Source: Haliotis rubra
Lineage: Eukaryota
DNA: 64,000 bases
Reading direction: 5' to 3'
Assembly: GCF_003918875.1 (NCBI RefSeq)
Contig: NW_025765780.1
Span: forward strand, 1,364,001 to 1,428,000
In this document: one piece after another, positions 1 to 64,000 of the stretch
Layout: each line of letters starts with the position of its first letter
How positions within the stretch are numbered: the stretch's first letter is position 1
Translations under genes and position numbers: made by a program
Notes under the pieces: generated by a model
What the model was told of the DNA's origin: nothing
The model's input: only the letters and a program-made list of their open reading frames with translations
Databases searched by the model: none

Positions 1-98
1 ATTATAACGTATTATACTTATGGACAGCTGACTGATGACACGCTACATGACGATTTAAGAAATGAAATCATGACATCATAATCAAAACAGTTACGTAC

Positions 99-1642
99 CC
101 AGTCTTGGCAAAGTCAGCAATGAAAGAAACAAATGTTTCCGCCACCTGATACTCCTCAGACGTCAGGTTCCCTGAGTAGCCAAACATTTTGACCACGGAC
201 GGATTCAGGTCGAACAGATACAAGATGTCCACTCCATGGTTCATGCCTTTCACAGGGCTATCTCTGGCGAAGGATGGATAGTGGTCAAATAAGTAGAAGT
301 AACACTTCCTGTTTGTGTTCAACAATGCATGCGTCCTGGCAAAGAGGACCCCCGGTACTAAGAAGCTGGGGTCACCGTATGTTGAAAGTACCTGTTCTTG
401 AGGCAGCAGCTGGTCAGATGGTGGTCGGGGGTAGGTGTACTCAACGCTGACGATATTATTGATGGATGGAGTGCTAGCTCCTAATGACAATGATGTAACT
501 GTTGGGAGAATATCTGTATCAAACTCCTTCGGCTTGAAGATGTCGGTAGCCCATGTGTAATTGTAAGCCCTGTCGAATGCTAGAGCACTCGTCAACAGGA
601 GTCCCCCTTCGTTGTTGTTGGCCCCTACCATAACGTCGATGTCCTTGATACACGTGGTATTTAAGAATGTGATGTCTCTCATTAAGACTTGGGGATCATC
701 TTTGACAAAGATGCCATCAATGGTGGGGACCCACGTGAACTGTATGAGCTGGTAGGCTGGCGTCCCCAAAACAGAAGAAAAGGCTAACACTCTGGTACTG
801 TCGTTCTTCCTCATACAGTCTACCATGGTCCTTTGTCTGCTGATAATATCAGGATCATCACCAAGGCAACCTAAGCTGCTTCCAACAAACATAGCTAAGA
901 ATTTGTTGTTTTTGTTGATCGCCCAGAGAGATGTGGCAGCTCCACTCTGTAGAACTGCTCTCTGGAACAGCCCCTTTGACCCCGGGTACAACACGTTATA
1001 AGCCACACTCGCCGCCCCTGCAGATTCTCCGATGATGGTGATGTTGTTGCTGTCACCACCAAAAGCTTCAATGTTAGTCTTGACCCACTGGATCGCCAGA
1101 TGTTGATCCCATAATCCGTAGTTACCTGGAGCGACATCATTTCCGGTACTAAAAAATCCGAATATTCCCAGTCTATACTGAATAGTGACGACTATAACGT
1201 CACCTTTTGTCACCAATTGCCACGGCTCGTAAAAAGAAGCGGATCCATACACGAATCCTCCCCCGTGAATCCAGACCATCACCGGCACACTGGACGATAC
1301 ATCGGTTGTATTTGGCAGGAACACATTCAATGTAAGACAGTCTTCACTCATAGCTGGATAGGAAAAGCTCGAAATGATAACTTGAGATAGCTGGAGACAT
1401 GGCAGTCCATAGCTCGAAGCATTAAATATGTCAGAAACTCCTGGGTGTGGTTGAGGTTTTCTGAATCGGAGATCTCCAACTGGAGGTTTCGCGTACGGGA
1501 TTCCGTAGTAGCCAAAGTAAGGTTGTCCTTCCCTACTGGTTCTCTCCACTCCCTGTATATATCCCCAGGTGGAATTTATCACTGGTGCCTCCATCCCTAC
1601 AGCAGGGAGGACCAACATGGACACAATAATCAGATAATTCAT
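99..1642 (-). CDS. Carboxylesterase type B, subfamily A copy 1; exon 1 only, exon 2 lies off the left edge
   Basis: The ORF has a signal-peptide-like MNYLIIVSMLVLPAVG (ATG 1642; an in-frame ATG also at 1681) and the motifs GIPYAKPPVGDLRF, SEDCLTLN, WIHGGGF, GESAG (Ser), NNNEG (Glu) and GMNHGVD (His). Splice donor FAKTG|GTACGT at 99/98, as in the other copies. Confidence 0.93.
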
Positions 1643-1925
1643 AATCGTCTCCGCTACATCGAACGGTATACTGCCTTTCATCAACAACTTTCCCACCACT
1701 CCTCACCTGTCCTTCTTGTCCCACAATCCCCGTATTGAATATTGCGTAATGGTGTTTCCTGTCCTGTTTGCTCAGGCAGATTTGTATTTACTATTCACAG
1801 ACTGACAACATACTGGAGGAAGGCGTTCCTGCTGTTAACATATACCCGTACAGTGAAATATGCACTGTTCACAGTCAACAAAAGACTTTCTGCACAGTCA
1901 CGATGCTCCGATATGTGTTCGTTGA

Positions 1926-1935
1926 GTCACGTAAG
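1926..1935. promoter_or_regulatory. E-box/CLEAR-like motif conserved upstream of subfamily-A genes (also 13780-13789, 23292-23299, 30036-30045)
   Basis: GAGTCACGT core present in all four paralogous upstream regions; perfect GTCACGTGAC at 13780 and 30036; 249-315 bp upstream of the ATG in the intact copies. Confidence 0.45.
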
Positions 1936-2049
1936 CTCTACTTGACAGGAGCCACGCGAAAGGAGCTTGTTTAGTCAGGTCCAGTTCAGGGAATTCAAGT
2001 TATTCGCAAATACTGACATTTCTTTTTTTTTAAGCAGATTGACAAAGAC

Positions 2050-5000
2050 ACCTAGCAGTTATCATGGTACTGTGTGCCTGGCTTCACAACCAGCAGTTAC
2101 CATGGTGCTGGATGCCTGACTTCACAACCAGCAATTTCCATGGAGCTGTGTGCCTAGCTTCACAAACAGCAGTTACCATTTAGGTGTATGCCTAGCTTCG
2201 CAAGCAGCAGTTACCATGGTGCTGTGTGCCTAGCTTCACAAGCAGCAGTTACCATGGTGCTGTGTGCCTAACTTCACAACCAGCAGTTACCATGGTGCTG
2301 TGTGTCTAGCTTCACACTTAGCAGTTATCATGGTGCTGTATGCCTGGCTTCACACTTAGCAGTTAACAAGGTGTTGTGTGCATAGATTCACACTTAGTAG
2401 TAACCATGGTGATGTATACCTTGCTTCACAACCAGCAGTTACCATGGTGCTGTGTGTCAAGCTTCACACTTAGCAGTTATCATGGTGCTGTATGCCTGGC
2501 TTCACACATAGCAGTTAACAAGGTGTTGTGAGCATAGATTCACACTTAGTAGTAACCATGGTGCTGTATACCTTGCTTCACAAACAGGAGTTACCATGGT
2601 GGTGTGTGCCTGGCTTCACACTTAGCAGTTAACAAGGTGTTGTGTGCATAGATTCAAACTTAGTAGTAACCATGGTGCTGTATACCTTGCTTCACAAACA
2701 GGAGTTACCATGGTGGTGTGTGCCTGGCTTCACACCTAGCAGTTATCATGGTGTTGTGTGCCTGGCTTCACAACCAGCAGTTACCATGGTGCTGGATGCC
2801 TGACTTCACAACCAGCAATTTCCATGGAGCTGTGTGCCTAGCTTCACAAACACCATGGTGCTGTGTGCTAAGCTTCACACTCAGCAGTTACCATGGAGCT
2901 GTTTGCCAAGCTTCACACTTAGCAGTTATCATGATGCTGTGTGCCTGGCATCACACTTAGGAGTTACCATGCTGCTGTGTGTCAAGCTTCACACTTAGTA
3001 GTTATAATGGTGCTGTGTGCCTAGCATCACTCGTAGCAGTTATCATGATGCTGTGTGCCTAGCATCACACGCACCAGTTATCATGGTGTTGTCCGTCAAG
3101 TTTCACACTTAGTAGTTATAATTGTGCTGTGTGCCTGGCTTCACAACCAGCAGTTACCATGGTGCTGTGTGCCTGGCTTCACACTTTGCAGTTATCATGG
3201 TGATGTGTGCCTGGCTTGACAACCAGGATTTACCATGATGATGTGTGCTAAGCTTCACACTTAGCACTTACCACGGTGCTGTGTGCCAAGCTTCACAACC
3301 AGCAGTTACCATTGAGGGGTGTGCCAAGCTTCACACTTAGCAGTTACAATGGTGCTGTGTGCCAAGCTTCACAACAAACAGTTACAATGGTGCTGTGTGC
3401 CTAACTTCACACTTAACCGTTATCATGATGCTGTCTTCATGGCTTCACACTTAGCAGTTATCATAGTGCTGTGTGCCAAACATTACACGTAGCAGTTATC
3501 ATGGTGCTGTTTCCCAAGCTTCACACTCAGCAGATATCATGGTGCTGTGTGCCAAGCTTCACAATCTGCAGTTACCATGGAGCTGTGTGCCAAGCTTCAC
3601 AACAAACAGTTACAATGGTGCTGTGTGCCTAGCTTCACACTTAACCGTTATCATAGTGCTGTGTGAAAAACATTACACGTAGCAGTTATCATGGTGGTGT
3701 GTGCCAAGCTTCACACTTAGTTAAAATGGTGCTGTGTGCCCGGCTTCACAACCAGCAATTACCATGTTGCTGTGTGCCTAACTTCAAACTTAGCAGTTAC
3801 CATCGTGCTGTGTACGTAGCTCCAAACGTAGCAGTTATCATGGTGCTGTATGCCTAGCTTCAGTCTTAGCAGTTACCGTGGTGCTATATTCATAGCGTCA
3901 CAAATGGCAGTTACCATGGTGGTGTGTGCCTGGCTTCACAACCAGCAGTTACCATGGTGCGGTGTGCATAGCTTCACACTGAGCAAATATCATGGAGCTG
4001 TGTGCCTAGCTTCACAAGCAGCAGTTACCATGGTGCTGTTTGCCTGGCTTCACACTTAGCAGTTATCATGATGCTGTGTGCCAAGCTTCACACTTAGTAG
4101 TTAAAATGGTGCTGTGTGCCCGGCTTCACAACCAGCAATTACCATGTTGCTGTGTGCCTAACTTCAAACTTAGCAGTTACCATGGTGCTGTGTACATAGC
4201 TTCAAACTTAGCAGTTATCATGGTGCTGTATGTCTAGCTGTGTGCCTAACTTCACTCTTAGCAGTTACCATGGTGCTGTGTATCTAGCTTCACACTTAGC
4301 AGTTATTATGGTGCTGTATGCCTAGCTTCACACTTAGCAGTTACCATGGTGCTGTGTGCCAAGCTTCACTCTTAGCAGTTACAATGGTGCTGTGTATCTA
4401 GCTTCACACTTAGGAATTACCATACAGCTATGTACCTAGCTTCACAACCAACAGTTACCGTGGTGGTGTGTGCCTGGCTTCACCCTTAGCAGTGACAATG
4501 GTGCTGTGTGCCTAGCCTCACATTTTGCAGTTATCATGATGCTGTGTGCCTGGCTTCATACTTAGCAGTTATCATAGTGCTGTGTGCCAAGCTTCACACT
4601 TTGTAATTACCATGGAGCTCTGTGTAAAGCTTCACAACCAGCAGTTACCAAGTTGCTGTGTGCCTGGCTTCACACTTAGCAGTTACAATGGTACTGTGTG
4701 CCTAACTTCACACTTAGCAGTTATCGTGGTGCTGTATGCCTAGCTCCACACTTAGCAATTACCACATAGTTATGTGCCTAGCTTCACAACCAGCAGTTGC
4801 CATAGTGGTGTGTGCCCGGCTTCACACTTTGCAGTGACAATGGTGCTGTGTGCCTACCTTCACACTTTGCAGTTATCATGATGCTCTGTGCCTGGCTTCA
4901 TACTTATCAGTTATCATGGTGCTGTGTGATAAGCTCCACACGTAGCAGTTATCATCGTGCTGTGTGTCAAGCTTCACAACCAGCAGTTACCATGGTGCTG

Positions 5001-8000
5001 TGTGCCTAACTTCACTCTTAGCAGTTACCATGGTGCTGTGTATCTAGCTTCACACTTAGCAGTTATTATGGTGCTGTGTGCCAAGCTTCACACTTAGCTG
5101 TTATCATGGTGCTGTGTGCCAAGCTTCACAACCAGCAGTTACCATGGTGCTGTGTGCCTAACTTCACTCTTAGCAGTTACCATGGTGCTGTGTATCTAGC
5201 TTCACACTTAGCAGTTATTATGGTGCTGTGTGCCTAGTTTCACACTTAGCAGTTACCATGGTGTTGTGTGCCAAGCTTCACTCTTAGCAGTTACCATGGT
5301 GCTGTGTATCTAGCGTCACGCTTAGTAGTTATCATATATATATATTTATTTCCGGTACTGAAAGGCCACAGGCCTGTAGTACAATGCATTTATAATTCAA
5401 TATTTACACGCACGGATAATATACATGAAGAAGGGAAAATAATCAACTTTAGGTTACATTGTGTTCTGAGATATATTCTGTCCTAAACAACATGGCATAG
5501 TAAGCAAACATGGACAAGTCTTGAAGTATAGTAAGGGTTTTGTTATTCAAAAATGCTGAGAATTTATAAAGGTTTGGATGGGCACAATAATATTTCTTAA
5601 TATACAACTTTCTGATGGAATTATAAGTAGTTATCATGGTGCTCTGTGCCTAGTTTCACACCCAGCAGTAACCATGGTGCTGTGTGCCTAGCTTCAGAAC
5701 CGGCAGTTACCATGGTGCTGTGTGCCTAGCTTCATACTCAGCAGTTACCATGGTGCTGTGTGCCTAGCTTCAGAACCGGCAGTTACCATGGTGCTGTGTG
5801 CCTAGCTTCACACTTAGCAGTTATCACGGTGCTGTGTGCCTAGCTTCATACTCAGCAGTTACCATGGTGCTGTGTTTCTAGCTTCACTGTTAGCAGTTAC
5901 CGTGGTGCTGTGTGCCAAGCTTCACACTTAGCAGTTATCATTGTGCTGTGTACCTGGCTTCACAACCAGCAGTTACCATGGTGCTGTGTGCCTAGCTTCA
6001 CACTGAGCAGTTACCATGGTGCTGTGTGCCAAGCTTCATACTTATCAGTTATCATTGTGCTGTGTGCCAAGGTTCACACGTAACAGTTATCATGGTGCTG
6101 TGTGCCAAGCTTCACACTTAGTAGTTATCATGGTGCTGTGTGCCTAGCTTCACAGCCAGCAGTTATAATGGTGCTTTGTGCCTAGCTTTACTCTTAGCAG
6201 TTACCACGGTGCTGTGTATCTAGCTTCACACTTAGCAGTTATTATGGTGCTGTATGCCTAGCTTCACACTTAGCATTTACCATGGTGCTGTGTATCTAGC
6301 TTCACATTTAGAAGTTATTATGGTGCTGTGTGCCAAGCTTCGCACTTAGCATTCATCATTGTGCTGTGTACCTGGGTTCACAACCAGCCGTTACCATAGT
6401 GCTGTGTGCCTAGCTTCACAACCAGCAGTTACCATGGTGTTGTGTGCCTAGCTTCACACTGAGCAGTTACCATGGTGCTGAGTCCCTAGCTTCACATTTA
6501 GCAGTTACCATGGTGTTGCATGCCTAGCTTCACACTTAGTAGTTATCATAGTGTTCTATGCCTAGCTTCACACTTAGCAGTTATCACGGTGCTGTGTGCC
6601 TAGCTTCACAACCAGCAGTAACCATGGTGGTGTGTGCCTGGCTTCACACTTAGCAGTTACAATGGTGCTGTGTGCCTAGCTTCACACTTTGCAGTTATCA
6701 TGATGCTCTGTGCCTGGCTTCACACTTAGCAGTTATCATTGTGCTGTGTACCTGGCTTCACAACCATCAGTTACCATGGTGTTGTGTGCCTAGCTTCACA
6801 CTGAGCAGTTACCATGGTGCTGAGTCCCTAGCTTCACATTTAGCAGTTACCATGGTGTTGCATGCCTAGCTTCACACTTAGTAGTTATCATAGTGTTCTA
6901 TGCCTAGCTTCACACTTAGCAGTTATCACGGTGCTGTGTGCCTAGCTTCACAACCAGCAGTAACCATGGTGGTGTGTGCCTGGCTTCACACTTAGCAGTT
7001 ACAATGGTGCTGTGTGCCTAGCTTCACACTTTGCAGTTATCATGATGCTCTGTGCCTGGCTTCACACTTAGCAGTTATCATTGTGCTGTGTACCTGGCTT
7101 CACAACCATCAGTTACCATGGTGTTGTGTGCCTAGCTTCACACTGAGCAGTTACCATGGTGCTGAGTCCCTAGCTTCACATTTAGCAGTTACCATGGTGT
7201 TGCATGCCTAGCTTCACACTTAGTAGTTATCATAGTGTTCTATGCCTAGCTTCACACTTAGCAGTTATCACGGTGCTGTGTGCCTAGCTTCACAACCAGC
7301 AGTTACCATGGTGGTGTGTGCCTGGCTTCACACTTAGCAGTTACAATGGTGCTGTGTGCCTAGCTTCACACTTTGCAGTTATCATGATGCTCTGTGCCTG
7401 GCTTCACACTTAGCAGTTATCATGGTGCTGTGTATCTAGCTTCACAACCAGCAGTTACCATGGTGCTGTGTGCCTAACTTCACACTTAGTAGTTACCATG
7501 ATGCTGTTTCTATCTTCACAGTTAGCATTTACCGTGGTGCTGTGTACCAAGCTTCACACTTAGCAGTTATCATTGCGCTGTGTACCTGGCTTCACAACCA
7601 GGAATTACCATGGTGCTGTGTTTCTAGCTTCACTGTTAGCAGTTACCATGGTGCTGTGTGCCAAGCTTCACACTTAGCAGTTATCATTGTGCTGTGTACC
7701 TGGCTTCACAACCAGCAGTTACCATGGTGTTGTGTGCCTAGCTTCACACTGAGCAGTTACCATGGTGCTGTGAGCCAAGCTTCATACTTATCAGTTATCA
7801 TTGTGCTGTGTGCCAAGGTTCACACGTAACAGTTATCATGGTGCTGTGTGCCAAGCTTCACACTTAGTAGTTATCATGGTGCTGTGTGCCTAGCTTCACA
7901 GCCAGCAGTTATAATGGTGCTGTGTGCCTAGCTTTACTCTTAGCAGTTACCATGGTGCTGTGTATCTAGCTTCACACTTAGCAGTTATTATGGTGCTGTA

Positions 8001-9835
8001 TGCCTAGCTTCACACTTAGCATTTACCATGGTGCTGTGTATCTAGCTTCACATTTAGAAGTTATTATGGTGCTGTGTGCCAAGCTTCGCACTTAGCATTC
8101 ATCATTGTGCTGTGTACCTGGGTTCACAACCAGCCGTTACCATAGTGCTGTGTGCCTAGCTTCACAACCAGCAGTTACCATGGTGGTGTGTGCCTAGCTT
8201 CATACTCAGCAGTTACCATGGTGCTGTGTGTCTAACTTCTCACTTAGCAGTTATCATTGTGCTGTGTACCTGGCTTCACAACCATCAGTTACCATGGTGT
8301 TGTGTGCCTAGCTTCACACTGAGCAGTTACCATGGTGCTGAGTCCCTAGCTTCACATTTAGCAGTTACCATGGTGTTGCATGCCTAGCTTCACACTTAGT
8401 AGTTATCATAGTGTTCTATGCCTAGCTTCACACTTAGCAGTTATCACGGTGCTGTGTGCCTAGCTTCACAACCAGCAGTTACCATGGTGGTGTGTGCCTG
8501 GCTTCACACTTAGCAGTTATCATTGTGCTGTGTGCCAAGCTTCACACTTAGCAGTTATCACGGTGCTGTGTGCCTAGCTTCACAACCAGCAGTTATCACG
8601 GTGCTGTGTGCCAAGCTTCACACTTAGCAGTTATCATTGTGCTGTGTGCCTAGCTTCACAACCAGCAGTTACCATGGTGGTGTGTGCCTGGCTTCACACT
8701 TAGCAGTTACAATGGTGCTGTGTGCCTAGCTTCACACTTTGCAGTTATCATGATGCTCTGTGCCTGGCTTCACACTTAGCAGTTATCATGGTGCTGTGTA
8801 TCTAGCTTCACAACCAGCAGTTACCATGGTGCTGTGTGCCTAACTTCACACTTAGTAGTTACCATGATGCTGTTTCTATCTTCACAGTTAGCATTTACCG
8901 TGGTGCTGTGTACCAAGCTTCACACTTAGCAGTTATCATTGCGCTGTGTACCTGGCTTCACAACCAGGAATTACCATGGTGCTGTGTGCCTAACTTCACA
9001 CTTAGTAGTTGTCATAGTGTTGTATGCCTAGCTTCACAACCAGCAGTTACCATGGTGCTGTGTGTCTATCGTCACACTTAGCAGTTACCCTGGTGCTGTG
9101 TGCCAAGCTTCACACTTAGCAGTTAACATTGTGGTGTTTACCTGGCTTCACAACCAGCAGTTACCATGGCGTCGTGTGCCTAGCTTCACACTTAGTAGTT
9201 ATCATATTTTTTCTATGTCTAGCTTCGCACTTAGCAGTTGCCTTGGTGTTGTGTGCCAAGCTTCACACTTAGAAGTTATCATGGTGCTGTGTGCCAAGCT
9301 TCACACTTAGCAGTTATCATGGCGCTGTGTGCCTAGCTTCAGACTTAATAGTTATCATGGTGCTGTGTGCCTAGCTTCACAACCAGCAGTTATCATGGTG
9401 CTGTGTGCCTAGCTTCAGACTTAATAGTTATCATGGTGCTGTGTGCCTAGCTTCACAACCAGCAGTTATCATGATGCTGTATGCCTAGCTTCACACGTAG
9501 CAGTTAACGTGTTGCTCTGTGCCAAGGTTCACACTTAGCAGTTATCATTGTGCTGTGTACCTGGCTTCACAACCAGCAGTTACCATGGTGTTGTGTGCCT
9601 AGCTTCACCCTTAGCAGTTACCATGGTTCTTTGTGCCAAGCTTCACTACTGGAAGTTACCATGGTGCTGTGTGCCTAGCTGCTTCACAAGCAACAGTTAC
9701 CATGGTGTTGTGCGGTTGGCTTCACATCAAGTACTTATAATAGTGTTGTGTGCCTAGCTTCACACTAATCAGTTATCATGGTGTTGTATGCCTATATTCA
9801 TAATTAACAGTTATCCTTGTTTTGTGTGCCGAACG
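2050..9835. repeat. 38-bp satellite array (~200 units) with higher-order structure
   Basis: Consensus CAGCAGTTACCATGGTGCTGTGTGCCTAGCTTCACAAC / ...CACACTT. Identical ORF translations at 6672 and 7014 give a 342-bp (9 x 38) higher-order period. Confidence 0.97.
5336..5625 (-). mobile_element. 5'-truncated non-LTR retrotransposon (CR1/L2-like 3' end) inserted in the satellite
   Basis: Flanked by the 12-bp direct repeat AGTAGTTATCAT (5324-5335, 5626-5637). The minus strand encodes YNSIRKLYIKKYYCAHPNLYKFSAFLNNK...LSMFAYYAMLFR, resembling a LINE ORF2 C-terminus, followed by a 3' UTR ending AATAAA(TA)n. Confidence 0.75.
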
Positions 9836-10099
9836 TCACAACAGAAAGATAGCTGGTTCCTTAGTTATTTTATTAGGGGTATAGCAGTTCTTGGACTGTA
9901 TCATCAGCGTAGGTAGGCGATATTGGATCCTGAACATTGCTAACCGTAACGTGTGACAACCATTTGTCATCTGACAATCTTTGACACTTGTTATAATCGT
10001 TTACACATATCTTCATGATGAAGTTGCAATCGTACAGCAAGTGATTTGTCCCTTCAGATTGAAATATAATGAATCAGTGAGAGCTCGGGTGGTGTTGGA

Positions 10100-10690
10100 A
10101 CAGTCAGGCTGGTAAGGTTCACGATCCACTCAAGTACACTTACCCTGTCTACGCGCAGCCCAGACAGCGAATGTGACTTCTCCCAGGAAGCGTTGCCCAG
10201 TTGCACACACTAAACATTTCCCCCCAAAATTGTAGACTATCCAACACTGCAGCTTTCTGCCTTACCCAAAATGTCAGAAGGGCTGTGCTCCCGATGGAGA
10301 CCCCGGGCACTCCTGATCTGCGCAAAAAGATCAGGAGGTACCAAATTAAGGGCACCTAGAATCTTGTTAATTACCATTGATTTTACAGATTAAAAATGGA
10401 ATATAGCACACAGAGAGAGTTGTCCTGAGTTGTCCTGGCACAGTCAGGCTCGTAGCGGTTTCAGGTACCATTGTGTACTCTACAACGAAGACAGCGAATC
10501 TGACTTTTCCCCTGACTTTGCCTAGTCGAAGAAACCAGAGAATATGAAGACTCCCCAACACTGCAGCGTTCTGCATTTCCCAGAGTGTCAGAAGGGTTGT
10601 GCTTCTGGTAAAGAACCTGGGCACTTTCCTGATCTGCGCTTAAAGATCAGGAGGTGTCAAATCACGGGCACCGAGAACAATGCGGAGTCA
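10100..10690 (-). mobile_element. Two tandem 3' fragments of an RLE-type (R4/Dong-like) non-LTR retrotransposon
   Basis: Minus-strand translation IVLGARDLTPPDL*AQIRKV...LWEMQNAAVLGSLHIL, and a second copy LGALNLVPPDL...QKAAVLDSL. These resemble the PIVIGALG...QKAVLLGT C-terminus of RLE LINEs. Paralogous pair at 25290-25875. Confidence 0.55.
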
Positions 10691-10884
10691 GAAAAGTCAA
10701 TGATATAAATAAATTCATTGGCTTTATCAAAAAGCCCAAGATCAGGCTTTTGGCAGGAATTCTTCTAAGGTCGTATATGGGCACATTCCAAAGAATAAAG
10801 AAGTTAAATGCATGATGCCCTGGACACGTCCAGAGTCGAACCATGGAGGGACCTTGGAGTCATTTGAAGATACAGACATGACGA

Positions 10885-11130
10885 AGTGAGTGAGTGAGTT
10901 TAGTTTTACGACGCACTCAGCAATATTCCAGCTATATGGCGGCGGTCTGTAAATAATCGAGTCTGGACCAGACAACCCAGTGGTCAACAGCATGAGCATC
11001 GATCTGCGCAATTGGGAACCGATGACATGTGTCAACCAAGCCAACGAGCCTGACCATCCGATCCCGTTTGTCGCCTCTTACGACAAGCATGGGTTGCTGA
11101 AGATCAATATTCTAACCCGGACCTTCACGA
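10885..11130 (-). mobile_element. SINE family 1 (CTTGTCGTAAGAGGCGAC core, (CACT)n tail)
   Basis: Reverse complement of the element at 55721-55989; ends in a (TCAC)n tail. Confidence 0.85.
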
Positions 11131-11750
11131 GTTGAAAATAGATATGAAACTCAACCACAAAAAAAAAACCAACATGTATTGCAGCGTCATCGGGTTTTTT
11201 TGGTTTTTTTCGATGTTACCAGCTGACGTCACACGATATCCATGTCATTGGATATGTTTAATCTGCTGTCAGCAGGGCTTCAAAAATATTATTGCCCCAC
11301 GCCCTGGTTCGCTAAACTGTCTATGTCAATAAACTGATTGATTGATGTCGGGCAACTAAACTGCTCATTTCAACTTAACTGTGGGCAAGTAACAAATAAA
11401 ACTTGCTATAAAATCAACAAACGAACATTTCTGTATCTTTATCTGTTTTTCGTTGAGATTTAACGGTGTTTAATTCACGATTTCTGTGGACATTGTTGCC
11501 GAAGAAAGATAGAGTTACTTCCCTTGGTTTTTATTTCGCTCTTGAAGGGTCCATTTGACTGGGTCCTTTCTTGCATATCAACTTGCGATAGTAGTTTACA
11601 AGCGCAGGCGCTTAACAACGTTTTCTGGTCTATGTGGCAAGTAAACTTTTAAAACAAAATGAACCTCTGTGTCAGTTTGTCCTCATTCTAATAGGGAATT
11701 GACTCAAATTAGGGAATAGTCTTTAAAATGACAAAACCGTATACGGCAAT

Positions 11751-11910
11751 GAGTGAGTAAGTGAATATGGTTTTACGCCGCTTTTAGCAATATTCCAGCA
11801 ACAGTACAGCGGGGGACACCAGAGATGGGCTTCACACATTGTATCCATGTATGGAATCAAACCCGGACCCGGGCCCGAACGCTGTAACCACTTGGCTACC
11901 CCACCGCCCC
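11751..11910 (-). mobile_element. tRNA-derived SINE family 2
   Basis: GGGGCGGTGGGGTAGCC.AGTGGTTA head, GCTGGAATATTGCTAAAAGCGGCGTAAAAC tail, TSD TA(T/C)ACGGCAAT. The empty site is visible in the paralogous spacer at ~27040. Confidence 0.85.
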
Positions 11911-12475
11911 TACACGGCAATAAATACCCTGTACCCAGCAATATCTGCTGTTTGTTATTTTGATACCCATCACTGATAAAGGTTGTTTCTGAGGATCGCT
12001 CAAACCTGGTATTCTTTAGCACTGACGTTTTTTTGAAGAAACTGTTATGGCGTTATATGTACACGTTTGCCGTTGATCGTTGCCAACAGCAGAAATGTGG
12101 CACATGCTCTAAATGGGATTACACTTTTTCAATAAAGGACAGATTCGAAGACTTTTGTTGAATCTCATCCGGGATTCGAACCCACAATTTCAAAGTTAGG
12201 CACCTAATCGTCAGCACACAACTTCAGCAACATGATAGTGTTATTTCATGGCGAATGATTAATTAAAGACGTTACTTGAAACATATCACTGATTTCATTT
12301 TCTTTCCTTATGTGTTGCACAATGAGTTGTTGATTCAGATATAGTTGATAGCACATCTGGCCGATGAGCCTAAAATCGAGAGTTGTGATGTTGTTAAATC
12401 TCAGCAACGACGTTAAATGTGATCTTCTAACTTCAACATAAGTATGTTTGATACAATGATTATTTGTCTGGTGCC

Positions 12476-13702
12476 TCATGTCAAAGTATATCTTTCAATT
12501 CCGTGTTTCCTCCGCTTCAAACAGTAACACATGGCTATTATCACCAGTAACAGGCCCACGACACATAGAGTTACAATGAGGGCCAGGATAGTCACCTCGG
12601 CCGTGTGAGCGTCCAGTCCGACCCATGTAGATGGGGCAGATGTGGTTGGTGTTGTAGTGGACGTAGACGATGAGGAAGTTGTAGATGTAGTGGGAATTTT
12701 CATGAGGTTGGGGATGATGTCCAGCCACAGGGTCACTCGTCTGGGGTAGACGTGGTCACGTACTGACATGTTTGTTGTGAAGGACAGGTAACGCTGGTCG
12801 GCCATAGTGAACTCAGGCCACGCCTGTCCAAGCTTTTCTTCAACAGCAGGGTTGGGGTTACTGTGAAAATAAAGTAATCACTTTGAAAGACTGATGAATA
12901 TTCCCCTCTTGTGAGCGAATGTACAAGTATCGCCGTATTTTTAGACATATGTATTGTTATTTTAACGTATTCACAGGGCTATCTCTGGCGAAGGATGGAT
13001 AGTGGTCAAATAAGTAGAAGTAACACTTCCTGCTGGTGTTCAACAACGCGTGCGTCCTGGCAAAGAGGACTCCCGGTACTAAGAAGCTGGGGTCACCGTA
13101 TGTTGAAAGTACCTGTTCTTGAGGCAGCGGCTGGTCAGATGGTGGTCGGGGGTAGGTGTACTCAACGCTGACGATATTATTGATGGATGTAGTGCTAGCT
13201 TCTAATGACAATGATGTAACTGTTGGGAGAATATCTGTATCAAACTCCTTCTGCTTGAAGATGTCGGTAGCGTATGTGTAATTATATGCCCTGTCGAATG
13301 CTAGAGCACTCGTCAACAGGAGTCCCCCCTTCGTTGTTGTTGGCCCCTACCATAACGTCGATGCCCTTGATACACGTAGTATTTAAGAATGCGATGTCTC
13401 TCATTAAGACTTGGGGATCATCTTTGACAAAGATTCCATCAGTGGTGGGGACCCACGTGTACTGCATGAGCTCGTAGGCTGGCGACCCCAAAACAGAAAA
13501 AAAATCATCACCGGCACAGTGGACGATACATCGGTTGTATTTGGCAGGAACACATTCAACGTGAGACAGGAATATTGCTGGAGACATGGCAGTCCATAGC
13601 TCGAAGCATTGAATATGTCAGAAGCTTCTGGGTGTGGTTGAGGTTTTCTGGATCGGAGATCTCCAACTGGAGGTTTCGTGTACGGGATTCCGTAGTAGCC
13701 AA
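12476..13702 (-). pseudogene. Carboxylesterase subfamily A pseudogene with four internal deletions and a frameshift; exon 2 (12476-12860) intact
   Basis: Colinear fragments of copies 1-3. Junctions at ~12970 (His motif and splice donor lost), ~13500 (GESAG lost), ~13570 and ~13703 (start and signal peptide lost); one extra C at ~13325. Confidence 0.9.
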
Positions 13703-13949
13703 ATAAAATATGCAAACACTGTACACAGTCGGCAACGGACAATATGCACAGTCACTATGCCCCGATATGTGTCATGTGAGTCACGTGACCTCTCTACGAC
13801 AGGTGTGAAGCTACGCGACAGAGGGGCTAGTTCAGTCAGGACAAGTTTAGGAAATTCAGGTTTTTCGCAAATATTAATATTTCTTTATCTTTAACTAGAA
13901 TGATAAAAACAGCGTGTCTACCAATATTGGTAGCTTAATTTGCTCAGTT

Positions 13950-14500
13950 TCAATACCAGCAATTATTTTGGTGTTGTATTCCTAGCTGCACACCCAACAA
14001 TTATCGTGGTGTTGTTTGCCTAACTTCACACCCAAGAATTATCTTGGTGTTGTATGCCTAGCTTCACACTAAGCAATTACCTTGGTGTTGTGTGAATAGC
14101 TTCACTTCCAGCAACCATCTTGGTGCTGTATGCCTAGCTTCAATTCCAGCAATTACCTTGGTGTTGTGTGAATAGCTTCACTTCCAGCAATTATCTTGGT
14201 GTTGTATTCCTAGCTGCACGCCCAAGAATTATCTTGGTGTTGTATGCCTAGCTTCACACTCAGCAATTATCTTGGTGTTGTATGCCTAGCTTCACACTCA
14301 GCAATTATCTTGGTGTTGTATGCCTAGCTTCACACTCAGCAATTATCTTGGTGTTGTATGCCTAGCTTCACACTCAGCAATTATCTTGGTGTTGTATGCC
14401 TAGCTTCACACTCAGCAATTATCTTGGTGTTGTATGCCTAGCTTCACTTCCAGCAATTAACTTTGTGCTGTGTGTCCAGCTTCACTATTTTGGTGGTGTA
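13950..14500. repeat. 38-bp satellite, variant CAGCAATTATCTTGGTGTTGTATGCCTAGCTTCACACT (~14 units)
   Basis: Clear tandem units, homologous to the 2050-9835 array but with their own fixed variants. Confidence 0.93.
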
Positions 14501-15779
14501 TACTTAAGGTGACAACAAGCAACATCCTAGTTGTCAGAAAGTAATTAAATGTATGCTATTTAAATACAATAAGAATGGTAAGGCTGTTTACCTATTGTCA
14601 ATGTTGTGTAGATGCTATGGAGGTAATTTCGTTTATCTGCCATTTCGTTGCCAGTTTAACGATTATGTGTACCCAAACCGAAGCACCCAATTTCGTTTTT
14701 TATTGTTGTTGTATTTTTTATGTGACCACGTGCTTTACGTGTTCTTCACAGTGTACCCTGCCTTGTTTGCAAATACCGAACTGCCAGTAAATGGTTTGAG
14801 AAACTGCAGGCGATATATGGAAACTTACCTCACAGTGACCAATCTTGAGGAACAAAATATGTTGTGTTGTAATACAATTTATTGAACGCAAAATGCTCAA
14901 GTCACACGCACACATACACACGTGTATTCCCCGCATAGATACCATCAGTGAGTAGGAAATCATGATGTCCATCAGCAAGGTTAAAGGTAACATACACTGA
15001 CACTGAGACTGACGCTAGTGGGTCATATAACTGGTTATATGATTACTCTTTATGTAAACTTACATCATAGTGACCAGTCAGGAATAACATGAGATGATGT
15101 GTTGCAATACTATTTATTAAACACAAAACGGCATGTTAAAGAGAACAAGAAATGAAAACAACATTTTTTAACTAGAGAAGTAACACAAAGGAAAACTACC
15201 AACACAAAAAACACAGAGCGAGACTGACGCTAGCGACCTCTTTCAAAAGTGGGTCACATGACTTGGCACATGATTACACATACTTCGTCTTCTTTCCATG
15301 GTCCCTCGAGGCGGAAAGTGTCAGTATTTGCCTAATAAGGAACTTTGACAGTGATGACAATGATGGGCCCTGTGAAACACAGCCACACTCGCAAGACGGA
15401 CGCTCTGTCCGGTTTTCGTCCAGGCCCATTTGTCAGATTATGTAGTTGACAAAACTTGACATGAATCATGAACTTCATGAAATAATGACTCCTCGATCAG
15501 AAGTAAGTGTAGGTAGTGCTCATTAAACTAGTTAGTCGTTTTGTCAAGTGTGAGTAATGGGCAAAGTGCTGAACTTGAGAAAATAAAACGAAAACATGAA
15601 CTTAAGGTGCACTTAGAAGGTGACAGAGAGACAGAGTTGTTCACATTAAGCACATGGGGGATGAAGCATCTGAACTAAACATAATTTCCATAGAATGGAA
15701 GGACTACCAAGAAAGAGAAAGAATGCATGATGTTACAGGTTGTTAAAGAAATAAACTTAAGAGAAGCTGGTAATATGTA

Positions 15780-16178
15780 TACTACTCACACTTTGCTAAG
15801 GATCACAACAATTCACAACTTTACTTAAACGTAGATTCATAATTTAATATTGTATCCATTTAAATCTGGATAAATAATAATATGGTAACCCCTCTTTAGG
15901 CAAACAGTCACTTTAATCTAACCTTATGCACTTGATACATGAGTAACCATCAACATGGTTTTCATGGCACCAAGCAACCTTTTTGCAAACCATGGAACAA
16001 GTCATTGACATGTACACAACAGCTATCAATAGCAGGTATGGGATCCACAAGATGAAATGACACACTGAAACCTAGGATCCATGCTTACAATAAGCTTAGA
16101 TATTTAAATCCAATTTGACCCCATATCATAGTTTTCTGCTGAATGTATGATTTGATCTTTAGCAAAGTTTGAGTAGTA
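15780..16178. mobile_element. Tc1/mariner-type MITE (~400 bp)
   Basis: 25-bp TIRs TACTACTCACACTTTGCTAAGGATC / GATCTTTAGCAAAGTTTGAGTAGTA, flanked by TA on both sides. Confidence 0.75.
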
Positions 16179-16801
16179 TATAAAGAAGCAAAGTTAATTT
16201 CATCTCTGATTGACAGTGGACATGGGATGAAAGAGCCTGATGTCAGTGACACATCCTATCCCAGATAACTTAACACTGAAGTAATTTTTCTGACCAATGT
16301 GCACCAATAACTAATCGACGCATCAAACATGAAATGAGGATTCCCATGTCAGTCCATCACCTACTAATGTACCTCAGCCCAAACTTGCTTCAGATGTTAC
16401 CAGTGTTGATTTGCCCATGAACGCAAGGCTGATTTCCTCTGTTTATGGAATTCCTAAACTTTCTCTACCAGAGTTCAATAGTGGTAAGGAAATGAGAGTT
16501 TATCTTACTGAAGATGGCACTTGAGACCTTAGTAGATGTTCATCCTCGCCTGACTAAATCTTACAAGTAGAGTTTTTCCCAGAAATTACTGCAAAAATCT
16601 TTGTTTCCTAAAACTGATAATAGAATTTTGAAATAGGTGTTACATTATGCAGTAAGGTACTCAATGTGGGAGGTAACTCTTGAAGGCTTGAGAATGAACC
16701 TTACTACATCAAGAGTTATCTCTCCTAGTGTAGCAGACGACTTCCTTAAATTTGTTGATATGGCAGATTTGACAGCGCAAGAGTAAAGAAAGCTGGTTCT
16801 A

Positions 16802-18249
16802 AACTAGTGGGCAAAAGAAAGTGAACACCTTCATTAATCATCGATAAAATCAAAGCAAAACATACGATGTTTTAAGTTATAATACATTTAATGAAGCCAG
16901 CATTTGGGACAATGCACCCACAGTGTCTATGATAAACTCCTCACAGATTAAGAGCACATGTTATGGAATGGGTAGAAGGGTAGGAATGGCACAGTTCACA
17001 GATACAACAAGAGTCAATCATGGAATGTCTCCGTCATGTCAAGTCTCTGGTCATCCTTAGTAATTAGTGTGACCACCTCTAGCAGTAATACACGCCCCGA
17101 CTCGCCCTCTCATCAATGTCGTCAGCCGCCGAATGACGTCATTCGGAATCATATTCCACTCGTTCCTGAGAGCGTCTTCAAGTTCCTGTCGGTTCGCTGG
17201 GGACCGTGGTCGTCTTCTCACTTGGCGATTCAGGTGATCCCACAAGTGCTCTATGGGGTTTATGTCCGGTGAGCGTGCTGGACATGGAAGAATTTGGATA
17301 TTCTGGGCGTTCAAGAAGTGCTGGAAAATTCGCGCTGTGTGGGGCCTGGCGTTGTCGTGCTGCAGAAGTGTTCCCTGTTGTTGCTGGCGAAGAAATGGTA
17401 TTGCCACGGGTTGAAGAATGTCACCTCTGTATCTCTGAGCGTTCACGTTTCCACTCATTACGACCAACCGTGTACGTTGATTCCCACAAATTCTTCCCCA
17501 CACCATCACACCGCCTCCTCAAAAAGGATGAACTTCCTCTTAGCAATTCGGCGCTAGTCTTTCTTCCCTGCAACGGTATACATTATGGAACATGATGAAT
17601 TGACTTTCGTCTTTAAAAACCACTCGCTCCCAATTTTGTACCTGCCAGCGACGTACATTCCTTGCCCACTGCAACCTACGACGACGATGTTCCTGGATCA
17701 ATGCCATTCCAAGCAGGGAATGTCGAGCTCTGATACCTGCTGCACGTAGACGTCGTAGCACGGTACGTCGACTTATGAGATGTCCTAGAGCCGTTGCCGC
17801 CGTATCCGTTGCGGTGATGACCCGGTTACGCAGATGAAGAGAACGCAGATGCCGGTCTTCCTGTGGGGTCGTCACACGTGGTCTGCCTGATCGTGGGCTG
17901 TCTTGAGCGCTGCCAGTCTGCCTGTAACGCTGGAACAGGTCAGGGTCCTGGCAATATGGCTGTTGTTGGCGCCCATCTGCCTCATACATATGGCCCTCTC
18001 TCTTTCTTGCGCTGTTAGCCGTGGCATAACTTTATACCATTTCTCGAAAAGTATTTTGCAAAATCTCCTAGATGCACGTTTTGCCATTTTTCGCAAATTC
18101 ACGTGCTTCTACACAGCCAACATGCTGCGTTTGGGCGAATGATTAGTAAGAGTGGACGAACTGTTTCGGCCTAAAAGGATTTTACTAACTTGGACAACTT
18201 CGCCAAACATTCAAAATAAAAAGTGTTCACTTTCTTTTGACCATGAGTT
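16802..18249 (-). mobile_element. Tc1/mariner DNA transposon with frameshifted transposase
   Basis: TIRs AACTAGTGGGCAAAAGAAAGTGAACAC / GTGTTCACTTTCTTTTGACCATGAGTT with TA outside. ORF pieces MPRLTAQERERAI, SGRPRVTT, VFKDESQF, QHDNARPH, SPDINPIEHLW and GGHTNY are split over three ORF segments by frameshifts. Confidence 0.93.
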
Positions 18250-18499
18250 TAGATGATTTTGAAAGGGATGTGACTAATGCAAAAGTGTCCTTGGTCTCCA
18301 GTATACAGAACTTTGAAGAATATTCAGTCAGGAGTTTGGAATGAGCACAAGACAGGGGCAGGGAGACCAAGGAAGTTCAGTACTACGGATCGCCGGCGAC
18401 TTGGTCAGATTGTGAGTGGGTGAAAATTGAAAAGCGTTGACAATATAAGAAATGAGATGATTTATAGAGGAAGTTCTTAGGTATGTAACGAAACCCTCA

Positions 18500-19284
18500 G
18501 ACCAGAAATACAAAGACTTAAGTGGGTGAAAATGCGCGGAATTCCCTCACCATTGATGAAAGAGGCACGGAAAGGAAGACGTTTAAACTTGTGTAGGGTT
18601 AACGAAATTCAAGATTGGGACAATGTTTTCTGATGAAAATTCTGTCCGGCTTTGTCCGTGCTGTGTGAAAATGTGGATAAAAGATACTGTGAAACCTATC
18701 TACTAACTCCCAAAACATAGCCCGACAGTTCAAATGTTGGGTGAAATATCATCACGTGGAGTGACGCCGTGTATTTTCACTGGAAATACGACGAAGGAAC
18801 GATATGTTGACATCTCAAATGATCACTTCCTTCCAGCGGCCCGAACACTGTAAGAAGATAATTGGATTTTCTAGTATAACGACCGAAAACACACTGCGGT
18901 CTGCACAAAACAGTGGTGGTTGGAGAAAAATCTTCAAGTTTAATTTGACTGGCCCAGCTACAGCCCAGATCTTAACCCTATTGAGAATGTGTGGGGACTA
19001 GTGAAGGGCAGAATAAACCAACTTAGAAATATTGAGGGTATGAGGATATGGTCGAATATTGGGATACGCTGTCACTCGATTTCCTAAAAACTTGATCGGT
19101 AGTGTGCCTAGGCGCATTCAGCCGTGTATTGCAAGGCAAGGAGGTCTCACAAAGTACTGCAAAGACACTTAGACTGTAAGAGAAACATATTTCAACATAT
19201 TCATTTAAGTAAAACTTTTATAGTTTATATACATGTATTAGATATTTGCCGAAACAACTTTCTCAATAATTTCTGGGAAGACTA
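18500..19284 (+). mobile_element. Degenerate Tc1-like transposase relic
   Basis: Fragments translate as FSDEN, PKHSPTV, WPSYSPDLNPIENVWGLVK and SVPRRIQPCIARQGGLTKY, with many frameshifts. Confidence 0.75.
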
Positions 19285-19299
19285 TAGCTTCCAATGGTT

Positions 19300-19900
19300 C
19301 TATCGCATCGTACGATTTGACCCACCTTGACCAGTGGTTACAGCTAAAATCAATGGCCAAGTATATCTTGATCAGTCATCCCAGCCCTTTACTCTGTACG
19401 GACATGGCCCAAACGTGAATGCTTAGGCCATCTTAATGACGAATCCCAAAAATCTATGATTCTTGAATCTGCTGTGAAGTCGCTTGAAACCATTTAGCAT
19501 ACAACAATTTTGCATGAGCCATATCTGTGTAGTGGACAATCTGTGATTCAGTCTCCTGGTATCTGCAGACAATATGATAGAAACAAGATACAATGTCGTG
19601 AATGCCTTCACATCAAGTAACTTGTCTTTTTCTGAATATATATACCCAGTGGTTGCACTCCAGAAACAGTGGGCACATATCAGAGACTTACCTTTGTTCC
19701 ATATGGAAAGATTTGAAGTGAATAGTGTTTACCGATACGCAACTCCATTGTTGAGATACCACGATACAGTATTTAAGGCATCAAAAGAAGATATGAACCC
19801 AGCAATTCAACGTATGGAGCACCGTTTACCGAATTATCCAGCAACGTCAGAAATTCACAAACTTAGTTGAAGCTGGGCTAGTACTAGTTATAAGTGCCAA
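19300..19900 (+). mobile_element. BEL/Pao LTR-retrotransposon relic (internally deleted)
   Basis: ORF 19574-19870 contains LQKQWAHIRDLPL and RYATPLLR...RMEHRL...EIHKL, resembling the BEL/Pao polyprotein region upstream of RT. Recognised from memory only. Confidence 0.5.
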
Positions 19901-20916
19901 ACAAGACAGCAAGACTTCCGAGAATCAGCCATTGACGTTAACTGAATTAGGACACGCGTTGGTTCAGACATGAAACAACATTTTCCAATTTTTCTTTTAT
20001 CGCTTAGTGTCGTCTATGCATCGTCGTTGTCAAGCCCGCATCAGCACCAAAGGTGGACACACACGATTCTGAACTAACTTTTCACATCAATATCACACCA
20101 AATATCTTGGGTGTGTTACGATGCGCAGGGTCAAATCATACAGAGTTCGATATTATCCTGTCAACAGTGATTAAGGAAAGCACCACAAATCTTGTTATTA
20201 TCATTTTGCAATAAGAAATAACGTAACATCAAATAATGCACATTACTTGGTTGCAGTAGAAGATTTACATATTTATCCGAACATGGCCTAAACGGATACC
20301 GTTTTGCGTTCATCCTATCCAGAAACCTTACCATGATCTTATAACTACATGCATTAAAGCAATTTGTCATTAGGATTTAAACTTTTCGATGAAGAACTGA
20401 ATTGTGCACAAAAACATCACAGTAATACATCTGAACAAAAAGCTTTGAAGGGCAGCCATCATCTCCTAATATGAGGATTCTGTGCTGTCACCCACCCCCA
20501 TCCCCACCCCACCAAAATCACGCACACAACACGTACACAACCTCCCAATATATAGCGTCAGCATCATCGACATTGTCCCACCGTCCGGCCACCATAACGA
20601 CACATAATTGCACGTAAACAGTTTATACACAACTTTTATGATTCAAAGTTCATGTCATCAGGCAAACTGAAATTCAAGTAATAGTGTTCTTTCATGGAGA
20701 ATGAATGATTAAAGACGTTACTTGAAAACAAAATCACTAATTTTATTTCCTTTCCTTATGCTTTGCACAATGAATTGTTGATTCAGAAATAGGTAACAGT
20801 AGATCTGGCCGATGAGCCTAAGAGTGTGAGTTATAAAGCTGTTAATTTCAACAATGATGTGATCTTCTAACTTCAACATAAGTATGGTCGATGCAATGAT
20901 TATTTGTATGGTGCCC

Positions 20917-23043
20917 TCATTCCAAAGCATATCTTTCATTTCCTAGTTTCCGCCGCTTCAAACAGTAACACATGGCTATTATCACCAGTAACAGGCCCAC
21001 GACACATAGAGTTACAATGAGGGCCAGGATAGTCACCTCGGCCGTGTGAGCGTCCAGTCCGAACCATGTAGATGGGGCAGATGTGGTTGGTGTTGTAGTG
21101 GACGTAGACGATGAGGAAGTTGTAGATGTGGTGGGAATTTTCATGAGATTGGGGATGATGTCAAGCCACAGGGTCACTCGTCTGGGGTAGACGTGGTCAC
21201 GTACTGACATGTTTGTTGTGAAGGATAGGTAACGCTGGTCGGCCATAGTGAACTCGGGCCATGCCTGTCCAAGCTTTTCTTCAACAGTAGGGTTGGGGTT
21301 ACTGTGAAAATAAAGTAATCACTTTGAAATGCTGATAAATATTCCCCTCTTGTGAGCAAATGTACAAGTATCGCGGTATTTTTAGACATATGTATTGTTA
21401 TTTTAACGTATTACACTTAAAGACAGCTGACTGATGACACACTCTACACGACAATCGTTGAAATGAAATGATGACATCATAATGAAAACAGTTACGTACC
21501 CAGTCTTGGCAAAATCAGCAATGAAAGAAACAAATGTGTCCGCCACCTGATACTCCTCTGCCGTTAGGTTCCCTGAGTAGCCAAGCATCTTGACCGTGGC
21601 CGGATTCAGGTCAAACAGATACAAGGTGTCCACTCCATGGCTCATGCCTTTCACAGGGCTATCTCTGGCGAAGGATGGATAGTGGTCAAATAAGTAGAAG
21701 TAACACTTCCTGCTGGTGTTTAACAACACGTGTGTCCTGGCAAAGAGGACTCCCGGTACCAAGAAGCTAGGGTCACCATATGTTGAAAGTACCTGTTCTT
21801 GAGGCAGCGGCTGGTCAGATGGTGGTCGGGGGTAGGTGTACTCAACGCTGACGATATTATTGATGGATGGAGTGCTAGCTCCTAATGACAATGATGTAAC
21901 TGTTGGGAGAATATCTGTATCAAACTCCTTCTGCTTGAAGATGTCGGTAGCGTATGTGTAATTATATGCCCTGTCGAATGCTAGAGCACTCGTCAGCAAG
22001 AGTCCCCCTTCGTTGTTGTTGGCTCCTACCATAACGTCGATGTCCTTGATACACGTAGTATTTAAGAATGTTATGTCTCTCATTAAGACTTGGGGATCGT
22101 TTTTGACAAAGATTCCATCAATGGTGGGGACCCACGTGTACTGTATGACCTCGTAGGCTGGCGTGCCACCAAAATAGGAATAGGCTAACACTCTGGTACT
22201 GTCGTTCGTCCTCATACAGTCTACCATGGCCCGTTGTCTGCTCTTTGCGTCACCACTTCCACCACGACAACCTAAAATATATCCAACATACATTGCTACA
22301 AATAGATCATTTCTGTTGATCGCCCAGAGAGATGTGGCAGCTCCACTCTGTAGAACTGCTCTCTGGAACAGCCCCTTTGACCCCGGATACAACACGTGAT
22401 AGGCCACACTCGCCGCCCCTGCAGATTCTCCAATGATGGTGATGTTGTTGCTGTCACCACCAAACGCTTCAATGTTAGTCTTGACCCACTGGAGCGCCAG
22501 GTGTTGATCCCATAATCCGTAGTTACCTGGAGCGACGTCATTTCCGGTACTAAAAAATCCGAATATTCCCAATCTGTACTGGATGGTGACGACTATAACG
22601 TCACCTTTTGTCACCAATTGCCAAGGCTCGTACAAAGAAGCGGATCCATACACGAATCCTCCCCCGTGTATCCAGACCATCACCGGCACACTGGACGATA
22701 CATCGGTTGTATTTGGCAGGAACACATTCAACGTGAGACAGTCTTCACTCATAGCTGGAAAGGAAAAGTTCAAAGGGAGCATTGGCGATCGCTGGAGACA
22801 TGGCAGTCCATAGCTCGTAGCATTAAATATGTCAGAAACTCCTGGGTGTGGTTGAGGTTTTCTGAATCGGAGATCTCCAACTGGAGGTTTCGCGTACGGG
22901 ATACCGTAGTAGCCAAAGTAAGGTTGTCCTTCCCTACTGGTTCTCTCCACTCCCTGTATATATCCCCATGTGGAATTTATCTCTGGTGCATCCATCCCTA
23001 CAGCAGGGAGGACCAACATGGACACAATAATCAGCTGAATCAT
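20917..23043 (-). CDS. Carboxylesterase type B, subfamily A copy 2, predicted type-I membrane protein (exons 23043-21500 and 21301-20917)
   Basis: Full Ser/Glu/His triad motifs. A GT-AG intron at 21499-21302 restores FAKTG-NPNP. Exon 2 encodes WPEFT...RRVTLW, a Thr/Ser-rich stalk, hydrophobic VTILALIVTLCVVGLLLVIIAMCYCL and KRRKLGNERYALE*. Confidence 0.93.
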
Positions 23044-23772
23044 TTTAAACTCCGCTACATTGGACGGTGTACTGACTTTCGTGAACAACTTTCCCACCAC
23101 TCCTCACCTGTCCTTCTTGACTGAGATCCTCGTATTGAATATTGCGAATTGTTGTTTCCTGTCCTGTTCGCACAGAGTGATTTGTATTTACTATTCACTG
23201 ACTGTTTACATACCGGATTAAGGCGTTCCTGGTGTTGACATATGCTCGTACAATCTGTACTGTCAATACGCCCAGGTATGTGCTTGTGAGAGTCACGTGT
23301 GTGACCTATATTTGACAGGCGTAGTAGATACGGTATGACCTTTAGTCAGAATAACAAGACAGTGGTACCGGTAGCGCACTTTGCCCCAAATACCTGGTTT
23401 CAGAGCCAGCAGTGATCTTTGTGTTGTATGCATAGGATAGTTATCATAGTTTTGTGTGCCTAACTTCACAACCGAAAGCTAGCTGGTTGCCTTGGTAACT
23501 GTTCTTGATGCTGTTACTGGTATTGTATAAGGGGCATAGCAGTTCAGCGGAGGTGGGAGATATATGATTCTAAGCGATGCTTTAATTTTGATCACCACAG
23601 CTTGTCATCTAACACAACTTTGACACTTGCTATCAACACTATGTTATAGTTGTTTACACATATGTTTATGATGAAGTCTTAATCTTACAGTTGACTCTGC
23701 ATCTTGCAGATTTCTCATGGATTTGGAAAGAGTTTGTCCCTTCTAAAGTATTGCATTCTACAGATTGAAATA

Positions 23773-25261
23773 TACTCTCCCAAAAAAGAAACGCATCATA
23801 AAAATAGCAATTTCATGTAGCAATGAATTAAAACGTGATTCATTTTACAAAAGGTTTTGCTCTGTTTATGAGTCCTGTGGTGTTTATGTTTTGAAACATC
23901 ACAACAAAACGCACCATCCGTAAAATACCCGTATTTAACAGCATGATTTTCAATTTCGGCGTGTAGTGTCACAGAATAAACAATTCACATGCAATGCACG
24001 TGAAAGTTGGGGATAAGATACTCTCAATGATGGGTATAAAAGGTTGATCGCTGTCTGTCGATTATTCACTGTATTTGGAATATTGTTGACGAACGCAAAA
24101 CGCAACGTCTAAGTGAAGCCAACCGTCATATCGCCATTGCTTTTCTTGAAGCTGGCCAGTCTCAACATGCAGTTGCCCGACGCATGAATGTTCACGAAAG
24201 CACCATTTCACGGCTCTGGGAGAGATATCGCCGGCAGAATTCGGTAGCAGATGCCCCTCGTAATGGGCGACCTCGAGCGAACAGCTACGGCGACCAGTAC
24301 CGCTCGACAAATACCCAGATTGAGGAGGCTTTCTGCACAGACTGTCAGGAACAGGTTGAGAGAGGCTCGTTTACGTGACAGAAGACCTTATTTTGACCCT
24401 GTGCTTCGACAACAACATCGTCGACATCGAGTTCAATGGTGCACCAACGTTCAGGCCTGGGACCTACCGAATTGGCGTAGAATCTGGTTCAGTGATGAAT
24501 CACGATTTCTACTGGAACGACGCGATGGAAGAATGGGGGTGTACAGACGTCGACGTGAACGTTTCGACGACGCTTGCGTTCCCCAGGTGGACAGATTCGG
24601 CCGGCAAAGTGTTATGATGTGGGGGGTGATCACCTGCCAAAGGAGAAGTGATTTGGTGATGATCCAGGGCAACCTGACAGCTCAACGGTACTGTGACGTA
24701 ATCCTACGCCCACACCTCCTTCCAATCATTGATCGCCAGAGGGAGTTGTTTCAACAGGACAGTACGAGGCCCCACACAGCACGTCACACTAGAGACTTCC
24801 TCCAGAACCACAACATCAATGTGCTCCCCTGGCCCTCAAGATCACCGGACTTAAACCCGATCGACCAACTGTGGGATGCCCTGGACAGACGGGTGCGACG
24901 CCGTAACCCTCAGCCCCAGACACTTCAGCAACTTGCACAGGCACTACAGGCAGAGTGGGCTGCGATTGGGCAACACGAGATTCATGAGATTCATGAGACT
25001 TATTCGTTCGATGCCGAGGCGATGCCGTGCAGTTCTGGATGCCCACGGTGGTCACACGAGGTATTGACTTCAGCGCCACCACACGTCTCCATGTGACACT
25101 CAAACTGACTTTCCTCGAGTTGGTGCCAAAGACGGATAAATCTGCATTCCCAGTGTGCAATTTCGCTATATTTCATTGACTCATAAAGCCTAAATGATGT
25201 TTCAAAAGAAACATAAAAATACAGTTGAAATTCCTACATGCGTTTCTTTTTGGGGCGAGTA
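23773..25261 (+). mobile_element. Tc1/mariner DNA transposon (1.49 kb), defective transposase
   Basis: TIRs TACTCTCCCAAAAAAGAAACGCAT / ATGCGTTTCTTTTTGGGGCGAGTA with TA TSD. The empty site GAAATATAATG is at ~10061 in the paralogous spacer. Motifs WFSDESRF, QQDSTRPH, SPDLNPIDQLW and GGHTRY, with frameshifts. Confidence 0.95.
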
Positions 25262-25289
25262 TATAATGAATCAGTGAGAGGTCTGGTTG

Positions 25290-25875
25290 GACATGGCACA
25301 GTCTGGCTGGTAAGGATCATGATCAGCTCAGGTACACTTGCCCTGGCTACACGCAGCCCAGACAGCGAATGTAACTTCTCCCAGGAAGCGTTGCCCAGTT
25401 GCACGCAGTAATCCCCCACCCACCCCAATATTGTAAACTATCCAACACTGCAGCCTTCTGCATTACCCAAAGTGTCAGAAGGGCTATGCTCCCGATGAAG
25501 AGATCAGGAGGTACCAAACCACCTAGAATCTTGTTAATTACCTTTATGGTTTACAGATTAAAAGTAGTATAAAGCACAGAGAGAGCGTGAGTTGTACTGG
25601 CACAGTCAGGCGGGTAGCATTTTTTTTTCAGTTCAGGTCCCGTTGCGTTGTCTACACGCAACCCAGACAGCGAATGGGACTTCTCCCTGGAAAAGCTGCC
25701 CAGTCGAACCCGCCAAGATCTTTCCAGAGAATATGAAGACTCCCCAACACTGCAGCGTTCTGCATGACCCAGAGCGTCAGAAGGGCTGTGCTTCTGGTAT
25801 AGAACCTGGGCACTTTCCTGATCTGCGCTTAGAGATCAGGAGGTAGCAAATCACGGGCACCGAGAACAATGGGGG
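25290..25875 (-). mobile_element. Paralogous tandem RLE-type LINE 3' fragments
   Basis: Homologous to 10100-10690; encodes PIVLGARDLLPPDL...MQNAAVLGSLHIL on the minus strand. Confidence 0.55.
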
Positions 25876-27604
25876 TCTGACGAGAAAAAGGACATTCAAT
25901 GATATAAATAAATTTATTGGCTCAAAAAGGCCACGATCAGTTTTTGGCAGAAAATCTTCTTTGTCTGTATGTGGGTCTATTCCAAAGAAGTTAAAAACAT
26001 GATACCGTGGACACCTTCAGAGTCGTACCGTGGATGGACCTTGGACTCAAAGATACAGGCATGAGGAAGACCTTCGTAGAAGCAACAAACCATGCCATCA
26101 TGCCGTTTTAGACACCGGACCAAAAGCCGGATAGTAAACCATTGAAATAAACGTAAATACAGTAGGAAATACATGCCATGACCGGATGTACGTATGTTTT
26201 CAGATATTTCCTAACTTCGGGCATATATTTCATATGAATCTATACCTTTGAAACATATGCTCATCGTAGATTTTCGTATGCACAAGCACCTCGTTCATGT
26301 ATGCCCTGACCGGATTGTCAGGGATTTCCAAATATGAATTGCAAAACAGATACCCCGTTAAATACATGATCATACAGTATTTCCAATGCATTCCTTTGAA
26401 TTTCAGTGGGTGTTGAAATTTCCGATTTCGTTCTAAGTTTACTCGGGTTGGAAACATGTGAATTTACTTAGGTGGGGAAACACATGTAAATTTTCAAATT
26501 TGCAAATATTTACACACCTTACATATTTATGTATCATACCGGATTTCATGGATATGCTGTTTTTGCCAAGGACATTCACTGACAAGGAGCTTACAGTCCC
26601 TGTATATTCATTGCACAATCGACATTTGTAATGATAATACTAGTAATCAGGACAATTGTATAACACTGATATCCACACCTCATGGGCATGCTTAAAGTGC
26701 TTACAACAGTGCAAGTCAATTTTAATATCTCCCAAAGAGATAGGTCTTGAGATGAGCTTTAATAACATTGCATGTAAATATTTTCTGCAAGAATGACATT
26801 CTAACAAATGCGAGTAGGAAGGGACTGGTCCCGGTTGGCCTAAAGTATTGTCATTACTTTTATCATTATTATTAATTAGAGAAAAGAAAATAGATATGAA
26901 ACTCTGCCACAAAAAAATACCCAACATGTATTGTAATGTTATCGTTGACGTCACATGATGTCAATGGATGTGTTTAATGAAAACGATGAGTTGACAATTT
27001 ACTCAAAATTGGGAATAGTCTTTAACATGTCAATTCGGTACACGGCGATGGATGCCCAGTACCCAACAATTTCTGCTGTGTGTTATTTTGATCCCCATCA
27101 CTGATAAAGGTTGTTTTTGAGGATCGCTCAAACCTGATATTCTTTAGAACTGACGTTGTATATTCAAGACACTATTATGTTGTTATGTGTACACATTTAC
27201 CGTTGATCGTTACCAACAGCAGAAATGTGGCACATGCTATAAATGAGATTACACTTTCTCAGTAAAGGACAGATTCAAAAACCTTTGTTGAATCTCATCC
27301 GGGATTCGAACCCACAAATTCAAAGTTAGGCATCTACTCGTCAGCACACAACGTCAGCAAAATTAATGTGTTCTTTCATGACGAATAATTAATGAAAAGC
27401 ATTGCTTGAAAAAATCACTAATTTTATTTTCAATTCTTGTGCTTTGCATAATGGGTTGTTGATTCAGAAATAGGAAATAGCCGATCTGATGGATGAGACT
27501 ACAATTGAGAGTTGTGAAGATATTAATCTCAACAACAACATTAAATGTGGTCCTGTAGCTTCAACAGAAGTATGGTCGATACAATGATTATTTGTCTGGT
27601 GCCG

Positions 27605-29721
27605 TCATGACAATGTATCAATCCCGTGTTTCCTCCGCCTCAAACAGTAGCACATGACTATTGTCACCAGTAACAGGCCCACGACACATAGAGTTACAAT
27701 GAGGGCCAGGATAGTCACCTCGGCCGTGTGAGCGTCCAGTCCGAACCATGTAGGGGCAGATGTGGTTGGTGTTGTAGTGGACGTAGACGATGAGGAAGTT
27801 GTAGAAGTGGTGGGAATTTTCATGAGGTTGGGGATGATGTCCAGCCACAGGGTCACTCGTCTGGGGTAGACGTGGTCACGTACTGACATGTTTGTTGTGA
27901 ATGTCAGGTAACGCTGGTCGGCCATATTGAACTCGGGCCATGCCTGTCCAAGCTTTTCCTGAACAGCAGGGTTGGGGTTACTGTGAAAATAAAGTAATCA
28001 CTTTGAAAGACTGATGGATATTCCCCTCATATGAGCGAATGTACAAGTATCGCCGTGTTTTTAGACATATGTATTGTCATTTGAACGTATTACATTAAAC
28101 GACACCTGGCTGATGACACACTCTACATGACGATTGTGGAAATAAAATGATGATATCAAATGAAAACAGTTACGTACCCAGTCTTGGCAAAGTCAGCAAT
28201 GAAAGAAACAAATGTTTCCGCCAGCTGATACTCCTCTGCCGTCAGGTTCCCTGAGTAGCCAAGCATCTTGACCGTGGCCGGATTCAAGTCGAACAGATAC
28301 AAGGTGTCCACTCCATGGCTCATGCCTTTCACAGGGCTATCTCTGGCGAAGGATGGATAGTGGTCAAATAAGTAGAAGTAACACTTCCTGCTGGTGTTCA
28401 ACAACGCGTGCGTCCTGGCAAAGAGGACTCCCGGTACTAAGAAGCTAGGGTCACCGTATGTTGAAAGTACCTGTTCTTGAGGCAGCGGCTGGTCGGATGG
28501 TGGTCGGGGGTAGGTGTACTCAACGCTGACGATATTATTGATGGATGTAGTGCTAGCTTCTAATGACAATGATGTAACTGTTGGGAGAATATCTGTATCA
28601 AACTCCTTCTGCTTGAAAATGTCGGTAGCGTATGTGTAATTATATGCCCTGTCGAATGCTAGAGCACTCGTCAACAGGAGTCCCCCTTCGTTGTTGTTGG
28701 CCCCTACCATAACGTCGATGTCCTTGATACATGTGGTATTTAAGAATGTGATGTCTCTCATTAAGACTTGGGGATTGTTTTTGACAAAGATTCCATCAAT
28801 GGTGGGGACCCACGTGTACTGCATGAGCTGGTAGGCTGGCGTCCCCAAAACAGAAGAAAAGGCTAACACTCTGGTACTATCGTTCTTCCTCATACAGTCT
28901 ACCATGGCCCGTTGTCTGCTGATAATATCCGGGTTATCACCAAGGCAACCTAAACTGCTTCCAACAAACATCGCTAACAATTTGATATATCTGTTGATCG
29001 CCCAGAGAGATGTGGCAGCTCCACTCTGTAGAACAGCTCTCTGGAACAGCCCCTTTGACCCCGGGTACAACACGTGATAGGCCACACTCGCCGCCCCTGC
29101 AGATTCCCCAATGATGGTGATGTTGTTGCTGTCACCACCAAAAGCTTCAATGTTAGTCTTGATCCACTGGAGCGCCAGATGTTGATCCCATAATCCGTAG
29201 TTACCTGGAGCGACGTCATTATCGGTACTAAAAAATCCGAATATTCCCAATCTGTACTGGATGGTGACGACTATAACGTCACCTTTTGTCACCAATTGCC
29301 AAGGCTCGTACAAAGAAGCGGATCCATACACGAATCCTCCCCCGTGTATCCAGACCATCACCGGCACACTGGACGATACATCGGTTGTATTTGGCAGGAA
29401 CACATTCAACGTGAGACAGTCTTCACTCATAGCTTGAAAGGAAAAGTTCAAAGGGAGCATTGGAGATAGCTGGAGACATGGCAGTCCATAGCTCGAAGCA
29501 TTAAATATGTCAGAAACTCCTGGGTGTGGTTGAGGTTTTCTGAATCGGAGATCTCCTACTGGAGGTTTCGCGTACGGGATTCCGTAGTAGCCAAAGTAAG
29601 GTTGTCCTTCCCTACTGGTTCTCTCCACTCCCTGTATATATCCCCAGGTGGAATTTATCACTGGTGCCTCTATCCCTACAGCAGGGAGGACCAACATGGA
29701 CACAATAATCAGCTGAATCAT
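27605..29721 (-). CDS. Carboxylesterase type B, subfamily A copy 3, predicted type-I membrane protein (exons 29721-28178 and 27980-27605)
   Basis: Same motifs and intron position as copy 2; tail RRRKHGIDTLS*. Confidence 0.93.
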
Positions 29722-30194
29722 TTTAAACTCCGCTACATCGAACGGTATACTGACTTTCGTGAACAACTGATTTCCCGTTTATCAAAACTGTCCTTCTTGA
29801 CCAGATAATGTCACGTTGCGAAATGTTGTTATCTGAGCTCAATGTTCTCACAGCTTGGATACTGAAATTTATATGAGATTGTGGCGTTCCTTAGATTGAG
29901 ATGTGGTCCGATATTCATATTGTGTAATTTGATGTATCCAAGCTGTAAACGGTCTGCACAATCCGCTCTTCGGGACGCCCTAGCTTGTAATGTGCACCTC
30001 GTGGGTGGTGTTTAGCGTCCAGTGCTTACGAGAGAGTCACGTGACCTGTAATCTTTCAGGTTCCTGCGCGTGACATCGTCGCTGGGCAGAGTGTGGCCAG
30101 GGCATATCAAGTTCAGTGTATTTCTAAATCGTTATCTTTATTTAAGCTCGCCGTGTCGGCAGATACCATTTGTGGAGGCTGGTTCCCTAACGTC

Positions 30195-31735
30195 ATGTAC
30201 CTAGCATCATACTCAGGAGATATAAAAGTCATACCAATTAGCAGGCCATGAACAGGATGTCTGCTGTCGTCGCGTACCTAGCGCCAATCCCAAGGTGCCT
30301 ACTGACGCCGTATATCTAGCGTCATATCAAGGTTGCCTACTGACATTGTATATACCTAGCGCCAAGCCCAGGATTTCTACTTACGTCGAATACCTAGCGC
30401 AAAGCACAGGATGCCTACTGACGGCTTATGCCTAGCGCCAAGCCAAGGACGTCTGGTGTCTACTGACATTGTATGAACCTAGCGCCCAGCCCAGGATGCC
30501 TACTGACGCTTTATACCTAGCGCCAAGTCCAGGTCGCCTGGTGCCTACTGATATTTTATGTACCTAGCGCCAAGCCCAGGATGCCTACTTACGTCGAATA
30601 CCTAGCGCAAAGACCAGGATGCCTACTGACGCTTTATACCTAGCGCCAAGCCCTGTACGCCAGGTGCCTACTGATATTGTATGTACCTAGCGCCAAGCCC
30701 AGGATGCCTACTTACGTCGAATACCTACTGACGGCTTACACCTAGCGCCAAGCCCAGGACGTCTGGTGTCTACTGACATTGTATGTACCTAGCGCCAAGC
30801 ACAGGATGCCTACTGACGGCTTATACCTAGCGCCAAGCCCACGACGCCTGGTGCCTACTGATATTTTATGTACCTAGCGCCAAGCCAAGCATGCCTACTG
30901 TCGTCGTATACCTAGCGCCAAGCCCAGGATACTTGCTGACATCGTATACGCAGCGTCATGTCCAGGATGCCTACTGACATTGTATACCTAGCGTCAGGCC
31001 TAGGATGCCTACTGACGGCTTATACCTAGCGCCAAGCCCAGGACGCCTGGTGTCTACTGACATTGTATGTACCTAGCGCCAAGCCCAGGATGCCTACTGA
31101 CGGCTTATACCTAGCGCCAAGCCCACGACGCCTGGTGCCTACTGATATTTTATGTACCTAGCGCCAAGCCAAGCATGCCTACTGTCGTCGTATACCTAGC
31201 GCCAAGCCCAGGACGTCTGGTGCCTACTGACATTGTATGTACCTAACGCCATGCTCAGGATACTTGCTGACATCGTATACGCAGCGTCATGTCCAGGATG
31301 CCTACTGACATTGTATACCTAGCGTCAAGCCTATGATGCCTACTGACGGCTTATACATAGTGCCACGCCCATGACGCCTGGTGCCTTCTGAGTTTTATGT
31401 ACCTAGCGCCAAGCCCAGGATGCCTACTGTCGTCGTATAACTAGCGCCAAGCCCACGACGTCTGGTGCCTACTGACATTGTATGTACCTAGCCCAAAGCC
31501 CAGGATGCCTACTGACTGCGTATATCTAACGCCAAGTCCAGGATGCTTACTGACATGGTATACCTAGCTACATGTCCAGGATGCCTACTGACGCTGTATA
31601 CCTAGCTCCAAGCCCAGGACCTCTGGTGCCTACTGACATTGTATGTACCTAGCGTCATGTCCAGGATGCCTACTGTCGCCGTATACCTTGCACCAAGCCC
31701 AGGATGCCAGTTGACATGGTATACCTAGCATCATG
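30195..31735. repeat. GC-richer 38/40/47-bp satellite (CAGGATGCCTACTGACGCTGTATACCTAGCGCCAAGCC)
   Basis: Tandem units with a basic 38-bp period and recurrent 2-bp and 9-bp (CGTCTGGTG-like) insertions; ~35 units. Confidence 0.93.
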
Positions 31736-31848
31736 TCATGCACTCTCTCCGAGCTGAGTGTAAGAACGGAACGTCCCACGTTGACAGGATGTCCACTTGG
31801 ATGGATGTTGGAGATACTAGTCAGTTGTTGACTGGTTACATCAACGTC

Positions 31849-32109
31849 AATGTTAAGAAAGTAACCTTGTTTATGGATAACAACTTCTTTATTATATATG
31901 ATGCGACGTTTCGGTATGGATTCTTATACCGTTGTCAAGCAAGAGTGACAGACTTATATATTATGTGCTGTAGTACTTCACTCTTGCTTGACAACGGTAT
32001 AAGAATCCATACCGAAACGTCGCATCATATATAATATAGAAGTTGTTATCCATAAACAATCTTACTTTCTTATTAGTCACCAACTACTAAATGCCAATTA
32101 AACAGATCA
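31849..32109. mobile_element. Foldback insertion, Penelope-like element terminus in inverted duplicate
   Basis: ~95-bp near-perfect inverted arms (31854-31948 / 31978-32072) flanked by the direct repeat ACATCAACGT. The arm contains CTTGACAACGGTAT...ATACCGAAACGTCG. Confidence 0.6.
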
Positions 32110-33806
32110 ACATCAACGTTAGTTCGTAGTCACGTTGATGCTCGCCTAAATATGCTGCTTGGTTGAATATTTGCTTCAGATAAGCACAGGTGATATTGCT
32201 CTTGCTACACACAGACAGATCCCCTAGCCACCCTACAAAGTTAAACTCAGAACCATTCATCCTACTTGCTACTTCGTCTATGTTCTGCCTATAACCCAGG
32301 TTTATGGTTGAAGTTGAACCACATTATTTTTCAACAGCTTAGCAATGCAAAAAATGTCCAAAATTTAGCAAGTCTAGATTTCCTCCTTATTTCCCATCTC
32401 ACTGGGGCTCCATTTTAATTTAAATGAGTTTTTTTTGTTACTATCAAACTTAAATATATTCAGAGACTAGACGTTACTCTTTGTTGAAGTGTTTGACTTC
32501 CCAGGATAACGTATTATTGACATAGGTGCAAAGGAGTTACTTCCCTTCCATTTCACTCGCTTATCTATACTTAGAGCAATGGAATGTTACTGGTTTATCT
32601 GATGGTTAGGAATGATGGCTGTATATATAGACCCATTATCGAGATGACTACATTTATCGAGATACGACCCGTTATCGAGATGACTTCATAGCGGACAAGA
32701 TGTTGCTCAGAAACTCAGAGTGGAATACGTTGAACAAACCAGTTAATACTCGATTTGTTTCACAGTTTATTTGAAAAGTGTATATTTATTATCTAAATGA
32801 ACATGGTTTCATTCATAAGCTTGTCTGCGGACACGGAAGAGATCTTGTAAAATAAATAATAACAGTGAATAATATGGGGAATGACATTATAAATTGAGCT
32901 AATTGTTTGAAATATTTCATTATTAATTGATTAAAATCATTTGAAATTTTGATTGTCTGTTTGAAACAATAACAAATTGAATCAAAATAACTGCATGTAT
33001 CAGCCATAACAGCGAGACCTAACGATGTATGAAGCTTACATTATGTATTTGTGAAAGATAATCAGACTCCACCCCCTCCCCCGGAAAAAAATGTCACAGG
33101 ACATAATGTATTGTTGGAATATTTCCCTTGTCAAAACTGTCCTCATAGTTACATTCGACAAGTGATAGCGGTATAACCGCTCGGAAGCTGATTCCATAAT
33201 CGACCCCCGGATTACTCGTAACCGAAAAAGCACGATGTGACGTTTAATCGTTCTTATACAAAAAACGTATGTATTCGCCTACAATGGGATCCTGTCTATT
33301 CACGGCATATGCCGAACTTACTGCCACTCACATAGAAATTGTTCAGGTATTTCACCGAGGATGAATTCATCAGGTTCTGTACCTGCTTGGCTGTTGCTCT
33401 GTTGATCCTGTTGTTACTTGTTGCTAATACTAAATTATCTTTAAAATATGTTCCATAACGTCACATGTCTCTCTAACAATGAATGTACAATGCATATATA
33501 AGTGAAATGTCGGATGTATTTGAAATAGCCAACTTATATAACAGTCCTCCATCTGCGCAGTGATGTCGTTGGGCACTTGGATTCCCAAATCTCCTTAGCA
33601 GTGTTCAGTGATGTCGACATCATGGCGCTCACTGTCGTTACTGTCGCAGTCACAGTAGCAGCAACAAGGGAGATAGACATACGTGCATATGTCCCTGATA
33701 ATATCCATGCATACAGTTCTGTCAGCCAGCTCCGCGCTGGCATTTCATACGTAACATGTGATTGAATGATCTGATACACAATTGTATGTCTGCTTAGTTG
33801 ATGACG

Positions 33807-36805
33807 TCATAGTCCAACGTCATCAAGCTCTCTCGTCATCTGGCATACTGCACACGGTTCACAACAAAGGGCCGCCCAGAAATCCTGGAGAATGGAGCCC
33901 TGAAAATAGAGGACGCATAGTGAACATGAACAAGTGACACTTGGAGTGAGTGAGGCAGTATTGACATCCAAATTTTGCTAGCCAGTCGGGCTAGCTATGC
34001 CTGATAATTACTAGCCCAAAAAATAATTCACTAGCCCGAAATTTGAATGTAGAAAGTAAACAAGACATTACAAAAAAATGTGAAATACCATCATTTATCA
34101 GGTCAGAATCTTGCATGATTTAAAACTCAACAAGTCGGAGGGAGTGATATATCTAAAATTTCGCACACTGATGTCAATTTCATCCTAACCCTAACAACCC
34201 CCTCCTCCTCTCCTCCCCCTCCCTCTTTCCTCTTGGACAACCTACAACATTCCACTCACAAACTCAGATATCGCAGCAACAGGACTAGACAGCGTTTATG
34301 TTCCTACAGCTTGCACCGTTCACAAAGCGATCCCGGCGCTAAGGTGATCGTTACTCCCATGCTATAACATGGGCCTTCAAACATCGCCTCGTCAAGATAG
34401 CTTTTCCTAAAAGTGCCCGGGACAATTATTGTTAACTTGAATTGATACTTAGCAACTTCTTCCGGTTTCGATATGTATACACATAATAACTGCAACATTG
34501 TTTCATTATGCGACCGTTGTTGTCCACATAATCTGGGAGTGATGAAATAGTGTGTACATGACTCAAAACAATCTATTATCGCGGGTCAACGATAACGACA
34601 GAGACACGTGGTGTATGTCGACGAATATATTAGCAAAGTTAATAGTTAACCTCTCTCGGGTCATTCTGTTTCCTTTTACGTACGCTTCTGCATTGACTGC
34701 ACATACCTAAAGTGTGACGTGGATTTCTTCACCTTCTGTCACACCATACATAGCCGCTAATAAATAGCCCACCATGACAAACAAGATGCATTAAAACTTA
34801 CTTTGATACTGAATAGCGTTCTGACTTTGACTCTGAGGGCGAAGGCTGCGCATGGGATGAGGGACATGAAAGGGGTTTCCCCAACCCTGGTGGCAATGAT
34901 GTACCGGTGGTACAGCCAGCAGCAGCTCATCATGCAGCCTGGAACAGATCACAGCATCCTGCAGTCTTTATTGTTTAATACATGCAGTCTGGAACAGATC
35001 ACAGCATCCTACAGTCTTTGTTTGTTGTTGAATACATGCAGCCTGGAACAGGTCACAGCATCCTACAGTCTTTATTGTTTAATACATGCAGTCTGGAACA
35101 GATCACAGCATCCTACAGTCTTTGTTTGTTGTTTAATACATGCAGTCTGGAACAGATCACAGCATCCTACAGTCTTTGTTGTTTAATACATGCAGTCTGG
35201 AACAGATCACAGCATCCTACAGTCTTTGTTGTTGAATACATGCAGCCTGGAACAGATCACAGCATCCTTGTTTGTTGTTGTTTGTTGTTTAATACATGCA
35301 GTCTGGAACAGATCACAGCATCCTACAGTCTTTGTTTGTTGTTTTGAATACATGCAGCCTGGAACAGATCACAGCATCCTACAGTCTTTGTTTGTTGTTT
35401 AATACATGCAGCCTGGAACAGATCACAGCATCCTACAGTCTTTGTTTGTTGTTTAATACATGCAGTCTGGAACAGATCCACAGCATCCAGATACAGTCTT
35501 TGTTTGTTGTTTAATACATGCAGTCTGGAACAGATCACAGCATCCTACAGTCTTTGTTGTTTAATACATGCAGCCTGGAACAGATCACAGCATCCTACAG
35601 TCTTTGTTGTTTAATACATGCAGTCTGGAACAGATCACAGCATCCTACAGTCTTTGTTTGTTGTTTAATACATGCAGTCTGGAACAGATCACAGCATCCT
35701 ACAGTCTTTGTTGTTTAATACATGCAGCCTGGAACAGATCACAGCATCCTACAGTCTTTGTTTGTTGTTGAATACATGCAGCCTGGAACAGATCACAGCA
35801 TCCTACAGTCTTTGTTTGTTGTTTAATACATGCAGTCTGGAACAGATCACAGCATCCTACAGTCACAGCATCCTACAGTCTTTGTTGTTTAATACATGCA
35901 GCCTGGAACAGATCACAGCATCGTACGGTCTTTGTTTGTTGTTTAATACATGCAGTCTGGAACAGATCACAGCATCCTACAGTCTTTGTTTGTTGTTTGC
36001 TTGTTATGTTAGTTGTTTTACGCAATATTCCAGCTGTATGGCGGCGAAGTTGTTTTACGCAATATTCCAGCTGTCTGGCGGCGAACTGTTAATAATAGAG
36101 TCTGGAGCAGACAGTCCTGTGATTGACATCAAAAGTACCCATCAGTTGGGATACGATGACATGTGTCAACTAAGTCAGCGAGCCTGACCACCCGGTCACG
36201 TTAGTCGCCTCTTACGACATGCATGGGTTACTGAAGACCAGCTTCAGGGGTCAGGATTGTACGTCCATGTCGGGCAGTAACTGGACACATTTCTAAGAAA
36301 ACATGGAATATTACTAATACAGGTTGAAAACAGAACCAGATATTCAGCATATCGGGCCAACTACTGGGTTACCCCATCACCATTTAATTGATAATTATCC
36401 TATGAGTTCCGCTACTTTCATCACCATTTAATTGATAATTTCCTAATTTTAATGGGCAGAAAAAAGAAGCGTTTCGGTGAAAATCTTGATGACATGGGCA
36501 GTTTTGAAGATATGATGCGGTGATTACAGTTATTTGTGACGTGCGAAGAGGTTGCGTACAATTTCGTCTGCCTTTGCTACACTCGCATAACCCGGATGTC
36601 CATTCCCTCTCACTGCAGGAATCGTCCGCGGGCATCAACAACTGGACACGGGTCAGTTTCTTCGGCGTTGGTCGGGGCTGTGACGTCACAATGGAAGTTT
36701 GGTCGGGGGTGGTCGGGGTAGCGGTAGACCTCTCGTCCAGATCATTGTCGATTTCAGTCGGTGTTCGGCTCTGGTTCCAGGCCTCTGGGGAAGTTCGACC
36801 ATCCA
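33807..36805 (-). CDS. PLAC8/cornifelin-family Cys-rich protein, 5'-incomplete (exons 36805-36560, 34938-34802, 33899-33807)
   Basis: Phase-compatible GT-AG exons join to ...IVTSQP...REWTSGLCECSKGRRNC-CMMSCCWLYHRYIIATRVGETPFMSLIPCAAFALRVKVRTLFSIK-GSILQDFWAALCCEPCAVCQMTRELDDVGL*. This matches the PLAC8 pattern (W.SGL..C; LR...R....I.GS...D.....CC..C..CQ..REL). The first coding exon was not located. Confidence 0.88.
34931..35997. repeat. ~50-54-bp minisatellite (~20 units) made of the PLAC8 intron/exon junction
   Basis: Unit CATGCAG(C/T)CTGGAACAGATCACAGCATCCTACAGTCTTTG(TTTG)TTGTTTAATA; the first unit overlaps the exon acceptor at 34939/34938. Confidence 0.95.
36000..36250 (-). mobile_element. 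SINE family 1, diverged copy
   Basis: Contains TTAGTCGCCTCTTACGAC and GCAATATTCCAGCT; aligns with 10885-11130. Confidence 0.8.
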
Positions 36806-37208
36806 CTGTAACAATAATACAACATTTGCTATAGTTAGTAACTGTTGAGGAGGACAAAAGCTGCATCTCGGTAAAACCTCAGTTGAGGTTAGGCAAAACA
36901 ACAAAGGACCAGAGACTGCAGTCACAAACATTACGAATGTAATGTCGTACATTTGCCTTCAGAATTAAAAAGAACAACATGTGCCTCTTCTTAAATGAGG
37001 ATATCTTATACCCCCTCCCGCCTGGTCTCACAGTCCCTGAACTGCACTACTTCCCCTTCCTCCAAGCCCTTTCTGCAAAGCCACTAACAACGCAAATCTA
37101 GAATTCCTCAGGTTCCCATACCATTGGGGCTCCCGTTCAATATAAAAGGAATTATTTGTTTCTGTCAAGATTATTATATATTAAAGTATTAGCCTACGGA
37201 CTGCCTAT

Positions 37209-38266
37209 GCAGGGGCGGATACAGCTTTTTGAGAAAGGGGGGTGCACACTCTTGAGAGATAATATTACAAGCATTGTCACTAAGGTGACATAATCCCCCG
37301 CCGCAAATTATCAAATCAAACTTATAAAGTAATGAAAGTTTAAGATGAAGTTATCTTGCTGTTAAGTTGTTCAAACACACACATATTTTCAAGACTGACT
37401 TTGACCTTGACATGAATGTCATAGTGTATGAAATATGCAAAACTAGTACTAAAGAAACTGCTTATTGAAAAACATTCAAGGGAGGTCTTGAAAGTCTATG
37501 AAGAAAATCCAGTGAACCGTTCTTAAAATATCTCGCTGACAATTCAGGTTAACATGCTGAAATCTTCAAAGTGTCGTCGTGACCCTAAAATGTATGTGAA
37601 GGTAACCAAAATTGACTGGGCCCTGGGCCTTCCATACATGAAGCTGGGTGACGAATATGAAGAAAATCCACTGAATATTGCTTGCGATATCTTGATGACT
37701 ATCTTAACATGCGATTTAGCACGCTGAAATCTTCAAAGTGTCTCTGTGACCTTGGAAATTAAGTGAAGGCTTGTTGTTACATATGAAGAAAATCCAGAGA
37801 ACGGTTCTTGCGGTAGCTTAACATGCAGGTTTACAAGCTGAAATTTTCAAAGTGTCGCCATGACCTTGGAAATTATGTGAAGGTCACCAAAATCAACTGG
37901 GCCCTGCGCCTTCCTCAGATAAAGCTTAGGGTTAAATATGAAGAAAATCCAGTAAATGGTTCTTGAGAAAGCTTAACGTGCAGGTAAAACTTTAAAAATT
38001 CCCTTGTGACCTTGAAATGAAGGTCATGGTCACCAAACCTGACTGACACCATCCTTTTACTGTGATGAACCTAGGTACCAAATATGAAAAGAATCCAGTC
38101 AACAGTTCTTAAGATATTCCAATTCGTACGTACGGACGTACGTACGGACGGACCGAGCCTAATACTATAATCCCCGCTTCGCGCTAAACGCGCGGCGGGG
38201 GATAATAAACTTTCAGGGCAAAAGGGGGGAAGGGGTGCGCACCCCTGCACCCACCCTCTGGATCTA
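37209..38266. mobile_element. Nested non-autonomous elements: a MITE (GCAGGGGCGGATACAG...CTGGATCT) interrupted by a Helentron-associated/pearl-like element (37267-38208)
   Basis: The inner element has subterminal inverted repeats ATCCCCCGCCGC (37293) / GCGGCGGGGGAT (38192), a TGTCAC-GTGACA hairpin, internal degenerate tandem repeats (GTGACCTTG, ATATGAAGAAAATCCA) and a (GTAC/GGAC)n microsatellite at 38125-38153. Confidence 0.65.
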
Positions 38267-38540
38267 TGATACAAACGAACTAAACGAAGCGTACATTTTC
38301 CTCAGGATCAGAATCTGCAATCTCAGCGGGACTCATTTTTTAATTTAAATAGTGTTTTGTTTCTGTAAGAGTTATATATTTTCACAAGGCTCTAGGTTAT
38401 CGAGGCCCCAAACTGTAGGTGTAATGAATTTAACAGATTCCAAACATTTCTGTACAAATGAGCTCTGAGTGGCGGCAGGGACTCACATATCCTGTTTTTT
38501 TATGGTTCATGGATAGACTACATACAAATGATATTAAAGT

Positions 38541-38694
38541 GTGTGTGTGAGTGAGTATGGTTTATAGCCGATGTTAGCAATATTCCAGCAATATCACGGT
38601 GGTGGACATCAGAAAATGCCGTCACACATTGAACCCATGTGGGGAATCGAACCAGGAGCGAACGCTTTAACCACTAGGCTACCCCCACCGCCCT
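38541..38694 (-). mobile_element. tRNA-derived SINE family 2
   Basis: Homologous to 51320-51485; TSD TGATATTAAAGT (38529-38540, 38695-38706). Confidence 0.85.
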
Positions 38695-40898
38695 TGATAT
38701 TAAAGTAATGTGATGTGTTGTGTATGTGTCGTGTACCCACTGGATGAAAATGCGTGATCATTTTATCGTTTTCAAATGATAATCATTGAAAGGGACGTGG
38801 CCTGTGATTGAATGTGTTCACTTAGAGATACATCGAAGGTACAAAATAATGTAATCTCCACGCCTTGAGTAGTGGCACCATCGGACTGCCCAGTGAGAAG
38901 GGTTTGAGTGAAGACACGACCAAGGTGGAGATAGCAGACAACACTCCAAGACACTGAGGGGTAACAACTCATCCACTTGTCCGCCCTCCAGACAGTATTA
39001 CTGTTTTCTCTAGTGTCTTTGGCGGCAATAAACCCTAAGCGCATGGTGTTTTGTGGTGTGTGCGACCAATCCGCACTACCAGATTTAGAGACATGTCATT
39101 AGTTACCCATAAACATTCAAAGCAAGCCTCTTCATTTCAGCACGTAAATGGCAATTCTGGAGCATATCACAGAAAGAATAGATACATAAATACACTGATT
39201 CGAGGAGTATTTGTACAGTTTTGTTTATATTGAGGAGACTGAGGAGAATTTAAACACTTGGATTTCAATGACATGGTGCAATTCCGTAAAGATGTAGCTA
39301 TTTCGGTTCAAATTTCACCTTGCACTATGATTCCTTGTGGGTTATTCTCAGCGCGTCTACGTTCTCACTGAACTTCCCATCCCGCCAGCCCCAGCATTCA
39401 TAACCCATAAATACCCACGGTGTTACCAGTCATCTGATACTGGCAGTACAGCGCTAGTCATCTGAAAATCAACTTGGCCTTTGCCCCCTACCTCAAAGCA
39501 GGCAGTGTGCTTGAGGGTCAACATTACATGAGCGCTCGACGGATGCAAGCTTATCACCGTCTCGCGCCATGCTGAGAGTCAAAAATATGGAAGCAAGAAA
39601 AAAAGGTTCCACTTCCCGGAAAATTTGAGGACAATTTATAATATCGAAACATTCTGCGAAAATACACTGTGGGTGAATCCTAGCTGTACATCATTCATGA
39701 TAAATTCATCAGGTTTTAATGGGTGCTGTAGATTATCATATAATCATGTACATAAAATATGCATTAATGGATCCCTGTTTTGTTGTTATAAATATTTTTT
39801 GAGCAGGCCAACGAGACTTTGGTACAGGAGGTTGGTTGAAAAGAGAATGAAATATTTACATACCCTTTCTAGTCAATACGTAGACACAATTACCATCTTA
39901 GGTTTCTTGCTTGTCGAATGTGGGCTTGCGCAACTAAAATACACCCGTTTCTATGGCAACTAGATAGATATTATCTAAAGGCCAAACTGTTCACTGTTGT
40001 TCTACGTCATCAATGCACAACTGCCGCTAGCAAAAAACTACAATTTATGTTTTCGAGTGTGCACCAACTATTGCTTTACGTATAGCGTTCTGTCTGACAT
40101 TCTGTACCGAGAGCCAGTTAACGGAGCACCTTCTCGCCCTCTGGCGGATGGGAAAGGCATCACACACAGTGCAATGCGTAGGAGAATCTGCTTTAGGAAC
40201 GCGGAGATAAAATATGCCAAGATACTGTCCCAAACTGATTGTAGTAGAGACTGTAGTATATTGGTGACAGAGCATCATGAATAAAATAACACTGGCATAA
40301 ATTGAACTGAACTAACTGATCCATTATAACATCAAACGCTTGCTTCAATCGCGTATGTGCAGTTCATATGAAGTTAAACGAAGTGAATATGAATCCCGCA
40401 AGACCTAATATACATTGTTACATACTGGCCGATCCCGGTTACCTTGGGGTCGGAACCCTCTGTAGATTATCGTTGAGCCTCCGAACATAAAAAAAAAATG
40501 AGTGCTTCAAATAGTTCCTTTGAATTGAAAAGGAGCACCAGTGCGATTCAGAATCTGAGGAAATCTAGGGCTTCAGCATATCAGAAAAGTCTCGGCTCCC
40601 GTCTGCATCTTGACAGAAACAAATAATTCCTGATAGATTGACAAGGAGCCCCAGTGGGATAGGAACAAAACCACACTATCAGATCTAAAGGTGATAATAG
40701 TTACAGAGCACGCCTCTTCAAATAAACACTTAGAGCTTCAGCATTTCAGAACAGACTCGGCTCATCGTATACATATAATCTTGACAGGAACAAATAATTC
40801 CTTTAATATTGAACAGAAGCCCAATTGGATGGGAACTTAAGGAAATGTAGACTTGCTTAGAGCTTTAGCATTTCAGAAAAAGCTGGGCGAAAGGGAAA

Positions 40899-41125
40899 TA
40901 TTGTCTGTGTCACAGTCCCTGAACCACATTAATGTGACTACTGCCTAGACGTCCCTGCAATGCTATAGTCCTAAACGAAGTCTAGCTTTCCCCAGCTTCA
41001 GGATCTACCATCTCACTGGAGCTCCTCTCAATTTAAATGGATTTATTTGTTACTTTTAAAATTATATTCATGGACTAAGCGTTAGCCTAGGGAAAATAAT
41101 GAGGTTCAGGGACTGTGAGACAGAC
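40899..41125. mobile_element. Small MITE-like element (~225 bp); related pieces at ~32300-32480, 37025-37170, 40520-40880 and 42978-43148
   Basis: ~29-bp inverted ends GTCTGTGTCACAGTCCCTGAACCACATTA / TAATGAGGTTCAGGGACTGTGAGACAGAC; shared internal motif CACTGG(G/A)GCTCC in the dispersed copies. Confidence 0.6.
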
Positions 41126-42714
41126 TAGGCGGAAAGTAGATGATGCGGTTCAGGGACTGTGAGACAGATTGGGCGAAAGGTAAATGATGCGGTTCAGGGA
41201 CTATGAGAAAGACTAGGCGGAAGGTAAGTGATGCGGTTCAGGGACTGTGAGACAGATTGGGCGAAAGGTAAATGATGCGGTTCAGGGACTATGAGACAGA
41301 CTAGGCGAAAGGTAAATGATGCGGTTAAGGGACTATGAGACAGATTGGGCGAAAGGTAAATAATGCTGTTCAGGGACTATGAGACAGATTGGGCGAAAGG
41401 TAAATAATGCTGTTCAGGGACTATGAGACAGATTGGGCGAAAGGTAAATGATGCTGTTCAGGGACTATGAGACAGATTGGGCGAAAGGTAAATGATGCTG
41501 TTCAGGGACTATGAGACAGATTGGGCGAAAGGTAAATGATGCGGTTCAGGGACTGTGAGACAGATTGGGCGAAAGGTAAATGATGCGGTTCAGGGATTAT
41601 GAGACAGACTAGGCGAAAGGTAAATAATGCGGTTCAGGGACTGTGAGACAGTTTGGGCGAAAGGTAAATGATGCGGTTCAGGGACTATGAGACAGACTAT
41701 GCAAAAGGTAAATGATGCATTTTTAGGGACTATGAGACAGACTAGGCTGAAGGTGAAAATGATGCGGTTCAGGGACTGTGAGACAGTTTGGGCGAAAGGT
41801 AAATGATGCGGTTCAGGGACTATGAGACAGACTATGCAAAAGGTAAATGATGCTTTTTTAGGGACTATGAGACAGACTAGGCGGAAGGTAAATGATGCGG
41901 TTCAGGGACTGTGAGACAGACTAGGCGGAAGGTAAATGATGCGGTTCAGGGACTATGAGACAGACTAGGCGAAAGGTAAATGATGCGGTTCAGGGACTGT
42001 GAGACAGTTTGGGCGTAAAAGGTAAATGATGCGGTTCAGGGACTATGAGACAGACTAGGCGAAAAGGTAAATGATGCGGTTCAGGGACTATGAGACAGAC
42101 TAGGCGGAAGGTAAATGATGCGGTTCAGGGACTGTGAGACAGATTGGGCGAAAGGTAAATGATGCGGTTCAGGGACTGTGAGACAGATTGGGCGAAAGGT
42201 AAATGATGCGGTTCAGGGACTATGAGACAGACTAGGCGGAAGGTAAATGATGCGGTTCAGGGACTGTGAGACAGACTAGGCGGAAGGTAAATGATATAGT
42301 TCAGGGACTATGAGACAGACTAGGCGGAAGGTAAATGATGCGGTTCAGGGACTGTGAGACAGACTAGGCGGAAGGTAAATGATGCGGTTCAGGGACTGTG
42401 AGACAGATTGGGCGAAAGGTAAATGATGCGGTTCAGGGACTGTGAGACAGATTGGGCGAAAGGTAAATGATGCGGTTCAGGGACTGTGAGACAGTTTGGG
42501 CGAAAGGTAAATGATGCGGTTCAGGGACTATGAGACAGACTAGGCGGAAGGTAAATGATGCGGTTCAGGGACTGTGAGACAGACTAGGCGGAAGGTAAAT
42601 GATGCTGTTCAGGGACTGTGAGACAGACTAGGCGGAAGGTAAATAATGCGTATCAGGGACTATGAGACAGACTAGGCGAAACGTAAATGATGCGGTTTAA
42701 GGACTGTGAGAAAG
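41095..42714. repeat. 44-bp satellite (~36 units)
   Basis: Unit GACTAGGCGGAAGGTAAATGATGCGGTTCAGGGACTGTGAGACA, highly homogeneous. Confidence 0.97.
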
Positions 42715-45700
42715 TTTATACCCCCTTGCTGCCCGGGACGATGACCCACAAATATACACTGACTTGGTTAAACGATAAGTGCCCAGTCGGACAAGAAAAA
42801 TAAAACAAATATTTCCTCCAATGCTGAAACTACTGTTATACCATAGGTCATGGGTTATCATTTGATAATTAATACCATTTTTGAACTTTAAGAAAGGATG
42901 TATGACATTTTATGAAAGATCACATGGCAGACTGAATCAAAATATCACACCGGACACAACCAGACACCGGTACGTACTTAGCCTAACGCTTAGTCCCTGA
43001 ATAAATGTAATTGTGATAGTAATCCGATTTTGATTGAAAAGGAGCCCCAGTGATTCATTGCCAGGGTAAATCTAGACTTGCTTCATTTAGGCCTCTAGCA
43101 GTGCAGGGAGGGCGAGACAGTAGTGAAAATAATGTGGTCCAGTGTCTGCAAGGACTAGTGCGCCGACATTCCGTCCAGTAGTAGGACATGTACAATATGT
43201 GTGTTGATACAAATCCATCCCTGTGAATCAGTTCCTACCAGTTACTAATTTATCATATACCTTGTATGAAGTTATCATCAAGATCAAACTGCAATCGCTG
43301 CCTGTTAGTGTATCGTGGATAATGTTGATTTGAGACACCATGACGTCACGGAAGTAGCGCCATTCATCACTGAATGACAACTGGTGGTGAGGTTATAGCC
43401 TTTCCCGTTACCAACTTAATCACTCGAAGGTTTGACTATTCTATTCAATATACCATACGATAATGGGAAAATCCCGAACTAGTTCTGTATATAGACGGGT
43501 ATAATGACTTGTCATGCACCTGGGATATTGCTGGGTGTAAGGTTAAACAAACAAACAAAGCGTCAGATCATATACATACCATACTGACAAAAGCACAGAA
43601 TAAGAAATTGCATAAAAGTAAATTACAAAAAAATAACAGTATGTTAATTTACTCATTACCTCTATCAGTATATTATCGCATATCATTTTCACATTTTGAC
43701 ACGCTTCGAAACACACTAAGTGTAAAACATCTTCACGAAAGTATGAAACTGATAAATATCAAACAGATAGCAATTAAACATAACAGACTATCATATTATC
43801 GTTATCCATGCGGGTAAAATGTCAATTCATCATTCGTTCTTCTGTACCAAAGATCATCATGCACACTGTTTACGTTGCCCCCATAATGGAAGACAGATCC
43901 CAGGCACTGCCAGCACACACAGCTGTCTAAGATACTATACAATATTTGTGTTAATGTCAAAACATAGATCACTATGAACAGGGTGAAAGCAGATGGGGGC
44001 GACATATTGGCCCCCCTCCCTGCGGTAGAATGCTGTGTACATCCTCCTCATCGCCGCTACACATACAGGTCCGCTGTGACCAGGGAGCATGCACTCAGCA
44101 CACATGCGAGGAGAATATTTATCTTACCACTCATTTCTTGTACAAATTCCACAAATTTAGGATCCGGCTTCTCATGTAATGTTCCTTAAAGCTTCCTGCT
44201 TTTGAAGGTTACTGTTTCTGGTCAGCGCCCCATCATATGGCAACAGTTACGGTAGAGGGTGATGTAGGTGAAGTACTCGATACCGCCACAGTTTCAAAGC
44301 TTCACTTCTAACTAAAATCGTCTCAATTACTTTTGGCCCAGTTCAGAACATACCAGCAACCGGAAGGAGAGTCTGCGATTGCCTCGCACGTGAGCGCGTG
44401 CGCTAGCTAGGGGTACACCTCACCCAACGTGAGAAGGATGGTATGTATTGCACTCCATGTCGTCAAAATGTGCCGCCAAAGATTGGTCGGGGGTTAATGA
44501 GAGGGGTGTTATGTTCTCAAACAAGATCGGCACGGTAGCCCCGGTGCTTATCTTTGAACTATTTTATCTATCCGACATATTTGGATGGTTCCCATTCATC
44601 AAGATTGTCCACTAATGCCGTTCAGATGGAGCTGCACGTAACGATGTGCCGGGTCGCCATGAATGAAAGTACCCAGTGTGTTGATTCTTGTAGGGAGGCA
44701 CTCAACCAAAGCGTTATCACACAGTGATATCTTACACTATCTGTCTTGATGAAGATGATGGAAGACATGTAAGACAGTTGGTTTTTCTCCCGACCCCCCT
44801 AATCGACCACTGCCTTAAAAAAAGGGTAATATTATAAAAAATCTCCACGCTAATATGTTGTCATTCTAGCCGAAAACAAACTGTCGCCTATCAATTTAAG
44901 ACAGATTAAATGTTTATAACGTCACCTCCCAAATAAAACCTGTATTAATTTATATGTGAAACCGAACACTTCACACGGAATTAGGTGGGGGTGAACCCTT
45001 GAAGTCTGATCCTTACATGGGACATTATCGGGTATCATTATCGGAATAGCTGCAACATTGCTAATGCGGGGTTAAGCATACTCATTCACCATCCAGCTAT
45101 CACAAATTACGGAAAACGCGATGTTATTCGCAAACACTTTCAACGTTCCCCGACCTAGAGCACCACAAGGCAGACACATTCGAACAGATGAAGTTACTAA
45201 AGCCAGGTAATTAATTAGCTGCGTCAGTGCTCTAAATTACGTACCAAGCAATGCAACTGTTTCGCATTAACAGAGAAAACACAGCCAATATTCGTCTTGT
45301 CTGATATTTGTGGAATCCGGACCATATGTCTGATTCCACCTTCCCCATGTGAGTGTCTCAAGTCAGTGTACCCCCCGCGGCACGTAAGTGGGATTCCACA
45401 TCTGTTCATAATTGCCTTGGCAATACAATATGACCGTGTTTCCAAATTGCCGTATTTCAATGTAGTTTTGTTCTGTAAATAAACGTATCGTGTTACCCTT
45501 GATCTCAGAGCTTTCTCCATTATCTCTGAGCTATATTCTGACGGGTAGGCAGCATCTCGCACACAGTACAACAGGTGGATACGATGCTCCAGTGGATGAA
45601 TGGGAAGATCATTTAAAGTCTTCGAATAATTCTTTGCCTCATACTTTTACTTTTACAGCCATGTGACCTACACTGTTACAACATTTCAGCATTCCACTTA

Positions 45701-45717
45701 CAGTGGATAACCTTAGG

Positions 45718-45827
45718 GATGACATGCGTCAACCAAATCAGCCAGTCTGACCACCCACTCCCTTCAGTTGGCTCTTACGACAAGCATGGGTTGCTGAAGA
45801 TCAATTCTAACCCGGATCTCCACGGGT
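45718..45827 (-). mobile_element. SINE family 1, 5' part
   Basis: CTCTTACGACAAGCATGGGTTGCTGAAGATCAATTCTAACCCGGATCTCCACGGGT matches 11076-11130. Confidence 0.75.
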
Positions 45828-47269
45828 GATAGGCTTGTACGATGTTATTACCTTCAGTGGCATAGCACTAAGAAATTGTCTTTCCATAAGAAGAACTCAT
45901 TAACATCAATAACAGATTGGATGCCGCTATAGACTCACGTGATTAAATAGATGATAGTCAGCGTGCTTTCGGAAGGACTTCAGAACAGTGGGTTGTTTGC
46001 AGGACGTCGATTTGCTGACGAAAACCATTCATACTTTGTCCGGTCGCAATATCCGTGGCTGCGGAATCTGCTTGTTGTTTCGTTGTCTGGTCTAATGAAC
46101 TCTGACGTTGCGCTGTTATATTGCTGATTGTAATTGGTTTCAAGTTGTCGCATCGACCGTCTGGATTACTAGAGTCCCTAAATCATAACTGGTGCCACTA
46201 CTATTACTTACATTCAAACGAACAACGGCCACAGACTGCTACTGTAGTCTGTCATACAGATTCTGAAACAAGTTTATCCAAGAAGGCCCATGCAAGTCTA
46301 GAATGTGTGGCAAGTCTAGATTTCCACATCTTCTGAAAATGAAAAAGTATCAAGGCTCCTTTTCATTATATTTTTGTTTATCATGAACTGTAAGATTGTT
46401 CATTTCAGAAGACTAGTTGTTAGCCTAACTGCTACTGTTGGACAGGCTAGACTACATCTTCTGCTACCCTCGCTAACGTTTTGGATGATCAGGCTCCCAA
46501 ATGACCGATTCACATGCTGCTCAGACTCGATTATTTACACCTTAAGTATTGCAGTGTGCAGCCTGAAACAGCACATAACACTAGTCCTGCTACATCCACA
46601 ACTACTACACCAAACTTTGTTGCTAGTTAATAAGAGGCGACGGGATAGCCTAATTGTTGAAGCCCACCCTTCTGGTGATATTGGTAAAAGCGGCGTAAAA
46701 CTCACTCACTCACTCGTTTGACTGTCTTAAGGAGCTTGTCAACAGATACTAAATTATATGCATTGTCTTTGATTTCGGCCACTTGAGAAACTCTACAGTA
46801 ATATTGTAGTGATGTTATAGATAATATTATAGATGTATGAATTAATGGTTATGTATATACTCATGCCAATAATGGTTGTCACCCCGGCCCCCTTCCCCAC
46901 TCAAACCCCCACACACCTCACACCCCCACCCCACACCAACTCTCCAACTAAAAAAATTGAAGGGAGTGACAACCATTATTGGCATGAGTGTACATGTAAG
47001 TGTGCTTATTATAAATATTGTAGAATAAACATAAGTATTGTATTGTGTAACAAAGTAGACAACGTAGAAGAACTAGTGTTTGTGTAGAATAGAAATAATG
47101 TATTAATATATGTACTTGCCGGAGACTCCCGGGATGACCGGCTGATGACCCGACAGGGTCAGCGGCCATGGGATATCCTGGGAGGCCTGAACGAAGCTCG
47201 GCAGTTGGGCTCTGGCCCGGAGAATATACGGCAGAAAGCTACATTCCCTGTGTTGTCGTATTTACAATG

Positions 47270-47435
47270 ATACGATGAGTGGGAATTGAAATTCTGTGCT
47301 CTATCTGTGAGAGGTTCCCGTGGCCAGTCGTATCTACAAAATACCTCATTGTACAAGATTTTCGCGACTTCAGTTGCTTGCATTGTCCTCAGGTGAAGTA
47401 GTTCCACCCATTGGAGAAAGCACACGCATCGATGA
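47270..47435 (-). mobile_element. Ty3/Gypsy-type integrase core fragment
   Basis: Translation FLQWVELLHLRTMQATEVAKILYNEVFCRYDWPREPLTDRAQNFNS...SSYH resembles the rve core (FSKWVEA.PL....A..VA..L...F.RYG.P..L.SD.G.NF). Confidence 0.7.
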
Positions 47436-48680
47436 CATATAGACTAACAACTATTCTCTGAAATGAACATATTTTACAGAAAAAAAACTCAAAGTGAAAA
47501 AAATAAAATATAATGAAAAGGAGCCCTGAGACTTTCTTCATTTTCAGAGACTAAACAAATCTGCAGAGGGATAATTTCTTGGAATTTCACAACATGTACG
47601 AAGGTCCTTATCAGCCATTACTGCTGAAATTGTCTGTGACAGGAATATTTATTGCCCCCAACACCTCCTTGTGCCACTGTCAGTGGCGTGGGCCGTTTTA
47701 GGGTAATGAGTATCAAGTGTCGCCAAATCTATTTTGAGAGGAAGCAGGGATACCAGCTAAGAGTATCATCTCTTGATATTCCTATGGCTGGACAACTGGA
47801 TCTAAAGTTACTTATTTTCTCCAAAATCCAAAGGTTCTGTCTGCACTATATGTGGAATTTTAATTGATGCTGCATCGAACAGGTGAAAATGTCTTTTTGA
47901 TTGAAGTACTAAGACAGAGCCATGTTTTCTGATCGAAAAATATTCACAGGGAATGTTCTACACACACTGTGTATAGAAAATGTTTAGGTGAGGTCACTCG
48001 TGTGGAGAATGCTTTGTGCCTTGTAAAGAAATCTGTAACAAAAGTGTACCTATCATGTGGAACTGACGTGGAAAAGATGTACAGTAGGATTCAAATTGTA
48101 TTTCTTTGGCAAAAGTAGAGACCTTAGATGCTGGTACATACTAATAAAAAACGGTTTTCGTCTTCAATCTATCGTTTTTTGCACACGAGGCCTAATCTGT
48201 CAATTTTAGTTTCTTTAACATATCTACCAGTTTAAATTCGAAGCCAGGGTGAAGAACATCTAAATTGAGAGAATATGTCTGATTTTAGCGACCCAGTTAG
48301 TTTTCCCCTTGGTACCATCTAGAACTAATAACTCATAAAAAAATTTCACAAATCTCGTGTCAGGCATATTGCATATTTTACACCAATAAGCAACGTCCCT
48401 TTTATAAGTAAAAATATACATTGGATAACGTCCACATTCTCACCTGACAAGATGATTTAACCCCACGAAATCGTTTACATGCAAACATTTGTAAAATTTC
48501 AACTTCTTTATAATTATCTGAAGCTATGGAAATCTAGACTTGCCACATTGTCTATACTTGCGTGGGATTTCTTCTGAAGCATATATTTACTTCAGGGTCT
48601 GTATGACAGACGACGAGGACATACTGATATCCATCTGCCGTTTTCTTCGGAGGGCCTACGATATCAACGTGTAACCTTGA

Positions 48681-49000
48681 GAGGTGAGGTGAGGTGAAAT
48701 TGGGTTTAACGTCGTGCTTGAGAATACTTCGCTCATATGACGACGTGCATGCGTGTGTATGTGTATGTGTGGCTGCTTGTGCTAGCCCAGACTTAAAGCT
48801 GGTTTACAGTGCTAGCCCACTGAGATACCATGCCGCAGTGAAGCATGAATACCCCACTCAGACACATTATACTGACTCCGAGCCGACCAGTCATTGTTGC
48901 ACCCATTAATGCCGAGCGCTAGGCAGGGACCAACAAGTACCATATTTTAACGTCTTTTGGTATGACGCGGTCGGGGATGGAACCCGCGACCTTCCGCTCA
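48681..49000 (-). mobile_element. tRNA-derived SINE family 3 (5'-truncated)
   Basis: On the minus strand: B-box-like GGTCGCGGGTTCCATCCCC, a conserved-looking core, tail GACGTTAAACCCAAT and (TCACC)n end. Confidence 0.7.
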
Positions 49001-49534
49001 CAATCAAGAGTAATAATGCCACCAGATTATACAGACTACTCTTCAACTACTGAGGGCAAGTAATACTGAGTGACCACGGGTTATTTCCTCTTTCAATAAA
49101 CATAATCACAATAATGCGTGATTATCATATCCGAGTGAAACCACTTCATAAAGGCGAACTGTTGTACTTCGTTAAGTGAGGATATTGCGTTTGATGCCCG
49201 ATGTAACGCCCTATTTTTACGTGTACTATTATGTTCTCGTGTTTTGCATATGCTAATGACGAGTGCCCCCTGTGGGGCAAGATCCCCTCACCATTTCACG
49301 AACACCTTTCATCATCACTAACTGATAGTGATTCAGAATTGCTTATGATATAGTCGGAATTGTACAATCGACTCTGCTTTGGGCAGACATTTCTAATGGA
49401 TAGGGAAAGGATTTTGTCGCTCTCATTAGCTTGTTATAAGTCGAGTAAATTTCATTGAAGTATCAGAAGCCAGCAATATCTTACATCATATAGGGCATAT
49501 GAGTGATTGTATCTTACATCATAAAGGGCATATG

Positions 49535-50310
49535 AGGATATACCCTCCCACTCAGAAATACACCTGCAGTATGTTTTTGTTCTGAGTTGGGTGAGAAGGA
49601 TATACCCTCCCACTCAGAAATACACATGCAGTATGCTTTTTTTCTGAGCTGGGTGAGAAGGATATACCTTCCCACTCAGAAATACACCTGCAGTTGGGTG
49701 AGATGGATATACCTTCCCACTCAGAAATACACCTGCAGTATGTTTTTTTTTCTGAGCTGGGTGAGAAGGATATACCCTCCCACTCAGAAATACACCTGCA
49801 GTATGCTTTTTTTCTGAGTTGGGTGAGAAGGATATACCTTCCCACTCAGAAATACACCTGCAGTTGGATGAGATGGATATACCCTCCCACTCAGAAATAC
49901 ACCTGCAGTATGCTTTTTTTCTGAGTTGGGTGAGAAGGATATACCCTCCCACTCAGAAATACACCTGCAGTTGGGTGAGAAGGATATACCCTCCCACTCA
50001 GAAATACACCTGCAGTATGTTTTTGTTCTGAGCTGGGTGAGAAGGATATACCCTCCCACTCAGAAATACACCTGCAGTATGCTTTTTTTCTGAGCTGGGT
50101 GAGAAGGATATACCTTCCCACTCAGAAATACACCTGCAGTTGGGTGAGATGGATATACCTTCCCACTCAGAAATACACCTGCAGTATGTTTTTTTTCTGA
50201 GCTGGGTGAGAAGGATATACCCTCCCACTCAGAAATACACCTGCAGTATGCTTTTTTTCTGAGTTGGGTGAGAAGGATATACCCTCCCACTCAGAAATAC
50301 ACCTGCATCC
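49535..50310. repeat. Composite 62-bp/45-bp tandem repeat; degenerate units continue to ~50770
   Basis: Core GGATATACC(C/T)TCCCACTCAGAAATACACCTGCAGT with or without a 17-bp ATGCTTTTTTTCTGAG(C/T) segment; 107- and 169-bp superperiods. Confidence 0.93.
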
Positions 50311-50392
50311 TGTGTTCGTCGTAGTAGGGTATAAGGAAAATGTTCTCAGACTCAGGAATACAGGTGCAGTCTGTTTTCTTCGTAGTTCAGTA

Positions 50393-50600
50393 ACCCATGC
50401 TTGTCGTAAGATACGACTTACACGATCGGGTGGTCACACTCGCTGACTTGGTTGACGCTTGTCATCGTATCCCAATTGCGTAGATCGATGCTCATGCTGT
50501 TGATCACTGGATTGTCTGGTACACACTCGATTATTTACAAACCGCCGGCATATAGCTGGAATATTGCTGAGTGCTCCGTTAAACAACCAAGCGACCAACC
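50393..50600 (+). mobile_element. SINE family 1, 5'-truncated
   Basis: ACCCATGCTTGTCGTAAG...GCTGGAATATTGCTGAGTG...TTAAACAAC. Confidence 0.8.
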
Positions 50601-51319
50601 ATCGTAGTTGGGTGTACGTGATTTATTCACTGCCTCGGAAATAAACGTTCAGTCTGTTTTCGTCGTAGTTGGGTATACGGGATATATTCTCAGGCTCGGA
50701 AATACACGTGCATTCTGTTTTCGTCGTAGTTGGGTATACGTGATTTATTCTCAGGCTCGGAAATACACGTGCCTCATTGTGTGCCATGATACAACAGTCT
50801 ATATACTCTGTACCTGTTTATAAATATAGGATTTGTGTGTGAACTGGGGGATGAGTCTTCCTCTTATATATGTATTTCATTCCCACGCGTTATACATATT
50901 ATATCATCAAGATAAAGTGATTTCAGGAGACTGACTTGAAGGAATGACAGTGTTCTTTTTTCAGGTCACATACAACTCTGTGTGCAATACAGTAAGTTAA
51001 TTGTAAAAAGTTCACCCTCTGATTGTTCAGCCCTGTTAAACAACGTTTTAATTAATAACATAAAGCAATTACACTGGAAACTATATTTGTGTTATAATAT
51101 TATCATTACTGTATAATGTACTTCTAATTGTGATGATGTATATCGTGGTTAATTTGTCTCCGTACCCCTTGCCTGTATTTGCATATAGAAAGCAAACTTT
51201 ACTCTATCCTGTCCTACACAGACACATAATGTCGCTGTAACAGGTGATTGAAATAGGTTTAAGTATCAGTTAATGTCTGCTAATTGCCGTACTGAACTTC
51301 CAACACTGTTTAGTGTTGC

Positions 51320-51485
51320 GGGGCGGTTGGGTAGCCTAGTGGTTAAAGCGTTGGCTCGTCACGCCGAAGACCCGGGTTCGATTCCCCACATGGGCACAAT
51401 GTGTTAAGCCCATTTCTGGTGTCCCCCGCCGTGATATTGCTGGAATATTGCTAAAAAGCGGCGTAAAACTAAACTCAGTCAGTCA
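51320..51485 (+). mobile_element. tRNA-derived SINE family 2, full length
   Basis: A box TAGCCTAGTGG, B box GGTTCGATTCC, tail GCTGGAATATTGCTAAAAAGCGGCGTAAAACTAAAC(TCAG)n; 12-bp TSD GTTTAGTGTTGC. Confidence 0.9.
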
Positions 51486-52612
51486 GTTTAGTGTTGCAGC
51501 AATTTTGGTGGGAAGATCTTGAAAACAGGATGGTCATAGGTGAAGGGCAGACAGAACATTGACCTAGTGGGAAGTCGCTCAGTTAAAGTGTATAGTAGAT
51601 TCAACGCCACAGCCACTCAACAGAATATGATGCGTGTATTTACGTTGAAGAATTGGTATGTATGGCTGTGTGAAGAGCTCCTACAATCATCTGACTGACA
51701 CCGTGAAAGATACGGGCAACATGAGGACACGAGCGGTGTTCACTTCCATCTACTTAACAATATTTCAAGGCAGGAATCTAAACTTTCAGATATGAAGGAT
51801 TCTATAGTTGTGTACCCGCTTGAAAAGTATATAGGATTTGGAGAATATTTTGAATTTATACGAGGGACTAATGTACTTTATTAGAGTTCGAGGTTCCTGA
51901 GAGCTAGATAATGTGGGAGCGAAAATGTGTTTGTGCTGTTAGTTACCCACTGATAAAGAAACAGGTAGTGACAAAGATAGTCCGAATGTCAGACAAGGTG
52001 GACCTCGATTTATCCGCCTCGACTGGCTAACAATGACAAGTTCTGTCTGATTTGAAATTACGAGGTTGTTGATTTTCACCTTTTCCTTGAAAAGCAGAAC
52101 ATGGATAAAATACGGAAACGATATCATTTAAATTCGGCTGGTGGTTTCAGGAAACCGGACTATGTTGACAGCACAGCAGGGACAGAAGGGTTCAGTTATA
52201 CATATAGGACAATCAATGATCAAGCATTGGCTTGTGGTGTGTCCGCGTCAGTCAATACACTGAAGCATAATTACGGTTTTATGTAACCTTGGCAGGGATT
52301 CCAAATCGATCATGATATATCTGCAGGTATAGGTACATTGGTCCTGACACTATTTGTGTATTTTCCTTTGTGTCAGAAGTAGTCGACTGTGGTATGTGAA
52401 GGCTATGTGAGAGTTCTATCACACGTCTTGCAAGAGGTTATACCCTGTAACCATTTCTATGTCCCACTACCCTCTAAGATGGACCTAATAATGTATTCGT
52501 CATTCGCTGTTGGTACAGTTCATCAAGTACTGCAAGATAATGCGGACACACATAACATACAAACTCATAAATCATACAGTCATTCAGCGAGTTTATTATT
52601 AGATTGTTGCAG

Positions 52613-54816
52613 TCAACCCACCAATATGCCTGTGCCTTGGTGTCCGGTGCTTGGAGCCGCGAGTTTAGCCCTCTCCAGCTTGAAGAGCTCCGGCATCAGC
52701 TGGAGCCAGAAGAAGACACGTTTAGCCTGCAGGTGATGCTCCAGGGTCATGTTGGTGGTGAAGGAGAGGTAGGTTTCATCCTGGGAGTCAAATTGCGTCC
52801 ATGTACTGCCGAGGTCCTGCTGTACGGCTGAACTTGGATTTCTACAACCAAAGTAGTACTTTATTTATCGTGGTGCATATTACCTCAGTCACCGAATTAC
52901 ATTATTAAGCTGATGCCATATATTAAAAATATGTGAAATTTACACATAAAAGTTGAGGACACTAACTTGTAAAGCGCCAGTGATGAGGTGTTATTGATCT
53001 TTGGTTTTGAGTGATGTCCCTTCTGGAGACTCTTGACATGGCCAACATGTGTTTTTGCAGGCTATCCGTGAAATATTAGCCTCAATCTGCACAGAGAATC
53101 AATTCGTGAGTGACTGTCCTATATTACTGTTGCTCAAAACTGACTCATTCCTGTAACGGACATGCCATTTGCCTTTGTAGAACTCTACTGCAAAATCAAT
53201 ATCAATATTATCATCTGTAATCGAGTGTTTAGCGTGAAGCCTATTTAATTTGTGTATTATCAATTGTAAATAATAATACTGTATAACTAGTGCGCAACTG
53301 TCAGTAATTCTTGAAATACGTACCCTGTTTTAGCAAACTCTGCCAAGAAGCTCACATATGTACTTGATAGGGTCTGTTCCTCCTGAGTGATGGGGCCGAG
53401 GAGTCCAAAGAGAGATACTGATATTGAACTGAGACCAAAGATATACGGAAGGTCGAATGCATGATACATGCCGTGTGTGCCACTTCCTTCAGCGAATGAT
53501 GGGTAATGGTTGAAGTAGTAGAAATAGGTGTTGCCCGTCCCGCCATGATTTCCCTTGTCACAGTGTCTGCGGGCATATGCCACTGCAGGGGCTACAAAGG
53601 AGACGTCGCCGTAGGTGTGGAAAACAGCATTGATGTCAAGTAGTTTCTGGTTCTCTGTCCGCGGCGCTGTATACTCATATGATATGACGTCAGCCAAAAG
53701 GGCGTCATACTGCCCATAGGTTGACTTTAGGAGGTTGGGAATGAGTTTGTTGTTGTAGACAAAAATGGAATTTAGTGTTTTAGCAGTGGACGTGTTGTCT
53801 AGTCTGTCGAAAGTTTCCGCGTTCTCAAGAAGCAGCCCGCCTTCGTTGTTATTGACGCCCAGCATTGTGTCCACATCATAAAACCCAAGATCTGAGAGGT
53901 ATGTTGCATTCTTGATCAAAGCACCAGGGTTGTTGGGCATAAAATATCCATCAACAACAGGCCCAGCATCCTGACGATCCGTCGCACTGAGCAGAACACT
54001 AGCTGGTTGGCCTCTCAGGCAGGCGACGGTCTGCTTGTCTGTTGCCTTCCTAGAACAATTCACTGCTGATGAAACGCTGTAAAGTTTTTCTCTGTATGTT
54101 TTGTCATTCGCCCAGTAAGCTGTGGCAGCTCCACTCTGCATTATAGCTCTTTTAAACAGACCCTTGGACCTTGGAGACAGTGTATGGAGGGACACACTCG
54201 CTGACCCCGCCGACTCTCCGACAATGGTGACACTGTTAGGGTCTCCCCCAAATGATGCAATATTTTTCTGAACCCATTCCAATGCCAGAACCTGGTCCAA
54301 CAAACCAAAGTTACCTGGAGCTTCTGCGTTGCCTGTTGAGAGGAATCCAAACACACCCAGTCTATACTGGACAACCACCACAATGACGTCCTGCTCTGTC
54401 ACCAGCTTTGCCGGCTCGTACAGAGGAGCACCGCCTGACTTGAAGGAACCACCATGGATCCACACCATCACAGACTTGGCTGAACCTCCAGATGTTGGAA
54501 CATGGACACCTAAAGTCAGACAGTCCTCGCTCCAGGGGACGTTCAGAGAGCCGAAACCAAAATGTAACTGAGTACAAACCGGGCCATATCGTAAGGCTTG
54601 GAAGACACCTTTCACCCCTGGATGTGGACTCGGAGCTCGGAACCGGAGTTTCCCAGTAGGAGGCAGAGCATAGGGTATGGCATAATACGCGTTATACGTC
54701 TTGCCGGCTGGTGTGGTTTTAGTTATGCCTTGAATCTTACCCCAAGGACTGGAAATAAGAGGAGCAGCCTCAGCATAATAGAGTAACAGAAGAAGATATA
54801 GAATGCACTGCGTCAT
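52613..54816 (-). CDS. Carboxylesterase type B, subfamily B copy 1, predicted secreted (exons 54816-53324 and 52841-52613)
   Basis: Signal peptide MTQCILYLLLLLYYAEA; motifs SEDCL, WIHGGSF, GESAG, NNNEG and GMYHAFD. The intron restores FAKTG-NPSS; exon 2 ends ...HQGTGILVG*; AATAAA at 52597-52592. Confidence 0.93.
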
Positions 54817-55720
54817 TCCCGAGATACCAGTACTAAAAGCACCTGAACTGTACTGCACTCTCATTTTAAGTTATCAGTAAAGGGGGTCTATCCTATCTTT
54901 CTCCAAACATGGAAAGTGCTCAGTCACGGTTCACAGTAAACTATATCTTATTTTTACAGTAATAGACAAATTGAATGCAAGATCTACTTTTAAAACACGC
55001 CTTTGTCCATCTAAAAATAATAATACTGTACGTCTCTTATTAAGAATCTGACACAAATACATGTGAAATTAAAATCCCGACGCAATATTACAATACTTTG
55101 GCCAACATATAGTGTGTTTACTACATGAAATTATATTCTCATTTAATTTATAAACCATCAACAGCCTTTTCCACTTAGTGAAAGCTTATGAAGTGTGAAC
55201 CTCTATTCAAGGAGATCCGTATGCTGGAAGTTTCACAATCTAAAGAACTGACACAAAGTGAATCTGTAAATGTGAATATATATATTATAAGTTTTACTCG
55301 GTATCACATAGCGCCGGAACACGTTGATTTCCGTGCCCATAGGCGACAATGTTAACGTTTGTATGTTCTAATACATTCATTATATAGTCTCTCCAGTAGC
55401 ATTCTATGCAGACTTGACTAACATTATGAAAGATGATTACGTCTATTGAGAAGGTTAACGTGGGGCGAGAAGGATATACTCTCCCCTCAGAAATACACAT
55501 GCAGCCTGTTTGCTTCGCACTTGGGTGTAAGGAATATACTCTCAGGTTCAGGAAAACGCGTGCAGTCTGTTTTCTTGGCAGCGGGGTATACAGGATATAT
55601 TCTCCGGTTCACAACTACACTTTCTTGTGTTCCTCGTCGTCTTAATTTCATCTATGACTTCATGGTATGTCTTCAGTTCAAACAGATTGACCTTGAAGTA
55701 TGGCGACCACTTTATGTTGG

Positions 55721-55989
55721 GGACCCGTGAAGATCCCGGGTAGAATAGGTCTTTAGCAACCCATTCTTGTCAAAAAAGGCGACTATGCTTGTCGTAAAAG
55801 GCGACTATAGGGATCGGGTGGTCAGGCTCGCTGACTTGGTTGACACATGTCATCAGTTCCCAATTGCGCAGATCGATGCTCATGCTGTTGATCACTGGAT
55901 TGTCTGGTCCAGACTCGATTATTTACAGACCGCCGCCATATAGCTGGAAATTGCTGAGTGCGGCGTAAAACTAAACTCACTCACTCACT
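55721..55989 (+). mobile_element. SINE family 1, intact copy with TSD
   Basis: 13-bp TSD CACTTTATGTTGG (55708-55720, 55990-56002); internal tandem duplication of CTTGTC...AGGCGACTAT; (TCAC)n tail. Confidence 0.9.
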
Positions 55990-57129
55990 CACTTTATGTT
56001 GGTCATTATGGGAGCGTTCAGGGTCATGATTTTCTCATCGCCCCAGACTGACAGTGTGTTGTTGGGTGCCATGATCCAACAGTCTATATAAATATACTCT
56101 CTACCCATTCCTAAATGTAGGAATTGTGTGTGAAATGGGAGATGTGTCTTCCTCTACTGAAGTAATCCTGCAGTAATCTGACTAGCAGGCGTTTGCGTTT
56201 ACACTGAACAATTGTTATACATCATGTAAACGACGACGGCTGTGTGAAGAGCTCCTACGATCCCCTGACGGACACCGTGAAAGATACGGGCAACGGGAAG
56301 ACACGAGTGGCGTTTACTTCCGTCTACTTAACAATATTTCAAGGCAGCTGAGAGAATCTACTTTTAGATATGAAGGATTCTATACTTGTGTACCCGCTTA
56401 AAACATAGATCGGTTTTGGAGAATATTTTGAATTTATTTGAGGGACTAATGTACTTGATCAAAGTTCGGGGTTCCTGAGAGCTAGATAATGTGGGAGCGA
56501 ACATGTGTTTGTGCTGTTAGTTACCCACTGATAAAGAAACAGGTGGTGACATAGATAGTCCGCATGTCAGACAAGGTGGACTTCGTTTTATCTGCCTCGA
56601 CTGGCTAACAATGATAATTTCTATCTGATTTGATATTTCGAGGTTGTTGATTTTCACTTTTTCGGCATAGGGTCGTAACATGGGTTTCCTTGAAAACAAG
56701 GACACGGATAAAATAAATCATTTAAATTCGCCTGGTAGTTTCAGGAAACCGAACTATGTTGACAGCTCAGCAGGGACACCAGCATATTTACGGTTTTATG
56801 CAACCTAGACAGGGATTCCAACTCGATAATTATATATCTGCAGAAATAGGTCCATTTGTCCTGACACTATTTGCGTATTTTACTCTGTGTCAGAAATGGT
56901 CGACTGTGGTGTGTGATGAGTACGTGAGAGATATGTCCCAAGTCTTGTAAGAGGTTATACCCTGTAACCATTTCTATGTCCCACTACCAACTAAGATGGA
57001 CCTAATAGTGTATTCGTCGTTCGCTGTTGGTACAGTTCATCAAATACTGCAAGATGATGCGGACACACATAACATACAAACTCATAAATCATACAGTCAT
57101 TCAGCGAGTTTATTATTAGATTGTTGCAG

Positions 57130-59365
57130 TCAACCCACCAATATGCCTGTGCCTTGGTGTCCGGTGCTTGGAGCCGCGAGTTTAGCCCTCTCCAGCTTGA
57201 AGAGCTCCGGCATCAGCTGGAGCCAGAAGAAGACACGTTTAGCCTGCAGGTGATGCTCCAGGGTCATGTTGGTGGTGAAGGAGAGGTAGGTTTCATCCTG
57301 GGAGTCAAATTGCGTCCATGTACTCCCGAGGTCCTGCTGTACGGCTGAACTTGGATTTCTACGACCAAATTAGTACTATTATTTATCGTTGTGTTTATGA
57401 ACTCAGCCAATGAATTACATTTTTACGCTGATGCCATTAATCCTATGCCGAATATTAAAAACATGTGAAATTTACACATAAAAGTTGAGGACACAAACTT
57501 GTAAAGCGCCAGTGATAAGGTGTTATTGATCCTGGGTTTTGAGTGATGTCCCTTCTGGAGACTCTTAACATGGCCAACATGTGTTTTTGCTGGTTATGCG
57601 TGAAATATTAGCTTCAATCTGCACAGGGAATCAATTCGTGAGTGTCTGTCATATGTTACTGTTGCTCAAAACTGACCCATTCCTGTAACGGACATGCCAT
57701 TTGCCTTTGTAGAACTCTACTGCAAAATTAATATCAATATTATAATCTTTAATCGAGTGTTTAGCGTGAAGCCTATTTAATTTGTGTATTATCAATTGTA
57801 AATACATGTTGGTAGAATTCATAGATAATGTATAACTAGTGCGCAACTGTCAGTAATTCTTGAAATACGTACCCTGTTTTAGCAAACTCTGCCAGGAAGT
57901 TCACATATGTACTTGATAGGGTCTGTTCCTCCGGAGTGATGGGGCCGAGGAGTCCAAAGAGAGATACTGATATTGAACTGAGACCAAACATATACGGGAG
58001 GTCGAATGCATGATACATGCCGTGTGTGCCACTTCCTGCAGCGAATGATGGGTAATGGTTGAAGTAGTAGAAATAGGTGTTGCCCGTCCCGCCACGATTT
58101 CCCTTGTCACAGTGTCTGCGGGCATATGCCACTGCAGGGGCTACAAAGGAGACGTCGCCGTAGGTGTGGAAAACAGCATTGATGTCAAGTAGTTTCTGGT
58201 TCTCTGTCCGCGGCGCTGTATACTCATATGATATGACGTCAGCCAAAAGGGCGTCATACTGCCCATACGTTGACAATAGGAGTTTGGGAATGAGTTTGTT
58301 GTCATAGACAAAAATGTAGTTTAGTGTTTTAGCAGTGGACGTGTTGTCTTGTCTGTCGAAAGCTTCCGCGTTCTCAAGAAGCAGCCCGCCTTCGTTGTTA
58401 TTGACGCCCAGCATTGTGTCCACATCATAAAACCCAAGATCTGAGAGGTATGTTGCATTCTTGATCAAAGCACCAGGGTTGTTGGGCATAAAATATCCAT
58501 CAACAACAGGCCCAGCATCCTGACGATCCGTCGCACTGAGCAGAACACTAGCTGGTTGGCCTCTCAGGCAGGCGACGGTCTGCTTGTCTGTTGCCTTCCC
58601 AGAACAATTCACTGCTGATGAAACGCTGTAAAGTTTTTCTCTGTATGTTTCGTCATTCGCCCAGTAAGCTGTGGCAGCTCCACTCTGCATTATAGCTCTT
58701 TTAAACAGACCCTTGGACCTTGGAGACAGTGTATGGAGGGACACACTCGCTGACCCCGCTGACTCCCCGACAATGGTGACACTGTTAGGGTCTCCCCCAA
58801 ATGATGCAATATTTTTCTGAACCCATTCCAATGCCAGAACCTGGTCCAACAAACCAAAGTTACCTGGAGCTTCTGCGTTGCCTGTTGAGAGGAATCCAAA
58901 CACACCCAGTCTATACTGGACAACCACCACAATGACGTCCTGCTCTGTCACCAGCTTTGCCGGCTCGTACAGAGGAGCACCGCCTGACTTGAAGGAACCA
59001 CCATGGATCCACACCATCACAGACTTGGCTGAACCTCCAGATGTTGGAACATGGACACCTAAAGTCAGACAGTCCTCGCTCCAGGGGACGTTCAGAGAGC
59101 CGAAACCAAAATGTAACTGAGTACAAACCGGGCCATATCGTAAGGCTTGGAAGACACCTTTCACCCCTGGATGTGGACTCGGAGCTCGGAACCGGAGTTT
59201 CCCAGTAGGAGGCAGAGCATAGGGTATGGCATAATACGCGTTATACGTCTTGCCGGCTGGTGTGGTTTTAGTTATGCCTTGAATCTTACCCCAAGGACTG
59301 GAAATAAGAGGAGCAGCCTCTGTGTAACAGAGAAATAGAAGAAGATATAGAATGCACTGTGTCAT
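57130..59365 (-). CDS. Carboxylesterase type B, subfamily B copy 2, predicted secreted (exons 59365-57873 and 57358-57130)
   Basis: Nearly identical to copy B1, with the same intron position and C-terminus. Confidence 0.93.
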
Positions 59366-59473
59366 TCCTGAGATACCAGTACGAAAAAGACCTGAACTGT
59401 ACTGCCCTCTCTTTTTAACTTATCAGTAAAGCGGCCCTTTCTTATCTTTCTCTACATATAGAAAGTGCTCAGT

Positions 59474-59610
59474 NNNNNNNNNNNNNNNNNNNNNNNNNNN
59501 NNNNNNNNNNNNNNNNNNNNNNNNNNNNNNNNNNNNNNNNNNNNNNNNNNNNNNNNNNNNNNNNNNNNNNNNNNNNNNNNNNNNNNNNNNNNNNNNNNNN
59601 NNNNNNNNNA
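59474..59610. other. Assembly gap (137 N)
   Basis: Run of N. Confidence 1.
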
Positions 59611-62600
59611 CATCGGCAATATTTCAGCCATATCGTGACGAGAACAATTAATTGGTACACATAGTAAGTAATAGTAAATTATAAAAGCCTGCCTACGAAG
59701 GACAGTAAAATAACTAGATTATCACAGATATACATATAAAACTAGCGAACAAAGCTAAAATATTCCAATTAAAGAAGACAATACAATGTAAAAATGGGCT
59801 ATAGATCGCCAACAACTGAAGGTAGATCACCATACTAAGGCCCATGGGGGCTTACATTACTTTTGCTACCTGCATGGACCCTAGCTGGATTTACACCGTC
59901 CCTTCAGCCATTGGCGTTTATACTGAGATTTAGCCAGACATTAAAATGACAAAAATACTACGATTAAAAACCTGGTAGACTGAAATTTACTTGAACTGTT
60001 TTGGGACTTACGTACCCTCTCAGGAGGACAATAATTTTACGGTACTTTAACCCCCTTTGAGGGCACAGCCACGAACAATCTAAGTTAACAATCTAAACTA
60101 CCAATCATTAAAATACATCTACTTACAGAGCATATTAATCAAAAATCAGTGAACAAATCAATTTCTTTTAAAAAACCAAGAAGTAAATGAACATGAACAG
60201 AGTTAAAAAGATCCTTAACAGTTTTAACATTGAAATATTTATCCCTTATGATGGAGAATTCGACACAGTCAAGTAGGAGATGCTTGACTGTGACTCTCTC
60301 ATCACAAGGGATACAAAACGGGGGATCTTCACCTTTCAACAAGTAGTTGTGAGTATACCTTGTATGGCCAATGCGACATCGTCGCATAATGACCTCTTCA
60401 AATCTGGACTGACAACCCAAGTGAGTGTAACCAATATAAGGTTTTATTTCATGTAGTTTATTAATACCTACTTGGGTGTCCCACTTCTTCTGCATCAGAT
60501 CACGGATGTAAGTTCTAATGCAAGCTTTGTAATCAGAGTAAGGAATAAGAAGTGGTGTCACAGATTTGTTGAGGGCTGCCTTAGCAGCAAGATCAGCCGT
60601 TGTGTTCCCAGAAATGCCAACGTGGCTGGGTAACCAACAAAAGACGATGTCGCATTGGCCAGTTGCAAGCTCATTATACAATTCAATAATTTCTAATAAA
60701 AGTGGATGTTTACAAGAAATATATTTAATAGCCTGAAGGCAAGAAAGTGAGTCAGAAAAGATGATATATTGTTGATATTTAGGGTGTTTTTTAATATATT
60801 TTAAGGCTGTTAATATGGCGTTTGCTTCTGCTGTAAAAATAGAGCTGTTATCTGGTAAACGAGAAGATATGGTTCTGGATCCAATGACAGTGGCACATCC
60901 CACCGCGCCACCATCCTTGGATCCATCTGTAAATAAGGATTTATATGTATTATATTTACTTTTTAATTGATGATATTCTTGTTTATATTGTAATTCATTA
61001 GTTTCTGCTTTTTTAAATGCTGTTAATGTTAGGTCGACTTGTGGCCTAACCAATTGCCAAGGAGGAGAAGAAAGAAGACGGGAAGGAGCTATATTTTCCA
61101 GCTCAATGCCGGCAGCAGAAATGAAAGGCTTAATTCTGTGCCCAAGAGGCGGAACAAGAGAAGGTTTTTTGTTGTATAAATCCTCATAGAGGGGATTAAA
61201 GACACAATTAAATGCAGGGTTAGACTCGCTAGAATATAGTTTAGTAAGGTATTGTAAGGATAATTTTATCCGACGTTGTGCAAGAGAAGGCTCATCTGCT
61301 TCAACATAGAGACTATCAATAGGAGAGGTTCTAAAGGACCCAAGACAAAGTCTTAGGCCTTGGTGGTGGACAGAATCAAGTAGTTTTAGGTTGCTTTTGC
61401 AGGCTCCACCATATACGATGGAGCCATAATCAAGTTTCGAGCGGACCAATGATCGATACAGGTGGAGGAGGGTAGCTTGATCCCCTCCCCACTTTGAGTT
61501 GGAAACAACTTTCAACAAATCGAGTGCCTTCAGACATTTGGCTTTAAGTGATTTAATATGTGGTAAAAAAGTTAAATGGGAGTCGAAAATTAGACCCAAG
61601 AATTTGGCCTCCTTAACAACTTTGATGGGAGTGCCATTTAAAGATAGTTCAGGATCTTTATGCGGTTTATATTTTCTACAAAAGTGTAGACAATTAGTTT
61701 TGGATTTGGAAAATTTAAAACCGTTTTCAAGACACCATTTATTTATTTTATTTAAACACAACTGCAATTGCCGTTCAATAGTATGCATATTTTACCACGA
61801 CAAGAAATATTAAAATCATCCACAAAAGTGATCCATCAATGGAATCGTTTAAAACCTTGGATAAACTGTTAATCTTGATACTAAATAAAGTGACGGACAA
61901 AATACTGCCTTGAGGGACACCCTGATCCTGATTGTAATGATCAGACAGGGTTGAACCCACTCGGACTTGAAATTGTCTGTCTTTCAAAAACCGTGATATA
62001 AAAAGAGGCAAACGGCCTCTCAAACCAAAGTCATGTAAATCCCTCAAAATGCCATGCTTCCAGGTCGTATCATAAGCTTTCTCAAGATCAAAGAAAATTG
62101 ATACAGCATGTTGTTTACTTACCATAGCATTCTTAACAAAGGATTCCAAGCGTACCAAATGATCAATGGTACTACGATTTTTCCTGAAACCACATTGAAT
62201 ATTGGTTATAAGGTTATTGGTTTCAAGATACCAAGTTAATCTATTATTCACCATACGTTCCATGGTTTTACAAACACAGCTAGTTAAAGAGATCGGTCTG
62301 TAATTAGACGGATCTGTATGATCCTTGCCAGGTTTTGGTATTGGGACTACAATGGCATTACGCCATGAAGGAGGAAATTCTCCAGACGTCCATATTTTGT
62401 CAAATATATCTAAAAGTGTCATCAGACATGGTTCCGGTAAGTGTTTCAGTAGCTGGTAATGTATATTGTCATCACCCGCTGCAGTGTCATGAGCTTGCTC
62501 AAGAGCAGTATGTAGCTCATGTAATGAAAACACTTCATTATAATCTTCACCGTTATTTGATTCGAAATTAAGTTTTGTCTTTTCCTGTTGTTTCTGATAT

Positions 62601-64000
62601 CTCTGAAACTCAGGGACATAATTTGCCGATGATGAATGCTTAGCAAGGGTTTCGCCAATTTTATTTGCAATGTCAGATTTATCAGTTATCAAGTTATCAC
62701 CATCTTTAAGATGGTGTACAGCTGATTTTGAACCTTTGCCTTTTATTCGCTGAACCATGTTCCAAACCTTAGACATTGGCGTGCGCGAATTAATTTTGGA
62801 GACATAATTTCTCCAAGATTGTCGTTTGTTTTGTTTAAAGGTACGACGCGCCTTTGCATTGAGTATTTTAAATTTATTTAAATTATGGACAGTTGGATGA
62901 TGGCGAAAATAACGCTCTGCCTTTTTCCTCGCTTTTCTGGCTTGTCTACAATCTGTATTAAACCATGGTTTTCGTACATGTGGAGTCGTAGAGGACTTGG
63001 GTATACACTCATCAGCTATTTCATTTAAAACATCAGAAAAGGTTTGAATGGGATCAGTTATATCACTGAAATATTAAGGTCGTAATTTAGATTGACATAA
63101 AGTTTGATATAAAGACCAGTTTGCCTTCGAAAAGTTCCATCTTGTATACGATGGAGAATCAGATGGAGTTATTTCTGAAAGTATAGTTGGGAAGTGGTCA
63201 CTTCCACAAAGGTCATTATGAACAGACCAATCAAATTCATTCAGGACGTTAGAATCTGCAAGAGATAAATCCAAAGAAGAGTAAGTGCCAGTTGCAGGAT
63301 GCAGATAGGTGCTTGAATCATCATTAAATATGCACAGGTCATTATTGGAAATGAAGTCTTCAATTATTTTACCTTTAGTAGTAATGGTAGTACTTCCCCA
63401 GAGTGGGTTGTGACCGTTTAGGTCACCCATGATAACACATGGCTTCGGGAGTTGATCATAGAGTGATTGAAGATCAGTTAGCTGAAGTGTTGATGAAGGT
63501 GGAATATACAGAGAGCATAACGTAAATGCTACACCCAGAGTAAGTCGCACTGCAACAGCTTGGAGATTAGTGTTAAGTGTAACAGGGCTGTGAATAACAT
63601 CATGTCGGATAAGGATAGTAGAACCTCCAGTGGCTCTATCACCTGGAGGGGAAAAATAATGATAGGCTTGAAACTGGCGTAAGTTAAAATGATCTGTCTG
63701 TTTCAGATACGTCTCTTGCAGACAGAATGCTGATGGTGTTAAATCTTGGACAATTAGCTGTATTTCATTAAAGTTGGTCCTTAGTCCTCTACAGTTCCAC
63801 TGCACGATATGTTTTGAAAAACCTATCTTTTAGGTGGATTGATAGGGGATCTACCCCGCACCTTTTTGGAGGGCGACAAACTGTGTGCCCTTGGTTGGAC
63901 GTTTTCGGAGACATCCATGTCCTCAAGGGACCCATATTTGTTATATAATTTAATTCTATCGTCTGACCCTTTTGGGGTTCTGCCACTTTGTTGCTTTGAG
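59611..64000 (-). mobile_element. Non-LTR retrotransposon of the I group (Nimb/I-like): end of ORF1, ORF2 with APE-RT-RNase H-CCHC, and 3' UTR
   Basis: APE: QWNCRG, LQET, GDLNGH, SDHFP. RT: YRPISL, FFDLEKAYD, GVPQGS, FVDD across a 1-bp frameshift at ~61825. RNase H: FTDGSK, AEANAI, FSDSLS, WLPSHVGI. C-terminal CIPC...HLLLDC. One in-frame stop at 63074-63076. Runs off the right edge. Confidence 0.93.

What the first reader, a model, noticed from the sequence alone, without database searches (positions are those of the whole stretch)
2050..31735. A 38-bp repeat sits at the same upstream position of every subfamily-A esterase gene but has expanded independently to ~200, ~14, ~2 and ~35 units
Seen: ~100-170 bp beyond the conserved GTCACGT motif, each paralog carries a tandem array with a 38-bp basic period. 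The arrays are 7.8 kb at copy 1 (2050-9835), 0.55 kb at the pseudogene (13950-14500), about two degenerate units at copy 2 (~23405-23475) and 1.5 kb at copy 3 (30195-31735). Each has its own homogenised consensus. The copy-3 unit aligns without gaps to the copy-1 unit at about 21/38 positions by my hand count, sharing CAG...TG..GCTGT.T.CCTAGC..CA. The right flank of the copy-1 array (CACAACAGAAAGATAGCTGGTT) matches the flank of the short copy-2 seed. Inference: one ancestral seed was duplicated with the gene, then amplified and homogenised locally. This is a natural series showing satellite birth, and it may act as a promoter-adjacent length 'dial' on paralog expression.
Basis: partly seen in the sequence, partly recalled or inferred. 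Interest (0 to 1): 0.72.

Follow-up and report, generated by a model that had tools for sequence, protein, structure and literature searches.

The report
Paralog-linked 38-bp minisatellite upstream of esterases
Four tandem copies of a secreted-esterase gene each carry the same locus-specific 38-base repeat just upstream, grown to very different lengths; this is real, but it is an ordinary by-product of gene duplication in a repeat-rich mollusc genome, and nothing shows that it tunes expression.

Summary
Arrays with a 38-bp period lie 110-170 bp beyond a conserved GTCACGT motif and 360-460 bp upstream of the ATG of three intact carboxylesterase genes and one pseudogene. They hold about 200, 14, 1.7 and 38-40 units.

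- **Locus-specific.** The units occur nowhere else in the 1.38-Gb assembly, always on one strand. They cluster by locus: 250 of 254 nearest neighbours come from the same array.
- **Copy 1 and copy 2.** The flanks of the copy-1 array are colinear with the flanks of the two-unit copy-2 remnant.
- **Copy 3.** Homology to copy 3 is still supported through the pseudogene unit (22/38, p about 0.001), an excess of transitions, the same phase, strand and period, and a homologous flanking promoter segment.

Descent with the gene followed by local amplification and homogenisation is supported. Whether the ancestor was a short seed or an array that collapsed in copy 2 is open. The "expression dial" has no support: no RNA data, no constrained columns, no unusual structure.

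The pattern is common here. Three other esterase clusters carry their own co-duplicated arrays (34, 20, 94 and 52 bp) with unequal copy numbers, and unchecked first-reader notes of this scan list similar "seed" cases on other DNA of this genome. The 7.8-kb length is unverified. Low novelty.

The parts
68..1642 (-). Subfamily-A carboxylesterase copy 1: single exon, 524 aa, signal peptide, GESAG motif
   Evidence: Pfam PF00135, E 7e-128; ATG and GESAG
1643..2049 (-). Copy-1 upstream/promoter region with the GTCACGT motif at 1926-1932
2050..5335 (+). 38-bp array 1, proximal part (older, more heterogeneous units)
   Evidence: TRF; wraparound alignment; lag analysis
5336..5625 (+). Young SINE-like insertion inside array 1, flanked by the duplicated target AGTAGTTATCAT
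   Evidence: 245 first-look candidates genome-wide, the 40 scored mostly 97-98% identical
5626..9843 (+). 38-bp array 1, distal part. It includes a 9-unit (342-bp) higher-order core at about 6200-7300. The last unit matches the copy-2 unit by position and sequence.
9844..10886 (+). Single-copy right flank of array 1, colinear with the right flank of the copy-2 remnant
   Evidence: blastn
12970..13703 (-). Esterase pseudogene fragment with internal deletions and stops; lacks the GESAG region
13704..13955 (-). Pseudogene upstream region, copy-1 type, with GTCACGTGAC at 13780-13789
13956..14485 (+). 38-bp array of the pseudogene: 14 units, five of them identical in a row
21403..23043 (-). Subfamily-A esterase copy 2 (546 aa, extended C-terminus)
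23408..23473 (+). Copy-2 remnant: one truncated (28 nt) and one full 38-bp unit, 36% different from each other
24251..25096 (+). Tc1/mariner-type transposase ORF. Its element splits the copy-2 right flank between about 23690 and 25261.
   Evidence: Pfam DDE_3 and HTH_Tnp_Tc3_2; blastn colinearity
28156..29721 (-). Subfamily-A esterase copy 3 (521 aa)
29722..30175 (-). Copy-3 upstream region. It is a different promoter type shared with the C2153 paralogs, with GTCACGTGAC at 30036-30045.
30176..31738 (+). Copy-3 array: 38-40 units of 38 bp and 47 bp (85/123/284-bp higher-order periods), CpG-retaining

Best explanation
This is a locus-specific minisatellite (VNTR-type array, 38-bp unit). It already existed as at least two tandem units upstream of an ancestral secreted-carboxylesterase gene and was copied along with the gene, promoter and spacer when the gene duplicated in tandem. 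Since then each copy of the array has turned over on its own by unequal exchange or replication slippage. That turnover fixes local variants (concerted evolution within an array) and lets copy number drift, giving about 200, 14, 1.7 and 38-40 units. The interior of array 1 is the most derived. Its edge units, the pseudogene array and the copy-2 remnant keep older character states that are also seen in the copy-3 array. The coding regions and 3' flanks look younger (dS 0.11-0.17), most likely because gene conversion homogenised them, while the distal promoters and arrays lie outside the converted tract. The arrays are most likely selectively neutral or nearly so. The duplication and local turnover are shown; the neutrality is inferred.
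For: - Arrays, period and coordinates; unit counts.
- Same strand only, and only at the four sites in the window.
- No copy elsewhere in the 1.38-Gb genome at up to 3 mismatches for all three consensus units and for a degenerate core.
- Flanks of array 1 are colinear on both sides with the copy-2 remnant.
- Clustering by locus: 250/254 nearest neighbours are from the same array. The copy-3 clade has support 0.989 and the pseudogene clade (13/14 units) 0.92. Exceptions are edge units; the last unit of array 1 is nearest to the copy-2 unit.
- Recent local amplification: a 9-unit higher-order repeat with 94% identity at lag 9, and a 381-bp stretch that recurs 1.7 kb further on at 99% identity. 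Five identical units sit in the pseudogene array.
- Copy-3 homology: pseudogene vs copy-3 consensus 22/38, p 0.0006-0.001 over all rotations and strands. Best phase and strand are the same for both comparisons.
- Transitions are enriched among mismatches, and a transition-aware score gives p 0.013 (copy 1 vs 3) and <0.0003 (pseudogene vs 3).
- At the 6 sites where the copy-1 and pseudogene consensus differ, copy 3 agrees with the pseudogene at 4 and with copy 1 at 0.
- The segment between the motif and the first unit is homologous (p 0.013 and <0.001).
- Neutrality: no column-specific constraint, no unusual single-strand folding, no Rfam family.
- The same kind of co-duplicated, unequal arrays occurs in three other esterase clusters. 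Arrays of 200 bp or more cover 7.3% of 198 kb of control sequence.
- Gene conversion: dS 0.11-0.17 against promoters that only partly align, and the copy-3 promoter groups with the outgroup paralogs on C2153.
Against: - The copy-1 vs copy-3 consensus similarity alone (18/38) is not above shuffles. The copy-3 link therefore rests on the 14-unit pseudogene array as intermediate and on post hoc transition scoring.
- The distal flanks of the pseudogene and copy-3 arrays are not homologous to those of copies 1 and 2, so positional homology there is one-sided.
- The C2153 paralogs have no unit-like sequence. Their homology ends before the site, so they cannot polarise the ancestral state.
- Neutrality is argued from absence of evidence. 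No expression, methylation or population length data were available.
- The assembly appears to be a hybrid built from short Nanopore reads (PMC6774278), so the 7.8-kb length and its internal near-identical blocks could be mis-assembled.
Confidence: 0.78

Rival explanations
1. Regulatory length dial. The arrays are functional promoter-adjacent elements, such as arrays of transcription-factor sites, spacers or insulators, whose unit number sets the expression level of each paralog.
For: The arrays begin 110-170 bp beyond a conserved palindromic E-box-like motif and 360-460 bp from the ATG. VNTR length and motif content are known to associate with expression of nearby genes in humans (PMC8024321, PMC10234305). 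The CCTAGC core is shared by all arrays.
Against: No RNA run holds the locus, so neither the transcription start nor expression is known. Columns shared between loci are no less variable inside arrays than other columns: 0.886 vs 0.856 for array 1 and 0.874 vs 0.847 for the copy-3 array. The pseudogene keeps a recently amplified array. Unrelated arrays with unequal copy numbers lie 2.4-4.5 kb from other esterase paralogs, which suggests a general neutral process.
Confidence: 0.1
2. The copy-3 array arose independently of the copy-1, pseudogene and copy-2 repeat. The shared 38-bp period and CCTAGC core are coincidence.
For: The copy-1 vs copy-3 consensus shares 18/38 positions, p 0.16-0.43 against shuffles. 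The copy-3 promoter is of another type. The distal flank of the copy-3 array is not homologous to the others. Minisatellites are frequent in this genome.
Against: Pseudogene vs copy 3 gives 22/38, p about 0.001. The period, strand and best phase are identical. Transitions are in excess, and 4 of 6 polarising sites agree with the pseudogene unit. The adjacent promoter segment is homologous. Five neighbouring arrays with other periods show no comparable similarity (15 tests, lowest p 0.02).
Confidence: 0.1
3. The repeat is cargo of a mobile element or part of a dispersed satellite family, and its position beside the genes reflects insertions.
For: Mollusc genomes carry many transposon-associated tandem repeats (review PMC12692304). 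The window holds Tc1/mariner and non-LTR elements.
Against: All matches to the three consensus units and to a degenerate core lie at this one locus in 1.38 Gb, all on one strand, with backward-read controls at 0-3. The array site sits within colinear single-copy flanks in copies 1 and 2.
Confidence: 0.02

Closest known systems
Minisatellites / VNTR loci evolving by unequal exchange and slippage
   Same: The unit is 38 bp, arranged head to tail at a single locus. There are higher-order sub-periods, degenerate edge units around a homogenised interior, and very different lengths between homologous arrays.
   Different: The comparison here is between paralogous arrays inside one haploid assembly, not between alleles. 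Length polymorphism between individuals could not be measured.
Satellite-DNA 'birth from short seed arrays' model (birth, dissemination, clustering; library hypothesis), as reviewed in PMC12692304
   Same: Short and long arrays of one family coexist. One copy has grown to about 7.8 kb while another stays at two units. Each array fixes its own variants (review text).
   Different: Total amount is about 10 kb in a 1.38-Gb genome at four adjacent sites. Spread was by gene duplication, not by transposons or genome-wide dissemination. No heterochromatic block is involved.
Promoter-proximal tandem repeats / VNTR expression QTLs (PMC8024321, PMC10234305)
   Same: The arrays sit a few hundred bases upstream of the coding start, next to a conserved promoter motif.
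   Different: No link between length and expression was tested or shown. The transcription start is unknown, and there is no sign of constraint on any unit column.
Concerted evolution and gene conversion in tandem gene clusters
   Same: Coding regions and 3' flanks are 91-97% identical (dS 0.11-0.17), while promoters and arrays are much more diverged and group differently.
   Different: The conversion tract is inferred from discordant similarity only. No formal conversion test or outgroup species was available.

Membership tests
Minisatellite / VNTR | Unit of roughly 10-100 bp repeated head to tail | tested here: met
   38-bp period at three sites, plus a 1.7-unit remnant
Minisatellite / VNTR | Locus-specific rather than dispersed | tested here: met
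   All genome-wide matches lie at C890:1366048-1395614, which is this locus
Minisatellite / VNTR | Copy number varies between individuals | tested here: inconclusive
   Only short-read contigs were available. A second sample holds the start of the copy-3 array with 1 difference. Contigs of two other coded organisms show skips of 757 and 444 bp inside the array, which contigs of repeats cannot prove.
Satellite DNA family | High genomic abundance in long arrays, usually at many sites | tested here: not met
   About 10 kb in total at four adjacent sites of a 1.38-Gb assembly
Satellite DNA family | Intra-array homogenisation with array-specific variants | tested here: met
   250/254 nearest neighbours from the same locus; clade supports 0.92-0.99
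Transposon-borne tandem repeat | Repeat found inside many copies of a mobile element, with element termini at the flanks | tested here: not met
   No copies elsewhere. The flanks are colinear single-copy sequence in copies 1 and 2.
Expression-modulating promoter VNTR | Lies within the promoter or 5' regulatory region of the gene | tested here: inconclusive
   The arrays are 360-460 bp upstream of the ATG and 110-170 bp beyond a conserved motif, but the transcription start is unknown and there are no RNA runs
Expression-modulating promoter VNTR | Unit number correlates with expression of the adjacent gene | not testable with these tools

The most novel reading that the evidence does not exclude
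The co-duplicated upstream arrays are not passive. Arrays of this kind, seen at several esterase clusters of this genome, could act as preferred sites of unequal exchange that build and reshape the tandem gene clusters. Alternatively they could act as length-dependent spacers or insulators that let neighbouring paralogs diverge in expression. Two of the four arrays (pseudogene and copy 3) sit where homology between duplication units ends, which would fit breakpoints inside arrays.
Probability: 0.08. Interest if true: 0.6.

Novelty: new member of a known kind. Interest (0 to 1): 0.25.

Why it matters
As it stands, this is a clean, well-polarised example of a known process: a minisatellite copied with a gene and then amplified and homogenised separately in each copy. 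The locus gives a usable internal series:
- a two-unit remnant;
- a 14-unit array next to a dead gene;
- an array of about 40 units;
- an array of about 200 units with a young higher-order core.

That series could serve for studying array dynamics in molluscs once long reads from several animals exist. It also warns annotators that coding-sequence identity underestimates the age of these duplicates. It does not at present bear on esterase regulation.

Tried and rejected
- **Mobile-element or dispersed-satellite origin:** rejected by genome-wide pattern and DNA searches.
- **A single-copy proto-unit in the C2153 paralogs**, suggested by eye from the alignment: rejected, not above shuffles. Homology with C2153 ends before the array site.
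- **Relatedness of the neighbouring 48-bp array** upstream of the 60%-identity paralog left of the window, and of the 44-, 54-, 62- and 25-bp arrays: none convincing.
- **Hairpin-driven slippage:** single-strand folding of three-unit stretches is no better than shuffles.
- **Structured RNA:** no Rfam family in 1-36000.
- **A constrained binding-site core:** the CCTAGC columns are not less variable within arrays.
- **Array-length polymorphism:** Read laying returned only short-read contigs.
- **Two-gene block duplication** (copy 1 + pseudogene matching copy 2 + copy 3): spacer homology fits, but the pseudogene promoter is of copy-1 type and the distal flanks differ. Left unresolved.
Full report
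**Setting**

The window is G000:C890:1364001-1428000 of a 1.378-Gb eukaryotic assembly in 2855 contigs. Size and scaffold count fit the published Haliotis rubra assembly plus about 17 kb, the size of a mitochondrial genome. That assembly has 1,378,265,264 bp in 2,854 scaffolds and was built as a Nanopore/Illumina hybrid from reads with 1-2 kb median length (PMC6774278). Notes of other agents on this genome also call it abalone. I treat the species name as an inference.

The minus strand carries single-exon carboxylesterase genes (Pfam PF00135, E about 1e-125 to 1e-130).
- Subfamily A has copy 1 (ATG 1642), copy 2 (ATG 23043) and copy 3 (ATG 29721). All three have a signal-peptide-like N-terminus and the GESAG nucleophile motif.
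- Subfamily A also has a deleted pseudogene fragment at 12970-13703.
- Subfamily B has two genes at 53287-54864 and 57836-59365, 47-49% identical in protein to subfamily A.

**The observation**

TRF finds 38-bp arrays at 2048-9813 (203 copies), 13956-14485 (13.9 copies) and 30253-31729. Wraparound alignment to each consensus gives 200, 14 and 38 near-complete units. Copy 2 has one 28-nt and one 38-nt unit at 23408-23473.

The GTCACGT motif lies at 1926, 13780, 23292 and 30036, 110-170 bp before each first unit. In two copies it is the palindrome GTCACGTGAC.

The copy-3 array mixes 38-bp and 47-bp units into 85-, 123- and 284-bp higher-order periods.

Array 1 is interrupted at 5336-5625 by a 290-bp element flanked by the duplicated target AGTAGTTATCAT. 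The genome search gave 245 first-look candidates for this element, and the 40 that were scored were mostly 97-98% identical, so it is a young SINE-like insertion.

**Is it more than chance, and is it local?**

In the window, unit-like sequence (at least 25/38 matches) occurs only at the four sites and only on the plus strand. In the whole genome, the three consensus units at up to 3 mismatches match only at this locus, with backward-read controls of 0:
- the copy-1 unit matches 77 times;
- the copy-3 unit matches 10 times;
- the pseudogene unit matches 6 times.

A degenerate 22-nt core gives 156 forward matches, none reverse. The 100 places listed all lie in array 1; the other 56 were not listed. 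A 381-bp stretch of array 1 matches only arrays 1 and the pseudogene array. The tool's caveat is that very common words are skipped, but the pattern searches are direct scans.

**Homology of the sites**

Copy 1 and copy 2 are colinear on both sides of the array site:
- 1-1852 matches 21400-23252 at 91%;
- 9809-10037 matches 23439-23690 at 66%;
- 10064-10886 matches 25261-26069 at 77%.

A Tc1/mariner element (DDE_3 ORF at 24251-25096) accounts for the gap in copy 2. So a 7.8-kb array in copy 1 sits at the same place as 66 bp in copy 2.

The last unit of array 1 (9806) has the copy-2 unit as its nearest neighbour. This is as expected if edge units escape homogenisation.

The pseudogene promoter is of copy-1 type (75% over 206 bp). 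The copy-3 promoter is of another type that it shares with two paralogs on contig C2153. Even so, the stretch between the motif and the first unit is significantly alignable between copy 3 and copy 1 (p 0.013) and between copy 3 and the pseudogene (p <0.001).

The distal flanks of the pseudogene and copy-3 arrays have no homology to those of copies 1 and 2.

**Relatedness of the units**

| Comparison | Shared positions | Against shuffles |
|---|---|---|
| Copy 1 vs pseudogene | 32/38 | p 0.0000 over 2,000 shuffles |
| Copy 1 vs copy 3 | 18/38 (reader said about 21) | p 0.16-0.20 ungapped, 0.43 gapped local |
| Pseudogene vs copy 3 | 22/38 | p 0.0006-0.001 ungapped, 0.0005 gapped |

The shuffle tests take the best of all rotations and both strands. 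The pseudogene/copy-3 comparison passes, and in both comparisons the best rotation is the same phase on the same strand.

Further evidence for the copy-3 link:
- Mismatches are enriched for transitions: 12/20 and 9/16 against an expected one third.
- A score that counts transitions as half matches gives p 0.013 and <0.0003.
- At the six sites where the copy-1 and pseudogene consensus differ, copy 3 carries the pseudogene state at four (T9, T17, A21, C38) and the copy-1 state at none.
- The copy-2 units and the edge units of array 1 carry those same states.

The interior of array 1 is therefore the derived form, which explains why it looks least like copy 3. Five other arrays in the neighbourhood (25, 44, 48, 54 and 62 bp) show no comparable similarity (15 tests, lowest p 0.02). 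I conclude that the copy-3 array is probably homologous (about 0.85-0.9), on evidence that is partly post hoc.

**Local turnover**

Of 254 units, 250 have their nearest neighbour in the same array. The copy-3 units form a clade (support 0.989). Of the 14 pseudogene units, 13 form a clade (0.92) inside the copy-1/copy-2/pseudogene group.

Array 1 has a 9-unit (342-bp) higher-order core at about 6200-7300, with 94% identity at lag 9 against about 81-83% at lag 1. It also has a 381-bp stretch (6000-6380) that recurs 1.7 kb further on at 99% identity. The pseudogene array has five identical units in a row. Recent amplification is thus local and separate in each array.

**What is not settled**

The shared period means the common ancestor already had at least two tandem 38-bp units. 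The two copy-2 units differ by 36% from each other, and a 10-bp deletion joins them. This fits an old, never-homogenised remnant but does not exclude collapse of a longer array.

The C2153 paralogs (83-86% nt identity; one full-length, one fragment, head to head) cannot polarise this. Their homology ends 60-100 bp before the site, and no unit-like sequence is detectable there.

Coding dS is only 0.11-0.17, and 3' flanks are 89-96% identical. Identity drops sharply 80-210 bp upstream of the ATG, and promoter and array similarity groups the copies differently from the coding sequence. Gene conversion of the coding and 3' parts is the likeliest reason, so the duplicates are older than the coding sequence suggests.

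**Function**

I found nothing that points to a regulatory role.
The transcription start and expression are therefore unknown.
- Unit columns conserved between loci are not less variable within arrays.
- Three-unit stretches do not fold better than shuffles on either strand.
- There is no Rfam hit.
- The pseudogene keeps a freshly amplified array.

One difference may deserve a look. Arrays 1 and the pseudogene array are CpG-depleted (observed/expected 0.13 and 0.08), while the copy-3 array is not (0.74). This would fit different methylation histories, and several copy-3 to pseudogene differences are CpG to TpG changes.

**How common is this?**

TRF on 198 kb from three other esterase clusters of the same genome shows the same pattern with unrelated units.

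| Contig | Unit | Copies at successive paralogs | Position |
|---|---|---|---|
| C2189 | 34 bp | 17, 17, 10, 28 or more | 1.5-2.4 kb upstream, or abutting truncated gene fragments |
| C702 | 20 bp | 55, 28 | about 2.5 kb upstream of two plus-strand genes |
| C702 | 94 bp | three sites | 3.2-4.5 kb upstream |
| C2209 | 52 bp | about 32, 11 | 2.4-2.8 kb upstream of two genes |

The 60%-identity paralog just left of the window has an unrelated 48-bp array of 53 units about 690 bp upstream. Arrays of 200 bp or more with a period of 10 or more cover 7.3% of the control sequence. By my sum of the arrays listed, about a fifth of the window is tandem array. First-reader notes on other pieces of this genome describe three more 'satellite born from a seed in a paralog' cases (unchecked). 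The 38-bp series is a good specimen of a routine process in this genome.

**Reads**

Only Logan contigs of short-read runs were available.
- A likely source sample covers 29709-30475 without differences.
- A second sample of the same coded organism covers 30185-30520 with one difference and one gap.
- A second coded organism has the copy-3 promoter and first units at about 93% identity and a distal array piece at 97%.
- A third coded organism has a few array pieces and the right boundary.

So the copy-3 array is not private to one animal. Lengths cannot be read from such contigs. The joints inside the array (skips of 757 and 444 bp) are not reliable. Given the short Nanopore reads behind the assembly, the 7.8-kb length of array 1 is unverified.

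**Verdict**

Descent with the gene plus local amplification and homogenisation is supported. 'Seed' against 'collapse' is open. The expression dial is unsupported. This is a known kind of feature, a minisatellite or young satellite co-duplicated with tandem paralogs, at a locus I found no description of, and common in this genome. Interest is low to moderate (0.25).

Noticed in passing
window 5336-5625: 290-bp SINE-like element inserted into array 1, with a 12-bp target duplication (AGTAGTTATCAT). The genome search gave 245 first-look candidates; the 40 scored were mostly 97-98% identical, so the family is very young.
   Followed up: partly
window 13780-13789, 30036-30045 (variants at 1926 and 23292): The conserved promoter motif is the palindrome GTCACGTGAC, an E-box core. 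From my own knowledge it equals the CLEAR/TFEB-type consensus. It is degenerate in copy 1 (GTCACGTAAG) and split in copy 2 (GTCACGTGTGTGAC).
   Followed up: no
window 1-1852 vs 21400-23252 vs 28084-29801: Coding regions and 3' flanks are 91-97% identical (dS 0.11-0.17), but identity collapses 80-210 bp upstream of the ATG. The copy-3 promoter groups with the outgroup paralogs on C2153. This is a likely gene-conversion tract covering CDS and 3' flank.
   Followed up: partly
G000:C890:1354389-1356951 (left of the window; L013): An unrelated 48-bp array of 53 units lies about 690 bp upstream of a plus-strand esterase paralog (60% aa identity, 1357641-1359119). A 25-bp array of 18 units lies at 1360221-1360691.
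   Followed up: partly
G000:C2189:2868605-2925972; C702:329506-403408; C2209:956649-987143 (L018-L036): Other esterase clusters carry their own co-duplicated arrays (34, 20, 94, 55 and 52 bp) with unequal copy numbers at successive paralogs.
   Followed up: partly
G000:C2153:366437-379856 (L011, L014): A head-to-head pair of subfamily-A paralogs (one full-length with a stop reported, one fragment). They share a copy-3-type promoter, and more than 400 bp beyond it, at high identity. There is no 38-bp repeat.
   Followed up: partly
window 2050-9843, 13956-14485 vs 30176-31738: CpG observed/expected is 0.13 and 0.08 in the copy-1 and pseudogene arrays but 0.74 in the copy-3 array (window average 0.61). 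This hints at different methylation histories of paralogous arrays.
   Followed up: no
window 34931-35998, 41094-42711, 49535-50307, 50602-50772: Further unrelated tandem arrays: 50/54 bp x 20, 44 bp x 37 at 90% identity, 45/62/107 bp, and 61 bp.
   Followed up: no
window 59474-59609 and 60139-63805: An N gap lies directly upstream of subfamily-B gene 2. Beyond it is a non-LTR retrotransposon on the minus strand (endonuclease, RVT_1 and RNase H ORFs).
   Followed up: no
window 21403-21468: Copy 2 reads through the stop position used by copies 1 and 3 and gains about 22 extra C-terminal residues.
   Followed up: no
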